Below are positions 1-64,000 of a stretch of DNA of 64,000 bases, piece by piece. How positions within the stretch are numbered: position 1 is the first letter of the stretch; each line of letters begins with the position of its first letter. This stretch comes from Acidobacteriota bacterium (GTDB taxonomy: Bacteria > Acidobacteriota > UBA890 > WLXD01). The position numbers and the translations under genes were made by a program. The stretch is taken from contig CBDFKD010000002.1 of the NCBI GenBank assembly GCA_965248695.1, forward strand, positions 2,432,001 to 2,496,000, written 5' to 3'. Below the pieces are notes generated by a model. It was not told the origin of the DNA and did not search any database. It worked only from the letters and a program-made list of their open reading frames with translations.

Positions 1-1
1 G

Positions 2-259
2 CGGGCGCGACTGAAAGAAGAACCGACCACGCCAGCCGACCGACAGGAATCCATGTACGCCGCCAACCCGGCCTTCGTTCCGCGCAATCATCTGGTGGAA
101 GAAGCGATTGAGGCGGCCACCAGCGACAGTGATTTCAAGCCATTTCACGCCCTGGTGGAGCGTCTGACAAAGCCTTTTGAGTACGATCCGTCTCAATCGC
201 GCCTGGCCCTGCCGCCACGGCCGGAGCAAGTCGTGCGACAAACTTTCTGCGGTACGTAG
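2..259 (+). CDS. selO: SelO/YdiU family protein adenylyltransferase, 3' end (partial)
   Basis: C-terminal motifs NPAFVPRNHLVEEAI and terminal TFCGT typical of YdiU/SelO; runs off the window start. Confidence 0.8.
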   Translation, partial: RARLKEEPTTPADRQESMYAANPAFVPRNHLVEEAIEAATSDSDFKPFHALVERLTKPFEYDPSQSRLALPPRPEQVVRQTFCGT

Positions 260-347
260 TGCCATGCTCCTGGTCGGGGCGACGGTCTTGGCACGCGGCT
301 GAAACCGGGGTTCAGCCGGGAGCGCTATGAGATTCGACGCTCGAGTA

Positions 348-1463
348 TCAGGATCGCGCCGGCGACGCGACGACGACTTCTTCGATCGCGGCGAGCGCTC
401 GAGCAAAGGTGTCGGGCTCGGTGGAGCCGAAGCCGATACGGAAGTGCTCGGGGCGACCGAAACAGTCGCCGGGCGACAGGAGGATTCCCGCCTCCGACAG
501 CTGCTCACAAAGCGGCCATGCCGACGGTTCGCCGGCGACCCAGGGGAACGCGATGAGCCCGCCCTCGGGCTCGACCCAACCGAATCGGTCAGGGTGACGG
601 TTGAAGAACGCACGTAGGAGTGTGAGATTCCGGCTGCCGAGAGAATGTGCGCGGGCGAGGATTCGCTGCCGCTGTCGCAGGCTGATCGCCGAAAGGCGCT
701 CGGAGAGCGGCGAGCTCGAGATCGTGAAGAAGCGCCGGATGTCGAAGTAGCGCTTCCGACGCTCGGCGTCGGCATCGACGACCCAGCCGAGTCGCATCCC
801 GGCCAGCGACATGGCCTTCGACATATCCCCCACCAACACGGCGCCGTCGACATCGGCGCCTCGCGGCGAAGTTCCATCATTGGCGATCGGGTACTGTACC
901 TGATCGATTGCCACCGTTACGCCTCGGTGCGCTGCCGCCTCCTGGATCGTAGACATGGTAGCCGTCGCGGCGACGGCGCCCGTTGGGTTGTTCGGCGTGT
1001 TGACGATGACCAACCCGGTGCGGTCGTCGATGAGGTCGACGACCTTCTGCGGATCCAGTCGGAAGCCGTCGTCGCGGCACAGTCGGTAGGGACGCGGCTC
1101 CTGGTCGAAGATTACCGTCAGCCCAACGAATCCCGGGTATCCGGGGTTCGGAAACACGACGTTGCCGCCCGCGGTGGAGCCGGCCGCGATCAGCATTGCG
1201 AGACCCTCGGCCGCTCCGGTGGTGATCTGAACGTGCTCCGGCGCCGTGTCGGTGTGCGCCGCTACCGCCTCGCGAATCTCCTCCGAGCCGCTAATGGGCG
1301 CGTATGTGAGAGCCTCGTCGGCCAGTGCTTCGGGCGTCAGATCCTCTAGCGCAAGCAACTCGGACAGGTTCCACGTCGGGCCAGTGCTTCCGGACAGGTT
1401 GTAGCGCAGCGGGCGTGCCTCGCGCTCGTGGATCCAGTCGAGCGCCAAGGTCGGGGTAGCCAT
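348..1463 (-). CDS. PLP-dependent aminotransferase class I/II
   Basis: NTPNNPTG, DQVQY, SKAMSLAGMRLGW (PLP lysine), RIGFG. Confidence 0.9.
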   Translation of the reverse strand: MATPTLALDWIHEREARPLRYNLSGSTGPTWNLSELLALEDLTPEALADEALTYAPISGSEEIREAVAAHTDTAPEHVQITTGAAEGLAMLIAAGSTAGGNVVFPNPGYPGFVGLTVIFDQEPRPYRLCRDDGFRLDPQKVVDLIDDRTGLVIVNTPNNPTGAVAATATMSTIQEAAAHRGVTVAIDQVQYPIANDGTSPRGADVDGAVLVGDMSKAMSLAGMRLGWVVDADAERRKRYFDIRRFFTISSSPLSERLSAISLRQRQRILARAHSLGSRNLTLLRAFFNRHPDRFGWVEPEGGLIAFPWVAGEPSAWPLCEQLSEAGILLSPGDCFGRPEHFRIGFGSTEPDTFARALAAIEEVVVASPARS

Positions 1464-1559
1464 GGGTCAACTTCACCTCGTTGCACGCGCGTGAGCAACC
1501 TCTCCGGCGCGCAGTATAGTCGGCCAAGTTCACGGCCACTTCGCGAGGACGACCAGCCT

Positions 1560-3437
1560 GTGTCACGCAGTTGCCAGCGCCCGCTCGCCACGATCTGTCT
1601 GCTTCTGATCGCCGCTCCGGTGCTGGCCCAGGTAAACGAGCTCCACCTGCAGGCACCGACGGTGGCGCTCGCCGGGGTGCCGACGCGAGCCACGGCGACG
1701 GGTCCGGTGGAATCGCTGTCGGGGCTGGTTCTTCGCGCCGGTAGCAGCCGTTACGCGGCCGTCCTCGACGGCGACACGGCGACGTTCGTCGGTCTCACGT
1801 TGCCGCGTGGCCGGGCACGCTTGGAGCTGGAGTCTGACGGCATGGTGGTGGACACCGCCGACGTGCGCGTGTTGCCGGGTTGGGTGTCGATTATCCCGCC
1901 GCTGCTTGCCATCGTCGTTGCGCTGGCGTTCAAGCAGGTGATCCCGGCACTGTTCCTGGGGGTCTGGTTCGGCGCCACGGCGCTGATCGGTTTCACGCCG
2001 GCTGCGGTGTTTCGTGGCCTACTCGATACCTACGCCGTTCACGTACTCGGCGCGGTCGCCGATCGAAGCCGTGCACAGGTACTGCTGTTCTCTTTCATGA
2101 TCGGCGGCATGCTCGGCATCGTCATCAAGAACGGCGGCATGCTGGGCGTGGTCAACCGGATCATGCGATTCGCGACCGATCGACGCCGCGGACAGCTGAC
2201 TACCGCTGCCCTAGGAATGGCGGTCTTCTTCGACGGCTACACCAACATTCTGATCATGGGCAACACGATGCGCGAGGTGACCGACCGCCTGCGTATCTCG
2301 CGCGAGAAGCTCGCTTACATCGCCGACTCTACCGCCGCTCCGGTTGCCTCCGTGGCGGTGGTATCCACCTGGGTCGGCTACCAGGTGGGCCTGATCGGGG
2401 CGGTCGTAGGACAGATCGGAACGATTGGCGAATCGGCCTATTCGATCTTCCTCAATTCGATCGCCTACAGCTTCTACCCCTGGCTGACGATGTTCATGGT
2501 TTTCACGGTTGCGGCGCTGGGCCGCGACTTCGGTCCGATGCGGGTGGCCGAGGAGCGCGCGCGGGCCGGCCAGGTGCTCGGACCGGCGCCGAAGGCCAAC
2601 TCGGCCGCTGCCGCCGATGCCTCGGATCTACGCGTCGATCCGGAGCGGCCGGTGCGTGCCATCAACGCCGTGGTGCCGATTCTCGTGCTCATCGGCGGCG
2701 TCATCGGGGGGCTGTGGGCAACGGGCAACGGCAACTCGATTCGCGACATCATCGGTACCGCCGATGCCAATGCGGCGCTGATGTGGGCGTCGCTACTGGC
2801 GGTGGCGGTCGCCGTGGCGATGACACTCGCGCAGCGCATCCTGACCCTCACCGAGATCGTCGACGCGTGGTACGCCGGGCTGAAGCAGATGCTGTACGCG
2901 TTGATCATCCTGGTGCTGGCATGGTCGCTCACCTCGGTGGTCGACGGATTGCAAACGGCCAGCTACTTGGTGTCGGTCCTCGGAGAGTCGCTGGCACCGA
3001 GTATGGTGCCCACGATCGTGTTCGTGCTCGCCGCGGCCACCGCCTTCGCCACCGGGTCGAGTTGGGCAACCATCGGCATCCTGATGCCCCTGGTCTTGCC
3101 GCTCGTGTGGGCCGTGCTGAGCGCCGCCGGAGCCCAGGATCAGATGCATATCCTGTACTCGGCGGTTTCGTGCGTGATGTCCGGCGCCGTTCTGGGAGAC
3201 CACATCTCGCCCATCTCCGACACGACCATCCTGTCGTCGATGGCTGCCGGCTGCGATCACATCGAGCACGTCCGCACGCAGTTGCCCTACGCGCTGATCG
3301 TGGGCGCGCTAGCGATCGGTCTGGGTACACTTCCCGCCGGGTTCGGCGTGCCGTGGTGGCTCGGAATACTGGCTGGCGCGGGGGCGATTTACGGCATCGT
3401 GCGCACCGTGGGCGAGCCGGCGGCGGCCACCCCGTGA
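1560..3437 (+). CDS. Na+/H+ antiporter NhaC family protein with N-terminal extracytoplasmic domain
   Basis: SREKLAYIADSTAAP, GDHISPISDTTILSS and HIEHVRTQLPYA motifs; many TM segments; GTG start at 1560 after GAGGA chosen by eye. Confidence 0.85.
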   Translation: MSRSCQRPLATICLLLIAAPVLAQVNELHLQAPTVALAGVPTRATATGPVESLSGLVLRAGSSRYAAVLDGDTATFVGLTLPRGRARLELESDGMVVDTADVRVLPGWVSIIPPLLAIVVALAFKQVIPALFLGVWFGATALIGFTPAAVFRGLLDTYAVHVLGAVADRSRAQVLLFSFMIGGMLGIVIKNGGMLGVVNRIMRFATDRRRGQLTTAALGMAVFFDGYTNILIMGNTMREVTDRLRISREKLAYIADSTAAPVASVAVVSTWVGYQVGLIGAVVGQIGTIGESAYSIFLNSIAYSFYPWLTMFMVFTVAALGRDFGPMRVAEERARAGQVLGPAPKANSAAAADASDLRVDPERPVRAINAVVPILVLIGGVIGGLWATGNGNSIRDIIGTADANAALMWASLLAVAVAVAMTLAQRILTLTEIVDAWYAGLKQMLYALIILVLAWSLTSVVDGLQTASYLVSVLGESLAPSMVPTIVFVLAAATAFATGSSWATIGILMPLVLPLVWAVLSAAGAQDQMHILYSAVSCVMSGAVLGDHISPISDTTILSSMAAGCDHIEHVRTQLPYALIVGALAIGLGTLPAGFGVPWWLGILAGAGAIYGIVRTVGEPAAATP

Positions 3438-3439
3438 CG

Positions 3440-3490
3440 CTAGTCCCCGGCCTTGACGACCTCTTTCATGTACCAGATGGCGAAATCGTC
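3440..3490 (-). pseudogene. Rieske oxygenase C-terminal remnant (DDFAIWYMKEVVKAGD*)
   Basis: Near-identical to the 3' end of the gene at 5701-7197 (NDFATWYMREVVKAAD*). Confidence 0.8.
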
Positions 3491-3543
3491 CGGGTCATGG
3501 TTCTCTCAGCCTAGAGCTCTGGAGGCTGATAGCGGAGACCGAT

Positions 3544-4860
3544 ATGAGCAACGAGGAAAACACCGGCAAGAAGTCGACTCGGCGTGACCTGGCGCGCAGC
3601 GCCGTTGTCGGATACACCGCCGCCGCCATCGGTTTACCTAGGAACCTGCTTGCCAGGGCGATTCCAGACCCGGACCAGATGGGTGGCGCGGCATCAGGCG
3701 GCGAACGGTGGCGAAGAAACCGGACCCTCAACGCGGAGTACTACACGGACGAAGAGCGTTACCTGTTCGATGAGCGCTTGGTGGCCGATCATTTCTGGTT
3801 GATGGTCGATCACGAAAGTAGGATCCCCGACCCCGGCGACTACTTCGTCTTCGAATACGGTCGCAGCGAGAGCGTCATTATCCTGCGTGATGAGTCCGGC
3901 GCGGTGCGCGCTCACTACAACGTCTGCCGCCATCGTGGCTCGAGGCTGTGTCGCCACGACGGCGACGCCATCCCGGAAGATCCACGCCTGTCGGTTCGAC
4001 AGCTCGGGCAGACCGGCAACACGCCGGTCTTCCGATGCCCGTACCACGCCTGGACCTACGACCTGAGCGGCGAGCTCGTCTACGCCTATGGCATGCAGGA
4101 AGATTTCGACCCAGCCGACAACGGCCTGATCCCCTGCCATGTCCGCATGGCAGACGGCTTCATCTTCGTGAACCTGTCTCGGGAATCGGATCCGCCGGAG
4201 TTCGAGCCGGCGATCGAGCCCTTCCGCCGCAAGGTGGGCCAAAGACACGGCACCGCACAGTTGAAGGTCGGCGAACGGGTCAACGTTGCGATGCACGCCA
4301 ACTGGAAGCTAGCGCTCGAGAACTTCCTGGAGTGCTACCACTGCGGGCCGTCGCACGAGTACCTCTGCCAGGTGCACCCAGGCTCCGACCTCACGGTGCC
4401 GGGAAAGCGGGAATGGTGGGCTCAGGACTACGTCAGCGGCACGATGGACGGCAAGCCGGCGGCACCGCTACTGCCCAGTATCAAGCGCATCCGGGTCACG
4501 CAGAGCGAGACGGCGACGGGTTGGTCGAGCAGTTACTGGCTCGGCTACGACGACTACGTCTTCGCGGTTCGATTCACCCCCCGTGATGTCGACCTCACCG
4601 ACGTAGAATGTCTCTGGCTCGTGCACCCGGATGCGGAGCGCGGGGTCGATTACGACGCCGATAGGCTCAAGGAGCTGTGGCTCGTCACGCTCCTCGAAGA
4701 CATCTGGCTATGCGAGAACAACCACGCCGGAATCTGTTCCGGCGCCTACCGGTCCGGGCGCTACGCCACCCATGAGCTCGGCCGGGTCATGCCGGCGGGG
4801 TTCATCCGCTGGTACATGGCCGCCGTTGCGGGTGACATCGGGCCAGCGGCGCCCTACTGA
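3544..4860 (+). CDS. Rieske non-heme iron oxygenase alpha subunit (GbcA/choline monooxygenase-like) with Tat-like signal
   Basis: CRHRG...CPYHAW Rieske motif; ENFLECYHC...H iron site; N-terminal STRRDL. Confidence 0.9.
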   Translation: MSNEENTGKKSTRRDLARSAVVGYTAAAIGLPRNLLARAIPDPDQMGGAASGGERWRRNRTLNAEYYTDEERYLFDERLVADHFWLMVDHESRIPDPGDYFVFEYGRSESVIILRDESGAVRAHYNVCRHRGSRLCRHDGDAIPEDPRLSVRQLGQTGNTPVFRCPYHAWTYDLSGELVYAYGMQEDFDPADNGLIPCHVRMADGFIFVNLSRESDPPEFEPAIEPFRRKVGQRHGTAQLKVGERVNVAMHANWKLALENFLECYHCGPSHEYLCQVHPGSDLTVPGKREWWAQDYVSGTMDGKPAAPLLPSIKRIRVTQSETATGWSSSYWLGYDDYVFAVRFTPRDVDLTDVECLWLVHPDAERGVDYDADRLKELWLVTLLEDIWLCENNHAGICSGAYRSGRYATHELGRVMPAGFIRWYMAAVAGDIGPAAPY

Positions 4861-4979
4861 CGATTGACGGCTCGATTTCCAACCCCGCTCTTGGTTCTGG
4901 TTGGCTGCGGTTGGTGCTAGGTGGTGTGCCGCGCTCCGCGACCGCGTCATCGGGCCCACTCCGGTGGGAGCACCGCAAC

Positions 4980-5696
4980 ATGATCGCAAAACCGACTGTT
5001 GTTCGAAGCTGTCGAGCACTCGCGCTCGCGGCTATTGCCGTGTGGGCCCTGACGCGGCTCTCATTCGCACAACCGACGAATCAGGTGTTCGTGCTCAACG
5101 AAGGTTACGATCGAACCGTCGGTGCCGAACTCCTGGTTGAATCGACCGTTGCGCTAGTGGTGTCGGACGGAATCGTGCTGGTCACCGATCCAGGCATGGT
5201 CTCGGATCAAGCGAAGCTGGTGTCAGCGCTTGCCACACACGGGATCGATCCTGAAGACGTTAACCATGTGTTCATCACCCACCTGCATCCGGATCACACC
5301 GCGAACGTCGGCATGTTTCCAAACGCTAAACTAGTGGATGCGTTCTCTATCTACGATCGCGAACGATGGATCGAGCACGACGACGACTTCGTCCTTGCAC
5401 CCGGCATCCGCGTGCTCCGCACTCCGGGGCATACCTCATGGGACGCGTCCCTTCTGATCGAGAACACGATCAAGGGAACGATCGCGATTACCCATGCTTG
5501 GTGGCATAGCGACATGACGCCGAAGGTCGACCCGTTCGCCGACGATCAATCGGCCCTGGAGAGAAGTCGCGAACGACTACTTGGCGAAGCGGATTGGATC
5601 ATACCGGGGCATGGTGCTGCCTTCCGCAATCCGAACGCGCCCTCCGACAAGGGCCGTCTGCACCATCCCCCTCACGATCTCGGGGACCCGTTCTGA
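4980..5696 (+). CDS. MBL-fold metallo-hydrolase, exported
   Basis: THLHPDH, TPGHT and IPGHG motifs; signal peptide. Confidence 0.85.
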   Translation: MIAKPTVVRSCRALALAAIAVWALTRLSFAQPTNQVFVLNEGYDRTVGAELLVESTVALVVSDGIVLVTDPGMVSDQAKLVSALATHGIDPEDVNHVFITHLHPDHTANVGMFPNAKLVDAFSIYDRERWIEHDDDFVLAPGIRVLRTPGHTSWDASLLIENTIKGTIAITHAWWHSDMTPKVDPFADDQSALERSRERLLGEADWIIPGHGAAFRNPNAPSDKGRLHHPPHDLGDPF

Positions 5697-5700
5697 GTCG

Positions 5701-7197
5701 CTAGTCCGCGGCCTTGACGACCTCTCTCATGTACCAGGTGGCGAAGTCGTTGGGGCCGCCCTCGTGGGTGGAGTAGCGACTGGCGGCGTAGGCGCCTGAC
5801 TCGATGCCCACATGGTTGTTGTCGGTGATCCAGATGTCTTCCAGGAGCGTGATGTACCACAGCGCTTTGACGTTGTCCGGATCGTAGTCGCGACCCTCGA
5901 CAGCGTCGGGGTGCACTAGCCAGACAGTCTCGCAATCGATGAGCTTCTCTGTCCGCGGCGTGAACCGTGCTACCACGACGTGATCGTCGTAGGCTTGCCA
6001 GAAGCCGGTAAGCTGGCCTGTCGAGGCCTGCTCGGTCTCGTGGTTCCACCCGGTGATGTTGGGGAGGAGGATTGACGTCGGCTTGCCGTCGACCGACCCG
6101 GTGACGAAGCCGGGATTGAGCAACCCGCCCATGCTCGCGTACGTGGGAGTGTCACCCATACCAGCGGATTCGGACTGCCGCCCCGGCCGGGACTCCTCCG
6201 GGACCCACGCCGCGACCGCAGCATGCCTTTCGTTTTTCTGTTCGCGCGTGCCCTCCAGGTCCCAGTTGTGCGTGGCCACCAGATTCGTGTGCGCCGGGCC
6301 GCAGTGATAGCACTCCTTGAAGTTCTCGATAAACAGCTTCCAGTTGGCGTTGATCGGAACGTACTCGCGTGCCGCGATCTTCAGATCCGCGAGGCTCCAC
6401 TTGTCGCCTATGGCCCTCACCGAGCTCACCGCCGATTCGAAGTCCGGCGGCGTGTCCGACTTGGACAGGTTGACGAGGACCTGTCCTTCGACGACCCGCG
6501 TGTGGCAGGGAAGCAAGCCGTTCTCGGCCGGGTCGAAGTCGTCCTGCATGCCGTAGGCGTAGATCAGGCTGCCCTCGGTGTCATAGGTCCAGGCGTGGTA
6601 TGGGCAGCGGAATACCGGTGAGTTACCGGACTGTCCAAGCTGCTTGACCGACAGCCGTGGGTCGCTTGGTATCGCATCGGCGTCATGCCGGCATAGCCGC
6701 GAGCCGCGGTGGCGGCAGACATTGTAGAAGCCTCGAATCTCGTTGTCCTGCCCGCGCACGATCAGGATGCTTTCGGAGCGACCGAACTCGTACACGTAGA
6801 AGTCACCCGGGTTCGGAATGCGGCTCGCCTGGTCGGTGTACTGCCAGATGTTCTCCGCCAAGAACGCTTCGTCGGCGTCGAATATCTCCGGGTCGAGGTA
6901 GTACTCGCCGGGAAGGGTCAGGCCCTCTTTCCAGCCGTCCGCTCTGGCTCTCTGACGGACCGGCTCGGTCAAGGGAGCCCCACCCCCACCACCGTAGCGA
7001 CCGACCTCCTCTGGCATCTCGACACGAGCCACACGATAGGCCGTCTTCGGCGCGGCGGTCTTGGCTGGGGTCGAGCCGAGCAACGCGTTGGGCAGCGCGA
7101 CAGCCGCGGTACCGGCGGCGACCGAGGTCTTTGCAAAGGTCCGGCGGCTCAGCTTGGCATCCGCGCCGTTCGTCTCACCTGTATCTCGCCTGCTCAT
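5701..7197 (-). CDS. Rieske non-heme iron oxygenase alpha subunit with Tat signal (paralog of 3544-4860)
   Basis: CRHRG, CPYHAW, ENFKECYHCGPAH; SRRTFAK Tat motif; ATG at 7197 after GGAGGA. Confidence 0.9.
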   Translation of the reverse strand: MSRRDTGETNGADAKLSRRTFAKTSVAAGTAAVALPNALLGSTPAKTAAPKTAYRVARVEMPEEVGRYGGGGGAPLTEPVRQRARADGWKEGLTLPGEYYLDPEIFDADEAFLAENIWQYTDQASRIPNPGDFYVYEFGRSESILIVRGQDNEIRGFYNVCRHRGSRLCRHDADAIPSDPRLSVKQLGQSGNSPVFRCPYHAWTYDTEGSLIYAYGMQDDFDPAENGLLPCHTRVVEGQVLVNLSKSDTPPDFESAVSSVRAIGDKWSLADLKIAAREYVPINANWKLFIENFKECYHCGPAHTNLVATHNWDLEGTREQKNERHAAVAAWVPEESRPGRQSESAGMGDTPTYASMGGLLNPGFVTGSVDGKPTSILLPNITGWNHETEQASTGQLTGFWQAYDDHVVVARFTPRTEKLIDCETVWLVHPDAVEGRDYDPDNVKALWYITLLEDIWITDNNHVGIESGAYAASRYSTHEGGPNDFATWYMREVVKAAD

Positions 7198-7292
7198 GTC
7201 GTCCTCCAAGACCGAAGCTGCAGTTCCCTTCTGCGACAACTAGCGCATCACGACCCCGGCGGTATTTCAACTGTTGCGCCGTCAGCTGGCGA

Positions 7293-9686
7293 TCACGGCG
7301 AGTCGTCGGTTCCCTTCAGCCGGAGCAGAAACAGCCCCTCGCGCTGGCTGCTGACGGCGACAACCCCGCTCTTGAAGTAGGGGTAGTTGCTCCACGCACC
7401 GACAGACGTCACGCCGGCCACACCGAAGCCACCGTCATCGCCCCACGGAACGGTGTCGAAGAAGCCGATCGGGCGCATGCTCTCGCGATCGCTGATGTCG
7501 TACACGCGCAGGCCGCTGCGGAGGACGGACTGGTAGATCACGTCGCCGAGGACGTAGAGGTTGTGGTCGGTCCCCGTGGTCTCGGCAACGTATTCGCCGA
7601 CGAGGATCGGGTCGTCGAGCTCGGAGATGTCGAAGATCATCGTGCGCGCGCCGGGGGTGAGCCCGTTGATCTCGTCCAGCTCGTCGTTCAGGTAGAAGTA
7701 CCGGTGGTCCTCGGAGACCCCGCCCTGGTGGGTGTAGCCGATGTTCGGGTAGGTGGCGATCGACACCGCCACCGGGTTCCGCTTGTCGGTGACGTCGGCG
7801 ATACTGACCGCCGTTGCGTTCGACCCGATGCAGATCTCGCGGCCCGCGTAGCGCTCGTCGGGGCCGCTGTAAATGATGCACTGGGCATCGTGTGTGTACC
7901 CGGTGCCTCGGCCGGTGTTGGTGTCGGCGAAGCAGCCCTCGAACACCGGCTGCTGCGGGTCCTCGACGTTGATCATGTGCAGCCCGCCGCCGCAGGTCTC
8001 GCCACCGCCGCTGGCGCCGACGACGTAGGCGTAGGGGGTGCCCTCGTCGATGACGATGTTGTGGGCACTGTGGATGCGGTCGTAGTGCGCGTCCTCGGTG
8101 AAGGCGAGCGGCTCACCCTCGAACTCGCGCAGGTGTGCCAGGTCGAAGATCTGCACGCCGTGCGCGCCGGCGCCGTCGGCGACGATGAACACGTGGTCGC
8201 CGTAGATCTTGACGTCGCGCCACAGGGCGGAGTTCGCGCCCGCAGTTTTCTCGAGGCTGCCGACCCACACGGGGGCGTACGGGTCGGTGACGTCGACGAA
8301 GGAGGTCCGGTCGCCCATCCCGACGACGGCGTACTCGCGCCCGGTATCGGGATCGGCCCAGCCCCACATGTCGTTGACCCCGACGCCGCGGCTGCCGCCG
8401 AGCTCGTGGATCGGCATGAAGGCCACCAGGTCGACGTTGTCGCAGGGGAAGATGGCGGCCATGCCGTCGACGCACTCGATGGTCTCGCCGATGAGTGTCT
8501 CGAGCCGCGCCTCCTCGCTGAGCACACGGGTGCGGTCCCAGCCGCCGAGGCCACGGCTCATGATCACGGCGGTGCCGGCGCTGTAATCGTCCCCGGGCAT
8601 GCCGGCGGCGACGACGTCGCCCCATGCGGCGAGGGAGGCACCCATCTGGCTGCTGCCCAGGAGGCCCACGGCGCCGATCTTGCTCGCGTTGGTCCAGTTG
8701 CCCGTGCCGTCACGCCGGAAGTGGTAGACGTCTCCCGTCCCACCGTTGGCGCCGGGGGCGCCTACGAAGGCTTCGTCATTGTCGAAGACGAGCGCCGTGC
8801 CGAAGCGGCTGCCGGCCGGAGCATCGTACGGCACCAGCGTGCCGTGCTGGGCCCACTCGCCGGCAGGCTCGTCGAATCGGTAGGCGTAGACTGCCCCGGC
8901 GCCGTCGTTGACACCCGGCGAGCCGATCATCAACTCACCGTCGCCGGAGCTCATAGTGAAACCGAAGGCATCTCCCGCCTCAGACTCCGGGGCCGCCAGG
9001 CTGCCGACAGGTTGCCAGGCGTTGCCCCGGCTCCGGAACATGTGCACGCGCCCCGGGTTCGTTCCCCCTCCCGGCGCCCCGACGAGGAGCCAGTCCTCCC
9101 GGAGGGTCACGCTGCTGCCGAAGTTGGACGGCGCAGCCCCCTCGTCGTCCCCCTCATCTGGGACGTCCTCGGGACGCAGCTTGGAGAGGAGCTCCCAGCC
9201 CACATCGCCGCGGCGGTAGAGATAGACGGCGCCGATCCCGTCCTCGTGCTGTGGCGCCCCCACCGCCATGATCCCGCCCTCCGCCACCATCGATCCACCG
9301 AACTGGTCCCCTTCGGTACCGTCGTCCGGTGCCACCCTTCCGACCTCGACCCAGCTTCTGCCTCGGAGCTCGAAGACGTAGGCGACCCCCGCGCCAGCCT
9401 CCGTCGCGCCGACGAGCACCCGCTCCCCGGCCACCGCCAGCGACGCGCCGAACCCGTCTCCGGCGGAAGAATCGGAGCGTGTGAGGCGCTGGAACTCCAC
9501 CCAGCCTCCGGAGCCCGGGCGGTACACGTAGACGATGCCGGGGCCGACCTGGTTGGCCGGCTCGCCGATGAGGATCTCGCCCTCGACGGCAGCGACCGCC
9601 CGGCCGAAGCCGAGCTGCGCTTCGGCGGGGCTCGCCAGCGCGAGCGCAAGAAGGGTGAGACAGATCACTGGGACGTGCTTTCTCAT
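7293..9686 (-). CDS. Choice-of-anchor B family protein with FG-GAP repeats
   Basis: Signal peptide; repeated FG-x-GAP motifs; NDMWGW, WRDVK, HSAHN, YTHQG, DELDE, GAWSNYPYF motifs. Confidence 0.85.
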   Translation of the reverse strand: MRKHVPVICLTLLALALASPAEAQLGFGRAVAAVEGEILIGEPANQVGPGIVYVYRPGSGGWVEFQRLTRSDSSAGDGFGASLAVAGERVLVGATEAGAGVAYVFELRGRSWVEVGRVAPDDGTEGDQFGGSMVAEGGIMAVGAPQHEDGIGAVYLYRRGDVGWELLSKLRPEDVPDEGDDEGAAPSNFGSSVTLREDWLLVGAPGGGTNPGRVHMFRSRGNAWQPVGSLAAPESEAGDAFGFTMSSGDGELMIGSPGVNDGAGAVYAYRFDEPAGEWAQHGTLVPYDAPAGSRFGTALVFDNDEAFVGAPGANGGTGDVYHFRRDGTGNWTNASKIGAVGLLGSSQMGASLAAWGDVVAAGMPGDDYSAGTAVIMSRGLGGWDRTRVLSEEARLETLIGETIECVDGMAAIFPCDNVDLVAFMPIHELGGSRGVGVNDMWGWADPDTGREYAVVGMGDRTSFVDVTDPYAPVWVGSLEKTAGANSALWRDVKIYGDHVFIVADGAGAHGVQIFDLAHLREFEGEPLAFTEDAHYDRIHSAHNIVIDEGTPYAYVVGASGGGETCGGGLHMINVEDPQQPVFEGCFADTNTGRGTGYTHDAQCIIYSGPDERYAGREICIGSNATAVSIADVTDKRNPVAVSIATYPNIGYTHQGGVSEDHRYFYLNDELDEINGLTPGARTMIFDISELDDPILVGEYVAETTGTDHNLYVLGDVIYQSVLRSGLRVYDISDRESMRPIGFFDTVPWGDDGGFGVAGVTSVGAWSNYPYFKSGVVAVSSQREGLFLLRLKGTDDSP

Positions 9687-9860
9687 CGTTCACCTCGTGT
9701 TGGCGGCGGATACGGGCACAGCGATAACGGTGGGGCGGTTGAGCCTGACGTTGCCGGTGCTACTCGGTCCGCCCGGCGTCGACTCTAGCGAAGAAACAAC
9801 CCGCCCTCCAGGGGGCTCGCGTGACTCAGCCTCCCGTATGCCCATCGCCCAGGTATTCAG

Positions 9861-9897
9861 TTGACAGCTTCAGCGTGAACTGATACCTAGAGGTATC
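9861..9897 (+). promoter_or_regulatory. Putative -35 box (TTGACA) and palindromic operator GATACCT-AG-AGGTATC upstream of the membrane protein/XRE operon
   Basis: TTGACA at 9861-9866; perfect 7-bp inverted repeat at 9882-9897. Confidence 0.5.
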
Positions 9898-9969
9898 GAA
9901 ACGGGATGTTTAAGTTATATATTATCACCTGTAGTGCCCACGCCAAGCTTCCACTTTGGAGGCAGCAAC

Positions 9970-10455
9970 ATGAACGAGAACGTCGACTTTTCGCCGGCCG
10001 AAGCTTCCGACCGCCACAAACTACTAATGGGACTATCGATGTTGGCGCTCGCCTTGCTCTTCGCCACCGGCGCCGTCGAGCATGTCCTCGGACCGGACGC
10101 TGAGCTCTATGTGGACATTGTCAGCAAGGGGCTGACGATCTTCATCATCGTCCCGATTTCTTGGGTTGCCTACTGGAAGCTCTGGAAGCTTCCGAGCCAT
10201 CAGCGTGAGCAGTACTTCAGCGTCGACGGATTCGTTATGGACGCTTTGTATCGAGCCCAACGACTTTCGTGGACGGCAACGCTGGTGGTGCTCGCCGTGC
10301 TTGTCTCGATTTTTGATGGGCCGCTATTGAATGCCTACCCGACCGAGTTCTACCTGGACGCCGTGCTCGCCCTGATGCTCGGGGTTCTGAGCACGGTCTT
10401 CTTCTATCTGGTCGGGGTCGAGGACGACGACTCTGAGGACGCGTCGCATGCGTAG
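9970..10455 (+). CDS. Hypothetical 4-TM membrane protein
   Basis: Four hydrophobic segments; overlaps the start of the downstream HTH gene. Confidence 0.7.
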   Translation: MNENVDFSPAEASDRHKLLMGLSMLALALLFATGAVEHVLGPDAELYVDIVSKGLTIFIIVPISWVAYWKLWKLPSHQREQYFSVDGFVMDALYRAQRLSWTATLVVLAVLVSIFDGPLLNAYPTEFYLDAVLALMLGVLSTVFFYLVGVEDDDSEDASHA

Positions 10456-10663
10456 AGCCACCCTGAACAACCGCATTCGGGTTTTCCGGGCCGAGCACCG
10501 ACTGAGTCAGAGCGAGCTGGCGCGCCTGATCGGCGTTTCCCGTAAGACGATCAGCACCATCGAGGTCGGGAGGTTCGTTCCTTCGACCGTCATCGCGTTA
10601 CTGATAGCGCGTCACTTCGACGTCCCCGTGGAAGAGATCTTCTCGCTCGAAGAAGCCCCCTGA
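10448..10663 (+). CDS. XRE/Cro-family HTH transcriptional regulator
   Basis: NNRIRVFRAEHRLSQSELARLIGVSRKTISTIEVGRFVPS. Confidence 0.92.
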   Translation: MRRATLNNRIRVFRAEHRLSQSELARLIGVSRKTISTIEVGRFVPSTVIALLIARHFDVPVEEIFSLEEAP

Positions 10664-10740
10664 GGCTTCTCGGCGTGCAAATATGCGAGCAGGAACGGCG
10701 CTCCCGGGGCAAGCAGATCAGTTCCTGGAGCGCAGCGCAC

Positions 10741-12000
10741 TGACCTGACCCCGCGGTTAGTACCATGTCTTATCTCAGTAACTCGGTGCTGACAAGAGGT
10801 TGTTGAGGCCGGCGAAGCGGAGCGCAGCCGGCTTCAACAACGTCGCTTCGGGTGCGGGCGGCCGATAGCTCAGCGAGCTGTGCGGTCGCATGCGGTTGTA
10901 GTGCTGACGCCATCTCTCGATCAGAACCTTTGCCTCCTTGAGCGTGTAGAAGATCTCTCCATCCAGCAGCTCGTCGCGTAGCTTGCCGTTGAAGCTCTCC
11001 ACGTAACCGTTCTCCCACGGCGAGCCCGGCTCGATGAACAGCGTCCCCACGCCCAACCGGCCCAGCCAGTCGCGAACCGCCTCGGCGGTGAACTCTGGTC
11101 CGTTATCCGACCGGATGTGCTCAGGTATGCCCCGGTGTACGAACAACCTCCCGAGCTGCTCCAGCACGTCCTCAGAGTTGAGCTTCCGTGCTACATGGAT
11201 CGCCAGGCTTTCTCGTGTGTACTCATCGACGATCGTCAGCAGCCTCATAGCCCGACCGTCGTGCGTCCGGTGGTGCAGGAAGTCATACGCCCAGACATGA
11301 TCCCGGTGCTGTGGGCGCAGCCGGATGCAGGAGCCATCGCTCAGCCACAGCCGTGCTCGTTTGGGCTGTTTTCTCGGTACTTTCAGCCCTTCGCGCCGCC
11401 AGATACGCTGCACTCGTTTGTGGTTCACGGACCAGCCCTCCATGCGCAGCAACGCTGTCACCCTCCGATATCCGTAGCGCCCGTACTGTCGGGCTAAATC
11501 CACGATCCGCTCCGTCAAAATCTGCTCCTGTTGCGGCTCTCTTGGCACGTACCGGTGTGTCGTGCGTGGTTGTTTCAGTACCCGACACGCCCGCCTCTCC
11601 GAGACGCCCAGCCGCCCCCGTACATGTGCCACCGCCTCTCGCCGCCGAGCTGGGCTCAGAAGTTTCCCTCCGCCACTTCCTTCAGGATCGACAGGTCGAG
11701 TTCCTTTTCCGCCACCAGCCTCTTGAGCCGGGCATTCTCCTTCTCCAGTTGCTTGAGCTTTCTGGCCTGGTTGAGCTTCAGTCCGCCGTACTCTCGCCGC
11801 CACCGGTAGTAGGTGTGCTCGGTGATTGCTAGCTTGCGGCAGGCATCCTTGACCGTCGCCCCTCGAGCCAGCTCCACCTCAGCCTCCCGGAGCTTGCGTA
11901 CGATCTGCTCGGCGCTGTGCCTCTTACTCGGCATTCTGACCTCCCGTTCTTGACCCAGATCGTGAGATTACATCCGGATCCGTTTTCGGGGGTCAGGTCA
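10741..12000 (-). mobile_element. IS3-family insertion sequence, copy 1 (1260 bp)
   Basis: TGACCTGACCCC terminal IRs; orfA/orfB; flanks GCAC/CTGC show no target duplication. Confidence 0.95.
10775..11934 (-). CDS. IS3-family transposase OrfAB (-1 frameshift; orfA 11656-11934)
   Basis: HTH OrfA; DDE core (WAYDF, SDNGPEF, ESFNG); GGGAAAC slippery site at the orfA end. Confidence 0.92.
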
Positions 12001-12004
12001 CTGC

Positions 12005-12116
12005 GAAGATCCACGGGGCGCGGAACCACTCGCTAGAGGTCAGTCCACATATCGGAGATGCCCGATCTGGGAGAGCGGCGAGCTTCGACGAGCGATGTTC
12101 CCTTTCGGCTATCCGT
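12005..12116. repeat. Orphan copy of the cassette right-end/kinase upstream segment, cut by the IS end
   Basis: gatccacggggcgc...gtcagtccacatatcgg...cggctatccg aligns with 29939-30050, 33194-33300 and 35984-36090. Confidence 0.8.
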
Positions 12117-12321
12117 GCTTCAACCCACGCATGTTGGTCAAGAATCGTGTATGCCTTCCGGGGTTGTACTGAGCCGGACCTAGCGGCCTCCCGTTGACTG
12201 TCCGGACGGTACGCGGTAGTCCATGAAGAGGCTAGGAGCCTGCTCTACGCCATCACCTGGGAACACTGGGTGTTTCCGAGTCAGAGCTATGAAGTCCCGA
12301 GTAAGTCAAGGAGACCTGAGA

Positions 12322-13533
12322 ATGAAGAAGAGCGACCGCGAGCTGGGCATGGGCCGGGAGATCAACCGTCGCGACTTGCTGAACGGAGCGAGCATCGCGA
12401 TCGCGGGAACGGTCCTCGCGCCGCGTGCCTCGGACGCTAGCACCGCTCGGACGATGCCGAGTCCTCCACCCGTAGATGAACCGGTGCCAACAGGGGGTAC
12501 CGGCCACTACCTGTATGTAGCGACTCCCGGTATCAGAGACCACTTGGGCTATGGGGGTCACGGATTGCTCGTTTTCGATATAGACGACAATCACGAATTC
12601 GTGAAACGAATTAGCACCAGGGGCTTCCATGACGATGGCACCCCATCGAATGTCAAGGGCATTGATGTGAGTGTGCCGCTCAACAGTGTCTATATCTCCA
12701 CCCTCGAGGGTATGCAGCGGATAGATCTGAGTACGGAAGAGGTGGTGTGGGAAATCGCCTATGAGGGTGGCTGCGACCGCATGTCGATTTCACCTGATGG
12801 CATGACCATGTACTTGCCATCATTGGAAAAAGAGTTCTGGAACGTCGTGGATAACGAGACTGGTGATGTCATTGCCAGGATCGACGTAGATACGAGTGCA
12901 CATAACACGATCTACGGTCCTTCAGGAACTCGAGCGTATATGGCGGACTATAAGTCGCCCTGGTTGTTCGTTGCAGATACCAAGACGCACACAATCGTCC
13001 AGAAAATCGGCCATTTCAGTGCGCCTGTTCGACCGTTCACCATGAAGAGCGACGAGTCGATTGTGTATGTGAACGTTGATGATTTGCTGGGATTCGAAGT
13101 GGGAGATCTGAAGACAGGAGAAAAGCTAGCGAGTGTTCGGGTCCAGGGTTGGGACATGGGTCCCGTACAACGACATGAGAATCCAAGTCATGGAATAGCG
13201 CTGAGCCCGGATGAAAAAGAGATCTGGATTAGCGATGCCCCTAACCACCGAATTCATGTCTTTAGCGCAGAAGCCCCTTATCAACAGCTCACGACCATTG
13301 CACTACGTGACATGCCGGGTTGGGTCACTTTCACCATCGATGGTCAGTATGCCTATTCATCTAGTGGCGAAGTGATTCAGGCAAAGACACGGAGCATTCT
13401 GTATTTATTGCAAGATGAGAATTACAACACCGTTTGCAGCGAAAAGATGGTTGAGATCTATCTGCAAGACGGCACAGTAACCAAGGCAGGTGACCAATTT
13501 GGCTTGGGTAGATTAGATGTAGCAGGAGGTTAG
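12322..13533 (+). CDS. Tat-exported YncE-like beta-propeller protein
   Basis: INRRDLL Tat motif; repeated SPDG/SAHN/PSHG propeller motifs; visibly lower GC after ~12480. Confidence 0.75.
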   Translation: MKKSDRELGMGREINRRDLLNGASIAIAGTVLAPRASDASTARTMPSPPPVDEPVPTGGTGHYLYVATPGIRDHLGYGGHGLLVFDIDDNHEFVKRISTRGFHDDGTPSNVKGIDVSVPLNSVYISTLEGMQRIDLSTEEVVWEIAYEGGCDRMSISPDGMTMYLPSLEKEFWNVVDNETGDVIARIDVDTSAHNTIYGPSGTRAYMADYKSPWLFVADTKTHTIVQKIGHFSAPVRPFTMKSDESIVYVNVDDLLGFEVGDLKTGEKLASVRVQGWDMGPVQRHENPSHGIALSPDEKEIWISDAPNHRIHVFSAEAPYQQLTTIALRDMPGWVTFTIDGQYAYSSSGEVIQAKTRSILYLLQDENYNTVCSEKMVEIYLQDGTVTKAGDQFGLGRLDVAGG

Positions 13534-13704
13534 GTTTCATTGGAAAGTCGGGCAGCCGTCTCAACCGCTACATACCAGCAATTCAATCTGACTGGACGCC
13601 CAGCCGGCGGAGACGGCAGCGCCATGGCCTATGGGAATGACAGGTTGCGCACGCCGACTACGCCCCAGTCGTCGGACCCTAGGATGTGCATGCGCTAGGT
13701 GCTG

Positions 13705-13752
13705 CTACTGATCCGTCGGCACGAGCCGCTTCAGCTCGTCGAATCAGTTGGT
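13705..13752 (-). pseudogene. Ser/Thr kinase-TolB C-terminal remnant (TN*FDELKRLVPTDQ*)
   Basis: Matches remnants at 33697, 41532 and 44759 and resembles the kinase end HWVEELKARIP. Confidence 0.75.
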
Positions 13753-14023
13753 GGGCGTGAGCCAGCCGAGTACGGGCCGACGGGAAAGGCAACACTGCTG
13801 GAGTGAATCGCTGACCTGTGGACAAGAGTTCAACGTCGCAGTCTGAGTTTTGAGAGGGCAGCCGAATGATGGACCCCATGGACTTCAGTACCGGCACCAC
13901 CAACCCGGAGACTTTTCCCACCGAGGAGCTGGCCGAAGCGGCAGCCCGGGCGGTTCGAGAGCACGGGGTGGAGCTCAACACTTACCCCTGCAGCTTGGGG
14001 CACGAGGGTCTGCGCCGTTTGAT

Positions 14024-15283
14024 TGACCTGACCCCCGAAAACGGATCCGGATGTAATCTCACGATCTGGGTCAAGAACGGGAGGTCAGAATGCCGAGTAA
14101 GAGGCACAGCGCCGAGCAGATCGTACGCAAGCTCCGGGAGGCTGAGGTGGAGCTGGCTCGAGGGGCGACGGTCAAGGATGCCTGCCGCAAGCTAGCAATC
14201 ACCGAGCACACCTACTACCGGTGGCGGCGAGAGTACGGCGGACTGAAGCTCAACCAGGCCAGAAAGCTCAAGCAACTGGAGAAGGAGAATGCCCGGCTCA
14301 AGAGGCTGGTGGCGGAAAAGGAACTCGACCTGTCGATCCTGAAGGAAGTGGCGGAGGGAAACTTCTGAGCCCAGCTCGGCGGCGAGAGGCGGTGGCACAT
14401 GTACGGGGGCGGCTGGGCGTCTCGGAGAGGCGGGCGTGTCGGGTACTGAAACAACCACGCACGACACACCGGTACGTGCCAAGAGAGCCGCAACAGGAGC
14501 AGATTTTGACGGAGCGGATCGTGGATTTAGCCCGACAGTACGGGCGCTACGGATATCGGAGGGTGACAGCGTTGCTGCGCATGGAGGGCTGGTCCGTGAA
14601 CCACAAACGAGTGCAGCGTATCTGGCGGCGCGAAGGGCTGAAAGTACCGAGAAAACAGCCCAAACGAGCACGGCTGTGGCTGAGCGATGGCTCCTGCATC
14701 CGGCTGCGCCCACAGCACCGGGATCATGTCTGGGCGTATGACTTCCTGCACCACCGGACGCACGACGGTCGGGCTATGAGGCTGCTGACGATCGTCGATG
14801 AGTACACACGAGAAAGCCTGGCGATCCATGTAGCACGGAAGCTCAACTCTGAGGACGTGCTGGAGCAGCTCGGGAGGTTGTTCGTACACCGGGGCATACC
14901 TGAGCACATCCGGTCGGATAACGGACCAGAGTTCACCGCCGAGGCGGTTCGCGACTGGCTGGGCCGGTTGGGCGTGGGGACGCTGTTCATCGAGCCGGGC
15001 TCGCCGTGGGAGAACGGTTACGTGGAGAGCTTCAACGGCAAGCTACGCGACGAGCTGCTGGATGGAGAGATCTTCTACACGCTCAAGGAGGCAAAGGTTC
15101 TGATCGAGAGATGGCGTCAGCACTACAACCGCATGCGACCGCACAGCTCGCTGAGCTATCGGCCGCCCGCACCCGAAGCGACGTTGTTGAAGCCGGCTGC
15201 GCTCCGCTTCGCCGGCCTCAACAACCTCTTGTCAGCACCGAGTTACTGAGATAAGACATGGTACTAACCGCGGGGTCAGGTCA
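14024..15283 (+). mobile_element. IS3-family insertion sequence, copy 2 (1260 bp), 4-bp target duplication TGAT
   Basis: Same IRs and identical ORF translations as copy 1; TGAT at 14020-14023 and 15284-15287. Confidence 0.97.
14090..15249 (+). CDS. IS3-family transposase OrfAB (orfA 14090-14368)
   Basis: Same motifs as copy 1. Confidence 0.92.
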
Positions 15284-16297
15284 TGATGGCGAAACGAGAG
15301 CGGGACCGCGAAGGGGTAGCGATGGACCCTGAGCGGATCATGCTGACGAACGGTTCCATGCAGGCGGTAACCCTGGTTGCGGAGACCTTGTGCCAGGGCC
15401 GTGACGATGTGGTGGTCATGGAGGAGTACAGCTACTCGGGCACCATCGACGCTTACAAGTCGCTGGGTATCGAGATGGTCGGTGTTCCACTCGATGAGCA
15501 CGGCATGAAGATGGATGAGTTGGCGAAAACCCTCGCGCGTCTGCGCAAGGAGGGTCGGCTGCCGCGCTTCATTTACACGATACCGACCTACCAGAATCCA
15601 ACCGGCGCGGTCATGCCGCGAGAGCGGCGTATCGAGTTGCTGAGACTCGCGCGTGAGTACGATTGCATTGTGGTCGACGACAATTGTTACGGCGACGTTC
15701 ATTTCGAGGCCAGCCCCAAGCCGCCGGCGCTTTACACCCTGGATGACGGTCCCAACCAGATCTACATGTGCTCTTTGTCGAAGATCTTCGCCCCCGGGGT
15801 CCGTCTCGGTTATCTCACCGCGTCATCGGACGAGCTGTTCGACCGGCTCATTGCCCGGCGACACGATGCCGGTCCCAACACCCTGGCCGCCGCGATCACC
15901 GCCCAGTATCTGGAAGACAATCTCTGGGAGCACTGTGAGCGGGCGAACGTTGGCTTGAAGGAAAAGCGCGACGCGATGCTGGATGCGCTGGAGGCCGAGC
16001 TCGGCGGTCTGTGCTCGTGGTCTCACCCACCCGGCGGGTTGTTCATCTGGGTGCAGCTCCCCGATGGAGTGGATCTTGACCAGCTGGAAGCGCTGGCGGC
16101 CGAGCGCGGGGTGAGCTTTGCTCACGGTTGGGAATTCCACATCCACGCCGATCGCCGCCCATTCATTCGTCTCGCCTTTGGTTGGGCCACGGTCTCGGAC
16201 ACCCGTGAAGGAATTGCGCGTCTTGCCCGTTGTATCGAGCAAGTGCAAACCTGATCCCGCGGTGTTTGCTTACCTGGGCCCAAAGGACCTCGGCAAT

Positions 16298-17749
16298 CTA
16301 CACATTGGATAGACGCTCCAGAGTTTCCTGGTGGCGTGCACGGCTGATCCGATAGCGACTGATGGTCAGGATCGCCCCCATCCAGAGCAGGACTACCAAC
16401 GGCCCGTATGCCAACCCCAGCTTGACAATCACATCCGCTGGAACGTCACCAACAGCGGTCTCCGTGGGGAACGCGATCAGCGCCAGCAGGGTGCCGGCAA
16501 TCAACGTACCCAGTGCGTCGGCGCATTTGGACGTAAAAGTAACGGTCGAGGAGATCACGCCTTCGTTGCGACGCCCGGTCTCCAGTTCTGTCCGCTCGGT
16601 CAGGTCCGCGATCATGGAGCGCCAGCAAATGTCGAATAGCAGTAGCAGCATGGTCTCGAAACCACCGACCACCAGCATGATGTAGAAAAGCGCATCCGTG
16701 CCGTTTTCGGGAAAGAAACCGACCAAGCGCAGGCCGATGGGAATCGCGTAGAGCGCCATGCCGCCCAGCAATGCTGCGATGGCCACGGTCTTCTTCTCGC
16801 GCCCGACCCCCCAACGCGCGATGGCCGGCGGCAGAAACAGTGCGGCTACGGCCATGGGAATGACGATGATGGAAATCTGCTCGCTGGTGAACTCCCAGAA
16901 ATAACTGTAGATGTAGACCCACAGCGCGACGTAGGTGCCGACGCCGGCGTAGTACAACACACCGCCCAGGACGACGATGCGCGCCGATGCGCTGCGGAAC
17001 ACGTCTGCTACCTGACGGAAAAACTGGCTCGGGCTGAGCGGGCTATCGATCCGGTACTGCCTGAGCCGCGGTATGAACCGCCGTAGCCCAATGCTGAAGA
17101 ACAGCACAGACGCCACGATGATGATGGTGCCAACCAGGCCCGCATTCTGGTAACCGGACGGGTTCATTACACCGTCGGCATACTCCTCGGTGGGTACCAG
17201 CCAGATGGCATACATCAGCACCGACATGCCGTTGTTGAACGTCGAGTAGACGACGTGGAACCCGGTCAGCAGTCGGGTGCGCTCGTCGTAGTCCGAGGTC
17301 AGTTCGGCCACGATGGCCAAGGCCGGCACCACGAACATGGTGAGCGCGGTGCGCATCGAGACATTACAGACCGCCAACCAGGTGAACAGTAATGTGTTGC
17401 CCTCGATGAACCCCGGCGGATGCCAGAGCAAATAGAATGAAGCGGCCAATGGGAGAATCGAGGCGAACAGCCAGGGGTGGCGACGACCCCACCTCGAGCG
17501 GGTACTGTCGGACAGGTAGCCGATCAGTGGGTCTGTGATGGCGTCGAATACCAGGCCGATACCCACCGCCAGGCCGGCCAGGCCCGGGTCCAGTCCAAGT
17601 ACCTGACTGTAGTAGATCAGGACGAAGTAGTGGGCATTGCGCAGCACACCATACGCGGCGCCGCCACTGCTGTACGCCCAGTGCGTGCCTGTGGTTACTC
17701 CGGGTACATCCTGTGCCTCTGGTACCCGTGTTCTGCTGAAACTAAACAA
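16298..17749 (-). CDS. MFS transporter, glycoside-pentoside-hexuronide (MelB-like) family
   Basis: DAITDPLIGYLSDSTRSRWGRRHPW; ELTSDYDERT; ~12 TM. Confidence 0.9.
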   Translation of the reverse strand: MFSFSRTRVPEAQDVPGVTTGTHWAYSSGGAAYGVLRNAHYFVLIYYSQVLGLDPGLAGLAVGIGLVFDAITDPLIGYLSDSTRSRWGRRHPWLFASILPLAASFYLLWHPPGFIEGNTLLFTWLAVCNVSMRTALTMFVVPALAIVAELTSDYDERTRLLTGFHVVYSTFNNGMSVLMYAIWLVPTEEYADGVMNPSGYQNAGLVGTIIIVASVLFFSIGLRRFIPRLRQYRIDSPLSPSQFFRQVADVFRSASARIVVLGGVLYYAGVGTYVALWVYIYSYFWEFTSEQISIIVIPMAVAALFLPPAIARWGVGREKKTVAIAALLGGMALYAIPIGLRLVGFFPENGTDALFYIMLVVGGFETMLLLLFDICWRSMIADLTERTELETGRRNEGVISSTVTFTSKCADALGTLIAGTLLALIAFPTETAVGDVPADVIVKLGLAYGPLVVLLWMGAILTISRYRISRARHQETLERLSNV

Positions 17750-18010
17750 ACGACAGACCTCGAAAGAGGATAAGCCCCAGCGTCAAGAGCAAACTAATGG
17801 CCGGCCACGCGGTGTGAATGACATTAACGCCGTTGGGTCGCGGATCCGATAGGGGGGTGCCGCCTACTCGATGCCGCGTGGTCGCTGGCGGTGTCGAGGG
17901 CGGGTGTTCCTGTACCCGGTCTTCGTGTTAACAACACATCGTCTTGCGATGTTGTCGTCTCATTTGCCCGTTTAGCCAAGTTCGAAGGAGGCCACGCCGT
18001 GGGGAGCCGG

Positions 18011-18508
18011 ATGCCAAGATGCCCGACCGTGTTGCAGGTGGCGCTGATCCTGATCGGTTCGGCAGCGGCCGCTCACGCCCAGACCGAGTCGCAGGATCCG
18101 TTGATCGGCACCTGGACACTCAACGCCGAGAAGTCGGTCTTTCGCGGGAACCAACCTCCGCCGACCAGTCTGACGAGAACGTTCGACTACACCAAAGACG
18201 GGCAGATTCTCGTGACGCTCGAGACCGTGAACGCTCGTGGCCGCTCATTTCTCCACTGGTACTTGGGATTCGATGACAAGGAGCACCCGGAATTCGGAAG
18301 GGAATCCGGGGCAGAGCCGACGTACTGGCTTTCGGCCAAAGTGATCGATCCCTACACGAAAGAGGTGATAGATCGGGTTGCGGACCAAGACGAGCCATTT
18401 CTGATTATCACCTTCGCCGTCTCGAAAGACGGCAAGGCCATGACAATGACGTACAAGGACATGGATGGCACGATCGGCAACGTCGTCGTGTACGACAAGG
18501 TGTTCTAG
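18011..18508 (+). CDS. Exported hypothetical protein (lipocalin-like beta barrel)
   Basis: Signal peptide; DPLIGTWTLNAEKS motif; terminal VVVYDK. Confidence 0.7.
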   Translation: MPRCPTVLQVALILIGSAAAAHAQTESQDPLIGTWTLNAEKSVFRGNQPPPTSLTRTFDYTKDGQILVTLETVNARGRSFLHWYLGFDDKEHPEFGRESGAEPTYWLSAKVIDPYTKEVIDRVADQDEPFLIITFAVSKDGKAMTMTYKDMDGTIGNVVVYDKVF

Positions 18509-18637
18509 TGAGTGCCGCTTAGCTTGAAGCGAGCACAATCGTGGGCGCAGGCGACACGACCAACACAGCCAGGCCTCTGTTAGATTGGTTGCTGCACCCG
18601 CCAGATTGCATCCACATACCAGTTGAAAGGAGTCAGC

Positions 18638-19075
18638 ATGATTGCCAAGTCCACAGCAGCGGCGGCACTAGCAGCCTTCATACTTGTCGGGACCGTGGCG
18701 GCTCAGAGCGGCGACGGACTGGAAGCGAACAAGGCCCTGGCGGACCGGTATCACCTGGAGGTAATCCAGGGAAAGAACCTCGACCTTATCGACGAGATCT
18801 TCGTAGCGAACCCAGTGATCCACTATGGATCGCCGGACGTCACCGGTCGTGACAAAGCGCGACAGATAGCTGAGGTCGACTATACATACTTCCCCGGTGG
18901 TACAGATTTCAAGCACGACCAGGTCGTTGCGGAAGGTAACCTCGTCGCCTTCCGCTGGACAATGACTGGTATCCAAGAGTCCGGGGAGGAGTCGTTGTAC
19001 ACCGGAATCGATATCGTCCGCATCGAGAACGGCCGGATCGCAGAGATGTGGATCGAGTTGAATCCGGTCGAATGA
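18638..19075 (+). CDS. SnoaL-like ester cyclase family protein, exported
   Basis: EANKAL...VAEGNLVAFRW...GIDIVRIENGRIAEMW; paralog at 52969-53409. Confidence 0.85.
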   Translation: MIAKSTAAAALAAFILVGTVAAQSGDGLEANKALADRYHLEVIQGKNLDLIDEIFVANPVIHYGSPDVTGRDKARQIAEVDYTYFPGGTDFKHDQVVAEGNLVAFRWTMTGIQESGEESLYTGIDIVRIENGRIAEMWIELNPVE

Positions 19076-19408
19076 GGGCAAGCGAGATCGACGCGTTCGC
19101 GATGTGAGCTACTTGATGCCAGGCGGCTTACAAGCAGATCCCGCGCGGGCTGGATATCAGCATCCCGGAGATTCCTGACTAGGCGATCCGGGAGCCCCTT
19201 TCCGCTGCACCTATGGGTTCGCGCAACAGGCCGAGCAAGAAGCTCTTGGCCAGGTACAGTAGCGCCGCCACGACAGCGGACCCCGCCGCGATTCCGAGGT
19301 TCACGGCGAGAAAACCGAAAGGCACGGCCAGTCCGTCGACAGCGAGGGCCGTGTAGCACCAGGGCGCCTCGTGGCCCGACCGTTGATGCGTGCGTATGGC
19401 GCATCACA

Positions 19409-19429
19409 TATTACGCAACGCGTGATACT
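19409..19429 (+). promoter_or_regulatory. Putative HigA operator overlapping the -10 box
   Basis: Imperfect palindrome TATTACGC-AAC-GCGTGATA; GATACT 8 nt before the higB ATG. Confidence 0.6.
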
Positions 19430-19437
19430 CTGAGTCT

Positions 19438-19716
19438 ATGATCCGCTCTTTCAAGTGCAAGGATACCGGAGCGCTATTCGGTGATGTCGCGGTTCGACGG
19501 TTCCGGCCCTTCGAGAAAGTGGCTCGGCGGAAGCTATTGTTGCTGCATCAAGCGCGTCGACTGGACGATCTTCGGGTACCGCCTGGTAATCGGCTCGAGG
19601 CTATGAAGGGGACGCGCAGGGGGCAACACAGCATCCGGATAAACAGTCAATGGCGTGTCTGCTTCCGTTGGACGAGAGGCAACGCACTCGATGTAGAAAT
19701 TGTTGACTACCACTGA
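19438..19716 (+). CDS. higB: HigB (RelE/ParE family) toxin
   Basis: MIRSFK...DLRVPPGNRLE...GQHSIRINSQWRVCFRW...VEIVDYH. Confidence 0.95.
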   Translation: MIRSFKCKDTGALFGDVAVRRFRPFEKVARRKLLLLHQARRLDDLRVPPGNRLEAMKGTRRGQHSIRINSQWRVCFRWTRGNALDVEIVDYH

Positions 19717-19723
19717 GCGAATC

Positions 19724-20029
19724 ATGAACAGACAGCCGAAAAACCTCGAGCCCATTCATCCCGGCGAGATTCTGATGGAGGAGTTCATGAAGCCGTTGAA
19801 CATCAGTATCAACCGGCTTGCGCGCGAGCTCTGCGTGCCTCCCGGTAGAATCAGCGCGATCGTCAACGGCAAGCGTTCGATAACTGCCGACACGGCTCTG
19901 CGACTAGGCAGGTTCCTCGGGGTTTCGCCGGAGATTTGGACGGGGTTGCAGTCCGACTACGAGCTGCGGATCGCGCGGCGCACCGTCGGCACTGAGATCG
20001 AGGAACGCGTACGCACGCACGTAGCTTAG
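19724..20029 (+). CDS. higA: HigA antitoxin
   Basis: PIHPGEILMEEF...ITADTALRLGRF...WTGLQ. Confidence 0.95.
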   Translation: MNRQPKNLEPIHPGEILMEEFMKPLNISINRLARELCVPPGRISAIVNGKRSITADTALRLGRFLGVSPEIWTGLQSDYELRIARRTVGTEIEERVRTHVA

Positions 20030-20043
20030 CAATCGAGTCAGGT

Positions 20044-20085
20044 GCGCCCGTAGCTCAGCTGGATAGAGCAGCGGACTTCTAATCC
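20044..20085 (+). repeat. tRNA-Arg 5' half, copy 1 (left border)
   Basis: GCGCCCGTAGCTCAGCTGGATAGAGCAGCGGACTTCTAATCC matches 47082-47123. Confidence 0.97.
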
Positions 20086-20231
20086 AAACGCGCGCAGTTG
20101 GTTCGCGTTGGCGCTCGTTGTTTCTTCTTTGCTGCCGCTGGGTTGCGTTGGCAACGGATCAGCGCGCTCTTGGTTCTAGTTGGCCCCAGGTGGTGCTGGT
20201 CGGTTTCCCGCGGGCACAATCTCGGGCACAG
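20086..20231 (+). repeat. Type A left arm (also at 26477-26625, 30250-30399, 33502-33650, 36292-36440)
   Basis: 10-bp-phased TTGG runs followed by GGGCACA-N5-GGGCACA. Confidence 0.9.
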
Positions 20232-20320
20232 TTCAGAACGGTCAAACGGCATCGCCACTGGTGCTCGTCGGCATCACTACTCGTTCGCAGCAACTAGAAA
20301 CTGGTTCAGGAGGACTTGCA

Positions 20321-22291
20321 ATGGCTCCTTTCCGCCGTTCCGTCATCATCTGCCTCATGGCCAGCCTCGGTGCGGGGGCGCTACCGGCCGCAACAACACC
20401 GCCTGCACAACCACAGCAGTCGGAGTGGAGCTACTTCGGTGGCAGCAAAGCGTTCACCCGCTACTCGCCTCTAGATCAGATCGACCGCGACAACGTGGCC
20501 CAACTGGAGATCGTTTGGGGACGCCCGGCGGTCCGCAGCGACCTCATCGAGGCTTTCCCCGATCTGTTCGCGCGCGCCTACCTGCGGTCGACCCCGATCA
20601 TCATCGACGGCGTGCTCTACACGCAGGACGCCCACGGGCTGGTGATCGCTCTGGACGGCCGAACCGGCGAGACCGTCTGGCAACAGGATCTCGTGGCCCT
20701 CACCGAGGAAGAGGCCGAAGGTGCGCCCACGCGCGGCGTCGACTACTGGAGCGACGGCGAGGGCGACGAACGGATCGTGGCGGTGCGCGGCGAATACCTG
20801 TATGCGATCAACGCCACGACCGGCGAGCCGTATGACGATTTCGGCGACGGTGGCCGCGTCTACCTGCGGTACGAGGACGGCGCGGCGCCAGCGGGGAGTT
20901 TCAGCGACAGCAGCGGTCCGATCGTCGTACGCGACGTCGTGGTCATCAGCGGACTTTCCGGCGGTGCGGGGGACCGCGGCAACAAGATGGAGGCGGTCTC
21001 GGAGGACGCACGGGGCTACGACGTCCGCACGGGAGAGCTGCGGTGGACGTTTCACGCCGTGCCGCGCGAAGGCGAGGTCGGCGTCGACACCTGGGGCAAC
21101 GACTCGTGGAAGGTCGCCGGCGACATGGGTGCCTGGTCGCTGATGAGCGCCGACGAGGAGCTCGGCCACGTGTATGTGGCGTTCTCGGCTCCGACGACCG
21201 CCTGGTACGGGGGCTGGAGGCCGGGCGACAACCTCTTTTCCAACAGCCTCGTGGCGCTCAACGCGCAGACCGGTGAGCGCGTCTGGCACTTCCAGATGAT
21301 CCACCATGGCCTGTGGGACTACGAGCCCATCGGCCCGGCGACGCTGGGCGAGATCACGGTCGACGGGCGCCGGATCCCGGTGGTGATGCAGCCCACCAAG
21401 CACGGGTTCCTGTTCGTGTTCGACCGCCGGAACGGCGAGCCCTTGTGGCCCATCGAGGAGCGCCCGGTGCCGGCGTCGACGGTGCCCGGGGAGGCAGCCT
21501 CGCCGACACAGCCGTTCCCCAGCAAGCCGCCGCCGTTCGACTGGCAGGGCATCACCGAAGCCGACCTGATCGACTACACGCCGGCGCTCAACCGCCAGGC
21601 GCGCGAGCTCGCCAGCCAGTACGTCACCGGGCCCCTGTTCACGCCGCCCTCCGTCCCCAGCGACGAGCCCGGAGGCACGAAGGGCTCGCTGCTGTACCCC
21701 GGCTCCTGGGGCGCGGGCAACTGGAACACTGGCGCGTTCGACCCGGAGACCGGCGTCTACTACGCAGTCTCCAACAGCTCCTACGGCCCGACGAACCGCA
21801 ACGCAGTCAAGCAGACCGACCCGGCGGCGACCATGGAGTACGCCTACGAGCCGGCCGCCGCGCCCACGATCGACGGGCTGTTCATCATGAAGCCCCCCCA
21901 CGGCCGCATCACGGCCCTGGACCTGAACCGCGGCGAGCAGCTGTGGATGGCGGCCAACGGCGACGGGCAGCGGAAGCACCCGTTGCTGCGGCACCTGAAC
22001 CTGCCGCCGCTCGGCGTTCCGAACCGTCCAGCGCCGCTGCTGACCAAGACCCTGCTCTTCCTCGGAGAGGGCAGCAACGCCGTCATGGGTACCCTCGACG
22101 AGGAGTGGGCCTGGGGCACGGTCTTTCGCGCCTATGACAAGGCTACCGGCGACGTGGTGTGGGCCATGGAGTTGCCATCCGGAACCACAGCCGGCCCCAT
22201 GACCTACATGCTAGACGGTAGGCAGTACATCGTCGTGTCGGTCGGCGACCAGAACCACCCGCCGGAGTACGTCGCCCTGGCGCTCCCCTAG
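20321..22291 (+). CDS. PQQ-dependent quinoprotein (glucose dehydrogenase-like), exported
   Basis: YSPLDQIDRDNV, GDNLFSNSLVAL, WHFQMIHHGLWDY, GEPLWPIEERPVP, SPTQPFP. Confidence 0.9.
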   Translation: MAPFRRSVIICLMASLGAGALPAATTPPAQPQQSEWSYFGGSKAFTRYSPLDQIDRDNVAQLEIVWGRPAVRSDLIEAFPDLFARAYLRSTPIIIDGVLYTQDAHGLVIALDGRTGETVWQQDLVALTEEEAEGAPTRGVDYWSDGEGDERIVAVRGEYLYAINATTGEPYDDFGDGGRVYLRYEDGAAPAGSFSDSSGPIVVRDVVVISGLSGGAGDRGNKMEAVSEDARGYDVRTGELRWTFHAVPREGEVGVDTWGNDSWKVAGDMGAWSLMSADEELGHVYVAFSAPTTAWYGGWRPGDNLFSNSLVALNAQTGERVWHFQMIHHGLWDYEPIGPATLGEITVDGRRIPVVMQPTKHGFLFVFDRRNGEPLWPIEERPVPASTVPGEAASPTQPFPSKPPPFDWQGITEADLIDYTPALNRQARELASQYVTGPLFTPPSVPSDEPGGTKGSLLYPGSWGAGNWNTGAFDPETGVYYAVSNSSYGPTNRNAVKQTDPAATMEYAYEPAAAPTIDGLFIMKPPHGRITALDLNRGEQLWMAANGDGQRKHPLLRHLNLPPLGVPNRPAPLLTKTLLFLGEGSNAVMGTLDEEWAWGTVFRAYDKATGDVVWAMELPSGTTAGPMTYMLDGRQYIVVSVGDQNHPPEYVALALP

Positions 22292-22370
22292 GCGGGGGGG
22301 GGGGGGGGAACTGTCGAGTGGTAGACAATCTGGGTTGCAGCAAAGTCAATCCTGGTTCTTTGTACGGCAG

Positions 22371-23690
22371 ATGACGGTGCGGACGCAGCACGCGATCGAT
22401 GGGGCAGAGTTCCTCGACGAAGGCGAGCTCGCAGCGATCCGCACAGACCGTTGGCGCGCGCAGAGTGCCTATGTCGCGCGCGCGTCCCCGTTCTACGCAA
22501 GGCACTTCGCCGGGTTGAAACTGACCGGCGACCTCGCCGAGCTGGCGGACCTACCGTTCACTGACAAGGAGATGCTGCGCGCCGACCAGCGCGCCCAGCC
22601 GCCGTTCGGCAGCTACCTCGCCGCGCCGCCGCAGGACATTCGCCGCGTCCACCGCACCTCGGGCACCACCGGCGACGCCATGAACCTGGCGCTGTCGGCC
22701 GCGGACGCGAGGATGACCGCCGCGGTCGGCGCGCGCGCCCAGTCCGCTGCCGGACTCGGGCCGAGCCACCGGGTGGTGCACTGCCTCAACTATCAGCTGT
22801 GGATGGGTGGGTTCACCGACCACACGACGCTGGAGGCCACCGGCGCCACCGTGATCCCCTACGGCGTCGGCGATAGCGCGACGCTGATCCGGGTAATCCG
22901 CGACCTCGGCGTCACCGCGATCTCCTGCACGCCCTCCTATCCGGCGGTGCTGGAGCAGGTGCTGGCGGAGCACTATCCCGGCCTGGCGCCGCGTGACCTC
23001 GGCCTGCAGCTAGGCCTGTTCGGCGGCGAGCCCGGCCTCGACGACCCGGTGTTCCGTGCCCGGCTGGAAGAGACCTGGGGCTTCCTCGCCCGCAACGCCA
23101 ACTACGGCGTCACCGATATGCTGTGCAACTTCGCCGGCCAGACGGAGCTCTGCAACGACCTGCACTTCATGGCGCCCGACGTGCTGGAGGCGGAGCTGAT
23201 CGACCCCGACGCCGGCACCCGGCTGCCGTGGCGCGAAGGCGAGTCCGGCGAGCTGGTGCTGACCCACCTCGCCAAGGATTGCCAGCCGCTGGTGCGCTTC
23301 CGCACCGGCGACATCGTCACGTTGGCCGGCACCGGCCGGGCTGATTGCGGCCGCACGGTGCCCCGGTTCCGCGTCGTCGGCCGCAGCGACGACATGGTGG
23401 TGGTGCGCGGCCTCAGTACATTCCCGACCATGGTGGCATCCGTGCTCAACGGCTTCGACGCGATGAGCGGCGAGTACCGCATCGTGCTCGACCGGCCGCC
23501 ACCCTACGATGTGCTGCCGGTCGAGGTCGAGCTCGCCGAAGGGCAGGACGGCGGCGCTGATCTGGCGGCCAGCATCAAGGCGGCAATCAAGCGGGAGCTT
23601 GGCGCCACGGCGCGGGTGACGGTGCTGCCGCCGCGCAGCCTGCCGCGCACCGAGGGAAAGACCCGCCGCGTCTGGAGAACCTACACATGA
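22371..23690 (+). CDS. Phenylacetate-CoA ligase family protein
   Basis: HRTSGTTG, NYGVTD, PLVRFRTGDI, GRSDDM, EGKTRR. Confidence 0.9.
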   Translation: MTVRTQHAIDGAEFLDEGELAAIRTDRWRAQSAYVARASPFYARHFAGLKLTGDLAELADLPFTDKEMLRADQRAQPPFGSYLAAPPQDIRRVHRTSGTTGDAMNLALSAADARMTAAVGARAQSAAGLGPSHRVVHCLNYQLWMGGFTDHTTLEATGATVIPYGVGDSATLIRVIRDLGVTAISCTPSYPAVLEQVLAEHYPGLAPRDLGLQLGLFGGEPGLDDPVFRARLEETWGFLARNANYGVTDMLCNFAGQTELCNDLHFMAPDVLEAELIDPDAGTRLPWREGESGELVLTHLAKDCQPLVRFRTGDIVTLAGTGRADCGRTVPRFRVVGRSDDMVVVRGLSTFPTMVASVLNGFDAMSGEYRIVLDRPPPYDVLPVEVELAEGQDGGADLAASIKAAIKRELGATARVTVLPPRSLPRTEGKTRRVWRTYT

Positions 23691-24448
23691 CCGCATTCGA
23701 CTACGAGACGGTGCTGAGCGAGTACGAGGCCGACGGCGTCCGCACCATCACGCTCAACCGGCCGGAGAGCCTCAACGCTATGAATCGCCAGTTGGTCGAC
23801 GACGTGGCAAAGGCCTTCGCCGACGCCGACGCCGACCCCGATACGCGGGCGGTGATCTTCACTGGCGCCGGCCGCGGGTTCTGTGCCGGCGACGACCGGC
23901 GCGAGCACACGCACCCGGAGACCGAGGCCGCTGCACGCGACATCGTCGACGCGATCCAGCGCGCGACCGACGCCATCGTTTTCGGCGGTAAGCCGGTGGT
24001 GGGCGCGATCAACGGTTGGGCCGTCGGCGGCGGCTTCGAATGGGCGATCAACTGCGACTTTCCGATCTGGGCCGAAAGCGCCAAGGGCTTCTTCCCCGAG
24101 GTCTCGCTCAACCTGTTCGTCACCGGCGGCGTCACCTCGCTGCTGCCGGCACTGGTCGGCCTAAACCGCGCGAGAGAGATGCTGTTCCTCGGTGCGCGCT
24201 ACGACGCCGCAACGCTGCGCGAGTACGGCATCGCCTGGCGCGTGGTGCCCGATGCCGCGCTGATGGACGAGGCGCGCCCTGTGGCGCGCCAGCTCGCCGA
24301 GCTTCCGCCGCTGGCAATACGCGCCATGCGCCGCACGCTCTACCGCACCGCGATGACGGACCTCGCCTCCGCGATGCGGCTGGAAGGGGAGGCCACCGTC
24401 GCCGGCTTCCTCGACCCGGAGACCACCAAGCGGGTCAAGGACTTCTGA
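23687..24448 (+). CDS. Enoyl-CoA hydratase/isomerase family protein
   Basis: ITLNRPESLNA, FCAGDD, AINGWAVGGGFE; ATGA overlap with the ligase gene. Confidence 0.92.
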   Translation: MTAFDYETVLSEYEADGVRTITLNRPESLNAMNRQLVDDVAKAFADADADPDTRAVIFTGAGRGFCAGDDRREHTHPETEAAARDIVDAIQRATDAIVFGGKPVVGAINGWAVGGGFEWAINCDFPIWAESAKGFFPEVSLNLFVTGGVTSLLPALVGLNRAREMLFLGARYDAATLREYGIAWRVVPDAALMDEARPVARQLAELPPLAIRAMRRTLYRTAMTDLASAMRLEGEATVAGFLDPETTKRVKDF

Positions 24449-24661
24449 CCGAAGACGGACGTGCGGCGGCGGCCTGGTCTCGGCTTCGAGGAGTCCTGAT
24501 CGCCCTCGCTCCGCCAGGCAAAGGCGGTCCCGCAGCGAATCCCTTGAGGAGCCCAACGATCAGTGGTTGCATCCACGCGTCCCTCTACTGACCAAGCCAA
24601 GAAAGTGACTCGACAAGGGTCATGCCGGAATCCCGGGAGGTAGACAGTGGTTGGAGGATCG

Positions 24662-26460
24662 ATGACTGAATCCAGGCCGCGGCTGTTGATCGCTTTGCTG
24701 GCGAGCCTGAGCATATCGGCTTGTCAGCCGTCAACGCAGGACGCGTCGCCAGGCGATGCTGGCAGCCCAGCCGATTTGGTGCTGCAGGGCGGCAAGTTCT
24801 TTACCGTCGACGAAGCCCAGGTTTGGGCTGAAGCCGTCGCGGTCAAGGACGGCAGGTTCGTCTACGTCGGCAACGACGTTGGTGCAGAGAGCTTCGTCGG
24901 TCCCGATACCGATCGCCATGACCTCGGCGGCAAGCTGACGATTCCCGGCCTGGTGGATTCCCATACGCACCCAGGTCTGATGGGGCGGGAGACGGCCGGG
25001 TACACCGCAGTCCCCGTGGGTGGTGGTCCCAGAGGAAGGCTGCCCGGGGGTGGGACCAAGGAGGAGATCTTCGCTGCGGTGGAGGCCTATGCCGAAGCCA
25101 ACCCGGACCTTGCCTGGATCGAGATGGGTAGCTGGTCCGGGGATCTGTACGGCGTCGCGGGCCCACACAAGAGAGATCTGGATCGCGTCGTACCCGATCG
25201 ACCGGTGATGTTAGGAAGCGTCCATAGCCTTTGGGTCAATTCCGTGGCGCTCGAGATGATGGGGGTCGACAGCAACACACCCGATCCGGTACCCGGTCTC
25301 TCATACTTCGTACGGGATGCGGATGGGGAGCCTACCGGCTGGATCAAGGAATGGGCCGCCTGGCCCTATGTGCAGCACCTTACTGACGTTGACCGGGAGG
25401 CCAACAAGGAGGGTATCGACACCTTCTTGGAGTACCTGTCAGGCCACGGCGTTACTACACTCTTGGACGCTGGCAACAACAGCTACCACGATCTCACGTA
25501 CTCGCTGCTTGCCGAGCTAGAGGCAGCCGGTCGCCTGCCGGTTCGCTACGAGGGCAGCGATCACATCTTCTTGCCCGATCAGGTGCCCGGTGCGATCGAT
25601 GAGCTACAGCGGCTGCACCGCACTTACGGCAGCGAGCGTCTGACGTTCAACACGATCAAGATTCACTTCGACGGCACGGACGAGATTCGTACCGGCGCGG
25701 TGCTCGAGCCGTTCAGCGATGACCCGGGCAACCGAGGCGCTACGCTCCTCGACACCGAGGAGTTGAGTGATTTCATCGTGCAGCTTCACGAAGCCCGGAT
25801 CGATTTACACCTGCACATCGTGGCCGACCGGGGCGTTCGCATCGCGCTGGATGCCGTAGAAGCGGCGCGGGGATCGGTCGACGGCGAGCTCTATCCGCGC
25901 GTTACGATCTGCCACCTCGACATCATCGATACGGTCGACTACCCGCGTTTCAAACAGCTGGGTGTCATTGCCAACTACACACCCCAATGGCACGGCCTGG
26001 GAGACAGACCGCCGTTACCCTTGGCGATCGCTTCGAGAGGATGTTGCTGGTGCAGCCGTTACTGGATGACGGTGCGTTGGTCACCTTCTCCAGCGACGTA
26101 ACATCGCTCGGGGGCATGGAGCGGGCCAACCCATATCTGGGAATGCAGATCGGCCACAACCGCCAATACCACGAACAGGGCGAGGCCGCGCCGATAAGGC
26201 TGCCGCTGAGCGAACGGCTGAACCTGGAGGATCTGATCAAGGGATACACCTTGAACGGCGCCTACCAGCTCCGTATGGAGGACCAGCTCGGCTCGATCGA
26301 GGTGGGCAAGCTCGCCGATCTGGTGGTGTTGGATCGCAACCTGTTCGAAATCGATCGCTACGAGATCCACGAGGTTCGACCCGAGGCGGTCATCATGGAA
26401 GGCGAGATCATCAGGGGGAGCTTGGACGGCAGCGCGGGCGCCCGTAGCTCAGCTGGATAG
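24662..26460 (+). pseudogene. Amidohydrolase 3 family lipoprotein, frameshifted paralog of 33929-35722
   Basis: 10-bp deletion near 26010 relative to the paralog; 3' end runs into tRNA half copy 2. Confidence 0.85.
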
Positions 26461-26476
26461 AGCAGCGGACTTCTAA
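26438..26476 (+). repeat. tRNA-Arg 5' half, copy 2
   Basis: 39-nt exact match ending CTTCTAA. Confidence 0.97.
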
Positions 26477-26769
26477 ACCAAACGGTCGCAGTTGGTTCTG
26501 GTTGGCGCTGCTTGGTTCTTCTTTGCTGGCGTTGGTTTGCGTTGGTGCCCGATCACGCCGCTCTTGGCTAGCGTTGGTTCCCGTTGGTGCTGGCTGGTTT
26601 CCCGCGGGCACGATCGTGGGCAGAGTTTGGAACACCCCGATCACGGCTCCGACGATAGACTGTCTGAATACTGCCGCGGTAGGCTGTCACCTGCTGCGCG
26701 AGATGGGCGCTCCCTGGTCCCGCCGAGAGGCAGCGGCGGCGCACGGAGCGCTACGGGTCGGGACGGAGC

Positions 26770-27594
26770 ATGCGAACAGCGGAGGTCGAAGCCACCGGCT
26801 GGCGCGATCGCCTGCACGAGATCATCTTCGAGGCCGAGACACCGGCCGGTAAGAACTTCGACGTCGCGCTGTTGGTTCTGATCGTGCTCAGCGTGGTGAA
26901 CGTCTCTCTGGAGAGCGTCGCCGAGATCCGTGCCGAGCACGGGCTGCTGCTCCGACGCGTGGACTGGGCGATCACCATCCTGTTCACGATCGAGTACGTT
27001 CTCCGGCTGCTGTGCGTCCGCCGGCCCTTGCGCTACGCGCGGTCGTTCTACGGCGTGGTCGACCTGATGGCGGTGCTGCCTGTCTACCTGAGCCTGGTGA
27101 TCTCGGGGTCCCAGTCGCTGGTGGTGGTCCGGACCCTGCGCCTTCTGCGCGTCTTCCGTGTGCTCAAGCTGGCGCACTTCATCGGCGAGGAGCGCGCGCT
27201 GCGGGCGGCACTGCGAGCCAGCTCGCGCAAGATCGTAGTGTTCCTCGGTGCCGTGCTGACGGTGGTGCTGATCGTGGGTGCGGTGATGTACCTCATCGAG
27301 GGGCCGCAGAACGGTTTCAACAGCATCCCGGAATCGGTTTACTGGGCGATCGTCACGATGACGACCGTCGGCTACGGCGACCTTGCCCCCCAGACCGTGG
27401 CCGGCAAGCTCCTGGCGTCGGCGATCATGATCCTCGGGTACGGCATCATCGCCGTGCCCACCGGTATCGTCACGGTGGAGGTGGCCAGCACGCTACGAAC
27501 CTCGACGCGCACGATCGCCTGTCGCGAGTGCGCGATGGAGGGGCACGCCAGCGACGCGGTGTACTGCAAGTTTTGCGGTACGCGTCTCGAGTAG
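26770..27594 (+). CDS. Voltage-gated K+ channel / ion transporter
   Basis: TMTTVGYGD selectivity filter; RTLRLLRVFRVLKL S4 helix; C-terminal CxxC pair. Confidence 0.93.
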   Translation: MRTAEVEATGWRDRLHEIIFEAETPAGKNFDVALLVLIVLSVVNVSLESVAEIRAEHGLLLRRVDWAITILFTIEYVLRLLCVRRPLRYARSFYGVVDLMAVLPVYLSLVISGSQSLVVVRTLRLLRVFRVLKLAHFIGEERALRAALRASSRKIVVFLGAVLTVVLIVGAVMYLIEGPQNGFNSIPESVYWAIVTMTTVGYGDLAPQTVAGKLLASAIMILGYGIIAVPTGIVTVEVASTLRTSTRTIACRECAMEGHASDAVYCKFCGTRLE

Positions 27595-27666
27595 CTGCGA
27601 CAGGATCGACGCGCGTCGCGCTGCACGAAGCCACCGATGTTCACGCTTCAGAGCTCGTGAAGAACC

Positions 27667-29889
27667 CTATTCGTCTATCCCGAAGGCCAATAGCACATTC
27701 CCCGGGCTATTACCGAAAATCGCGTACCCGGATCCCATGTACATCATCCCATCGACGATCGTTGGGGAGGTGGCACCAATCGCGCCGCCGAATGCCGGCA
27801 CTTCGTTAATGGCTTCGTAGGTTCGTTTCGTGGCGTATTCCCAGAGAATCCCGCCGTCCGCCTTTGAATATGCACGGAGTGTCCCTTGGGAAGAGCCGGT
27901 GATTACCGCACCGGGCACTGCGGTTGCCGCCGCCGTGTAACCCGAGGAGCAGGCGTTGAAACCCTCCAGGTCGCAGTCCTCCAGCCCCGGCAGCTCCGTG
28001 TACCAGACGCGCTCCCCCGTCGTCACCCGCAATGCCGCGACGGCTCCGGTCGCGTCCCGGTAGGTCAGCGGACGATAGAAGAGCTCGCCGTCGGACGCCC
28101 CGCCCCAACCCGCCGCGTTGGGAGCAAGCCGGTCGCCGGCCTGGGCTACCCAGAGGACTGCCCCGTTGTTGTCGGGATCCAAAGCGGTGATGCGGCCGCT
28201 CTCCTGTACGCCCAGCAGAACGCGGCGACCGTTCGGTAGGTCGAGCAGAATCGCCTGGTTGACGTCGTCGCCCGGGCCCTGAATGTAGCCAGGACAATTG
28301 ATCACACGCTCGGGACCGTGGCCGCAGCCACCTGAGTCTCGATCCGAGGCCGCAGGAAAGAGGTTGGTCATCCACAACCGTCGGCCGCTATCCATGTCGA
28401 GGGCCAGCATCGAGTTGCAGGCGCCGCCGTCGAAGGTCACGTTGCCGACACCGAAGTGCTCAGTGATGCCGCAGTTCCCGGTGGGCGCATAGATCGCGCG
28501 CCGTTTCTCGTCGATCGCGAGCGAGCTCCAGATGCCGGCGCCGGACGGTCCGAACAGCGGCGTGCCGGCCGAGTTGTTCTTGTCGAGTGGACGAGGCCGC
28601 TCTGGAAGTGCATACGTTTGCCAGACCTTCTCACCGTTCTTCACGTCGACCGCCACGACGTTGCCCTGGAACGTGCAACACTCGTACTCGAGATGGGTAC
28701 CTGGCTGTTCTTCCCACGACGCGACGGGCACATACAGGCGCTCGCCTGAGGAGTCGAGTCTCACGGCGGATGTGATCTTCGCCTGTGGGTGATCATCGGG
28801 GCGCATGGTCCACATCCCCTCGCCCGTCTCGGCGTTCACTCCGTACACGACCCCGCTCATGTCGCCAAAATACGCGCCATGGCGGACCCCCGGAACTCCA
28901 TCGACCGGGCCGATCTTGACCGCGCCCCGGACCGCCGTCTGCGCGCGGTACGACCAGTGAACGCAGCCGGTCTTGGCGTCGAGCGCATAGACGAAGAAGT
29001 TGTCGCTCGTAATGAACAGCGCACCGCCCACCACGCTGGGTTGCGACCAGTTGGCCACCGAGGCATCCGGGATCGCGAAAACCCACTTCAGCTTCAGGCG
29101 CGGGAGGTCCGCGGCGGTGATGCCGCCGACCGCCTCCGACGCGAACCGATGCACAGCGAGCTCGGGATCCCAACCGTTCCAACTGGGTTGGTCGTCCCAG
29201 TTGTCGAGGTTCAGGGGCCTGTCACACTGGTTCGGCATGGCCGACGCCTCGCGGTGGGCAACGCCGCCGAACGGCTTGCCGGTCACGAGCTCGATGGTGG
29301 CGCGCTTGTACTCCTCGTCGTCGAAGATCCGGAAGCGATCGCTCTCGTCATGTGCCGCGATCGGGCGGTGCAACACTGCCAGGAGCTCGTCGGGTTCCAT
29401 TTGCTGGATATCGAACCGTGACGGCATGCTGGCGGGAACGGTCCCTCCCGAAACGGGTCGACCGTCAGGCGAATTGTCGTGGCAGACCGCACACCCGTTT
29501 TCGAAGACACCGACCATCCTTGCCGGATAAACGGTGCGGTCGGCCGCGCTACCGAGAGGCTTGCCGGTCACGAGCTCTGCCATCGCCCGCAGCTCGTCGT
29601 CCGTGAACTCGGACGTGAACTCCACCATGGGCCCTTCCATCAGGGCGATGAGGACCTGCTCCGGTTCCATCTGTCGAAGCGCCGCCCGAGTGGGTGCCAG
29701 GATCTCGTCGCTCTGACTGTCATGACACTCGGCACAGACCGCTTCATACGTCGACACCATGCTGGCGGCGGTGGCCCTCGGTTCCGGCACATCTTGTGCC
29801 TGGACCGGCGCAGTAAGGAGCTGCGTCGTCAATGCGACTACAGCTGCAAACACCGTCACCGAGCTCATCATCAGGGCTCGTCTGAGCAT
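27667..29889 (-). CDS. Quinohemoprotein (PVA dehydrogenase-like PQQ propeller) with two cytochrome c motifs
   Basis: CAECH and CAVCH; LKLKWVF, ECCTFQG, GPSGAGIWS, GNVLLAF. Confidence 0.85.
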   Translation of the reverse strand: MLRRALMMSSVTVFAAVVALTTQLLTAPVQAQDVPEPRATAASMVSTYEAVCAECHDSQSDEILAPTRAALRQMEPEQVLIALMEGPMVEFTSEFTDDELRAMAELVTGKPLGSAADRTVYPARMVGVFENGCAVCHDNSPDGRPVSGGTVPASMPSRFDIQQMEPDELLAVLHRPIAAHDESDRFRIFDDEEYKRATIELVTGKPFGGVAHREASAMPNQCDRPLNLDNWDDQPSWNGWDPELAVHRFASEAVGGITAADLPRLKLKWVFAIPDASVANWSQPSVVGGALFITSDNFFVYALDAKTGCVHWSYRAQTAVRGAVKIGPVDGVPGVRHGAYFGDMSGVVYGVNAETGEGMWTMRPDDHPQAKITSAVRLDSSGERLYVPVASWEEQPGTHLEYECCTFQGNVVAVDVKNGEKVWQTYALPERPRPLDKNNSAGTPLFGPSGAGIWSSLAIDEKRRAIYAPTGNCGITEHFGVGNVTFDGGACNSMLALDMDSGRRLWMTNLFPAASDRDSGGCGHGPERVINCPGYIQGPGDDVNQAILLDLPNGRRVLLGVQESGRITALDPDNNGAVLWVAQAGDRLAPNAAGWGGASDGELFYRPLTYRDATGAVAALRVTTGERVWYTELPGLEDCDLEGFNACSSGYTAAATAVPGAVITGSSQGTLRAYSKADGGILWEYATKRTYEAINEVPAFGGAIGATSPTIVDGMMYMGSGYAIFGNSPGNVLLAFGIDE

Positions 29890-29915
29890 CGGATTCCTCC
29901 AGTTCGAGAGCCTGA

Positions 29916-29944
29916 AGCCTATCGCCAGAGCGTTCGAGGGTCCA
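29916..29944 (-). promoter_or_regulatory. Conserved inward sigma70-like promoter (TGGACC-N17-TAGGCT)
   Basis: Same boxes and 17-bp spacing at 33171-33199, 35961-35989 and 54918-54946. Confidence 0.65.
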
Positions 29945-30127
29945 CGGGGCGCAAGACCACCCGCTATCCGTCAGTCCACACATCGAAGATGCTCCCTACG
30001 AGAGAGCGGCGAGCTTAGCCGAGGGATGTGTGCTTCCGGCCATCCGGGGCGCGGGGAACCGATCCTGCGCCTGTGAACTGACGAATAGTGGCTATCGCAA
30101 TCCGCATTTCTGGAGATGCGCCGACTC

Positions 30128-30210
30128 TTGCTAAACTGCGGGCACAGTTTGGGCACAATCGGCCTCACAAGAAAACACCGTGCAGCTCCTAAGTGCCCAT
30201 GAATAAAGGG
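30128..30210 (+). repeat. Type A right arm (also at 33381-33462, 36172-36252, 41227-41308)
   Basis: TTGCTAAACTGCGGGCACAGTTTGGGCACAATC...TAAGTGCCCATGAA(T/C)AAAGG immediately before the tRNA half. Confidence 0.9.
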
Positions 30211-30249
30211 GCGCCCGTAGCTCAGCTGGATAGAGCAGCGGACTTCTAA
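30211..30249 (+). repeat. tRNA-Arg 5' half, copy 3
   Basis: 39-nt exact match. Confidence 0.97.
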
Positions 30250-30440
30250 ACCAACCGCGCGCAGTTGGTTCCAGTTGGCGCTGCTTGGCGCTCGTTGGCT
30301 GGCGTTGGTTTGGGTTGGTGCCGAATCAGCTCGGCTTTGGTTCTAATTGGTTCCAGTTGGTGCTGCTTGGTTCCCCGCGGGCACAATCGTGGGCACAATC
30401 CCCCGCACCCTCAGCGCACGTCGGGCACCAGCGGTGCCGA

Positions 30441-33137
30441 TCATTGCGAACCGCTGACAGGTATCCGGGCCTTGAGCTCCTCGACCCAGTGTTCCACGAA
30501 GATCATGGCGCCGGTCGACTGGCGCCTCGCGCTTCGCATGAGGAAGCGTTCGCCGTCCGGCGCGAGATCGAAGTGGGGCGCCCCGGCGTAGATAGCGTAG
30601 CCCTGGAGGCCGAACATCCCGGTCGGCGTGCGTGGATTGAAGGTCGGTTCCGTCTCGACCTCGGCGACCATCATCTGTTCGAGCTCCAGAAAAAACAGGC
30701 GCCGGCCATCAGGCGACCACACCGGAGCGACGCCGGAGTTCGCAGAGACCTGCCACTTCCCGGCGTCCGTCTCCGGGAACGGTTGGACGTAGATCTCTGA
30801 GCGGCCAGACTCGTTCGACTGATAAGCGATCCACCGGGCGTCCGGGGACAGCGCCGGTCCCTGCTCGGTGAAGTCGCTCGCGAGAAGCATCTCCACCGTC
30901 CGATCGCCCTCGACCGTAAGCACGCCGATGTCTCCGGGTGTCTGATCGAACACCAGCCGGCCGTCGGCCGACCAGTCCCAGGGGCGCGGTCGATCCGGAC
31001 TCTCCAGAAGCCGCTCAACCTCACCGGTTCCGTCCGCCGCCTTCCAGAACAGCCCGCCGCCGTCGCGATCCGACCGAAATACCACGCGCGAGCTGTCGGG
31101 GGTCCACAGCGGGGTGTCGTCTTGCGCCTCATCGAACGTCAGTCGGAGGAAGGGGCCCTGATCGAGGCGCCAGGTCCATACGTCCGTGTTGCCCTCCTCA
31201 GCAATTGCCATGGCCACTCTGCTTCCGTCCGGTGAGACGCGCACGTCCTGATAGTTTCCCCTGGGAAGACCTGTCGGTGTAGCGGCGACCATGTTCCCGT
31301 CGATGATCTGGTCATGGGTGTTGTCGACCCACACGAGCGAGAACCCTTCCGCCGGCCCGGTCGCTCCCGGGAGATAGATCAGCGCGCCGTTTCGCGCCAC
31401 GCTGAACTGGGAGGTCGCGTTCCCGACCGCCTGCCGGACGCCCTCGACGAGGGGCACCGGTCCCCCAAGGACCTGACGCGTCGCGAGGTCGAACGCGACG
31501 CCGAACACCACGCCGTCCGACGCATAAACGAGATGTCCCGTCTCCACGAAACGGGCGTCTCGTCCGCGGTCGATCAGTACCGCCCGCTCCCCAGTGGCGA
31601 GCGACTGTACGACGATCTGTGCCTCGTCCCATACGCCGGCGCCAGCGTCTGCGGGCCTGAGCGTATACAGCACCCATTCGCCGCCGGGCAGCATCTGAGG
31701 CCCATGTGCGGCTTCGCCTGCCGCCACCGTGATGACGGCCTCAGGCGTGCCGCCGGTGCCGGGCACCCTCCAGATGCCGTCCTGTCCCTGGCCATAGAGA
31801 ATCATGTCGTCGGCGCCCCAACTCGCACCAGACGGGACACTCGCATCGGCGAGCATCACCGGCGCTCCGCCGGTCGTAGCGACCTTGCGCAGTTGCCCGC
31901 CCGCGTGGAAGCCAATCCACTGGCTATCGGGAGAGAAGAACGGCGCTCGAGGCCCCCCGTCAGCGCCCATCAGCGGCGCAGCTGTGATCTCATCGAGTGA
32001 CCGAAGCAACAGCCCGTCACCGGTGACGTAGACGATCGAACGGCCGTCCGGTGACAGGGCGACGACATGCTGCCCCATGCGTGCGAACGATTCCGTCGCG
32101 CGCAGCGGGACTTCGAAACGTGTCACTGCGGGTGCGTCAGGCTGCATCAGACGCCAGACCGTAGCGCCGGTGATCGCCGCCACTAACAAGACCACGAGGA
32201 GGGTGGGCACCGGTCGCTGCCAGAGCCGCAACGGCGGTGCGCCGGAGGGTGCCGACGCCGCCGTGGGGCTGGTCGTCGCGAACGCACCCGCCAGCGCCAG
32301 GCGCACATCCCCCATATCACGGACACGTTCTCTGGCGTCTCGCTGCAAACACCGCCTCAGGTAGGTATCGAGAGCCGGGGGAAGCCCCTCGGGCAACGCC
32401 TCCCAGTCGGGATCCCGTTCGATGACCCGAGCCAACGTCTGTGAGATGTCATCCCCGGGAAAGGGCTTCGTGCCGGTCAGCATCTCGTACAGCACTGCGC
32501 CAAACGCCCAGATGTCGGCCCGCTTGTCCACCGGCTGGCCCCTGGCTTGCTCCGGGCTCATGTAGGCGGCTGTGCCCATGATGACTCCGGTGCGCGTCGC
32601 CTCCATCATGGTCGGTGATTGGCTCAGGTCCCGCGAGACATCGGACGACGAGCCGTCCGCCTCGTAGGACTTGGCAAGCCCGAAGTCGAGGACCTTGGCT
32701 CTCCCCTGCGGGGTAACGATGACGTTGGCGGGCTTCAGGTCGCGGTGGATAACGCCGTTCTCGTGCGCGGCTTCCAATGCCTCGGCAATCTGGCGGGCAA
32801 CGTCGAGCGCTTCATCGACTTCAAAACGCCCCGAGCGAGAGATCCGCTCTGCCAAGGTCTCACCCTCAACCAGCTCCATGGCGATGTAGCGTTGATCGCC
32901 CTCATCCTCCAGCCCGTAAATGGCAGCGATGTTGGTGTGGTTCAGAGAGGCGAGGAGCTTTGCCTCACGCTCGAAGCGGGCAAGACGGTCGGCGTCGGTG
33001 GCGAAGTCCTCTGGAAGCACCTTGATCGCGACATCCCGGTCGAGCTTGGTATCCCGCGCTCGATACACCTCTCCCATGCCGCCCGCGCCGAGCGGGGAGA
33101 GGATCTCGTAATGCCCTAGTTGGGTCCCACGTTCCAT
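30441..33137 (-). CDS. Hanks-type Ser/Thr protein kinase with TM segment and TolB/PD40 beta-propeller
   Basis: LGAGGMGEVY, VAIK, HRDLKPAN, DFG, YMSPE; C-terminal WSPDG repeats. Confidence 0.95.
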   Translation of the reverse strand: MERGTQLGHYEILSPLGAGGMGEVYRARDTKLDRDVAIKVLPEDFATDADRLARFEREAKLLASLNHTNIAAIYGLEDEGDQRYIAMELVEGETLAERISRSGRFEVDEALDVARQIAEALEAAHENGVIHRDLKPANVIVTPQGRAKVLDFGLAKSYEADGSSSDVSRDLSQSPTMMEATRTGVIMGTAAYMSPEQARGQPVDKRADIWAFGAVLYEMLTGTKPFPGDDISQTLARVIERDPDWEALPEGLPPALDTYLRRCLQRDARERVRDMGDVRLALAGAFATTSPTAASAPSGAPPLRLWQRPVPTLLVVLLVAAITGATVWRLMQPDAPAVTRFEVPLRATESFARMGQHVVALSPDGRSIVYVTGDGLLLRSLDEITAAPLMGADGGPRAPFFSPDSQWIGFHAGGQLRKVATTGGAPVMLADASVPSGASWGADDMILYGQGQDGIWRVPGTGGTPEAVITVAAGEAAHGPQMLPGGEWVLYTLRPADAGAGVWDEAQIVVQSLATGERAVLIDRGRDARFVETGHLVYASDGVVFGVAFDLATRQVLGGPVPLVEGVRQAVGNATSQFSVARNGALIYLPGATGPAEGFSLVWVDNTHDQIIDGNMVAATPTGLPRGNYQDVRVSPDGSRVAMAIAEEGNTDVWTWRLDQGPFLRLTFDEAQDDTPLWTPDSSRVVFRSDRDGGGLFWKAADGTGEVERLLESPDRPRPWDWSADGRLVFDQTPGDIGVLTVEGDRTVEMLLASDFTEQGPALSPDARWIAYQSNESGRSEIYVQPFPETDAGKWQVSANSGVAPVWSPDGRRLFFLELEQMMVAEVETEPTFNPRTPTGMFGLQGYAIYAGAPHFDLAPDGERFLMRSARRQSTGAMIFVEHWVEELKARIPVSGSQ

Positions 33138-33170
33138 TCGCGCGCCACGGTGGAGTAGGTTGGCGAGGTG

Positions 33171-33199
33171 AGCGTATCGCCCGTTCGTGCGACGGTCCA
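33171..33199 (-). promoter_or_regulatory. Putative kinase promoter TGGACC-N17-TACGCT
   Basis: Conserved across cassettes; -10 box lies 33 nt upstream of the ATG. Confidence 0.65.
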
Positions 33200-33462
33200 C
33201 GGTGCGCGAAACTACCCTCAATAGGTCAGTCCACACATCGGAGTTGCCCGTACACGCGAGCGGCGAGCTCGGCCGGATGATGTGCCCTTCCGGCTATCCG
33301 AGGCGCGGAGAGCCGGTTCCGCGCCTGTGAACTGACGACGGTACTAGCGCCATCGGCTTTTCTAGAGACGCGCCGGCTTCTTGCTAAACTGCGGGCACAG
33401 TTTGGGCACAATCGGCCTCACAAGATCCACCGTGCCGCTCGTAAGTGCCCATGAACAAAGGG

Positions 33463-33501
33463 GCGCCCGTAGCTCAGCTGGATAGAGCAGCGGACTTCTA
33501 A
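33463..33501 (+). repeat. tRNA-Arg 5' half, copy 4
   Basis: 39-nt exact match. Confidence 0.97.
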
Positions 33502-33696
33502 ACCAAACGGTCGCAGTTGGGGCTGGTTGGCGCTGCTTGGGGCTCGTTGGCTGGCGCTGGTTCCTGTTGGTAGCGAATCAGCCCGCTCTTGGTTCTAGTT
33601 GGTTCCAGTTGGTGCTGCTTGGTTCCCCGCGGGCACAATCGTGGGCACAGTTTGAACCGCTGAGTACGTGGAGGACTCCGCAACTCGCTGACGCGG

Positions 33697-33735
33697 CTAC
33701 GGATCCGTCGGCACGAGCCGCTTCAGCTCGTCGAA
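33697..33735 (-). pseudogene. Kinase-TolB C-terminal remnant (FDELKRLVPTDP*)
   Basis: Manual translation; same position and strand as the intact kinase end in cassette 3. Confidence 0.8.
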
Positions 33736-33928
33736 GTGCCAGGGCAAGGGGTCAGGCGTTCCCGGATCCACGGCGGAGAGCGTCTGGGAGTTGTCCCGCA
33801 GCGAATCCCTTGAGGAGCCCAACGATCAGTGGTTGTATCCAGGCGTCCCTCTACTGACCAAGCCAAGAACCTAACTCGACCAGGGTCATCTTGGACATCC
33901 CGGGAGGTAGACAGTGGTTGGAGGATCG

Positions 33929-35722
33929 ATGACGGAAACCAGGCCCCAGCTGTGGATCCTTTTGCTGGCGAGCCTGAGCATATCGGCTTGTCAGTCGTCC
34001 ACGCAGGACGCGTCGCCAGGCGATGCTGCCAGCCCTGCCGATTTGGTGCTGCAGGGCGGAAAGTTCTTTACCGTCGACGAAGCCCAAGTTTGGGCTGAAG
34101 CCGTCGCCATCAAGGACGGCAGGTTCGTGTACGTCGGCGACAACACTAGCGTACAGGGCTTCGTTGGCCCCGATACCGTTCGCCATGACCTCGGCGGCAA
34201 GCTGACAATTCCCGGTCTAGTGGATTCCCATACACACCCAGGTAGGATGGGGCGGGGCGGGGGCGTCTCGGTCCCCGTGGGTGGTGGTCCCAGAGGGAGG
34301 CTGCCCAGCGGCGGGAACAAGGAGGAGATCTTCGCTGCGGTGGAGGCATATGCCGAAGCCAACCCGGACCTTGCCTGGATCGAGATGGGTAGCTGGTCCG
34401 GGGATCTGTACGGCATCGCGGGCCCACATAGGAGAGATTTGGATCGCGTGGTACCGGATCGACCGGTGATGTTAGGAAGCGTCCATAGCGTTTGGGTCAA
34501 TTCCGTGGCGCTCGAGATGATGGGGGTCGACAGCAATACACCCGATCCGGTACCCGGTCTCTCATTCTTCGTACGGGATGCCGATGGGGAGCCTACCGGC
34601 TGGATCAAGGAATTTGCCACCTGGCCCTATGCGCAGCACCTTGCTGACGTTGACCCGGAGTCCCACAAGGAGGGTATCGTCACCTTCTTGGAGTACCTGT
34701 CAGGCCACGGCGTTACTTCACTCTTGGACGCTGGTAACCAAAACTACGACGATCTCGCGTACTCGCTGCTGGCTGAGCTAGAGGCGGCCGGTCGTCTGCC
34801 GGTTCGCCTCGAGGGCAGCTATCACATCTACTTGCCCGATCGGGTGCCCGATGCAATCGATGAGCTACAGCGGCTGCGCCGCACCTACGGCGGCGAACGT
34901 CTACGGTTCAACACCATCAAGATCCACTTCGACGGCACCAATGAGATTCGTACCGGCGCGGTGCTCGAGCCGTACAGCGATGACCCGGGCAACCGGGGCA
35001 CGACCCTGCTCGACACCGGACAGCTGCGTGACTTCATCGTGCAGCTTCACGAAGCCAGGATCGATCTGCACATGCACATCGTGGGCGACCGGGGCGTACG
35101 CATCGCCCTGGATGCGGTGGAAGCAGCGCGCAGGTCGGTCGACGGCGAGCTCTATCCACGCGTCACCCTGTGCCACCTGGACATCATCGATACGGCTGAC
35201 TACCCGCGTTTCAAACAGCTGGGTGTCATTGCCAACTACACGCCCCAGTGGCACGGCCTGGGAGACCGACTGCCGTTGACCGCCGGTACCCTTGGCCCCC
35301 GCTTCGAAAGGATGTTGCTGGTGCAGCCGTTACTGGATGACGGCGCGGTCGTGACCTTCTCCAGCGACGTGACATCGCTCGGGGCCATGGAGCGGGCCAA
35401 CCCTTATCTGGGGATGCAGATCGGCCACAACCGCCAATACCATCAACAAGGTGAGGCGGCGCCGATAAGGCTGCCGATGACCGAACGCCTGGACCTGGAG
35501 GATCTAGTCAAGGGATATACGTTGAACGGCGCCTACCAGCTCCGCATGGACGACCAGCTCGGCTCCATCGAGGTAGGCAAGCTCGCCGACCTGGTCGTGC
35601 TCGATCGCAACCTGTTCGAAATCGATCGGTACGAGATCCACGAGGTTCGACCCGAAGCGGTCATCATGGAAGGCGAGATCATCAGGGGGAGCTTAGACAG
35701 CGGCGCGGAGCTGAGGCCATAG
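33929..35722 (+). CDS. Amidohydrolase 3 family (YtcJ-like) lipoprotein
   Basis: Lipobox ISAC; PGLVDSHTH; KIHFDG; GSIEVGKLADLVVLD. Confidence 0.92.
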   Translation: MTETRPQLWILLLASLSISACQSSTQDASPGDAASPADLVLQGGKFFTVDEAQVWAEAVAIKDGRFVYVGDNTSVQGFVGPDTVRHDLGGKLTIPGLVDSHTHPGRMGRGGGVSVPVGGGPRGRLPSGGNKEEIFAAVEAYAEANPDLAWIEMGSWSGDLYGIAGPHRRDLDRVVPDRPVMLGSVHSVWVNSVALEMMGVDSNTPDPVPGLSFFVRDADGEPTGWIKEFATWPYAQHLADVDPESHKEGIVTFLEYLSGHGVTSLLDAGNQNYDDLAYSLLAELEAAGRLPVRLEGSYHIYLPDRVPDAIDELQRLRRTYGGERLRFNTIKIHFDGTNEIRTGAVLEPYSDDPGNRGTTLLDTGQLRDFIVQLHEARIDLHMHIVGDRGVRIALDAVEAARRSVDGELYPRVTLCHLDIIDTADYPRFKQLGVIANYTPQWHGLGDRLPLTAGTLGPRFERMLLVQPLLDDGAVVTFSSDVTSLGAMERANPYLGMQIGHNRQYHQQGEAAPIRLPMTERLDLEDLVKGYTLNGAYQLRMDDQLGSIEVGKLADLVVLDRNLFEIDRYEIHEVRPEAVIMEGEIIRGSLDSGAELRP

Positions 35723-35858
35723 CGGCAGCTGCGGCTTCGTGCGCACCTCGGCAGATGGCGGCTTCGATGCAAGCACGGGACATCGAGGCCATCACAGTGA
35801 ACCGCTTGCCGCACGGCTACGCTGGCGGCGCCAACCGCCTTTACGACCCCGCGTGGGA

Positions 35859-35927
35859 CTCTCCCATGCCGCCAACGCCGAGCTATCCGGTGATCTCGTA
35901 GGGGCCTAGTTTGGTGCCGGGTCCCAT
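35859..35927 (-). pseudogene. Kinase N-terminal remnant (MGPGTKLGPYEITG*LGVGGMGE)
   Basis: Manual translation; aligns with the kinase start MERGTQLGHYEILSPLGAGGMGE; preceded by the same promoter. Confidence 0.88.
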
Positions 35928-36252
35928 GGCGCTACCAGAGGGAGGTAGGTGGGCGCGTGAAGCGTATCGTCAGCCCATGCGAAGGTCCACGGGGCGCGAA
36001 ATCACCCGCTATACGTCAGTCCACACATCGGGGATGCTCCGTCGGAGAGAGCATCGGACGTAACCAAGCGATGTTTCCTTTCCGCTATCCGAGGCGCGGA
36101 GAATCGGTTCTGCGCCTGTGAGCCGACGACGGTGCTAGCGCCATCGGTGTTTCCAGAGAGGCGCTGACTTCTTGCTACACTTCGGGCACAGTTTGGGCAC
36201 AATCACGGTCACAGAATCCACCCTGCGGCTCGTAAGTGCCCATGAATAAAGG

Positions 36253-36291
36253 GCGCCCGTAGCTCAGCTGGATAGAGCAGCGGACTTCTAA
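36253..36291 (+). repeat. tRNA-Arg 5' half, copy 5
   Basis: 39-nt exact match. Confidence 0.97.
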
Positions 36292-36631
36292 ACCAAACGG
36301 TCGCAGTTGGTGCTGGTTGGCGCTGCTTGGTGCTCGTTGGCTGGCGTTGGTTCCTGTTGATAGCGAATCAGCCCGCTCTTGGTTCTAGTTGGCTCCAGTT
36401 GGTGCTCGTTGGTTCCCCGCGGGCACAATCGTGGGCACAGCGGCGGAGCACAGTGTCGTCTCTGGCAGGTCTAGGCGACATCTTGATCACGCGCGAATTC
36501 GGCGCACCTCCGCCGAGAACGCGCACGCCCAGCCCATCGCCAGGCCAATCGGGCGAAGCTCAGGACAATGAGACCTCCGCCGAAGCAGCGTGCGCCGGGC
36601 GCCTGATTCGCGTACGTAGTCGCACCACCGC

Positions 36632-38656
36632 TCACCGCAGTGCAAGCGCGACGAACTCAGCGGCGTGCTCGACGCCGCCGACCGCGACGACTATGAACTG
36701 TTTCTCCTCGTGCATGTACGTGATCGGCGCACCGGTAGTGCCAGCGGGGAGCGCCGTCTCCCACAGAATGTCGCCAGTCTCCTTGTCGTAGGCGCGGAAC
36801 TTGTCGCCGCCGGACGTCGGAATCGCATACAGGGGCATCCCCTCCGGGACGCGCCTGGCCCAGTTGTGGTGCGACATCACCGGGTCGCCCTCGCCGACGA
36901 ACAGGAGCGTCTTCGTCAGCAACGGCGCTGCGCGCCCCGGCAGCCCGAGCCTCGGCAGGTTCAGGTGAGCGATCGCGGGATGGTCCCGCGGTCCCTCGCC
37001 GTTGGGGACCATCCAATCGATCTCGCCCTGGTTCATGTCATATGCGGTGATCCGCCCGTATGGCGGCTTGATGAGCGGCAGCCCTTGCGGACCATTGATG
37101 TAGCGTCGCGCGCCGCGAACGTAGCGCAGGTCCGCTGTGTCCGGGGGGCCTGCGAGGATGTCCGCGGCGAATGGTCCGGTTATGGACTGGACGTACAGGC
37201 GACCGGTGTCGGGGTCGAAGGCGGCGCTCTGCCAGTCGCCGCCTCCCTGTCCGCCCGGAAGCTGGATCGTGCCGAGGGTGCTGTTCGGGTCGTCGCTGCG
37301 AATCGAGGGCGGCGTGAACATCGGCCCGATGACGTAGCGATTCACGATCCGCTCTGCCTTCGCACGCAGCTCGGGCGTGAAGTCGATCAGATCGTCAATC
37401 GACACCCCCTGGCGGTCGAACGGCGGTGGCTTGGTCGGAAACGGCTGGGTCGGCGCGGTGCGTTCGCCCGGCGTGTTCGATTTCGGTACCGGGCGCTCTT
37501 CGATGGGCCAGATCGATTCTCCGGTCACCCTGTCGAACACGAACAGGAACGCGTTCTTGGTGACCTGGATGGCTGTCTTGCGACGCCGTCCGTCCACCGT
37601 GAGGTCGGCCAATATGGGCGCCGACGGCAGATCGAAGTTCCATAGAGGATGATGGACGGTCTGGAAATGCCAGATGCGCTCACCGGTCTCCGCGTCCACG
37701 CATACCAAGCTCTGGCCGTAGAGATTGTCCCCGAGACGATGGCCGCCGTACATGTCGTTGGTCGGCGAGCTGAGCGGCAGGTACACGTACCCCAACTCTT
37801 CGTCGACCGACATGTATGCCCAGAGGTTAGTGTGGCCGCTGTAACGCCAGCTCTCGTCCTCCCAGGTGTCGGTGCCGAACTCGCCGGCCTGCGGAACCAC
37901 ATGGAACGTCCAGCGCAGCGCGCCCGTCCGCACGTCGAACGCCCGCACGTCGCCGCGAGGTTGCGCCATGGTCGGGGGGCCGTCCGACATCGATTGACCC
38001 ACGATGACGACCTCCCCTGTGACCAGCGGAACGCCGGTCCACCAGTACGGTGAGCGCGGCGGGCCAAGGCCCTCGGCCAGATCGACCATGCCGGCATTGC
38101 CGAAGTCCGGATACACACGACCGGTCTTGGCATTGAGGGCGATCAAATGCTCGCCCCCGACGGCGAGAATGCGCGCATCCACGCCGTCGGTCCAATAGGC
38201 GACGCCGCGGGCGCTGTCTCCCCGTGATTGCCGTGGATCCTCCCCTGTGTCCTGCAGCCAGATGGTTCGTCCGCTCCCGGGGTCGAACGCCTCGACCAAC
38301 CCCACGCCGTTCGACGCGTACAGGACACCGTCGACCATCAACGGCGTCGATCTGAAGTTGTTGGAGAACTGCAAGCCGGGGTTCGCGTCGATGATCGCGG
38401 TGGCGACGGCCGGGCGCCGCCAGACGATGCGCAAACGGTCGACGTTGTCCCTGTCGATCTGGTCGAGCGGTGCGTACTTCGTACTGGCGGGGTCGCCGTT
38501 GTAGCTCCGCCACTCGCCGGCGGCCGCGCCTGTCTGGGCCGCGCCTGACACCCCGATGGCGCCCAGCAGACAAGCACACGCGGTCGACAGCGCCCGTCGT
38601 TTACCGAACCGTTTGCGATCCCGCGAACACGAAGCTCCCATCCGCATACCCCTCAC
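36632..38656 (-). CDS. PQQ-dependent quinoprotein (paralog of 20321-22291)
   Basis: YAPLDQIDRDNV, GDNLYGQSLV, WHFQTVHH, IWPIEERPVP. Confidence 0.9.
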   Translation of the reverse strand: MRGMRMGASCSRDRKRFGKRRALSTACACLLGAIGVSGAAQTGAAAGEWRSYNGDPASTKYAPLDQIDRDNVDRLRIVWRRPAVATAIIDANPGLQFSNNFRSTPLMVDGVLYASNGVGLVEAFDPGSGRTIWLQDTGEDPRQSRGDSARGVAYWTDGVDARILAVGGEHLIALNAKTGRVYPDFGNAGMVDLAEGLGPPRSPYWWTGVPLVTGEVVIVGQSMSDGPPTMAQPRGDVRAFDVRTGALRWTFHVVPQAGEFGTDTWEDESWRYSGHTNLWAYMSVDEELGYVYLPLSSPTNDMYGGHRLGDNLYGQSLVCVDAETGERIWHFQTVHHPLWNFDLPSAPILADLTVDGRRRKTAIQVTKNAFLFVFDRVTGESIWPIEERPVPKSNTPGERTAPTQPFPTKPPPFDRQGVSIDDLIDFTPELRAKAERIVNRYVIGPMFTPPSIRSDDPNSTLGTIQLPGGQGGGDWQSAAFDPDTGRLYVQSITGPFAADILAGPPDTADLRYVRGARRYINGPQGLPLIKPPYGRITAYDMNQGEIDWMVPNGEGPRDHPAIAHLNLPRLGLPGRAAPLLTKTLLFVGEGDPVMSHHNWARRVPEGMPLYAIPTSGGDKFRAYDKETGDILWETALPAGTTGAPITYMHEEKQFIVVAVGGVEHAAEFVALALR

Positions 38657-38662
38657 GGTTGC

Positions 38663-40930
38663 CTAGTCCTCCGCCACGGCGACGACGTGGTGTCGCGTTC
38701 GAAAGATCAACATGTCGTCCACGGCCGCCGGGGTAGCCATGATGATCTCGCCCATCGCGTTGACGGCCAAGCGCTCGAACTCCCTGCCGGCCTGAATCAC
38801 GACTACGTCGCCGTCCTCGCTCGAGAAGTACAGGCGGCCGTCGGCCGCTATCGGCGACGCCGAGTAGTGGCTGCCGCGGCTGAGGCGGGCCTGGTAGAGA
38901 CGGCTCCCGGTGGCGGCATCGTAGGCGGCGAGGATGCCGGTGTCCGAGCTCACATACAGGACGTCCCCGTAGAGAATCGGGGTCGGAATGAACGCACCAC
39001 CACGGTGGGTGCTCCACGCCACGTAGTCGTTCGAGACCGCGTCATCCGTCGGGGTGATGTCGCCGCCCCCACCGGGGCGGACGGCGTAGATCGGCTGCAC
39101 GCTACCGCCGCTGCCGCTCGTCAAGTAGATCAATCCGTGGCCGCTGATCGGTGCCGGAATGGCGTAGATCGAGTGCTTGGCCAGCCTCCATAGCTCCTCT
39201 CCGGTCTGCGGGTCGTAGCCGCGCGCGAAGTTCGGGGCCAGGGTGACGAGCTCGGTGCGTGGTGGACCCTCGTAGATCAACGGTGTCGCCCACGAAGGCG
39301 CCTCGTCGCGGGCGGTGCGCCAGACTTCGGCGCCGGTCTCGATATCGAACGCGGCGATGAACGAGTCGGCGAGCAGGTCCACCTGCAGAATCACGAGCCG
39401 ATCGTGAATGATTGGCGAGGCAGCCGTGCCCCACTCATAACTCGGATCTACGACATACCCCGACCCGAGCGTACCGAGGTCGCGCGACCACAGCAGGGTC
39501 CCCGCGGTGTCGTAGCAGTAGAGCCCCTCCGAGCCGAACCAAACCACGACGTGCGTCCCGTCGGTCACCGGCGTGGCATTGGCCTGAGACTGGCTCACGT
39601 GGCGCGCCGTCCGCGGGATCCCTTCGCGGGCCTCGCGTTCCCAGAGGACCTCGCCGCTCTCCCGATCGAGCGCATAGACACGCCAAGAGTGTGGCTCCCG
39701 ATCTGTCGTCGACCGGTTGTCGGCGTCGAGGAAGGAGTAGGCGTCAAAGCCATGACGAAAGGCCGTCGGGTCGTCGGTCAGGGCTACCGCTGTCGTCACG
39801 AAGATACGGCTGTCCCAGACGATCGGACTCGAATGACCTAGCCCCGGGATCGAAGTCTTCCAAGCGACGTTGATCGAGCCTTCGAGGTCCCAGGTCGTTG
39901 GCGGTACGGCGTCGAGAGCAACCCCAGAGCCCCGGACACCCCGGAACGATGGCCAGCGCGCCCCGGTTGCGGCCACCGGGGCGGCGACCGGGCGATCAAA
40001 CGCCGGCTGTAGTGTTCGTGCCGGCTTCGCTCTCGGCACCGGATCGGCGGTCCGCACGAACACCTCCGTGATGCCCTCTTCCCGGAGGCTTATCTTGCGC
40101 GGCGTCGGCAACCCGACCGGTCTGCTGACGAGCTTGGTGCGGTCGAACGATTTGAAGCTCAGCAGGTCGAGCGGCAGTAAGCCGACGCTCGGCTGTCCGG
40201 CCCGCTCGAGCAGCAGCTGGTCCGAATGGACGCTCGGCGCCAGGGTCAGCGAGCTCCCGGCGGCGTTTCGATAGATCCCCACCCAGAGGTCGCGCCGTTC
40301 CGCCGACGACAGACGATCGATCGGTCGAGGCTCGATCGCGCCCGCGGCCCGCAACGTTTCGGCGAGATCCGCCAGATCGTAGCTAACCGCGGCCTCGTAG
40401 GCGACGTTGAGTAACGACGGGTCGACCCCGCCCCTGGCGACGATCCTCTTCACCACGTCGAACCGGCCACTCCATATCAGATCCAGAAGTGACTCGCCGG
40501 CCGCGCCGGCACCCGCCTCGAGAAGCAGCTCGAGCATCGTTACCCGGGTCTCTTCTGCGGCTCCGGTACCTCCCATCCCGGCATGTCGCAACGGTGTCCG
40601 GCCCCACTCGAGATCCTTGGTGTCCGGATCGGCTCCGTTCTCGAGCAGCAACCGGACGATCTCGAGATGGCCTCGTTCGGCAGCAATATAGAGCGCCGTG
40701 GCGCCGCGGTCATTCGCAACCTCGACGTCCACACCATGGGCGAGCAGTGCGCCCACCGTGGCGGCATCGCCGTGGCCGGCCGCTTCTAGCAGGCGGTGAT
40801 CGCGGGACGGTGCCTGCAGCGTGGGGCCTGTGACGAGCACCGCGCAAAGTCCGGCACACAGAAACCACGCGTCAGATGCTGGCCCTTGCGCGTTCGCCAT
40901 CGGCCGCCGGACTGGGGAGAAGGTGCTCAT
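38663..40930 (-). CDS. Ankyrin-repeat + PQQ-like beta-propeller protein
   Basis: GATALYIAAERGHLEIVRLLLENGAD; WPSFRG, GLGHSSPIVW, SASPIAADGRLY; start codon uncertain. Confidence 0.85.
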   Translation of the reverse strand: MSTFSPVRRPMANAQGPASDAWFLCAGLCAVLVTGPTLQAPSRDHRLLEAAGHGDAATVGALLAHGVDVEVANDRGATALYIAAERGHLEIVRLLLENGADPDTKDLEWGRTPLRHAGMGGTGAAEETRVTMLELLLEAGAGAAGESLLDLIWSGRFDVVKRIVARGGVDPSLLNVAYEAAVSYDLADLAETLRAAGAIEPRPIDRLSSAERRDLWVGIYRNAAGSSLTLAPSVHSDQLLLERAGQPSVGLLPLDLLSFKSFDRTKLVSRPVGLPTPRKISLREEGITEVFVRTADPVPRAKPARTLQPAFDRPVAAPVAATGARWPSFRGVRGSGVALDAVPPTTWDLEGSINVAWKTSIPGLGHSSPIVWDSRIFVTTAVALTDDPTAFRHGFDAYSFLDADNRSTTDREPHSWRVYALDRESGEVLWEREAREGIPRTARHVSQSQANATPVTDGTHVVVWFGSEGLYCYDTAGTLLWSRDLGTLGSGYVVDPSYEWGTAASPIIHDRLVILQVDLLADSFIAAFDIETGAEVWRTARDEAPSWATPLIYEGPPRTELVTLAPNFARGYDPQTGEELWRLAKHSIYAIPAPISGHGLIYLTSGSGGSVQPIYAVRPGGGGDITPTDDAVSNDYVAWSTHRGGAFIPTPILYGDVLYVSSDTGILAAYDAATGSRLYQARLSRGSHYSASPIAADGRLYFSSEDGDVVVIQAGREFERLAVNAMGEIIMATPAAVDDMLIFRTRHHVVAVAED

Positions 40931-41308
40931 GGCCTCAATAGTTCGTCTGATTAAGGACCTCGTCTGGCAGGGGCCCTCATGGCGCGGTGCCAACGTATGG
41001 GCCCGCGGCGATAGCCTAGCGCCGCTGCGGACAGGGTCCAAGAGCCACAACGGTGTGCGGCATGGACGCCTGTCTCGAGCCGCTGGGCTGGCGGTCATCC
41101 GAGGCAAGCCCGACGCCGCGTTCCAGGAGCGGCAGATCAGCAACTACGACTATCGCCGTGATCTCCTTGATCCACGTCAGTCGTTACGAACGGCAGCTCC
41201 GCTGGCCGTCGGACCGAGGCGACTTGTTGCTAAACTGCGGGCACAGCTCGGGCACAATCGGCCTCACAAAATCCACCGTGCGGCCCGTAAGTGCCCATGA
41301 ACAAAGGG

Positions 41309-41347
41309 GCGCCCGTAGCTCAGCTGGATAGAGCAGCGGACTTCTAA
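41309..41347 (+). repeat. tRNA-Arg 5' half, copy 6 (type A/type B hybrid junction)
   Basis: 39-nt exact match; type A arm on the left, type B arm on the right. Confidence 0.97.
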
Positions 41348-41485
41348 GTCACTTCACTCGACTGGGCGGGGCTTGTTTCTACTTGTATCTAGTTGCATCC
41401 AATCGACTTGTGCCCGAACCGAAGTGACTGCGAGTTGTATGTTCTTGTATCTAGTTGGACGTAAATTGGCAGGAATTTGGCAAGG
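41348..41485 (+). repeat. Type B left arm (also at 44576-44712)
   Basis: 10-bp-phased TTG(T) runs, then TTGGCAGGAATTTGGCA. Confidence 0.9.
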
Positions 41486-41531
41486 TCTGAGCTGAGTACG
41501 TAGCGTGGCTCGCGAGACTCCGCTGACGCCG

Positions 41532-41570
41532 CTACGGGTCCGTCGGCACGAGCCGCTGCTCGTCGAACCA
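41532..41570 (-). pseudogene. Kinase-TolB C-terminal remnant (WFDEQRLVPTDP*)
   Basis: 3-bp deletion relative to the copy at 44759. Confidence 0.75.
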
Positions 41571-41607
41571 GGTGGTGGCGAGGTTGTGGTCCAGGGCACC
41601 CGCCCGC

Positions 41608-44265
41608 CTAGCCCACGTCCTTGCCGAGCACGACGAGCTTCTTGAGCAGCACCGCGCCTTTGACGTTCCACACCTGTATCTCTGGCGGAGCATCGAACTT
41701 ACGCCCCATCAGGGCAAGGTCTTTGCGTCCCTTGCGTGCGAAGACGATTCCGGCGGCGCCGATCTGCGCGTAGCTGCCGTCGAAGACCTGAACGCGTGAA
41801 CCGGAGGCCTTGCCGTCGCGGCCGAACATCTGGAACCCGACATTGCCGTCGCCCAGGTGGCGCGTGACGACCACGATCTCATCGCCGTTGTCGGCGTTGC
41901 CGTCGAACTCTTGGGGGAACGCGCCGAGCACCTCGTACTCCTTGCCGGCGACCGTGCCGCCTCCCACCCGCTTGGCCTTCTTGCGGCTCGGATCCCACAC
42001 CTCGAAGGCCGCATCGCCGTTAGGCCGCGTGAACCCGACTACCACCAGGCGGCGTACCGCCCCCTTCGGCCCCGGCCGCGACCGAATCGTTCCCCAGCCG
42101 AGCACCGGATCGGCGGCAATGGCACCGCTCTTGGAAAGCTGATTCCCGTTCGCCGCCAGCACCTTGAAGAACGCCCTTGATCTTGTCTTGCGGTACCCGA
42201 CCAGGAGCTCACCGCCGGGCCGGGCAGAATCGAAGTCGCCGACCGTCCACAAGGCCTCGTCGAAGCCCGCGCTGAGGACCTTCTTGTTGAGCAGCGTCTT
42301 GCCGCTGCGCGGATCGACGATGAGCAACGTCGACCCCCTGCCGTTGCCACCGCTGTATGCGGCAACCACCTCGTCGGATCCGTCGTTATCGGTGTCTAAC
42401 CGGAGCCATTGGTGAAACGCCGACTTGGCCCCAATCACGGCGTGATCGGCCAGCTTCTGCAGCTTCTTGCCGCTCGCCGACGTGCCCCAGACGGTGAGAT
42501 GTCCGGTGCCCTTCTTGGCGGTGGTGGCGATCCCGATCTCGTCGCCTCGCGTGCCGTCGTATCTGAGCGCGAACAGCTGGCTGCGCAAGGTGCCTGCCGC
42601 CCCCACCGTCTTGCGATCGCGCAGCGCACCCTTGTCGCTGCGCAACTGCAGCTCTCTCACACCGGTGTCGAGGCCGCCGAGGAACAGCACCTCGGCCTTG
42701 CCTTTGCCGTCGGTGTCTACAGTGGTTGTGTACATGGCAGTGAACTTCTTCCCGGCGAAGAAGTTCCACACTCGCTTGCCTTTGTCGTTGTAGGCCTGGC
42801 TCCAGGCACCCCGAGCCGAGCCGCGGAACTCGATACTGTTGGCGCCAAGAGTCTGGAGGTCGTCGCCGACGAGGTTCCGTGTTCTTCCGGGCAGGTGCGC
42901 CGACGCTCCCGAGACTCCGGGACGAGCGCCGTTGGCAAGCCCCCGCGACGCGAACGCCACCCGCGAACAAGGGAATGCCGGGCGTGGGGGTGGGAGTAGA
43001 CCGATGCCGAGGACGCTGCCGCTGCCCGCCGCGCCTGAGTCGACAATGCCGCGGGAGAACGGGTCTACTTCGAACGTGCGGGCGGCCCTCGACAGGAAGA
43101 AATGGACGAACTGTATCGATCTCCGCACCCGTGCCGACGCGCACCCATCGTGATACTGAAAGACCGAGCGGGATTGACCGTTGATCGAGATTCCACCCTG
43201 CAAATTGTCCCCGAGATTATGATCGAGAGCGAAGCCCACGATGCCACCCTGTTGGTTCAGCGTGTTCTCGATGATTTTGATCCTCGGGTCGCTCGCCACC
43301 ACGATCCAGGGGTCGGGGGCGGCGCCGGTGACGGTGACGGTCAATTCGCGTTCGCAACCCTCAGTATCACAGAATGTCGGCGTCGACGGGGAGATCGTGA
43401 AGCTCACGTCACCTCCACCACCGCCGCCGCCACCGCCGCCGTCGTCGTCTTCGATGGTGCCGACTCCCTGCCCGTCGCCGATCGTCGGTTTCGCCGATCG
43501 AGCGATGTTGGACAAGTTCACGAAGAAGGTCTCGTCGCCCTCGTCGTCCGAGTCACCGTTCACTGAGACGTTGAACGTCTTGGTCTCGCCGGCGTTGCCG
43601 TTGAAGCTCAGCGTGCTGGTCTTGGCGGTGTAGTCGCTGCCGGCCGTGGCGCTGCCGTCGGCTGTCGCGGCCTGGACGGTGAAAGCGTCCGAGGCGGCCG
43701 ACAGCGTCACCGTGAAGCTGAAGTTCTTGCTGCCGCTGTCGCCCTCAACCGCCGTGACGTCGTTGATCGACACCGTCGCGTTGCCACCGCCCCCACCGGT
43801 GTCGCCGTCGGGGGTGATGGTGACCGTCGCCGTGTCGTCGCCGATCGTCACATCTGCAGCGCCGGCTCCCCCCACGCCGGTGATCTTCACGGTGAAGGTC
43901 TCGTTGCCCTCCACCTCCGTGTCGTCATGGATCTCGATGTTGAAGATTTTGGTTTGCGGCAGTCCCGTACCGGTCAGCGTCGTCGTTCGCCCAGTGTAGT
44001 CAGCGCCGTCCGTGGCAGTGTCGCCTGGCCCCGTGAATGCGGTAATGGTGAATTCGAAGTTGGGGGCGTTGCCGGTGAACGTCACGGGTACCAGGACCTG
44101 TGTGTCGCCCTCAACGACCGAGGTGTCGCCGACCGACAGCGTGCCGGGTAACTTGCCGCTCGCGGTCGGGCCAGCGGCGGCGATCTGCGGGGCGGAGATC
44201 AGCAGGATCGCCGCCAGCGCCAGCGCCGGGGATTTCAAACTCAATCCGAGATACTTGCGCATCAT
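41608..44265 (-). CDS. Secreted Calx-beta domain protein with C-terminal FG-GAP-like region
   Basis: Signal peptide from MMRKY; two Calx-beta domains (VEGD...ATAGSDY...DETF...GTIEDDD); DTDxDG motifs. Confidence 0.82.
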   Translation of the reverse strand: MMRKYLGLSLKSPALALAAILLISAPQIAAAGPTASGKLPGTLSVGDTSVVEGDTQVLVPVTFTGNAPNFEFTITAFTGPGDTATDGADYTGRTTTLTGTGLPQTKIFNIEIHDDTEVEGNETFTVKITGVGGAGAADVTIGDDTATVTITPDGDTGGGGGNATVSINDVTAVEGDSGSKNFSFTVTLSAASDAFTVQAATADGSATAGSDYTAKTSTLSFNGNAGETKTFNVSVNGDSDDEGDETFFVNLSNIARSAKPTIGDGQGVGTIEDDDGGGGGGGGGGDVSFTISPSTPTFCDTEGCERELTVTVTGAAPDPWIVVASDPRIKIIENTLNQQGGIVGFALDHNLGDNLQGGISINGQSRSVFQYHDGCASARVRRSIQFVHFFLSRAARTFEVDPFSRGIVDSGAAGSGSVLGIGLLPPPRPAFPCSRVAFASRGLANGARPGVSGASAHLPGRTRNLVGDDLQTLGANSIEFRGSARGAWSQAYNDKGKRVWNFFAGKKFTAMYTTTVDTDGKGKAEVLFLGGLDTGVRELQLRSDKGALRDRKTVGAAGTLRSQLFALRYDGTRGDEIGIATTAKKGTGHLTVWGTSASGKKLQKLADHAVIGAKSAFHQWLRLDTDNDGSDEVVAAYSGGNGRGSTLLIVDPRSGKTLLNKKVLSAGFDEALWTVGDFDSARPGGELLVGYRKTRSRAFFKVLAANGNQLSKSGAIAADPVLGWGTIRSRPGPKGAVRRLVVVGFTRPNGDAAFEVWDPSRKKAKRVGGGTVAGKEYEVLGAFPQEFDGNADNGDEIVVVTRHLGDGNVGFQMFGRDGKASGSRVQVFDGSYAQIGAAGIVFARKGRKDLALMGRKFDAPPEIQVWNVKGAVLLKKLVVLGKDVG

Positions 44266-44340
44266 CCCCATCCTTTGAGGTCCCTGGCTACGGGACCCGT
44301 AGCCGATGCGGTCGCTTTCTAACGCGACGCCAGGCGAACC

Positions 44341-44536
44341 AGGACCCGTGACCATCCCACAAAACTGAACCCAGCGCGCGACCGCGCCCCCACCGTTGCG
44401 TTTCGCGTTCTTGGCACTCAGGCTGCCGGATATGATGAGCGTGCGGTTTGGCAGGGAATAGGCAAAGTCGCGTTAGGGCTCGATGGCGATCGGGTCGGCC
44501 TTGCCGTAAGTCATTGGTTCTATTGAACTTCTATGT
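44341..44536 (+). repeat. Type B right end (identical by eye to ~46886-47081)
   Basis: Contains TTTGGCAGGGAATAGGCA and TAAGTCATTGGTT before the tRNA sequence. Confidence 0.9.
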
Positions 44537-44575
44537 GCGCCCGTAGCTCAGCTGGATAGAGCAGCGGACTTCTAA
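44537..44575 (+). repeat. tRNA-Arg 5' half, copy 7
   Basis: 39-nt exact match. Confidence 0.97.
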
Positions 44576-44758
44576 GTCATTTCACTCGACTGTGCGCGTC
44601 TTGTTTCTACTTGTATCTAGTTGCATCCAGTCGACTTGTGCCCGAAGACGACTGACTCCCAGTTGTATGTACTTGTATCTAGTTGGACGTGAATTGGCAG
44701 GAATTTGGCAGGGCGGGCAGATCGAGGGTTGAGCTAGTTTTCGGGGTGCAGCCGGGCG

Positions 44759-44815
44759 CTACGGGTCCGTCGGTACGAGCCGCTTCAGCTCGTCGAACCA
44801 GTTGGTGACCAAGTT
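44759..44815 (-). pseudogene. Kinase-TolB C-terminal remnant (NLVTNWFDELKRLVPTDP*)
   Basis: Manual translation. Confidence 0.82.
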
Positions 44816-44837
44816 GTCGTCCAGGTCACCCGCCCGC

Positions 44838-46907
44838 CTACTCCACGTCCTTGCTCAGCACCGCGATCTTCTTCAGCAACACGCCACCGTTGACGTTCCA
44901 GACCTGCACTTCTGGTTGGCTACCTACCTGGCGCGCCATCAGCGACAGGTCGACACGTCCCTTGCGCGCGAAGACGATCGGGCTGGCACTGGGGTTGATG
45001 TAGGTTCCGTCGAACACCTGCACCCGATCCCCGCGCTGCCTGCCGTCACGTCCGAACATCTGGAAGCCGATGTTGCCGTCGCCCACGTGGCGACTCACGA
45101 CGACGATCTCCCATCCGTTGTCGCCATCGCCGTCGAAGTCGAAGGCCGCGTCGCCGTTGGCACGGGTGAAGGCGACGACCACCAGGTCGCGGACGGTGCC
45201 CTTGGGGCCCGGCTTGGACTGGATCGCTCCCCATCCGTGCAGCGACTTGGCAGCGATGCTCTTGCTCGTCGAGAGTACTGCGCCGCTGGTCGCGAGCACC
45301 TTGAAGAACCCCTTGCTCTTCTTGCGGTACCCGACCAGGAGCTCGGCACCTGATCTGTCCGGATCGAAGTCGCCGGGCATCCACACGGCCTGGTCGAAAC
45401 CGGTCTTCAGGACGGTCTTGTTCACCAGCGTCTCGCCAGTCCGCGGATCGACAACGCGCAACGTCGCGCCTTTGCCGCTGGGAGCGCTGTAGCCTACGAC
45501 CATCTCGTGGCGGCCGTCGTCGTCGATGTCGAGCGGCATCCACTGATGGTTGGCCGACTTCGCCCCGACAACGGTGTGCTCGGCAAGCTTTCGCAGCTTC
45601 TTGCCTGACCGATCCCAGATCGCCAACTGGCCGGTGCCGTTCTTGGCCACATAAGCAATGCCGATCTCCTGACCCCGCTTGCCGTCGTGCTCTAGATTCA
45701 TCAGCCGTGCCGCTGTGGATCGGGCTGGAGTTACCGACTTCCGGTCCTGAAGTGCGCCGCTGGAGCTGCGCAGCTGGAGCTCTGTTGTGCCGGACCCCTG
45801 GTTACCGAGAACCACGGGCTCCGGCTTGCCGTTGCCTTCGGTGTCGATGCGCAGCAGTTGGAGGCCGGGAAACTTAGGGCCGGTGAACAGGTTCAGCGAC
45901 CGCTTGCCTCGACTGTTGTACTGCTGCACCCATGGGCCTCGCGCCGCGCCGCGATACTCCGGTGCGAGCACGTGGATCTCGTCGAGACCTTTGGCTCGGC
46001 GCGAGTCCGCGCGTCCGTCCGCGAAACCCCCGGCCGCCGGACTCGGCGGCTGGTTCTGCGATGAGTTGTTGCGGTTACTGGAATCGTTGTAATCGTCCTT
46101 GATGGACAGCCCGTAGAGAAACTGGTCATCGAGAGGGATTCCATCGATGTCACTGGCGATCGGAAAAAGAGTCCATGACGGGATACCACCGATCGAAGGT
46201 GTTGGAGCACTGCAAACGCAGGCTATTGCCACCTCTTCGGATATGGCCGAGGTCTGGGACACCGTATGCGTTTGGCTGCCGATGCGGACAGACGCAGACC
46301 GATTGAAACCGGTTTTGTTTGAGAAAACGCCGTAGAACAGACTGCCGTCGTCCTTTTCCTTCGCCGACTCAATCTGGATCCAGCTGTCGCTTGTTGAAGC
46401 GTTCCAGGTACCGGAGCCTCGGACCTTGATCTCAGAGCCTGAATACCCGTGCGCGGCAAAGCTGCGCGCCTGGTCGGAGATTTCGAGGCTGTCACCGCCG
46501 CCACCGTCGTCGTTTTGGATGGTGCCGACTCCCACCGGGAGGTTGTTGTTCGCCGGTATGTTCCCCGAGCCCTGGACGTTCGACAGCTGCACTTTGAAGG
46601 TCTCGTCGGGCTCGTCTTTGGTGTCGCCGAGCACGAGAACGGAGACGTTCTTCGTCTCGCCGGCATTGCCCGTGAAGTTGAGCGTTTGCTTGTTGATGGG
46701 CCCGTAGTCTTCGCCGCTGGTAGCGGTGCCGTTGGCGGTGGCAGCATCAACGCTGAACGAAGCGCTGGCAGTCGATAGCGTCACGGTGAAGTCGAAGGCC
46801 GTACCGTCGCCATCTCCGCCCTCTAGCTTGCTGACGTTGTTGATCGACAGCGTCGGGGTGTCGCCGCGGTCGCTTTCTAACGCGAAGGACCCGTGACCAT
46901 CCCACAA
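44838..46907 (-). pseudogene. Calx-beta paralog, 5'-truncated (no signal peptide or first Calx domain) with an internal in-frame deletion
   Basis: Upstream sequence (ALESDR) fused directly to a Calx domain; ~31 aa missing at AAF/DFDG relative to the paralog. Confidence 0.7.
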
Positions 46908-47081
46908 AACTGAACCCAGCGCGCGACCGCGCCCCCACCGTTGCGTTTCGCGTTCTTGGCACTCAGGCTGCCGGATATGATGAGCGTGCGGTTTGGCAGG
47001 GAATAGGCAAAGTCGCGTTAGGGCTCGATGGCGATCGGGTCGGCCTTGCCGTAAGTCATTGGTTCTATTGAACTTCTATGT

Positions 47082-47155
47082 GCGCCCGTAGCTCAGCTGG
47101 ATAGAGCAGCGGACTTCTAATCCGCAGGTCGGAGGTTCGAATCCTCCCGGGCGCG
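47082..47155 (+). tRNA. tRNA-Arg(TCT), CCA not encoded
   Basis: Full cloverleaf: GCGCCCG/CGGGCGC, GCTC/GAGC, GCGGA-CTTCTAA-TCCGC, GGAGG-TTCGAAT-CCTCC. Confidence 0.98.
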
Positions 47156-47212
47156 CCTTTGTGTTCACAACTTGCGAGGATTCAGGGCCGTCGAAGCCTC
47201 TCTGAACGATCC

Positions 47213-49483
47213 TCAGGGGTTGGTCGGCGGCGCCACGGCGACGACATGGTGCCGGGTGCGCAGGAACAATGTGTTGCCCGAGATCGCCGGCGTTGCCATC
47301 AGGCTCTCGTCCATCTGATTGACCGCCAGTCTCTCGAAGCTCGGCCCCGACTTGACGACGACCACCTCGCCATCCTCGCTGGAGAAATAGAGCCTGCCAT
47401 CTGCAGCCACCGGCGAGGCGGAGTAGGTGCCTCCACGGGTGAGCCGCGCGCGGTACACTCGCTCGCCCGTCTCCGCATCATAGGCGCTCAGCACACCGCT
47501 GACGCGTGAGCACACGTAGAGCAAGCCGCGGTAGACGATCGGCGTCGAGATGCCGGATCCGCCGATGCGCTTGGCCCAGGCAACGTGCTCGCTCGACGCT
47601 TCATCGTCGGCGAGCGTGATATCGCCCACCGCGCCGGGACGGATTGCGTAGATTGGCTCGACGGTGCCGTAGGCGCTGCTCAAATAGATCAGGCCGCGAC
47701 CGGCGATCGGGGTCGGTATCGTGAAATCGCTATGGAAGCCCAGCCTCCAGAGTTCCTCACCTGTCTCCGGGTCGTGGCCCCGGGCGAACCGCACTCCCGC
47801 GGTAACGAGCTCCGTGTGTCGGCCGCCCTCGTAGACCACGGGGGTAGCCCAAGAAGGATACTCGTCGCGCTCGCTACGCCAGACCTCCTTTCCCGTGGCG
47901 ATGTCCAAGGCCAGCAGGTAGGCGAACTTGCTGACGTCCACCTGGAGGATCACCAGGTTCTTGTGGATGATCGGCGAAGAGGCGGTGTTCCACTCATAGC
48001 CCGGATCGAAGTAACGCCCGGATGCCAGCGTGCCGAGGTCCCTCGCCCATAGTAGGTTGCCCTCCAGGTCGTAACAGTAGATGCCCTCGGAGCCGAACCA
48101 GACAAGTAGATGGGTGCCGTCCGTAGCAGGGGTTTGATTGGCGTGCGACGCGGTTACATGGCGGGCCGTTCTCGGTAAGCCCTGTCGCGCTGCCCGCTCC
48201 CAGAGGATGTCGCCGCTGTGCTTGTCGAGGGCGTACACCCGCCACGAGTGCGGAGCGTCTTCCTTGACGTAGGCCAGGACGCCTGAGTTCGCTGCCTCGG
48301 AGAAATCACGGAAGGTTGACACGGTCTCATCGGCCGGAACTGCCGTGGTCACGAACACGCGATCCCCCCAGACGATGGGGCTGGAGTGTCCGAGGCCCGG
48401 TATCGGCGTCCTCCAGGCGATGTTGATCGACTCTCGCACGTCCCAGGCGGTCGGCGGCGAGGCTCCGTCGGCGATGCCGGAGCCGTTCGGTCCCCGAAAC
48501 GAAGCCCACTCCCCAAGACCGGCGATCGCCGGTTCGGTGGTGATCGTATCGGCGGCGCGCGCCTCGACATCGACGGCGCGGAAGTCAACGCGGGCTGGCC
48601 TTGGCCGGATGGACACATCAGCCATCCGACGGAAGCGCTCGGATCGGTCGCCCTCATATAGAACCAGCTCGGTCGGTGGAAGCGTCCGACCTCTCAGGGC
48701 CACGAAGACCTTTCGCTCGCGGGACCGAAACAACATCTGATCGACGGGCACAAGCGCGACCCGCTTGCCGCCGCGGCGCTCGAGCATCAACTCGCCCTCT
48801 TCGAGGCCGGGCTCGAGCGTCAGCGCCTCCTGCGCCTGGCTGCGATAGATCCCCGCAATCCGAGCGAGCCGTTCCGCGGAGCGCACTTGATCGAGCGGAC
48901 CCGGCTCCTTGGCCCCCGCCTCGATCAACAGCTCGACCAACTCCGCTCGCTCGGCCCGCCTCGCCGCCGCCAGCGCCATGTTCACGTAGGAGGGGTTGGA
49001 ACCACCCCGGCCGACGATCGTTCGTACGGCCTCGAGGTAGCCGGCGCGGATCAGATCGACGAGTGGCGTTCCATCCCTTCCGCCTCCCTTCTCCACCAGC
49101 AACCGGATGATCTCCGCCCTCGCCTCCGGCGCCCGAACGTCCGTGTTCGATATGGCAGCGAGCATCAGCGGCGTCTTGCCCCACGGAGATCTGCCGCGCG
49201 AGGGGGGGCTGGAGTCGGGATCCGCCCCGTGCTCCAGCAACAGCCTCACGAGCTCGAGGTTGCCCCAGTCGGCGGCGGTATAGAGAGGTGTTACGCCGAA
49301 GCCGTTGTCGGCGTTTACATCGGCTCCCTCGGCAAGGAGCTCGCTCACCGCAGCGAGATCGCCGTCTGCCGCTGCGGTCACCAGTTGCTTGTTGAGGTCG
49401 TCCTGGCGTTGAGGCGATTGAGTGCCGAGCAGGAGGATCGACAGCCCGCAGATGTACGTCAGTCGGTGAGCTCGTGCACCCAC
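47213..49483 (-). CDS. Ankyrin-repeat + PQQ-like beta-propeller protein (paralog of 38663-40930)
   Basis: GVTPLYTAADWGNLELVRLLLEHGAD; WASFRGPNG, GLGHSSPIVW; GTG start chosen to avoid overlap. Confidence 0.85.
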   Translation of the reverse strand: MGARAHRLTYICGLSILLLGTQSPQRQDDLNKQLVTAAADGDLAAVSELLAEGADVNADNGFGVTPLYTAADWGNLELVRLLLEHGADPDSSPPSRGRSPWGKTPLMLAAISNTDVRAPEARAEIIRLLVEKGGGRDGTPLVDLIRAGYLEAVRTIVGRGGSNPSYVNMALAAARRAERAELVELLIEAGAKEPGPLDQVRSAERLARIAGIYRSQAQEALTLEPGLEEGELMLERRGGKRVALVPVDQMLFRSRERKVFVALRGRTLPPTELVLYEGDRSERFRRMADVSIRPRPARVDFRAVDVEARAADTITTEPAIAGLGEWASFRGPNGSGIADGASPPTAWDVRESINIAWRTPIPGLGHSSPIVWGDRVFVTTAVPADETVSTFRDFSEAANSGVLAYVKEDAPHSWRVYALDKHSGDILWERAARQGLPRTARHVTASHANQTPATDGTHLLVWFGSEGIYCYDLEGNLLWARDLGTLASGRYFDPGYEWNTASSPIIHKNLVILQVDVSKFAYLLALDIATGKEVWRSERDEYPSWATPVVYEGGRHTELVTAGVRFARGHDPETGEELWRLGFHSDFTIPTPIAGRGLIYLSSAYGTVEPIYAIRPGAVGDITLADDEASSEHVAWAKRIGGSGISTPIVYRGLLYVCSRVSGVLSAYDAETGERVYRARLTRGGTYSASPVAADGRLYFSSEDGEVVVVKSGPSFERLAVNQMDESLMATPAISGNTLFLRTRHHVVAVAPPTNP

Positions 49484-49497
49484 GTCACTGGCGGCGC

Positions 49498-50307
49498 TCA
49501 GCGCATGTTCCAGATATCGATCACGTCTTGATACCCGAGCAGGGTCGCGTTGTCGCCGATGTACAACAGGGCATCTTCGGTGCGGGCGAGGTCCGCCGGT
49601 ACGATAGCGTCCTCGATGGCGACCGTGCTGTAACCGAGGCTGCGGGCGGTCATCATCGTCGGCACGACGCCGATCTCTGCCCCGATGCCGACGATGACGA
49701 TGGTCGTGAGCCGGTTCCAACGCAGCAGCTCATCGAGAGCGGTGGCGATGAAGGCGTCCGGCCGGTATTTCCTGAGCACCCAATCGTTGGCCTCCGGCTT
49801 GATCTCCTCCGGGTTCTCCCAACCCCAGGTGCCCTCGTGCATGGAGATGGTCGACGGCGGTTCATCTTCGTCGTAGCTCGAGGGAGGCCTCCCATAGGTA
49901 GAGCCATCGGGGTAGGAGGTCCATCGAACATAGGCGACCCGCACGTCGTTTGCCCTGGCTGCCGCCAGCAGCTCGACCATCGGAGCCATGATGCCGGAAA
50001 CGTCGACGCGGTCTCCCCGAGCGTCGAACGAACCCCCCTCGGAAACAAAGGCGTTGAGCACCTCGTGCACCAGGAGCACCGTATGCTCCGGATCGAGGAG
50101 CTCTCCGAGCTCGGCTTGCGTCGGCGCCTGCGCCCCCTCTCGTACCGGCGTCCCAAGGGCGGCCGTACCCTCGGTGCATCGAGCCGCCAGCGAGCACCTC
50201 GGCATCGTCGAGCCCGACGCCCGAGCTTCGCCGATAGGGGCTCCCGAGACGGCGACCAGCGCCGATACACCGAGGATCGCGCAGCAGAGCTGTTGGTTTT
50301 TTCTCAT
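49498..50307 (-). CDS. Isochorismatase-like (cysteine hydrolase fold) exported protein
   Basis: VLRKYRPDAFIATALDELLR...IVGIGAEIGVVPT; signal peptide. Confidence 0.8.
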   Translation of the reverse strand: MRKNQQLCCAILGVSALVAVSGAPIGEARASGSTMPRCSLAARCTEGTAALGTPVREGAQAPTQAELGELLDPEHTVLLVHEVLNAFVSEGGSFDARGDRVDVSGIMAPMVELLAAARANDVRVAYVRWTSYPDGSTYGRPPSSYDEDEPPSTISMHEGTWGWENPEEIKPEANDWVLRKYRPDAFIATALDELLRWNRLTTIVIVGIGAEIGVVPTMMTARSLGYSTVAIEDAIVPADLARTEDALLYIGDNATLLGYQDVIDIWNMR

Positions 50308-50393
50308 CGTTCACCCTTCCTGGATCCGGGCGGCACCCTTGTCGTGAGCGATGCGAGCACCTTGGCGATGAACTCGTTGGATTATATATATAA

Positions 50394-50448
50394 CTCTTTC
50401 ATGTACCAGTTGGTGAAATCGGAGGAGCCGCCCTCGTGGTGGAGTAGC
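50394..50448 (-). pseudogene. Rieske oxygenase C-terminal remnant (HEGGSSDFTNWYMKE)
   Basis: Aligns with ~5722-5777 with a 1-bp deletion. Confidence 0.75.
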
Positions 50449-50541
50449 CGCGGCGCGGCAGCGTTGTTGTGGGACCTGTGCGCATCTCAGGTCACCGATT
50501 AGTATGGGCACATTGGAGCCTTCTGCCCGATCGAACTCAGG

Positions 50542-51852
50542 ATGGTAGATATGTGGCAAAGAGATCGTCCAACCCTGATGATCGCATTCTTGGCGCCGAT
50601 AGCAATGCTCGTGATCGCAGCCCTCAGCACGGTCACTGCCAGTGTGCTCGCGAGCTCGGGCCGAGTCTCTGAAGACTGGGCTCAGTGGAGAGGGCCGAAC
50701 CGTGATGGAATCGCCAGCCAGTTCACTCCGCCCACCAGCTGGCCGGAGAGACTAAACCGCGCCTGGCAGGTCGAAGTTGGAACCGGCCATTCGAGTCCTG
50801 TCGTCGTCGAGGATCGCGTCTACCTGCATGCCCGCAACGAGGAGGCTGACGAAGAGACTGTCTTTGCGCTGCAGTTGGGCACTGGAGAAACGGTCTGGAC
50901 CCGCTCCCAATCTGTACCCTATCGGATGCATCCGGCCGCGCTGGCCTTTGGCAAGGGCCCCGTTTCGACGCCTGTTGTCTGGGAGGGCAAGCTCTACACA
51001 CTGGGCAAGGCGAGCGTACTTTCTTGTTATGCGATCGAATCGGGTGAGTTGCTCTGGAGCGACGACTTCAGCTCTCAGTTTGTCGCTACCGTACCGTTGT
51101 TCGGCGCCGGGATGTCACCGCAAATCGAGGATGGGATGCTGTTGGTCCATTTGGGGGGGCCACAAAACGGCGCCTTCATGGCGTTGGATCCTCAAGACGG
51201 CAGCGTCATCTGGAGATTCAGAGGCGACGGTCCTAGCTATGTCTCACCGATCGTTGTCACACTTCAGGGACAGCGCCAGGTCATCACGCAGACCGACGCA
51301 CACATCGTCGGGTTGGCGCTGGAAGATGGCAAGCTCTTGTGGCGCATCCCCTTCAAGACCGAGTTTGATCAGAATGTAGTCACACCTCTCATAGCGGGCG
51401 AGCAACTGTTGTTGTCAGGTCTGTATCATCCGCTGTTCGCCATCGAGCTCGTACGAGACGAAGAGAGTTGGACACCCCAGCAGATCTGGAGCAACCCAGC
51501 ACTCTCGCTCTACATGAGCTCACCGGTAATGGTCGGCGATCGTGTCTTCGGAATGACCCACCGGCGAAAAGGTCAGTTCTTTGCGGTGGACCCGGCCACT
51601 GGCGAAACTCTCTGGACGAGTATCGGTAGAGACGGACAGAACGCCTCCCTGGTGGTTGTCGGCGACCTGATCGCATTCCTGACGGAGGAGGCGCAGCTCT
51701 TTTTGATCGATCCGGACGCGGAGGAGTTCGCGCCGCTGCGCGACTACGAGGTTGCGGACAGCCCGACCTGGGCGCATCCGGTCTTCACGAACGCGGGGAT
51801 CCTGATCAAAGACTACTCCACGCTGGCGTTATGGCAGATTCCGGAAGCGTAA
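50542..51852 (+). CDS. PQQ-like beta-propeller (BamB-like) protein
   Basis: DWAQWRGPNRDG, GHSSPVV, TWAHPV. Confidence 0.88.
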   Translation: MVDMWQRDRPTLMIAFLAPIAMLVIAALSTVTASVLASSGRVSEDWAQWRGPNRDGIASQFTPPTSWPERLNRAWQVEVGTGHSSPVVVEDRVYLHARNEEADEETVFALQLGTGETVWTRSQSVPYRMHPAALAFGKGPVSTPVVWEGKLYTLGKASVLSCYAIESGELLWSDDFSSQFVATVPLFGAGMSPQIEDGMLLVHLGGPQNGAFMALDPQDGSVIWRFRGDGPSYVSPIVVTLQGQRQVITQTDAHIVGLALEDGKLLWRIPFKTEFDQNVVTPLIAGEQLLLSGLYHPLFAIELVRDEESWTPQQIWSNPALSLYMSSPVMVGDRVFGMTHRRKGQFFAVDPATGETLWTSIGRDGQNASLVVVGDLIAFLTEEAQLFLIDPDAEEFAPLRDYEVADSPTWAHPVFTNAGILIKDYSTLALWQIPEA

Positions 51853-51867
51853 TCCGCGACGGAGCCT

Positions 51868-52941
51868 TTATCGTTCAGCCCCCAAATCTCCAGCGCTGAC
51901 GCTGACAGCATAGATCTCGCCGTTTTCATCGCGCTCGCTCACAAACGCGAGCCGCGAGCTGTCCGGCGACCAGACTGGACTGTCATCGGCACTGTCGTTG
52001 CGGGTCAGATTGGTTTGCCCCCCGCCGTCCGAGCGCATCAGATAAACCTCGGCGTTGCCATCCCGCTCGCTGACAAACGCGATCATGCTCCCATCGGGTG
52101 ACCAGACCGGGTTGCGATCAACCGCCTTACTGTCGGTCAGATTGGTCACCTCACCGCTCTGAACGTCGATTACTGCGACATCGCTCTGGGCAAGGGCCGC
52201 GCTGGTGTCAAAGAGAATCTTGGTGCCATCCGGCGACCAAGAGGAGTGATCCTCTTCGCTCGGGCGATTGGTCAGATTGATCTGCTCTGCCCCGCCATCG
52301 TCCATTACATAGATTTCGCGGTTTCCATCACGTTCGCTGATAAAGGTGATCTGTAAGCCATCGGGTGACCAGGCTGGGTCGCGGTTGCCGAGGCCATTCT
52401 CCGTCAGGTTCAGGTACTTGCCGTACCACGCGACATAGTCGGTACCGTCGGAATCCATGATGAAGATGTCACCATTGCCAAGCCGTCCCGTGCTCCCTGC
52501 GAACGCAATCATCTCACCGCTCGGTGACCAGACCGGGGTCGCGTTGATGTACGTGCTTCTCGAGAGCACGTCGGCTTCGGTGCCGTCGGCGTTCATCACG
52601 TAGTTCCAGCCTGTTGTACTGCCATGCCGATCGGACTCGAAGCCGATCTTTGTGCTATCGGTGGACCAGATCGGAGCCCAGTCGTCGAATTCACTGTTTG
52701 AGACGTTGATCTGCCCGGTACCGTCCGCGTTCATCACGTAGATCTCGCGGTTCTTGATGCCTCCGTCTCGATTCGAGACGAACGCGATCTTGGTGCCGTC
52801 CGGCGACCAAACCGGGTCGGCATCATAGGCAGGGTTTCTTGTCAAATTTGTGAGCTCAGGAGGGGCAGAGAACGCCACCGAGATTCCAAGAGCGAAGAGG
52901 ATACCGAAGGCACCCACGAAACTACTATTTCGATCTGACAT
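51868..52941 (-). CDS. TolB-family PD40 repeat protein
   Basis: Repeated PVWSPDG-IAFVS-RDGN-EIYVM. Confidence 0.92.
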   Translation of the reverse strand: MSDRNSSFVGAFGILFALGISVAFSAPPELTNLTRNPAYDADPVWSPDGTKIAFVSNRDGGIKNREIYVMNADGTGQINVSNSEFDDWAPIWSTDSTKIGFESDRHGSTTGWNYVMNADGTEADVLSRSTYINATPVWSPSGEMIAFAGSTGRLGNGDIFIMDSDGTDYVAWYGKYLNLTENGLGNRDPAWSPDGLQITFISERDGNREIYVMDDGGAEQINLTNRPSEEDHSSWSPDGTKILFDTSAALAQSDVAVIDVQSGEVTNLTDSKAVDRNPVWSPDGSMIAFVSERDGNAEVYLMRSDGGGQTNLTRNDSADDSPVWSPDSSRLAFVSERDENGEIYAVSVSAGDLGAER

Positions 52942-52968
52942 GGGCGGACGCCTCCCTCGGTGAGGCTG

Positions 52969-53409
52969 CTACTGTCCTTCGACAGCGTGCAACTCGATCC
53001 ACAGCTCCGCAATCTTGCCGTTTTCGATGCGCACGATGTCGATTCCCTCGTAAGTTGCCTGCTCTCCAGACTCCCGGACCCCAGTCATGGTCCAGTGGAA
53101 TGCGACCAAGTTTCCCTCTGCCACAACATTGTCGTGTTCGAAATCCATGCTCGTCGGAAAGGCCCTGTGATCTACCAGGGCGATTTGTCTGGCCTTCTCA
53201 CGCCCTGTGACATCTGGGGACCCGTAATGAATAACGGGATTGGCCGTGAAGATCTCATCGATCAATGCCAGATTCTTCCCCTGAATGACCTCCATGTGGA
53301 AGCGATCTGCCAGAGCCTTGTTCTTTTCTAGCGCATCCGTGCTCTGCGCAAATGCCAAAGCACCGTGTGCGACAACAGCAACAACCACTATGCTGATTGC
53401 TCTTTTCAT
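52969..53409 (-). CDS. SnoaL-like ester cyclase family protein (paralog of 18638-19075)
   Basis: Shares NPVIHYGSPDVTGR and GIDIVRIENG. Confidence 0.85.
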   Translation of the reverse strand: MKRAISIVVVAVVAHGALAFAQSTDALEKNKALADRFHMEVIQGKNLALIDEIFTANPVIHYGSPDVTGREKARQIALVDHRAFPTSMDFEHDNVVAEGNLVAFHWTMTGVRESGEQATYEGIDIVRIENGKIAELWIELHAVEGQ

Positions 53410-53491
53410 CACCCTACCTCGTCTAACGTGTACCGAGATCGTTACAAGTCGTTTCTTCCTACCGTGCAAATAAGTCTCTTACGGCCTCGCG

Positions 53492-54829
53492 TTAGGAGAC
53501 GACAATCAGCTCCGGTGCCATCGTCGTGAGCGAGCGGCATCCGCCCTTCTCGTAGATGAAGGTATCGATCAGCCCCGTGGTGCCGGTCGCGAAACTCTCG
53601 TAGTTGCTCACCTGGCGCTCTTGCATGACCCAATCCGAGCGATCCTCCTCGCCCACGGTGAAGGTCCACCAGCCGCACCAATCCGGCGGAAAGCTGATCC
53701 CCAGCTCATAGCCACCGAGCCAGCCATCGATCTTGCCCTGCTGGGCCAGCTGCCAGGCGCCGGTCTCCTTGTAGAACTCCCGCAGGGTCCGCGTCAGCTC
53801 GTTGAGCGGCAGGCCGGGCTTGCCGGTAGCGTGCACAACGTCCATGGCCCGGCCGTTCATCGCGTACAGATCCACCAGCTCCTTGGGCGGCTCACCGACG
53901 AAAAAGGCCCGGCAGGTGTTGCAGTGGTAGCGATTCTTGACCCCGCAGACATCGACGACGACGTGATCGACCTCCTGGATCACGCGCTCCGATGCAATGC
54001 CGTGGATGAAATGGTTGCCCCCTGCCTTGACGGCGCACAGCAGGCCCGACATCCCACCGCCGGCACGGGTCATGGCGCGCACGATCTCGCCGTAGAGCTC
54101 TAGCTCCGTCATACCGGGCCGGACGGTGTCCTTGGCCGCCTGCAGGCCGATATCGGCGATGCGGCCCGCCTCCTCGACCACCTCGATCTCGGCCGGCGAC
54201 TTGTGCACCTTGACGTCGTTCATGACGTCGGAAGCGTCGATGAGCTCGCAACCCCGATCGCTGAACACCGCCTCGATCTGCTTCATATGGAGGGGCCGCG
54301 GACGATAGCTGTTGTACTGCAGCCCCACGGTGCCGTTGAGCCACCCGGCCGCCTCCAGCTCCATGACGTGCCCCTCGCAGGCGCGCTCCCCACCGGGTCG
54401 GGGAAGCCGGATATCGGTGGCGACGGAGGTCGCCGCCATGAGCTCGTCGTGGCTGTCGAAGTGGATGAGGTCGTCGTGGTCGACGTGCACGGCGGTGATC
54501 GAGCTCGGCGCCCAGCTCTTCGGGCAGTTCTGTTGATACCAGCTCAGCTCCAGACCGTGCAGGTAACACATGTCTTCGGGCATGGTGACGAACAACATGT
54601 CGATGTTGTCCTTCGCCATCCGATCCCGCACGCGACGCAACCGTTCCTGATACTCAGCCTTGGAGAACGGCGGTGGCGGATGGGCACCGGTCGTGTTTCC
54701 GGGCACCACCGAGCGGGGCGTGAAGCTGCCGCTCGGGGCCGCGTTCACCGTGCCAGAGGTGAGCATTCCCGCTGTTGTCGCTGCCGACGTTGCAAGAAAC
54801 GCGCGTCGATCGATCTCACGCTTAGCCAT
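53492..54829 (-). CDS. M24 family (creatinase/Xaa-Pro peptidase-like) hydrolase with Tat signal
   Basis: IDRRAFL; FSKAEYQERL; KSPAEIE; RPGMTELE; ATG after GGAGG. Confidence 0.88.
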   Translation of the reverse strand: MAKREIDRRAFLATSAATTAGMLTSGTVNAAPSGSFTPRSVVPGNTTGAHPPPPFSKAEYQERLRRVRDRMAKDNIDMLFVTMPEDMCYLHGLELSWYQQNCPKSWAPSSITAVHVDHDDLIHFDSHDELMAATSVATDIRLPRPGGERACEGHVMELEAAGWLNGTVGLQYNSYRPRPLHMKQIEAVFSDRGCELIDASDVMNDVKVHKSPAEIEVVEEAGRIADIGLQAAKDTVRPGMTELELYGEIVRAMTRAGGGMSGLLCAVKAGGNHFIHGIASERVIQEVDHVVVDVCGVKNRYHCNTCRAFFVGEPPKELVDLYAMNGRAMDVVHATGKPGLPLNELTRTLREFYKETGAWQLAQQGKIDGWLGGYELGISFPPDWCGWWTFTVGEEDRSDWVMQERQVSNYESFATGTTGLIDTFIYEKGGCRSLTTMAPELIVVS

Positions 54830-54855
54830 CTCGCCTCCGTGGGGTGGGGTGCATT

Positions 54856-54946
54856 GATCGTAGGGGCCTAGTGTGCTGCCGGCCCATGGCGTTACCCAAG
54901 CAGGGTTGAGCGCCCGAAGTCTATCGCCGGTGCGCGCGGGGATCCA
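54856..54946 (-). pseudogene. Kinase promoter (TGGATC-N17-TAGACT) plus frameshifted first codons (M-AGSTLGPYD)
   Basis: tcgtaggggcctagtgtgctgccggcccatggcg resembles 35896-35931. Confidence 0.7.
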
Positions 54947-55163
54947 ATGGAGAAGGACCACCGCGCTGCGCTTAGTCCGCAAGAAGGTCCTGCTAGACGG
55001 TTTCCTGTTTCAAGCCTTGGGCGCCCTTGCTCGTCGACGAGTTTCAACAGCCCGGCAAGTAACCCCACTTTAGCGGGCGTCAATGGTCAGGCGAGGCCTC
55101 GCAATCTAGAATGCAGAGCCTGATTGTGGTCTTTTTTCAAGTTTGCGCGGGAGGCATATATCC

Positions 55164-57242
55164 ATGCGACGCACGCTCCTCTGCCTCGGTCTGTCACTCG
55201 TCGGCACTGTTTCGGTCGCAGTCCAGGTGTTCGCTCAAGGGCGCCCGTTGGCTCTCGAGGACTACTACCGGGTGAAATCGGTCGGCGACCTACAGATCTC
55301 GCCGGACGCGGAGTGGGTCGCCTACACCGTCTCCGTCCGCATCGAGGAGACGAACGAGACCGAGACCGAGTCGTGGATCGTCCGGGCTGACGGATCCGGT
55401 GAGCCCGTGCGCGTTCAGCACACGGGTGCAGACGTGGCGGATCCGGAGTGGGCCGAGGACGGCCGCCTGCGCTTCACTCACCAGGAGGCTCGTTGGCTCG
55501 TCGATCCCGCTAGATCCACACAGCTCGCAGTCCGTGACCGAAGCTTCACGCCCGAGGGTGACGTGAGCCCGGACGGCCGCTGGGTGGCCCGCACACAAGA
55601 CATGGAGCTACCGAAGCCCCCAGAGCCGGAGATGACGGAGTTCGAACGGCGGCACCAGGCGAGGTTCGTGGGCGAGGACTTCGACTGGTATCCGTTCAGG
55701 CGCGACGGGCGGGCGTTCCCGCTACCCGCACCAGACGAGGCGCCGCTGACGGAGATCTTCATCGATCCCCTCGAGGGGGGCGCCCCGGCGCGACAGCTCA
55801 CGCGTCTCGGGCTGCGGCCCGGCAACCTCAGTTGGAACCCCGACGGGAGGAGCTTGCTGTTCACCGCCGATGAATCCGTGCTCGACGAGCTGGCGTATGG
55901 CAGGTCGGATCTCTTCCTGGTCACGATCGAGGGACAGCTCACACGAGTCACCGACGACGGCTACGTGCACTCGGGGGTGAGCTCTTCGCCGGATGGACGC
56001 TGGATCACGTACGTCCGCACCTTCGGCACGGACATGATCACGCAGCAAGACCTTCGACACGGTGGGCCCCGCGATCTCTACATTCGGCCTGCCGGTGGTG
56101 GCGAACCCGTGAACCTGACGGAGGACTGGGATCTCGACGCCGGCTCGCCGATGTGGTCTCCGGACAGCCGCTACATGTACTTCACCACCGGTATCGGGGG
56201 TGCGCGCCACCTTTTCCGTGTGTCTCCTGAGGGCGGTGAAGTAGAACAGCTGACGACGGGCCAACGTCGCATCGGAGATCTCGACATCGATCCGGCGTTC
56301 CAACGCATGACCTACACCGTAGGAGAGTTCGAACGGCCTTCCGAGGTCTACGTCGCGGACATCGACGGGCGCAACGAGCGCCGGCTCACCGACGTGCACG
56401 CCGAGTTTCTCGCCGAGGTCGAGCTCGCGAGTCGCCCGTCGGAGAGGATCCTCTACGAGAGCTTCGACGGGACACCGGTCGAGGGATTCCTGCTCTATCC
56501 ACACGACTACGACCCGCAGGGATCGTACCCGCTCATCGTCGTGAACCACGGGGGGCCGCACTCCGCCTCGGGGTACGGATTCAACTTCAAGAACCTGTAC
56601 TTCACGGCGAACGGCTACTTCGTGTTCCTTGCCAACTTCCGCAGCTCGACGGGCTACGGGGACGACTTCAAGTGGGGTACGTGGGCAGGATGGGGGACGA
56701 ACGACGGCGAGGATGTGCTCGCCGGCGTGGACCATCTGATCGAGCGGTATCCCGTGGATCGGGCCCGAGTGGGCTCGACGGGTCATTCGTACGGTGGGAT
56801 CCTGACCAATTGGCTCATCACCCGGTACCCGGACCGCTTCAGGGCAGCAGTTTCCGGTGCCGGCGCCTCCAACTGGACGAGCAACTACGCTTTGTCCGAC
56901 GTCGCGCGCACGAAGGAGCTCGAGTTCCTCGGGCCCCCGTGGGACCCCGAGGCGCGTGATGTCATGATCCGGCAGTCTGCCTACCTCAACTCGGGAGGTG
57001 TGCAGGCGGCGACGCTCTTCGTGCACGGGTCAGTGGACTATCGCGTGCCGCTCGAAGGTGCCATCCAGCTCTACACGTCGCTCAAGAAGCAGCGTGTACC
57101 CACGAGGCTCGTCATCTACGAAGGGATGGCGCACGGAATCCGTGGCCACTGGAACAACGTGCACCGCATGATGACCGAGCTGGGGTGGTGGGAGAAGTAC
57201 CTAAAGCCGACGACAACCGCGCAGTTGATCGGTCGCAAGTAG
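55164..57242 (+). CDS. S9 family peptidase (acylaminoacyl/dipeptidyl peptidase)
   Basis: HGGP, GHSYGG nucleophile, HGSVDYRVP, EGMAHG; propeller repeats. Confidence 0.93.
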   Translation: MRRTLLCLGLSLVGTVSVAVQVFAQGRPLALEDYYRVKSVGDLQISPDAEWVAYTVSVRIEETNETETESWIVRADGSGEPVRVQHTGADVADPEWAEDGRLRFTHQEARWLVDPARSTQLAVRDRSFTPEGDVSPDGRWVARTQDMELPKPPEPEMTEFERRHQARFVGEDFDWYPFRRDGRAFPLPAPDEAPLTEIFIDPLEGGAPARQLTRLGLRPGNLSWNPDGRSLLFTADESVLDELAYGRSDLFLVTIEGQLTRVTDDGYVHSGVSSSPDGRWITYVRTFGTDMITQQDLRHGGPRDLYIRPAGGGEPVNLTEDWDLDAGSPMWSPDSRYMYFTTGIGGARHLFRVSPEGGEVEQLTTGQRRIGDLDIDPAFQRMTYTVGEFERPSEVYVADIDGRNERRLTDVHAEFLAEVELASRPSERILYESFDGTPVEGFLLYPHDYDPQGSYPLIVVNHGGPHSASGYGFNFKNLYFTANGYFVFLANFRSSTGYGDDFKWGTWAGWGTNDGEDVLAGVDHLIERYPVDRARVGSTGHSYGGILTNWLITRYPDRFRAAVSGAGASNWTSNYALSDVARTKELEFLGPPWDPEARDVMIRQSAYLNSGGVQAATLFVHGSVDYRVPLEGAIQLYTSLKKQRVPTRLVIYEGMAHGIRGHWNNVHRMMTELGWWEKYLKPTTTAQLIGRK

Positions 57243-57322
57243 GTCGGAGGGGCCGCTCTTGTGGCAGGAGTACCGACCTGCGGTACGAAGCGGTGTTGCA
57301 CTCTCACTGCGAGGAATGCCAC

Positions 57323-57661
57323 ATGGCGACATTCGATGATTTCATGAGGATCGACATCCGCGTCGGAACGATCGTTGCTGTTGATCCGTTTCCTCGTGCT
57401 CGCAATCCCTCCTACAAGGTCACCGTGGATTTCGGCGATTCAGACATCGGTTCTAAACGCTCTGTTGCACAGGCGACGAATTACACAGAGGAAGAACTGC
57501 TCAACCTCCAAGTGCTCTGCGTTGTCAATTTCGAGCCGAAGAACATCGCCGGGTTCATGTCGGAGGTTTTGGTCCTGGGTGCTCCGTCAAGCGAGAATCC
57601 CGAGGTGGTGTCGCTGTTGACGACGAGCCGGCGCGCCGGACTCGGCGGCAGAGTCTACTGA
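57323..57661 (+). CDS. csaA: CsaA/Trbp111 tRNA-binding protein
   Basis: FDDFMRIDIRVGTI...VVNFEPKNIAGFMSEVLVLG. Confidence 0.88.
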   Translation: MATFDDFMRIDIRVGTIVAVDPFPRARNPSYKVTVDFGDSDIGSKRSVAQATNYTEEELLNLQVLCVVNFEPKNIAGFMSEVLVLGAPSSENPEVVSLLTTSRRAGLGGRVY

Positions 57662-57770
57662 CGCGAAAAGTGCCTTTGCAGAGTTTGACCCCGAGCGACC
57701 GGCGCCGTCACGACACGCCCCGGACGCGTCGCGACATCCCTCCGACGCTTTAGTGCACGCTGCGGACGCG

Positions 57771-57803
57771 TCAGTCCCCCGCCTTGACGATCTCCTTCAG
57801 GTA
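57771..57803 (-). pseudogene. Rieske oxygenase C-terminal remnant (YLKEIVKAGD*)
   Basis: Resembles 3440-3472 and 5701-5733. Confidence 0.6.
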
Positions 57804-58020
57804 TCTGCTCGCCTCTTGCCGCAGCGGACGCGTCGGGCGCGAACGCTGCCGTGGCGAACGCGTCGGTCATGGCTCACGCCGGGTCGCCTGCGCATGCGCT
57901 GCCTGACTTAAGCGCCGATCGGGAGTCGATAGAATCGCCGACCGTCCCTGATAGCCTACGGCATCGCGCTACGCAACAACCCTCGCGGCGGCAACGGGAT
58001 GCCGACCCCGGGCAGCAACG

Positions 58021-59679
58021 ATGGAGACAGCCATGAACGTGGCCCGCGCCGTGATCGAGATCCTGAAGCGCGAGGGCGTGGAGCTCGTCGTCGGCTATCC
58101 CGTGAACCCCGTCCTGGAGGCCGCGGCGGAGGCGGACGTGAGGCCCATCATCGTGCGCCAGGAGCGCACCGGGCTGCACATGGCGGACGCCATCGGTCGC
58201 CTGAGCTGCGGCGATCGGATCGGCGTCTTCGCCATGCAGCTCGGCCCGGGGACGGAAAACTCCTTCGGCGGGGTCGCGCAGGCCTATGCGGATTCGGCGC
58301 CCATCCTGGTATTGCCCAGCGGCTACCCGCGCGACCGCATGAACGTGGCGCCGAACTTCAGCGCCTGCGCGAACTTCCGCAACATCACCAAGCATAGCGA
58401 GCTGCTGCCAGGACCGGAGTTGCTCGCCGACACGATGCGGCGAGCGTTCGCGCAGCTGCGCAACGGCCGGCCGGGCCCGGTGCTAGTGGAGATCCCGGAC
58501 GACGTGTTCGAGGAAACCGTCGCCGAGCCGCTCGCCTACGATCCCGTGGTAGCCACGCGCTACGGGCCGGATCCCGACGCCGTCGCCGAGGTCGCCGCGG
58601 TGCTCTCGGCGGCGGAACGACCGGTGATCTACGCCGGGCAGGGCGTGCACTACGCCCGCGCCTGGGATCCGCTGCGGCGGCTCGCCGAGCGACTCGCGGC
58701 GCCGGTAACCACCAGCCTGCAGGGCAAGAGCGCGTTTCCCGAGAGCCACCCGCTGGCGCTCGGCTCCGGTGGGCTGGCCATGCCGCGCCCAGTACACAGC
58801 TTCCTGCGCGACGCCGACGTCATCTTCGGCATCGGCTGCAGCTTCACCCGCACCTGGTACGGGCTGGACATGCCCGCCGGCCCGACGATCGTGCACGCGA
58901 CCCTCGATCCCGCCGACCTGGACAAGGACCTGCGCGTGCACCATGCGCTGCTGGGTGATGCACGACTGACCCTCGACGCCCTGCTGGCCGAGTTGGGCGA
59001 CGGGCCGCATCCCCGCGCCGAGGAGCGTCGCTCGACGCTTCCCGGCCGTATCGCGACCACGAAAGAGGCCTGGCTGCGAGAGTGGGCGCCGCTTCGGAGC
59101 TCCGACGAGGTGCCCCTGTCACCCTACCGTGTGCTGCGAGAGCTGTCCGAGACCGTCGATCGCGACCGGACGGTGATCACCCACGACGCCGGCAGCCCGC
59201 GCGACCAGCTGTCGCCGTTCTGGGAGTGCGACGCCCCGCTGAGCTACATTGGCTGGGGCAAGACCACACAGCTGGGGTACGGCCTCGGCCTGGCCATGGG
59301 CGCCAAGCTCGCCGAGCCCGACAAGCTGTGCATCAACGTCTGGGGGGACGCCGCCATCGGCTTCACCGGCATGGACATCGAGACGGCAGTGCGCGAGCGC
59401 ATTCCCATCCTGTCGATCCTGCTCAACAACTTCTCCATGGCTATCGAGCTGCCCGTGATGCCGGTGGCGACGGAGAAGTACCGCAGCACCGACATCTCCG
59501 GCAACTACGCAGAGCTCGCCCGTGCGCTCGGCGCCTATGGCGAGCGCGTTACCGAGCCACGAGAGATCGCGCCGGCCATCCGTCGCGGCGTCGAGCAAAC
59601 GCGCGACGGAACCCCGGCGCTGCTGGAGTTCATCACCGCCAAGGAGACGCGCGTCTCCACCTTCGCAGATGGTTCCTGA
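58021..59679 (+). CDS. Thiamine pyrophosphate-requiring enzyme (acetolactate synthase-like)
   Basis: RQERTGLHMAD, GPG, GRPGPVLVEIP, WGDAA...NN TPP motif. Confidence 0.92.
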   Translation: METAMNVARAVIEILKREGVELVVGYPVNPVLEAAAEADVRPIIVRQERTGLHMADAIGRLSCGDRIGVFAMQLGPGTENSFGGVAQAYADSAPILVLPSGYPRDRMNVAPNFSACANFRNITKHSELLPGPELLADTMRRAFAQLRNGRPGPVLVEIPDDVFEETVAEPLAYDPVVATRYGPDPDAVAEVAAVLSAAERPVIYAGQGVHYARAWDPLRRLAERLAAPVTTSLQGKSAFPESHPLALGSGGLAMPRPVHSFLRDADVIFGIGCSFTRTWYGLDMPAGPTIVHATLDPADLDKDLRVHHALLGDARLTLDALLAELGDGPHPRAEERRSTLPGRIATTKEAWLREWAPLRSSDEVPLSPYRVLRELSETVDRDRTVITHDAGSPRDQLSPFWECDAPLSYIGWGKTTQLGYGLGLAMGAKLAEPDKLCINVWGDAAIGFTGMDIETAVRERIPILSILLNNFSMAIELPVMPVATEKYRSTDISGNYAELARALGAYGERVTEPREIAPAIRRGVEQTRDGTPALLEFITAKETRVSTFADGS

Positions 59680-59761
59680 TTGCCGGGGTAGTGGACTCTG
59701 TGGTGCAGGGGCACACAGGACCACAAAAGGTCCACGTTGGAGGAGTTGATAGACGGTCGCG

Positions 59762-60020
59762 TTAGGAGACGACAATCGGCTCCGGTGCCATCGTCGTGAG
59801 CGAGCCGCATCCATCTTTCTCGTAGATGAAGGTATCGATCAGCGCTGTGCTGCCGGTGGCGAAACTCTCGTAGTTGGTCACCTGGCGCTCTTGGAAGACC
59901 CAATCCGACCGATCTTCCTCGCCGACGGTGAATTCGAACCAACCGCACCAATCGGGGGGAAAGCTGATCCCCAGCTCATAGCCACCAAGCCAGCCCGGCC
60001 GTTCATCTCGTAGAGATCCT
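59762..60020 (-). pseudogene. 3' remnant of an M24 hydrolase paralog with internal deletion
   Basis: Highly similar to 53492-53725, then jumps to sequence matching ~53849-53873. Confidence 0.85.
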
Positions 60021-60131
60021 CAACTGGTAGTCTGCAAGAAGGTATAGCCGAGCGGTCCCAACACCCCTGCCTTCAGGGGCCGAACCGCTTGCGTGAGCAG
60101 CGTGTGTCTATCGGTCACCAAGAGTACAAAA

Positions 60132-60620
60132 ATGGCTGATTCGTACAACATCCGACCAGTCGCCGCGGAGGACCACTCCGATTGGCTCACGCTGTGGCGG
60201 CATTACCTCGTCTTCTACGAGTCGTCACTACCTGAGGCCACAACGGCGCTGCTGTGGCGGCGATTGCTGGATCCGGAACACCCATTTCGCTGCTTCGTCG
60301 CCGTCGATACGAATACTCAGCGCCTAGTCGGGATTGTGCACTTCTTCGCACATCCTGATACCTGGGAGTCCGTGCTCGCCTGTTACCTGCAAGACCTGTA
60401 CGTCGACGAGCCCGCGCGGGGCGGCGGCGTGGGCGCCGCACTTATCGAAGCCGTTCGCGACGAATCGGAGCGTTGTGGTTGGGCCTCCGTCTACTGGCAT
60501 ACCATGCACGACAATACGCGGGCACGCGGGCTATACGACAAGCTCACCGGAGGGACGGATGGCTTTGTCACCTATCGGCTGAGCCGAACTCCGCCCCCGG
60601 CGGCAACGTCATCGGATTAA
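60132..60620 (+). CDS. GNAT family N-acetyltransferase
   Basis: CYLQDLYVDEPARGGGVGAALI; DNTRARGLYDK. Confidence 0.92.
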   Translation: MADSYNIRPVAAEDHSDWLTLWRHYLVFYESSLPEATTALLWRRLLDPEHPFRCFVAVDTNTQRLVGIVHFFAHPDTWESVLACYLQDLYVDEPARGGGVGAALIEAVRDESERCGWASVYWHTMHDNTRARGLYDKLTGGTDGFVTYRLSRTPPPAATSSD

Positions 60621-60637
60621 ACCTAGAGGAGGAGAGG

Positions 60638-61057
60638 ATGGGCGCTTTGGAAAACGCCAAGAAGTTCTTGGAGGCTTGTGATGCGGCAGCGGGATGGGAG
60701 GCCTGTAAGGAGTATGTCGCTGATGGTGCGACGTTCAACGCGCAGAGTGAACCGCTGGTCGACATACACACGGTCGAGGCCTACTGCGAGTGGATGGATG
60801 GCTTTGGCAACGTGACGGTTCCCGGCAATAGCTACGACCTACACACCTCTTCTTATGACGACGCAACGAGAAACGCGGTTTTCTTCGCGACGTTTCACGC
60901 CACGCACTCTGGCGACGGTGGTCCGGTGCCTCCGACCAACAAGGCAACGAGCACACACTATGTCTACGTCCTGACCATGAACGAGAGCGACAAAGTCGAG
61001 CGCATGATCAAGATATGGAATGCCCCGTGGGCGATGAAGGAGCTCGGCTGGATGTAG
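60638..61057 (+). CDS. SnoaL/NTF2-like protein
   Basis: KFLEACD...GWEAC...THSGDGGPVPPT...YVYVL...KIWN. Confidence 0.75.
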   Translation: MGALENAKKFLEACDAAAGWEACKEYVADGATFNAQSEPLVDIHTVEAYCEWMDGFGNVTVPGNSYDLHTSSYDDATRNAVFFATFHATHSGDGGPVPPTNKATSTHYVYVLTMNESDKVERMIKIWNAPWAMKELGWM

Positions 61058-61151
61058 CTTCCCGCCGTCCTCTCCTGAACGCTGAGGGACAGCAAGTCCC
61101 GGGGGTTCCGCGATCAGGTTCGCCCGGCCCACCGTTACGCAGGGGGACACC

Positions 61152-61931
61152 GTGCGACGCAGGCTGCTGATATCGAACCTTGTCTTGATCCTCCTCACAG
61201 CCGGCTGTGCGGGTAGCCAGCAGGCTGTGACGCGGCCCGACGAAGCGCCGGCTGGGGCCGGCGACGATCAGTTTCTGTTGACCTACCCCAACCTGGCGAA
61301 GCCTGGCGGCGAGGTGCTGCTCGAGAACGAGCTCGTCGTCGTGCAGCGGTTCGTCGTGGGCCCGGGCGAATGGGAGGGGATCCACTCTCATCCCGGGAAC
61401 CAGGTTTTCGTGCATGTCAAGGGCGGGCAATGGTCCGGCCGCAGCGGAGGAGGCGAGGCTGTCCTCGGCGCCGACCGTGAGGACGGTGCGGTGGGATGGA
61501 TGGCCCCGATCCCCCTCAGCGAGGGGCACGAATCGGGCAACACCGGTGATGCCCCGATCGACTTGATCTGGGTGACGCTGAAGAACGATGCGCCGATTGC
61601 GGCCGCCGACACACAGGTTGTAATGACCTATCCGAACTTGGCGGATCCTGATGGTGAGGTGCTGCTCGAGAACGAGCTCGTCGTCGTGCAGCGGTTTGTC
61701 CTCCGCCCCGGTGAGTGGGAGGGCATCCACTCGCATCCGGGCAACCAGGTGTACATCCACATCAAGGGAGGCATCTGGTCGGGACGCCGCGGCGGCGTGC
61801 AAGGCGATCCGTCGCCGTTCTCGGAGACCGGGTCCGTCGGCTGGTCGAACGCGGTTCCCCTGAGCGCACAGCACGAATCGGGCAACACCGGCAACACCAC
61901 GATCGACCTGATCTGGGTGACGCTCAAGTAA
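61152..61931 (+). CDS. Lipoprotein with two tandem cupin domains
   Basis: Lipobox TAGC; duplicated GEVLLENELVVVQRF...HSHPGNQ...HESGNTG. Confidence 0.85.
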   Translation: MRRRLLISNLVLILLTAGCAGSQQAVTRPDEAPAGAGDDQFLLTYPNLAKPGGEVLLENELVVVQRFVVGPGEWEGIHSHPGNQVFVHVKGGQWSGRSGGGEAVLGADREDGAVGWMAPIPLSEGHESGNTGDAPIDLIWVTLKNDAPIAAADTQVVMTYPNLADPDGEVLLENELVVVQRFVLRPGEWEGIHSHPGNQVYIHIKGGIWSGRRGGVQGDPSPFSETGSVGWSNAVPLSAQHESGNTGNTTIDLIWVTLK

Positions 61932-61947
61932 CGGTTGACGAGCGCCC

Positions 61948-62976
61948 CTACTGTCCCGATCCGCAGGCCGAGCGCTGGAAGCACAGGCCCTCTCCGTCGT
62001 CCGGCACGGTGCCCGTCTTGTCGAGGATACCGTCGAGCCGCAGGTGTGCGATCGAAGGGCCACCCTCCCCAACCGTGACCAGGGTTATGTGGTCGAATGC
62101 CATTGTGCTGTTGGACTGACCACCACCGGTGGTCCCGAGCATGATGTAGTCGCGACCGTTCCTCATGGCATGCGACAGCGTGTGTCGGTGCCCGTTGAAC
62201 AAGGTGTACGGACGATCCGACAGAGCCGCCTCGATCGCTGCGAACTCGGGGTCCTGGCCCTCCACCCAGACCGGCTTGTGCATGAACAGCATCGTCCATC
62301 GAACACCCGGATTGTCGGCCAGGGCAGCACGGAAATAGTCCGACTGTTGCGGACCGATATCCCCGGTCCGACGCTCGGGTATCTGGGAGTACTCCATCTC
62401 CTCGACGCCTCCGGCGCCCTGCGCACGAGCCTCGACTGCTGCCTCGCGAGCCTGGTAGATCTGGTGCATGCGCTCGTCCGTGTAGTCCTCGGTGTCGAGC
62501 ACCAGGAAGAGCACGTTCTTGTAGACGAAGTGGTAGTAACGAGGGCCGTGCCGCTGCGCCCAGACATCACGCATCACCCGGTTTGTGAGGTCGTGGTTTC
62601 CACCGACGCGAAAGACCGGGGCGGATGCCTGGTCGGCGCGAGCGTCGAAGGCATCCCATTCGCTCGTCAGCTTTGCCAGATCTTCGCTGTAGCCGTCGAT
62701 CAGGTCGCCGACGCTGAGGATCAGCTCGGGCCGCAGCAGCGAGAGCTGCCGCACCGCGACCTCGAATATTCGGGCCCTTTCGGAACCGTTGAGATCTGAG
62801 AAGACGGCGAACGTGAACTTTCCATCTTCATCGTCGAACTCCTCGTGCGTCCACGGTGTCGCTGCCGAGGGCAGGTCGTGTTCGAAGTCGTCGGGAGTGG
62901 GGCCGGAGCATCCAGTCGCAACGCAAATGAACGGAAGCGTGCACCGAAGGACCAGCGACAAAGGACGGGGCATCAC
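61948..62976 (-). CDS. Calcineurin-like metallophosphoesterase (lipoprotein)
   Basis: FSDLN, VGDLID, GNHD, FMHKP, NGHRH. Confidence 0.9.
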   Translation of the reverse strand: MMPRPLSLVLRCTLPFICVATGCSGPTPDDFEHDLPSAATPWTHEEFDDEDGKFTFAVFSDLNGSERARIFEVAVRQLSLLRPELILSVGDLIDGYSEDLAKLTSEWDAFDARADQASAPVFRVGGNHDLTNRVMRDVWAQRHGPRYYHFVYKNVLFLVLDTEDYTDERMHQIYQAREAAVEARAQGAGGVEEMEYSQIPERRTGDIGPQQSDYFRAALADNPGVRWTMLFMHKPVWVEGQDPEFAAIEAALSDRPYTLFNGHRHTLSHAMRNGRDYIMLGTTGGGQSNSTMAFDHITLVTVGEGGPSIAHLRLDGILDKTGTVPDDGEGLCFQRSACGSGQ

Positions 62977-63150
62977 GGTCGTCTCCTCCCGGTAGGAGCC
63001 AAATGATTTGTAGTCGAGAAACGGTGCCTTCGATGTCGGCTCGTAGCGTTGTTCCGCCGCACTCTGCCAGGATCTCCGCTAAGTTGACAACGCCGTATTC
63101 CAAGCGCTTCGCGCTCGCGCTCGCCCTCGCCGTGATCCAGGAGACTGACC

Positions 63151-64000
63151 ATGCGTCGCGTTCTCGCAGTTGTTGCCGTGTTGCTGTTTTCTTCCGCTGC
63201 CTGGTCGCAACAAGGCCGGCAGGGCTACTACCGTTATCCGACGCTACATGGCGATACGTTGGTATTCGCTGCCGAGGGCGACCTGTGGCAGGTACCCACG
63301 ACCGGCGGGCTGGCGCAGCGGCTGACCACCCACGCGGCCGAAGAGAGCCACCCGACGATATCGCCGGACGGCCGCACGCTGGCCTATCGCGGCAACTACG
63401 AAGGCGTGGCCGAGGTGTACACGATGCCGTTGGCGGGCGGGCTGCCGCAGCGGCAGACCTATGAGGCTGATCCCTCGACGCCCGTCGGATGGACGCCGTC
63501 CGGCGAGCTCGTGTACACCACCGCCAGCTACTCGACGTTGCCCAAGCGTCAGCTGGTCGAGCTCGACATGGACGCCAACACGCGCAGCGTCGTGCCGCTG
63601 GCTGATGCGAGCGAGGCTGCCTACGGCGACGATGGCTCGACGGTCTTCTTCGTCCGCCCGGCCTTCCACGGCAACGTCACCAAGCGCTACACGGGCGGAA
63701 CCGCGCGCAAGATCTGGAAGTACGCCTCGGGTTCGGCCGAGGCTGAACCGCTCACCGCCGACTACGACGGCGAGAGCCACACGCCGATGTGGTGGAACGA
63801 CCGGGTGTACTTTGTGACTCCTCGCGACGGCACGATGAACATCTGGTCGATGAACCAATCGGGCGACGATTTCCAGCAGCACACGCAGCACAGCGGCTGG
63901 GACGTGAAGGAAGCGTCGCTCTCCGAAGGGCATATTGCCTACCAGGTCGGTGCCGATATCTGGACTTTCGTTATCGCCGCGGACTCGTATGCGTTGGTGC
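63151..64000 (+). CDS. Tricorn protease-like S41 peptidase, N-terminal part (partial)
   Basis: Manual translation MRRVLAVVAVLLFSSAAWSQQGRQGYYRYPTLHGDTLVFAAEGDLW...KRYTGGTARKIW; absent from the ORF track because it runs off the window end. Confidence 0.88.
   Translation, partial: MRRVLAVVAVLLFSSAAWSQQGRQGYYRYPTLHGDTLVFAAEGDLWQVPTTGGLAQRLTTHAAEESHPTISPDGRTLAYRGNYEGVAEVYTMPLAGGLPQRQTYEADPSTPVGWTPSGELVYTTASYSTLPKRQLVELDMDANTRSVVPLADASEAAYGDDGSTVFFVRPAFHGNVTKRYTGGTARKIWKYASGSAEAEPLTADYDGESHTPMWWNDRVYFVTPRDGTMNIWSMNQSGDDFQQHTQHSGWDVKEASLSEGHIAYQVGADIWTFVIAADSYALV

Follow-up and report, generated by a model that had tools for sequence, protein, structure and literature searches.

How does a tRNA gene come to be preceded by seven copies of its own 5' half, with small packets of genes between them and no recombinase gene at hand? 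In the 64,000-nucleotide stretch of Acidobacteriota DNA analyzed here (the window), ARAGORN finds a single tRNA gene, tRNA-Arg(TCT), which is the sole TCT isoacceptor gene of the genome and marks the right end of the array (Table 1). The packets resemble genomic islands of the ordinary tRNA-targeting sort, of which they seem to be hitch-hiking relatives. We consider it probable that they are tandem, non-autonomous, CIME-like elements that recombined in the anticodon loop and depended on a helper integrase, which would have mobilized them in trans.

Displaced tRNA halves and the units between them

As a first-pass annotation of this DNA had stated, the first 39 nt of the tRNA gene occur seven times before the intact gene. 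All eight copies are identical, lie on the plus strand, and are the only ones in the whole genome (2 contigs, 5,889,537 bases); none of 100 shuffled sequences held a 39-nt match. The identity block of all seven displaced copies ends at the anticodon loop, CTTCTAA, a known crossover sublocation. Copy c1 runs 3 nt further (TCC), which had been noticed before, and its identity also extends 2 nt upstream, for 44 identical nt in all. The array resembles the islands of Islander (PMC4383910) in that displaced fragments point the same way as the intact tDNA and lie on its correct side, the identity block ends in the anticodon loop, and a tyrosine integrase family is involved. The evidence supports reading the repeats as scars at att sites, left when a tyrosine integrase recombined within the anticodon loop.

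Between the repeats lie units of 2.5-6.4 kb, each with one to four genes as first described (4, 2, 1, 1, 2, 1, and 1 in units 1 to 7), all of host type. Cargo genes occupy both strands with no common orientation, and their host paralogues elsewhere in the chromosome are 60-86% identical. On the left, the array begins 14 nt after the end of a HigA gene. Unit 1 (20083-26437) is atypical and is no clean cassette: it has a left arm only, and its final gene reaches c2 without a gap, the last reading frame stopping inside c2. Two pairs of neighbors, units 3 and 4 and units 6 and 7, have the appearance of diverged duplicates. Cargo proteins of units 6 and 7 are only 55% identical, compared with 86-100% for their arms, and the final 90 nt of unit 7 are identical to the 90 nt preceding c7. 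Relic ends of a gene like that in unit 3 persist in unit 4, which means that duplication in place followed by cargo replacement could explain part of the growth of the array.

Table 1. Features of the tRNA-Arg(TCT) array; site offsets are relative to the 39-nt core
Feature	Position	Strand	Remarks
HigB-like toxin/HTH antitoxin pair	19438-20029	+	left array border, directly 5' of c1
c1, 39-nt tRNA half	20044-20082	+	tRNA identity through 20085; without upstream right arm
Unit 1 left arm, type A	20083-20235	+	phased TTG(G) repeats, then GGGCACAATCTCGGGCACA at 20212-20230, +168 from core start
Unit 1 cargo	20321-26437	+	four genes, no right arm
Unit 1 PQQ dehydrogenase	20180-22291	+	longest ORF; likely ATG at 20321
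Unit 1 AMP-ligase	22335-23690	+	
Unit 1 enoyl-CoA hydratase	23687-24448	+	
Unit 1 amidohydrolase	24647-26101	+	carried on in another frame, 25987-26460
c2, 39-nt tRNA half	26438-26476	+	abuts truncated amidohydrolase 3' end
Unit 2	26477-30210		left arm A sites 26606-26624; right arm A GGGCACAGTTTGGGCACA at 30140-30157, -71
Unit 2 ion channel	26770-27594	+	
Unit 2 cytochrome c-PQQ_2 protein	27667-29889	-	
c3, 39-nt tRNA half	30211-30249	+	
Unit 3	30250-33462		left arm A sites 30379-30397; right arm A sites 33393-33410, -70
Unit 3 Ser/Thr kinase-PD40 protein	30441-33236	-	
c4, 39-nt tRNA half	33463-33501	+	
Unit 4	33502-36252		left arm A sites 33631-33649; right arm A sites 36184-36201, -69
Unit 4 relic 3' end of PD40-type gene	33693-33735	-	
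Unit 4 amidohydrolase	33914-35722	+	
Unit 4 relic upstream region	35859-36252		resembles unit 3 stretch 33069-33462
c5, 39-nt tRNA half	36253-36291	+	
Unit 5	36292-41308		left arm A sites 36421-36439; right arm A sites 41239-41256, -70
Unit 5 PQQ dehydrogenase	36632-38656	-	
Unit 5 ankyrin-PQQ_2 protein	38663-41143	-	
c6, 39-nt tRNA half	41309-41347	+	right arm A meets left arm B
Unit 6	41348-44536		left arm B TGGCAGGAATTTGGCAA at 41467-41483, +158; right arm B TGGCAGGGAATAGGCAA at 44449-44465, -88
Unit 6 Calx-beta protein	41608-44355	-	
c7, 39-nt tRNA half	44537-44575	+	
Unit 7	44576-47081		left arm B sites 44695-44711, +158; right arm B sites 46994-47010, -88
Unit 7 Calx-beta protein	44838-46907	-	
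Intact tRNA-Arg(TCT)	47082-47157	+	sole TCT isoacceptor gene of genome

Arm architecture

Conserved arms had been proposed for every unit, which holds for the left arms and fails for the right arm of unit 1. A left arm of about 150-190 nt follows every copy, of type A behind c1-c5 and type B behind c6-c7. Right arms are of type A upstream of c3-c6 and of type B upstream of c7 and the tRNA; none is recognizable upstream of c1 or c2. Six of the seven units (2-7) thus have paired arms, matched left and right, with double sites at fixed offsets. The motif is GGGCACA twice in type A and TGGCA twice in type B, and the two arm sequences are unrelated (about 52% identity). Both nevertheless follow one layout, with two direct arm-type repeats on each side of the core: at +168 in five of five type A and +158 in both type B left arms, and at -69 to -71 in four of four type A and -88 in both type B right arms. 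The proximal right arm adds an inverted copy of the motif (GTGCCC in A, TTGCC in B). Eight GGGCACA pairs exist genome-wide, every one within the array.

The left arms also contain about nine TTG repeats phased at 10 nt (best period, 10.3-10.4), at offsets of 15-65 and 87-117 in type A and 25-60 and 87-129 in type B. Among 2000 shuffles, the observed phasing score was matched by none for c2-c5 and by 10, 19, and 11 for c1, c6, and c7, respectively; with its 10-nt period, the TTG run cannot be coding. The core is 39/39 in all eight copies, compared with identities among same-type arms of 78-95% (left) and 83-91% (right). A tblastn search gave no integrase remnant, remnants of transfer genes were likewise absent, and Rfam returned no match besides the tRNA. 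At the one junction examined for attC-like palindromes, there were only short imperfect inverted pairs of at most 13 nt. No sigma-70-type promoter was detected in the right arm of either type, so that we can only infer that the element brings the tRNA promoter with it.

Integrases of the window genome and its relatives

The earlier statement that the window lacks a recombinase ORF proved correct for tyrosine and serine recombinases. Tyrosine recombinases (PF00589) have 13 matches in the genome and serine recombinases (PF00239) have 2, with none of either in the window, where DDE transposases of the IS3 family lie only outside the array. Pfam identified no integrase among the 12 cargo proteins, the units hold no transfer genes, and none of the 13 tyrosine recombinase genes is near a GGGCACA pair or a tRNA-Arg gene. 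A homologue of the relatives' integrase was absent from the window genome at E <= 1e-20, the best tblastn match (E = 0.015) being Xer-like. The two IS3-family genes, at 10775-11803 (minus strand) and 14221-15249 (plus strand), are identical to each other.

Relatives possess a family of tyrosine integrases encoded directly 5' of tRNA genes, including tRNA-Arg(TCT), and this is the kind of enzyme expected if, as first suggested, the repeats originated through integrase crossover in the anticodon loop. Its members share the PF00589 catalytic domain, and their genes are co-oriented with the tRNA gene or its 5' half, ending 15-30 nt from tRNA-Arg or 8-32 nt from other tRNAs. A search of genomes of the order yielded 12 loci, in 5 of which the integrase is followed directly by a tRNA-Arg 5' half; in 6 of the remaining 7, another co-oriented tRNA (SeC, Lys) follows it. 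In genome G002, the array closes with a gene for a 363-aa PF00589 protein, its last unit, whose end lies 30 nt from the intact tRNA-Arg that follows, and G004 has a truncated integrase copy just before its leftmost tRNA fragment.

A double direct repeat lies within the 3' coding end of these integrase genes (GGGACA, GGGAAG, and others) and again in the left arm; the window units carry such sites without the gene. Type A right arms resemble an integrase 3' end in both motif and spacing (-70, compared with -71 in L037), and 15 of 19 copies of this arm from different genomes have the same boundary. The autonomous element of G005 and the integrase-bearing viral contig L077 have the 3'-end motif a second time, paired again, within the left arm, which identifies these repeats as arm-type sites that co-vary with the integrase. 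Both also retain an intact attP-type layout, which supports the earlier proposal that each right arm-core-left arm junction in the window has the layout of attP.

The search for a cognate integrase that the first-pass annotation had recommended thus found the family, but not the combination sought: no integrase pairs GGGCACA or TGGCA arms with tRNA-Arg(TCT) among 26 genomes of the order and 401 of the phylum. Among these Acidobacteriota, GGGCACA-type integrases were seen only beside tRNA-Ser (L104, L107), and the tRNA-Arg integrases carry GGGACA or GGGAAG. Loci from a Legionella sp. MAG and from Desulfogranum have integrase 3' ends reading GGGCACA-N4-GGGCACA, and the Legionella pair lies at -71 from tRNA-Arg, the spacing of the type A arm.

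Origin of the array and its likeness to known systems

These data suggest a model in which seven integrase-less elements, six with complete arm pairs, were inserted successively into the single tRNA-Arg(TCT) gene. The tyrosine integrase of this element family would recombine in the anticodon loop, and the element side would carry the entire tRNA 5' half along with the sequence just upstream. Every insertion would then rebuild the tRNA from the 5' half of the element and shift the previous half leftward, and unit 7 would have supplied the 5' 39 nt of the present intact gene. The units appear to retain what a recombinase needs in cis, including arm-type repeats on both sides, the inverted copy, and the phased TTG repeats, the last being probable binding sites for an excision or bending factor. 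A helper integrase, probably with a helper excision factor, would act on them in trans now or would have done so recently. Because the window strain encodes no helper, its array is presumably immobile at present. Neither excised circles, empty sites, nor differences in unit number appeared in the runs that contain the region, which consist solely of short contigs broken at the repeats.

An alternative is that the array is a fossil, in which one or a few autonomous islands, integrated in the distant past, lost their integrase and the rest arose and changed in place by unequal crossing-over at the tRNA halves or arms, gene conversion, and cargo replacement, with no units moved by a helper. The lack of a cognate integrase, the diverged duplicates and relic ends, cargo drawn from host paralogue families, and identical 90-nt right arms, such as gene conversion would give, are all consistent with this. 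The arms do recur in relatives, but some junctions are inherited by descent and not newly made: the window genome shares the amidohydrolase-c2 junction with G001 (contig C148) and the HigBA-c1-left arm junction with G003, where the four genes of unit 1 stand outside any arm pair. A G002 unit that combines a B left arm with an A right arm likewise counts against the helper model. We still find a fossil unlikely. Two unrelated arm types with one geometry occur together in G020, which belongs to a different family of the order, as well as in metagenome contigs. Left-arm copies interleave across genomes with no clustering by genome, that of c3 being 88-91% identical to copies in G003 and L041 and only 79-81% to those of c1 and c2. 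The arm before unit 4 is of B type in G003 and of A type in the window genome, and G001 has the unit 2 gene in an A/A cassette without the ion-channel gene. Conserved blocks outside the search pattern persist among 19 type A right arms with a median pairwise identity of 54%, TTG offsets are kept in a lineage that differs in the D-arm of its tRNA half, and conservation is higher in the arms than in the coding cargo they enclose. All window halves are 39/39, whereas G002 holds a decayed one.

The remaining four genomes of the genus also have these integrase-less arms, as do metagenome contigs and another family of the order, and both cargo and order differ among them; the identical content in relatives that the first-pass annotation had named as counterevidence was not seen. 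Among high-GC loci that have a GGGCACA-pair/tRNA-Arg junction and at least 1.1 kb of sequence before it, none of 21 has the integrase. Such recurrence across genera with different cargo looks more like a propagating non-autonomous family than independent decay. Integrase-less arms adjoin intact tRNA-Arg genes in several lineages, which, with the conserved arm blocks and host-type paralogues, could also point to a depot kept by the host like a chromosomal integron, served by an unlinked resident recombinase or having an insulating or punctuating role. This seems quite improbable to us, since no tyrosine recombinase gene of the genome lies near GGGCACA pairs or a tRNA-Arg gene, genes in both directions leave no common promoter logic, the arm architecture is that of attP in autonomous elements, and Rfam yields only the tRNA. 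Least credible is an assembly artifact, in which the 39-nt repeat would have caused variants of a single island from different strains to be collapsed or concatenated. Runs holding the region did give short contigs ending at repeats, but each junction is unique, the cargo is unrelated, the arms differ, the genome is in 2 contigs, and similar arrays occur in independent assemblies, within long contigs in G002 and G004, in G020, and as two tRNA halves each in metagenome contigs L041, L050, L052, and L058.

Helper-dependent elements of the kind we favor share with integrons the stacking, at a single site, of small gene units that are poor in promoters and have a repeated recombination site as their boundary. 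The first-pass term "integron-like" survives only as an analogy: the array has no intI, attI, or single-strand-folding attC, and its cassettes lie in both orientations. An integron was rejected, as the window has no tyrosine recombinase and the boundaries are the 39-nt tRNA half and direct-repeat arms, lambda-type double-stranded att arms with arm-type repeats instead of attC. A lambda-type attP has a core and arm-type Int sites, with phased Xis sites in the interval that separates them. The window junctions likewise place a core between arms with direct arm-type repeats and have, on one arm, a phased repeat run between the core and the arm sites. They differ in that a tRNA 5' half serves as the core and that, in autonomous relatives, the 3' coding end of the integrase gene contains the right-arm sites.

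In a study of streptococcal ICEs and IMEs, CIMEs have attL and attR at their ends, have lost or lack the genes for integration and transfer, and lie in tandem with other elements at one tRNA-gene target, newcomers integrating into the att site that holds the gene end (PMC5704250). Units 2-7 agree in keeping attL and attR, in lacking such genes, and in their tandem arrangement at a tRNA target. Unlike CIMEs, they form part of a row of seven with no autonomous partner in the genome, are small packets of host-type genes with no transfer-gene remnants, have arms that recur integrase-less across genera with different cargo, and use the tRNA 5' half, not the 3' end. In the Islander work, a 5' fragment was found in 159 of 3919 islands, and tandems of three or more numbered only 4 in 2168 genomes (PMC4383910). 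Islander demands an integrase gene in every island; the window units have none, and its filter would therefore remove an array of this kind.

Displaced tRNA halves and the arms that flank them

ARAGORN found one tRNA in the window, tRNA-Arg(TCT), which is the sole TCT isoacceptor among the 59 tRNA genes of the genome. The first-pass annotation had placed seven copies of its first 39 nt (c1 to c7, each preceding one unit of the array) ahead of the intact gene, and eight zero-mismatch occurrences were recovered at exactly those positions, against none in 100 shuffles; the whole genome (5.89 Mb, two contigs) holds no other 39-nt copy. It was also correct that every copy stops at the anticodon loop, identity extending 3 nt further in copy 1. 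An Rfam search of positions 10000 to 52000 at E <= 0.1 returned nothing besides the tRNA and a sub-threshold antisense match on it. The displaced halves agree at 39 of 39 positions, and arms of the same type differ by 5 to 22%. Since the array occupies the only gene for this essential tRNA, each insertion would have to rebuild it, and the half carried by an element would have to function within the tRNA whenever that element was the latest inserted. The perfect identity of the halves fits such a constraint.

Two types of arm, A and B, were defined by alignment of the eight junctions, self-BLAST, and motif mapping, a left arm being the sequence after a half and a right arm the sequence before one. 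Identity between the two types is at chance level, about 52%, and nevertheless they have a common layout. TTG phasing in the left arms has a best period of 10.3 to 10.4 nt, equalled in 0 of 2,000 shuffles for c2 to c5 and in 10 to 19 of 2,000 for c1, c6, and c7; because the period is 10 nt, coding repeats are ruled out. The claim that the units have both left and right arms holds for units 2 to 5 (A/A) and units 6 and 7 (B/B), but unit 1 has a left arm only. GGGCACA pairs number eight in the whole genome, every one inside the array.

Features of the window and of its genome (arm offsets are counted from the core)
Feature	Location	Description
Displaced halves c1 to c7	20044, 26438, 30211, 33463, 36253, 41309, 44537 (starts)	first 39 nt of tRNA-Arg(TCT)
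tRNA-Arg(TCT)	47082-47157	intact gene
Type A left arm	after c1-c5	TTG(G) at 15, 25, 35, 45, 55, 65 and 87, 97, 107, 117; GGGCACA-N5-GGGCACA at +168 in 5/5 copies
Type A right arm	before c3-c6	GGGCACA-N4-GGGCACA at -69 to -71 in 4/4 copies; inverted GTGCCC ~20 nt ahead of core
Type B left arm	after c6, c7	TTG at 25, 35, 45, 60 and 87, 97, 107, 118, 129; TGGCAGGAATTTGGCA at +158
Type B right arm	before c7 and tRNA	TGGCAGGGAATAGGCA at -88; inverted TTGCC near core
Unit 1 cargo		PQQ dehydrogenase, AMP-ligase, enoyl-CoA hydratase, amidohydrolase
Unit 2 cargo		ion channel, cytochrome c-PQQ_2 protein
Unit 3 cargo		Ser/Thr kinase-PD40 protein
Unit 4 cargo		amidohydrolase
Unit 5 cargo		PQQ dehydrogenase, ankyrin-PQQ_2 protein
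Unit 6 cargo		Calx-beta protein
Unit 7 cargo		Calx-beta protein
Unit 1 amidohydrolase	24647-26460	overlapping frames 24647-26101 and 25987-26460
FDELKRLVPTDP* motif	33693-33735, 41530-41567, 44758-44807, 13701-13753	among its loci
IS3-family inverted repeat	10741-12000 / 14024-15283	1260 bp, perfect; outside array
IS3-family transposase genes	10775-11803, 14221-15249	identical; rve, HTH_21
NHL-repeat beta-propeller gene	12223-13533	436 aa
HigB-like toxin + HTH antitoxin	19438-20029	ends 14 nt ahead of leftmost half
Repeat pair downstream of array	53487-53725, 59757-59995	90% identity over 239 nt
Tandem-like pair downstream of array	61227-61587, 61572-61933	75%
ATGGCAAAAGCT tandem arrays	G000:C1:20985-21050, G000:C2:5235666-5235730, G000:C2:2778546-2778612	five copies each
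Recombinase genes near ATGGCAAAAGCT	C1:23769-24953, C2:5238716-5239831, C2:2774620-2775717	paralogous tyrosine recombinases

Lambda-type P arms offer a model for a platform on which excision or bending factors bind, and the phased TTG tract is a putative platform of this kind. Crossover probably takes place inside the 7-nt anticodon loop, as in the anticodon class of islands, which comprises 2,083 of the 3,919 islands in Table 1 of PMC4383910. The right arm would supply the tRNA promoter; no consensus promoter was found there, and promoter and terminator scans of both right-arm types found nothing.

A "distal right arm" common to units 2 to 4 was not counted as att because it also occurs at 11992-12115 and, in relative G004, outside an arm. 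A reading frame of the type A arm (..GHSLGTI..) resembles the end of the GGGCACA-type integrase of locus L037 (..GHNLGTL..); variant arms differ non-synonymously, and the likeness was therefore taken as conservation of a DNA site.

Integrases with matching sites in other genomes

The window genome has 13 PF00589 matches and two PF00239 matches, with none of either in the window, so the claimed absence of a recombinase ORF is borne out; none of the 13 PF00589 genes adjoins a tRNA-Arg gene. Queried with a junction, each of the four other genomes of the genus gave multi-hit loci, and so did other genera; a PF00589 scan of five relatives located an integrase gene directly at such arrays in two of them, G002 and G004. 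Each of these arrays has two exact halves and an intact tRNA gene, with one decayed half in addition in G002. The G002 integrase (363 aa, PF00589 E = 3e-14) ends 30 nt ahead of the intact tRNA-Arg, and the G004 copy is truncated, its end lying 15 nt ahead of the leftmost half. Used as a query, the G002 protein had matches at E <= 1e-20 in 8 of 26 genomes of the order, the window genome and relative G003 having none. Its best tblastn hit in the window genome (E = 0.015) was on a Xer-like gene, and very loose settings against the window gave noise only, so the right arms are not recognisable as protein-level pseudogenes.

At five of the 12 loci returned for the order, a tRNA-Arg 5' half directly follows the integrase gene, and at six of the other seven a different co-oriented tRNA does so (SeC twice, Lys-CTT three times, Lys-TTT once). 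Within the last ~30 integrase codons a double direct repeat is always present, GGGACA-N5-GGGACA and GGGAAGG being examples. Genome G005 has an autonomous element of 32 kb, in whose left arm are three 10-nt phased repeats and then GGGAAGGTGATAGGGAAGGTG, the motif present in the 3' end of the element's own integrase gene. A viral contig (L077) carries an entire attP contiguously: an integrase end with two GGGACA copies, a tRNA-Leu 5' half terminating in the anticodon loop, and two GGGACA copies ~190 nt further. From the motif pairs of these two elements we conclude that the double repeats are arm-type sites varying with the integrase. The window-array junctions have the same attP plan as the viral contig, in agreement with the proposal that they are equivalent to attP.

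The sole integrase-bearing unit of the G002 array (L013) is interrupted at 1806-2897 by an IS630-like transposase gene, and its left arm has a TGCAAG pair that mismatches the GGGACA sites of its integrase; by sequence, the unit may be composite. The phage D3 integrase, nearest phage relative of the L037 integrase, was considered as a guide and rejected as too distant for knowledge transfer (26% identity).

Species-representative genomes were scanned for GGGCACA-N4-GGGCACA, 40 to 65 nt, and a tRNA-Arg start, which returned two genus relatives and one locus each from a Legionella sp. MAG and Desulfogranum marinum. The last two loci encode a same-family integrase of 359 aa that shares 49% identity with the G002 protein and has a GGGCACA pair within its last codons (..DGHNLGTL..); at the Legionella locus the pair begins 71 nt ahead of the tRNA, the type A arm spacing. 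Across a phylum sample of 401 genomes, 31 match at E <= 1e-40 (a tally that includes one unpublished genome), and in 28 loci inspected GGGCACA-type repeats were seen beside tRNA-Ser(GCT) only (L104, L107). An integrase with the array's arm motif, which the first-pass annotation had suggested looking for, occurs as the GGGCACA type in the Legionella sp. MAG and D. marinum, but none combining A or B sites with tRNA-Arg(TCT) was found among the Acidobacteriota genomes sampled. Neither the type A right-arm junction nor a core plus left arm A turned up in the viral contigs scanned.

The GGGCACA/tRNA-Arg pattern also occurs on 28 metagenome contigs, several with two halves each. Together with four genome loci this made 32 for examination: an integrase is present at five, all with a G+C of 0.43 to 0.48, and absent from 27, with a G+C of 0.59 to 0.71. 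The absence is real for 21 of the 27, since their upstream sequence extends over 1.1 kb or more. Compared pairwise, 19 type A right arms show a median identity of 54%, and yet they retain two blocks, TTCTTGCTAAACTGC (or a variant) and CGTAAnTGCCCATAAACAAAGGG, neither of which was in the search pattern. The TTG offsets of both left-arm types are unchanged in a lineage with another D-arm in its tRNA half (L041, L050, L063, L065) and in G020, from a different family of the order. Left-arm copies do not group by genome, that of c3 being 88 to 91% identical to copies in G003 and L041 versus 79 to 81% to those of c1 and c2. Conservation of the arms points to a function.

On the G+C-rich contig L057 (6063-12220; also L042, L044, L045, L055, L059, L062, and L066), a ~6-kb integrase-less unit lies between GGGCACA pairs, with QueC-like, methyltransferase, DoxX, and periplasmic binding protein cargo; its end sequence matches the tRNA over the first ~17 nt only, and to its immediate left is an ORF with a weak PF00589 match. 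An apparent empty cassette in L050 (2660-2823) was rejected as a deletion chimera, in which the distal half of left arm A is joined, after ~25 nt, to right arm A; it closes a unit that begins with left arm B, inside an array. Genome G007 has two full-length tRNA-Arg(TCT) genes in direct orientation 6.6 kb apart (L019, G007:C2:2765001-2785000; ~11863-11937 and 18457-18532), a duplication different in kind from the 5'-half arrays.

Cargo turnover and the origin of the array

Cargo genes lie on both strands and have paralogues elsewhere in the chromosome that are 60 to 86% identical. Between units 6 and 7, identity is 55% for the cargo proteins and 86 to 100% for the arms. In unit 4, relic ends of a unit-3-like gene enclose an amidohydrolase that is a 90% copy of the unit 1 gene, and cargo has therefore been replaced within an existing cassette. 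The unit 1 gene itself is split over overlapping frames, compared with its 602-aa unit 4 paralogue, and stops at a TAG within the tRNA half; the G003 orthologue has its own normal end and no half after it. A ~40-nt motif immediately interior to several left arms, reading FDELKRLVPTDP* on the minus strand, was excluded from the element, as the genome has 20 or more loci with it. It seems to be the C-terminus (gene 3' end) common to a large protein family, and in units 6 and 7 it falls immediately past the Calx-beta stop codon, in a different frame.

Units stand stacked at one tRNA gene, each bounded by att sequences, and the array carries two arm specificities. The arms have the build of attP arms in an integrase family that relatives possess and the window genome lacks, and we infer that the units move, or have moved, with a helper acting in trans. 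As the chief alternative, a fossil array that was reshaped where it stands may account for part of it. Two junctions bear on its age: amidohydrolase|c2 is common to the window genome and G001, and the linkage of HigBA, c1, and left arm is common to the window genome and G003 (contig C19), from which it follows that parts of the array are old and vertically inherited. Comparison of array content between relatives, another suggested check, showed that unit contexts differ. Unit 4 (half, left arm A, and amidohydrolase) is 92.5% identical in G003 but has a B-type right arm ahead of it; in G001 the unit 2 gene sits in an A/A cassette that lacks the ion channel, and in G002 and G004 it falls outside any arm pair.

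Misassembly is unlikely, because the junctions are unique and the same kind of array occurs in independent assemblies. Among sequencing runs, the region is found in four from one sample (0.71 to 0.96 of words), as short contigs only, and nine other runs hold small shares of it. Cross-mapping between paralogues accounts for most joints in the short contigs, and the single clean one, 35708 to 47082, proved to be the unit 1 amidohydrolase|c2 junction mapped onto a paralogue.

The description of the array as integron-like holds as an analogy only. Integrons have intI, attC, and a common orientation, whereas this array lacks intI and attC and its genes run both ways. Nearest in concept are CIMEs with accretion (PMC5704250) and tandem tRNA islands (PMC4383910); the latter source lists 5' fragments for 159 of 3,919 islands and four tandems of three or more. 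Its mapping method demands an integrase in every island, and tools with that requirement therefore miss arrays of the present kind. The literature, largely at the level of abstracts, yielded no account of such integrase-less arrays in Acidobacteriota.

One possibility, which we advance tentatively and regard as rather doubtful, is that types A and B evolved into self-standing "arms-only" cassette families, a second cassette system independent of integrons. In it, the complete arms of a lambda-type att site would combine with a tRNA 5' half, and perhaps the tRNA's promoter, into a minimal mobile scaffold. The scaffold would gather host paralogues, move among Acidobacteriota genomes on borrowed 5'-of-tRNA-family integrases (and excision factors), and accumulate at the sole tRNA-Arg(TCT) gene, a store from which gene families could expand. 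Were helpers to move such arms-only units, large genomes from soil and sediment, those of Acidobacteriota included, would have a simple, widespread route to shuffle and multiply paralogues, here of PQQ beta-propeller proteins, kinases, amidohydrolases, and Calx-beta proteins. In addition, the arms provide a testable map of an uncharacterised integrase family, with its anticodon-loop core, integrase-dependent arm-type sites, and phased repeat tract.

Other repeats and mobile genes

Several further features lie around the array (see table). A toxin-antitoxin pair precedes the leftmost half, and two repeat pairs lie downstream. The two IS3 copies flank the NHL-repeat gene in a composite-transposon-like layout. 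Elsewhere in the window genome, three tyrosine recombinase genes, paralogues of one another, each have tandem ATGGCAAAAGCT copies ~3 to 4 kb away, apparently another mobile element in three copies.

Follow-up and report, generated by a model that had tools for sequence, protein, structure and literature searches.

The window, i.e., the entire 64,000-nucleotide stretch of DNA that was analyzed, contains seven integrase-less cassettes arranged in tandem at a tRNA-Arg gene. These units are 2.5 to 6.4 kb long, mostly carry one or two genes, and are visibly bounded by tRNA halves and arm sequences. Direct repeats of the 39-nt tRNA 5′ half, found at both ends of cassette 4 (at 33463 and 36253), stand eight in a row, and the 25-nt core of this half is present in eight copies in the window and in the whole genome (0 expected by chance). 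Cassette 4 (33463-36291; Table 1) is flanked by two copies of the tRNA-Arg(TCT) 5′ half and consists of minus-strand relics of one kinase-PD40 gene type that bracket an intact plus-strand amidohydrolase gene. Two types of arms were found in this genome (referred to as G000) and a third one in its relative G002; within the genome, the type-A left arm is seen at full length only in the array, and it is also present in the relatives G001, G003, and G020. In four sequencing runs (X21, X1, X2, and X3, of the 24 listed), whose contigs are short, the joints had sides of 20 to 38 nt and fit cross-matches between paralogs.

Table 1. Sequence features of cassette 4 and of the other parts of the window that are compared with it
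Feature	Coordinates	Strand	Evidence and remarks
tRNA-Arg(TCT) 5′ half, copy h4, to the anticodon loop	33463..33501	+	100% match to tRNA positions 1-39; left boundary of cassette 4
Type-A left arm (GTTGG repeats and GGGCACAATCGTGGGCACAG)	33502..33650	.	80-96% identity to the arms after h1, h2, h3, and h5
Remnant of the 3′ untranslated flank of a PD40-kinase gene	33651..33696	-	CTGAGTACGT...CTCCGC...CTGACGC, common to cassette 6
Orphan C-terminal tail remnant, (P)W(H)FDELKRLVPTDP and stop	33697..33741	-	12 clear codons and a stop (33697-33735)
Filler between the tail and the amidohydrolase module	33742..33792	.	Also in G003
Amidohydrolase module	33793..35731	+	Gene 33914-35722 and ~120 nt of its own upstream sequence
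Fragment of a small-ORF family (approximately codons 22-66)	35721..35858	+	Directly after the amidohydrolase stop; 97% identity to C2:93096-93233
PD40-kinase N-terminal remnant, 23 codons	35859..35927	-	In-frame TAG at codon 15; alignment and tblastn to paralogs
Proximal leader common to the kinase paralog family	35928..35993	-	75-80% matches precede the starts of at least 8 kinases in the genome
Distal upstream segment, cassette-specific	35994..36160	.	Restricted to cassettes 2, 3, and 4, to 11992-12115, and to one further site beyond the window
Type-A right arm (GGGCACAGTTTGGGCACAATC)	36160..36252	.	85-86% identity to the arms before h3, h4, and h6
tRNA-Arg 5′ half, copy h5	36253..36291	+	Right boundary of cassette 4
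Intact kinase-PD40 gene of cassette 3 (Pkinase and PD40)	30441..33137	-	Divergent tail HWVEELKARIPVSGSQ and stop; comparison gene
Orphan tail, cassette 6 (type-B arms)	41532..41570	-	3-nt deletion
Orphan tail, cassette 7	44759..44851	-	Frame open for 31 codons, offset from the Calx-beta ORF ending at 44838
12-codon orphan tail in an IS-flanked unit	13705..13743	-	Sequence match
Intact tRNA-Arg(TCT) closing the array	47082..47157	+	tRNA detection

The two kinase relics can be recognized from their translations. On the minus strand, the translation of 35790-35927 reads MGPGTKLGPYEITG-stop-LGVGGMGE, with the frame lost thereafter, so that the glycine-rich loop (LGxGGMGEV) comes right after the short conserved leader peptide. 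This remnant matches the intact paralog K3 (C2:1515188) in 19 of 23 residues (query residues 1-23, 82.6%; tblastn E value of 2.8e-7), has 90% nucleotide identity to the N-terminus at C2:1505605, and forms the start of a continuous 584-nt alignment (83%) of 33069-33650 in cassette 3 with 35859-36440. The minus-strand translation of 33697-33780 ends in PLPWHFDELKRLVPTDP and a stop; its last residues and the nearby stop conform to the C-terminal motif NWF(E/D)ELKRLVPT, which is found in 103 of the 120 public homologs, and over 40 nt the tail shows 97.5% identity to its counterparts at three further loci (K4, a frameshifted kinase, at C2:1522473, and two additional orphan tails). Judging from sequence comparison, this motif is the genuine C-terminus of the kinase-PD40 family, the named public homologs of which are labeled Acidobacteria or Acidobacteriota. 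The tail alone does not separate kinase-PD40 proteins from PD40-only ones, as the motif also ends PD40-only proteins and several tail-bearing public homologs have no kinase Pfam domain. The Pkinase domain and PD40 repeats are absent from cassette 4, where K3 matches in tblastn with residues 1-44 only, and no kinase or PD40 homology was found upstream of the tail; the kinase gene of cassette 4 is a relic and not a working member of the family. Translation, tblastn, and alignments thus confirm the claim of the preliminary description that the first and last codons of a kinase surround the amidohydrolase here. The same description correctly reported an intact kinase-TolB (Pkinase and PD40) gene in cassette 3 and C-terminal remnants in cassettes 6 and 7, whose tails have their stops at 41532 and 44759.

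The 3′ flank remnant next to the tail of cassette 4 is partially shared with C2:1510374, 5709002, and 3595250, and the filler on the other side of the tail had no further match in the genome for this part of the query. The segment upstream of the kinase leader was previously called a promoter and assigned to cassettes 2 and 5; it is indeed retained in cassette 2 (29910-30116, 77%), but in cassette 5 the right arm (41221-41308) is all that is shared. The word "promoter" should be taken as a label, since a sigma-70 and terminator scan of 33400-36300 gave 0 sites resembling promoters and 1 resembling a terminator, numbers that do not exceed the shuffle mean. An Rfam scan of 29800-47300 with E values up to 1 returned only the tRNA and two chance-level matches, none of them in this segment, and 1 of the 34 pairs in the consensus fold of its four copies covaries, which leaves a structured RNA unsupported.

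The amidohydrolase gene is intact, codes for 602 amino acid residues with a full-length match to the Pfam domain Amidohydro_3 (E value of 1.2e-69), and is inverted relative to the kinase. The module occurs at four loci with different flanks, and its starts at these loci are within ~4 to 7 nt of one another; such a near-constant start in four contexts suggests that it could be a discrete mobile module. The copy in cassette 1 (24527-26455) is 89.5% identical to that in cassette 4. As this copy is frameshifted and lacks the native 3′ end, being cut off by h2, it cannot be the donor, and the proposal that the module was copied from cassette 1 was rejected as stated. The small-ORF fragment that follows the module has its match (C2:93096-93233) next to a tRNA-Leu array; the amidohydrolase/fragment junction is also found in G003, and a further amidohydrolase paralog (C2:2897809) shares ~25 nt of the fragment.

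Elements related to those of the array are found in the relatives. The genome of G002, which belongs to the same genus, carries a complete element that extends from a tRNA half to a 363-aa integrase of the PF00589 family ending 31 nt before the intact tRNA-Arg, and the half that this element supplied is marked by a single-nucleotide polymorphism; in G004, a truncated copy of this type of integrase (76.7% identity) lies beside the outermost tRNA half. No PF00589 match was detected in the window of G000, and its genome has no homolog of the G002 integrase (best E value of 0.015). Because integrase-less tandem cassettes are seen here and a complete integrase-bearing element abuts tRNA-Arg in a relative, the array is best read, on present sequence evidence, as the likely result of successive integrations followed by decay, akin to CIMEs or tycheposon islands. 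CIMEs are elements without integration genes that keep attL and attR, as described in the accretion model for ICESt1 and ICESt3 (PMC5704250), and in G000, too, the integration genes have been lost and the att sites retained. However, it is the 5′ half of the tRNA gene that is repeated here, rather than its 3′ end, and the units are short, stand seven in a row with mostly one or two genes each, and reside in a host without a cognate integrase, which makes the array an unusual form of tRNA-site accretion. The tycheposons of Prochlorococcus are tRNA-targeting tyrosine-recombinase elements (bioRxiv 10.1101/2020.12.28.424599), and their islands are described there as products of successive integrations that push older elements inward, with degenerate remnants, scattered partial tRNAs, and modular cargo. 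Those elements come from another phylum, no replication module was seen in the present array, and a recurrent arm-adjacent relic of one passenger family is not among the features described in the accessible part of bioRxiv 10.1101/2020.12.28.424599. Integron cassette arrays resemble this one in having mostly single-gene units with diverse cargo and a repeated recombination-site sequence between them, but here the boundaries are visibly tRNA halves and arm repeats rather than attC sites, several cassettes carry their own upstream regions, and no integron integrase was found beside the array (no PF00589 match in the window).

Cassette 4 is probably a decayed member of this stack of tandem integrative elements, in which the interior of a kinase gene was replaced by illegitimate recombination. 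Small integrative elements would have entered tRNA-Arg(TCT) one after another, each of them supplying a new tRNA 5′ half and displacing the old half upstream. The ancestor of cassette 4 would have been similar to cassette 3, with a left arm, a minus-strand kinase-PD40 gene ending ~45 nt from that arm, the kinase leader, and a right arm. Approximately 2.6 kb of the kinase coding sequence would then have been exchanged for ~2.1 kb of other DNA, namely, a filler of 51 to 57 nt and the oppositely oriented amidohydrolase module, which kept its native downstream flank, and the outermost codons of both kinase ends would have been left as pseudogene relics. The array model and the anatomy of cassette 4 come directly from the observed features; the exchange, we infer, was illegitimate, i.e., non-site-specific. 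The two relics share the minus strand, and their order and their spacing from the arms match those of the intact gene of cassette 3. They presumably come from one ancestral gene. The earlier idea of a kinase cassette with a repeatedly replaced interior stands to the extent that cassette 4 is most simply a cassette-3-like unit whose interior was replaced.

The replacement is not recent. The genome of G003 is colinear with 32865 to 35810 (86%) and retains the junction between the small-ORF fragment and the kinase remnant (GGGAC/TCTCCC), of which the first 6 nt are present, followed by an IS end; both junctions of cassette 4 are old enough to be shared with this relative. In G003, the orthologous tail carries a 1-nt deletion and has lost both stop and frame, and its identity (93%) is about equal to that of the flanks. 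The tail relic is decaying.

There is no evidence that ties the tail and the N-terminus to one ancestral gene; both are more similar to the K1-K4 paralogs than to cassette 3, and the two relics could in principle come from two kinase genes in neighboring cassettes. Under this scenario, two cassettes were fused by a deletion that took a right arm, a tRNA half, a left arm, and most of both genes, and no single kinase ever had its interior swapped. Fusions do occur in this array, as the right arm is missing from cassette 1 and the amidohydrolase there directly abuts h2, and the two relics are not assignable to one gene. Nevertheless, a fusion is quite unlikely for cassette 4: its interior is one contiguous amidohydrolase module with native flanks on both sides and with no relic of an arm or a tRNA, both junctions were already in place in G003, and the tail would still require a replacement event of its own, because an amidohydrolase is not a kinase. 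The stretch at 35712-35731 was considered as a possible tRNA-half relic and rejected; it is the native gene end, ...GAG(C/A)TGAGGCCATAG, as in the amidohydrolase paralogs at C2:4079298 and 2897809, which are far from any tRNA-Arg half.

Relics of this kinase family are common elsewhere. Orphans make up 14 of the 22 kinase tails in G000 and 5 of the 35 N-terminal matches. In cassettes 4, 6, and 7, as well as in cassettes of G001, G002, and G003, the tails lie 35 to 47 nt beyond the left arm. In the IS-flanked unit, the tail and the copy of the distal upstream segment (11992-12115) are on opposite sides of an NHL-repeat gene. The frames of the orphan tails stay open for 12, 17, 20, 25, 31, 37, 41, 42, 51, 54, 91, 93, and 98 codons, and the N-terminal relics comprise from 0 to 67 codons (23 in cassette 4 and 67 at C2:1510605). 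Orphan tails are present in G004 as well, where the open frame is shorter than 130 codons in 8 of 15 tails among the six regions examined. A search for microhomology at the breakpoints, suggested previously, yielded at most 1 or 2 shared nucleotides at the right junction of cassette 4 (by eye). Proximity to tRNA genes gave a mixed picture: outside the array, 5 of the 11 orphan tails have a tRNA gene or tRNA fragment no more than 5 kb away (8.3% expected), but only one of the eight intact tail-bearing genes does, and that one is the cassette 3 gene. The relics are not confined to places with arms and tRNA pieces, as the same pattern is seen in a kinase cluster (C2:1505-1523 kb) that has neither and that contains a kinase domain followed by two foreign genes and an orphan tail, as well as the 67-codon N-terminus with a gene for a PQQ/cytochrome c protein directly behind it (C2:1510605). 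The latter is a paralog of the cassette 2 gene; the contexts of this cargo include the kinase leader in cassette 2, the 67-codon N-terminus, and, in G001, a position before an arm-proximal tail, which adjoins the ortholog of the cassette 2 gene.

These patterns are consistent with PD40-kinase genes being frequent and dispensable passengers next to an element arm and, for that reason, being repeatedly overwritten within the genus, through illegitimate recombination. The only integrase-bearing element found, that of G002, carries no kinase, so the notion of the kinase as a regular passenger relies on the relics. As breakpoints vary, cargo can be inverted, and the orphan tail of G003 has lost its stop and frame, no site-specific swapping mechanism is seen; together with the relics in the arm-free cluster and the kinase-less element of G002, this speaks against a dedicated swap. 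The process resembles the usual patchwork replacement of genes more than the work of a dedicated cargo-swapping machine. In nearly all cases the remnants are strikingly short, which random breakpoints would not predict; this is partly a matter of ascertainment, since the conservation needed for recognition is limited to the two termini. The locus offers a base-pair view of the rebuilding of a genomic island whose mobile elements have died: the att sites and arms persist, one passenger family is repeatedly overwritten, and its place is taken by metabolic genes (amidohydrolase, PQQ dehydrogenases, and Calx-beta proteins). As they recur, the kinase relics could serve as a marker for tracing such events across the genus.

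The tail has dyad symmetry over ~50 nt (ACGAGC-7 nt-GCTCGT inside GGTTCG...CGGACC), and the hairpin recurs in the folds of most tail copies. This raises the question of whether the tail might be an integration target, similar to a tRNA stem-loop, with the orphan tails being att-site duplicates left by elements that inserted into the 3′ ends of PD40-kinase genes. Several orphans have a block with sharp limits at either end, clustered tails are directly oriented, dozens of tail copies with 91 to 100% identity are present in G002 and G004, and one orphan tail in G004 lies ~250 nt past the end of an integrase-arm-tRNA fragment. Still, an attachment site of this kind is highly unlikely. Upstream boundaries vary, the copy in G003 decays, and throughout the phylum the motif serves as a normal protein C-terminus. 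Of the 22 tails in G000, only 1 has one of the 13 PF00589 matches no more than 10 kb away (by eye). The layout is easier to account for if the tail is simply what comes first within the next older element. The CCAGTTGGTG 10-mer, considered as a link between the tail and the left-arm repeats, occurs 33 times in the genome, mostly elsewhere, and was treated as a coincidence.

The conservation of the kinase termini could also have a cause in recombination. The paralogs are only 35 to 47% identical as proteins, and at the DNA level only their termini are conserved, with 86 to 98% identity over 40 to 72 nt. The conserved 5′ end (the leader and ~25 codons) and 3′ end (~15 codons and the flank) might therefore act as homology anchors, with the DNA between or beside them moved among kinase loci and cassettes by homologous or homology-facilitated illegitimate recombination. 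Such a mechanism, with one homologous anchor and one illegitimate junction, is described in PMC5361080 as proposed for Rhs and T6SS orphan arrays, and Rhs, CDI, and T6SS effector-immunity arrays contain orphan 3′ ends ascribed to homology-facilitated illegitimate recombination (PMC5361080; PMC3240628). As these sources present it, the conserved part of a paralog stays and the variable part is displaced, giving strings of orphaned gene ends, much as seen here; there, however, the 5′ core serves as the anchor and what arrives is another variant of the same gene type, whereas in the present array unrelated metabolic genes lie between relics of both ends, and the anchor role is putative. Consistent with anchors, orthologous kinases occupy different loci and contexts in G000 and G003, with the context changing at the start codon, and the G003 ortholog of the kinase at C2:2631009 has a cassette-type upstream region; the PQQ/cytochrome c cargo, too, is found in all three positions relative to the kinase ends. 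The orthologous kinases at different loci are also the one observation that speaks for the route of kinase family expansion envisaged earlier. Yet a role of the termini as recombination handles is unlikely, as the anchors are very short (45 to 135 nt), the amidohydrolase copies of cassette 1 and C2:4077376 have no adjoining kinase relics, and the orphan tail decays in G003. Moreover, no two loci were found to hold the same cargo between identical junctions: the junctions of the PQQ/cytochrome c and amidohydrolase copies differ at every locus examined, and no shared module joined to the anchors was encountered. If the termini did have this role, they would provide a new route of gene capture.

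In a broader version of the same idea, the kinase termini would be portable anchors, and any gene landing between them could be copied into more than 20 kinase loci and into tRNA-island cassettes throughout the genus, which would turn a dispensable host gene with many paralogs into a recombination-based platform for gene capture. The rare FDEL hairpin tail would then mark the proliferating form. This version appears improbable. The FDEL variant is found in 13 of the 14 orphan tails and in 2 of the 8 long ORFs (Fisher p = 0.008, computed conservatively with 12 of 14), and only one of the 102 typeable public homologs has D at this position. The excess hints at one proliferating lineage or, alternatively, at selection on a 6-bp hairpin that is completed by the D codon. 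The suggestion that orphan tails are markedly more uniform than those of long ORFs was rejected, with mean pairwise identities of 0.91 and 0.89, respectively.

Cassette 4 of the tRNA-Arg array is a kinase cassette whose interior has been replaced. As the preliminary description had it, the two ends of a Ser/Thr kinase-PD40 (TolB-like propeller) gene flank an unrelated gene there: the conserved C-terminal end (the tail) and an N-terminal relic, beyond which the kinase frame is lost, are both present, and an intact 602-aa amidohydrolase gene sits between them on the opposite strand. The tail shares 97.5% identity over 40 nt with those at C2:1522473, 4436858, and 4679552 (C2 is contig CBDFKD010000002.1 of the source genome, G000; bare coordinates refer to the window, C2:2432001-2496000), and its motif is carried by 103 of the 120 public homologs of the intact paralog K3 (C2:1515188). 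Homologs with a named source are labeled serine/threonine kinase or Tol component and come mostly from Acidobacteria; the motif is the true C-terminus of the family. The N-terminal relic is 82.6% identical to K3 over 23 residues (tblastn E 2.8e-7) and opens an alignment to the right end of cassette 3 that continues unbroken for 584 nt (33069-33650 versus 35859-36440, 83%), taking in the leader, right arm, tRNA half, and next left arm. The claim that cassette 5 also keeps the upstream promoter segment did not survive, as cassette 5 has the right arm alone in common; "promoter" is only a label for this segment.

The array comprises seven cassettes, delimited by copies of the first 39-42 nt of tRNA-Arg(TCT), to the 3' side of the anticodon loop (h1, h2, and so on). 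In the whole 5.9-Mb genome, only one further half was found outside the array, a 37-nt copy, perhaps an older relic lying apart from it. Over 198 nt, the right arms of cassettes 6 and 7 show 100% identity, in contrast to their gene bodies (just ~68% identical); this pattern suggests that the tRNA-proximal end has seen either a recent conversion or a very recent integration.

Features of the tRNA-Arg array and of cassette 4 (cargo from Pfam matches)
Feature	Position	Description
tRNA-Arg(TCT)	47082-47157	single tRNA of the window (ARAGORN)
tRNA-Arg 5'-half copies	starts 20044, 26438, 30211, 33463, 36253, 41309, 44537	seven, same strand as the tRNA
Isolated 5'-half copy	C2:2394505-2394541	97% identity, ~57 kb upstream of the array
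Type-A left arm	after h1-h5	~190 nt; GTTGG repeats, then GGGCACAATCGTGGGCACAG
Type-A right arm	before h3-h6	~93 nt; contains GGGCACAGTTTGGGCACAATC
Type-B arms	cassettes 6 and 7	differ from type A
Type-B right arms	44341-44538, 46886-47083	
Cassette 1 cargo		PQQ dehydrogenase, AMP-ligase-like protein, enoyl-CoA hydratase, frameshifted amidohydrolase
Cassette 2 cargo		PQQ/cytochrome c protein
Cassette 3 cargo		intact Pkinase + PD40 gene
Cassette 4 cargo		amidohydrolase
Cassette 5 cargo		PQQ dehydrogenase, ankyrin-PQQ protein
Cassettes 6 and 7 cargo		Calx-beta proteins
Cassette 4 kinase tail	33697-33735	minus strand; FDELKRLVPTDP*
Cassette 4 amidohydrolase module	33793-35731	1.94 kb
Cassette 4 N-terminal relic	35859-35927	minus strand; MGPGTKLGPYEITG*LGVGGMGE

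Inward of the cassette 4 tail lie ~51-57 nt with no second match anywhere in the genome. The amidohydrolase module is 89.5% identical to 24527-26455 of cassette 1, whose copy is frameshifted and has lost its last codons to tRNA half h2; cassette 4 retains the native end (...MRP/LRP*) seen in the paralogs at C2:4079298 and 2897809, and cassette 1 is therefore ruled out as the donor. In four copies of the module, each set in a different context, the starts agree to within about 4-7 nt. The module and its ~105-nt upstream region (33793-33903) recur with a near-constant left boundary in several unrelated contexts (C2:4077376, 5627633, and 3593211), and one copy lies ~150 nt from a tRNA-Leu fragment. 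The 138 nt directly 3' of the amidohydrolase stop match codons ~22-66 of an ORF of 73 codons, and a copy of these 138 nt with 97% identity adjoins the tRNA-Leu array (C2:93096-93233); the cassette 4 piece stops at 35858, where the kinase relic begins.

The same-genus relative G003 is colinear with 32865-35810 at 86%, from a kinase N-terminus through the half, left arm, tail, filler, and amidohydrolase to the small-ORF piece. Within that piece, G003 and G001 carry a 5.9-kb segment with 90-nt direct repeats on either side, 99.25% identical to G000 C2:93586-99218 beside tRNA-Leu. To its right, G003 reads ...GGGAC/TCTCCC, followed by an IS end, and the small-ORF/kinase junction is therefore the same as in G000. 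Since G003 has both cassette 4 junctions, both predate the split of the two species, and in G000 the segment was either never present or lost between the repeats. The segment lies beside the tRNA-Leu array in G000 (C2:93284-99218) and inside the tRNA-Arg array in G003 (L023 14368-20000 and L027 1-505, the flanking repeats being small-ORF sequence); it resembles an element that moved recently and lacks its own integrase. In the tail of G003 the stop codon is gone and 1 nt is deleted, at about the identity of the surrounding sequence (93%); the relic is therefore free of selection.

These islands are repeatedly marked by kinase relics. A six-frame motif search detected 21 tails in G000, or 22 with the cassette 6 copy, which has a 3-nt deletion. 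Eight of the 22 close frames of 299-1072 codons; the other 14, referred to here as orphans, close frames of 12-98 codons to which no PD40 or kinase homology is joined, although one (C2:5709002) is probably the end of a frameshifted kinase located just upstream. A tRNA gene or fragment lies within 5 kb of 8 of the 14 orphans and of one of the eight long tail-bearing ORFs, that of cassette 3; with the 3 array orphans omitted, the count is 5 of 11 (expected 8.3%, binomial p = 0.0012). The tail lies 35-47 nt past the left arm in cassettes 4, 6, and 7 and likewise in G001 (before the ortholog of the cassette 2 gene), G002, and G003. The layout of a tRNA piece, a ~200-250-nt arm, and a tail pointing at the tRNA piece is also found at a tRNA-Phe fragment and, beyond an integrase-arm-tRNA fragment end, in G004; intact and orphan tails are mixed in G004 as in G000. 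Arm-free relics occur at C2:1505-1523 kb, where two foreign genes and then an orphan tail come after a kinase domain, and a PQQ/cytochrome c gene 85% identical to that of cassette 2 comes after a leader with 67 kinase codons. Orphan N-termini account for 5 of the 35 N-terminal matches in G000. An orphan N-terminus (C2:2630940-2631001) is directly downstream of a 781-aa kinase (C2:2631009-2633354); in G003, an intact K3-like kinase with 95% identity to G000 C2:1515182-1517874 occupies the equivalent place, making this a second relic with a nameable intact ancestor.

The breakpoints of the relics are unlike one another in every case, and the cargo is co-oriented with the kinase in cassettes 6 and 7 and in G001 but inverted in cassette 4 and in the unit at 11992-13745. 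A site-specific or programmed swap is therefore rejected on the variable breakpoints, the varying orientation, and the decay of the relic. Of the proposal that the mobile unit is a kinase cassette with a repeatedly replaced interior, the replacement and the recurrent relics stand. Over a dedicated gene-capture chassis, the evidence favors patchwork decay of integrative elements that lack integrases and form a fossil array. Illegitimate recombination, within dead elements as well as kinase clusters, would repeatedly overwrite a passenger gene that is dispensable and highly paralogous. A less likely reading is that the conserved kinase termini serve as homology anchors, a mechanism put forward for orphan arrays of Rhs and T6SS (PMC5361080). 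Three observations would fit it: the relics are almost always very short; the FDEL variant, whose D codon completes a 6-bp hairpin stem, is found in 13 of 14 orphan tails and is rare elsewhere (2 of the 8 long ORFs in G000, 1 of 102 public homologs); and the genomic context of orthologous G000 and G003 kinases switches right at the start codon. Among the cargo loci compared in G000 and its relatives, none of the cargo had the same junctions at two loci.

The same-genus relatives G001-G004 and G020, from another family of the same order, have the same arms and halves at tRNA-Arg with other cargo. The complete element of G002 extends from a half to a tyrosine recombinase (363 aa) whose stop codon is 31 nt away from the intact tRNA-Arg; the displaced halves and the 5' half adjoining this integrase differ at a single base. 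A truncated integrase, 76.7% identical to that of G002, lies beside the outermost half in G004. None of the 13 PF00589 matches in G000 is inside the window, and the best G000 match to the G002 integrase has an E of 0.015. The array fits the accretion-and-decay model described for CIMEs and tycheposon islands; unusually, the repeated piece is the 5' part of the tRNA.

The G002 element (L016 11586-19248), the only complete one found, also holds two transposase genes and a gene whose TM domain is Pycsar effector-like (PF18967), suggestive of cargo for anti-phage defense. A second tandem array of G000, at tRNA-Leu(CAA) (C2:89822-92989; L002 822-3989), repeats a 55-nt 3' tRNA part three times and has AT-rich arms and small integrase-less units, one with a beta-lactamase-fold gene. 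Within the window, two inverted, 100% identical copies of a 1260-nt IS (10741-15283; transposase with rve and HTH_21 domains; ~50 genome copies) enclose an NHL-repeat gene of low GC content, together with a 12-codon orphan tail of a kinase and a copy of the "distal upstream segment" of the cassettes; the IS copy on the right breaks an aminotransferase gene (13867-14023, resuming at 15283). A ~280-nt repeat with roughly 27-29 copies at 88-94% identity in G000 (e.g., C2:266650, 410599, and 930345; L016 570-850) looks MITE-like, and its first 41 nt are miscalled by ARAGORN as part of a 98-nt "tRNA-Pro."
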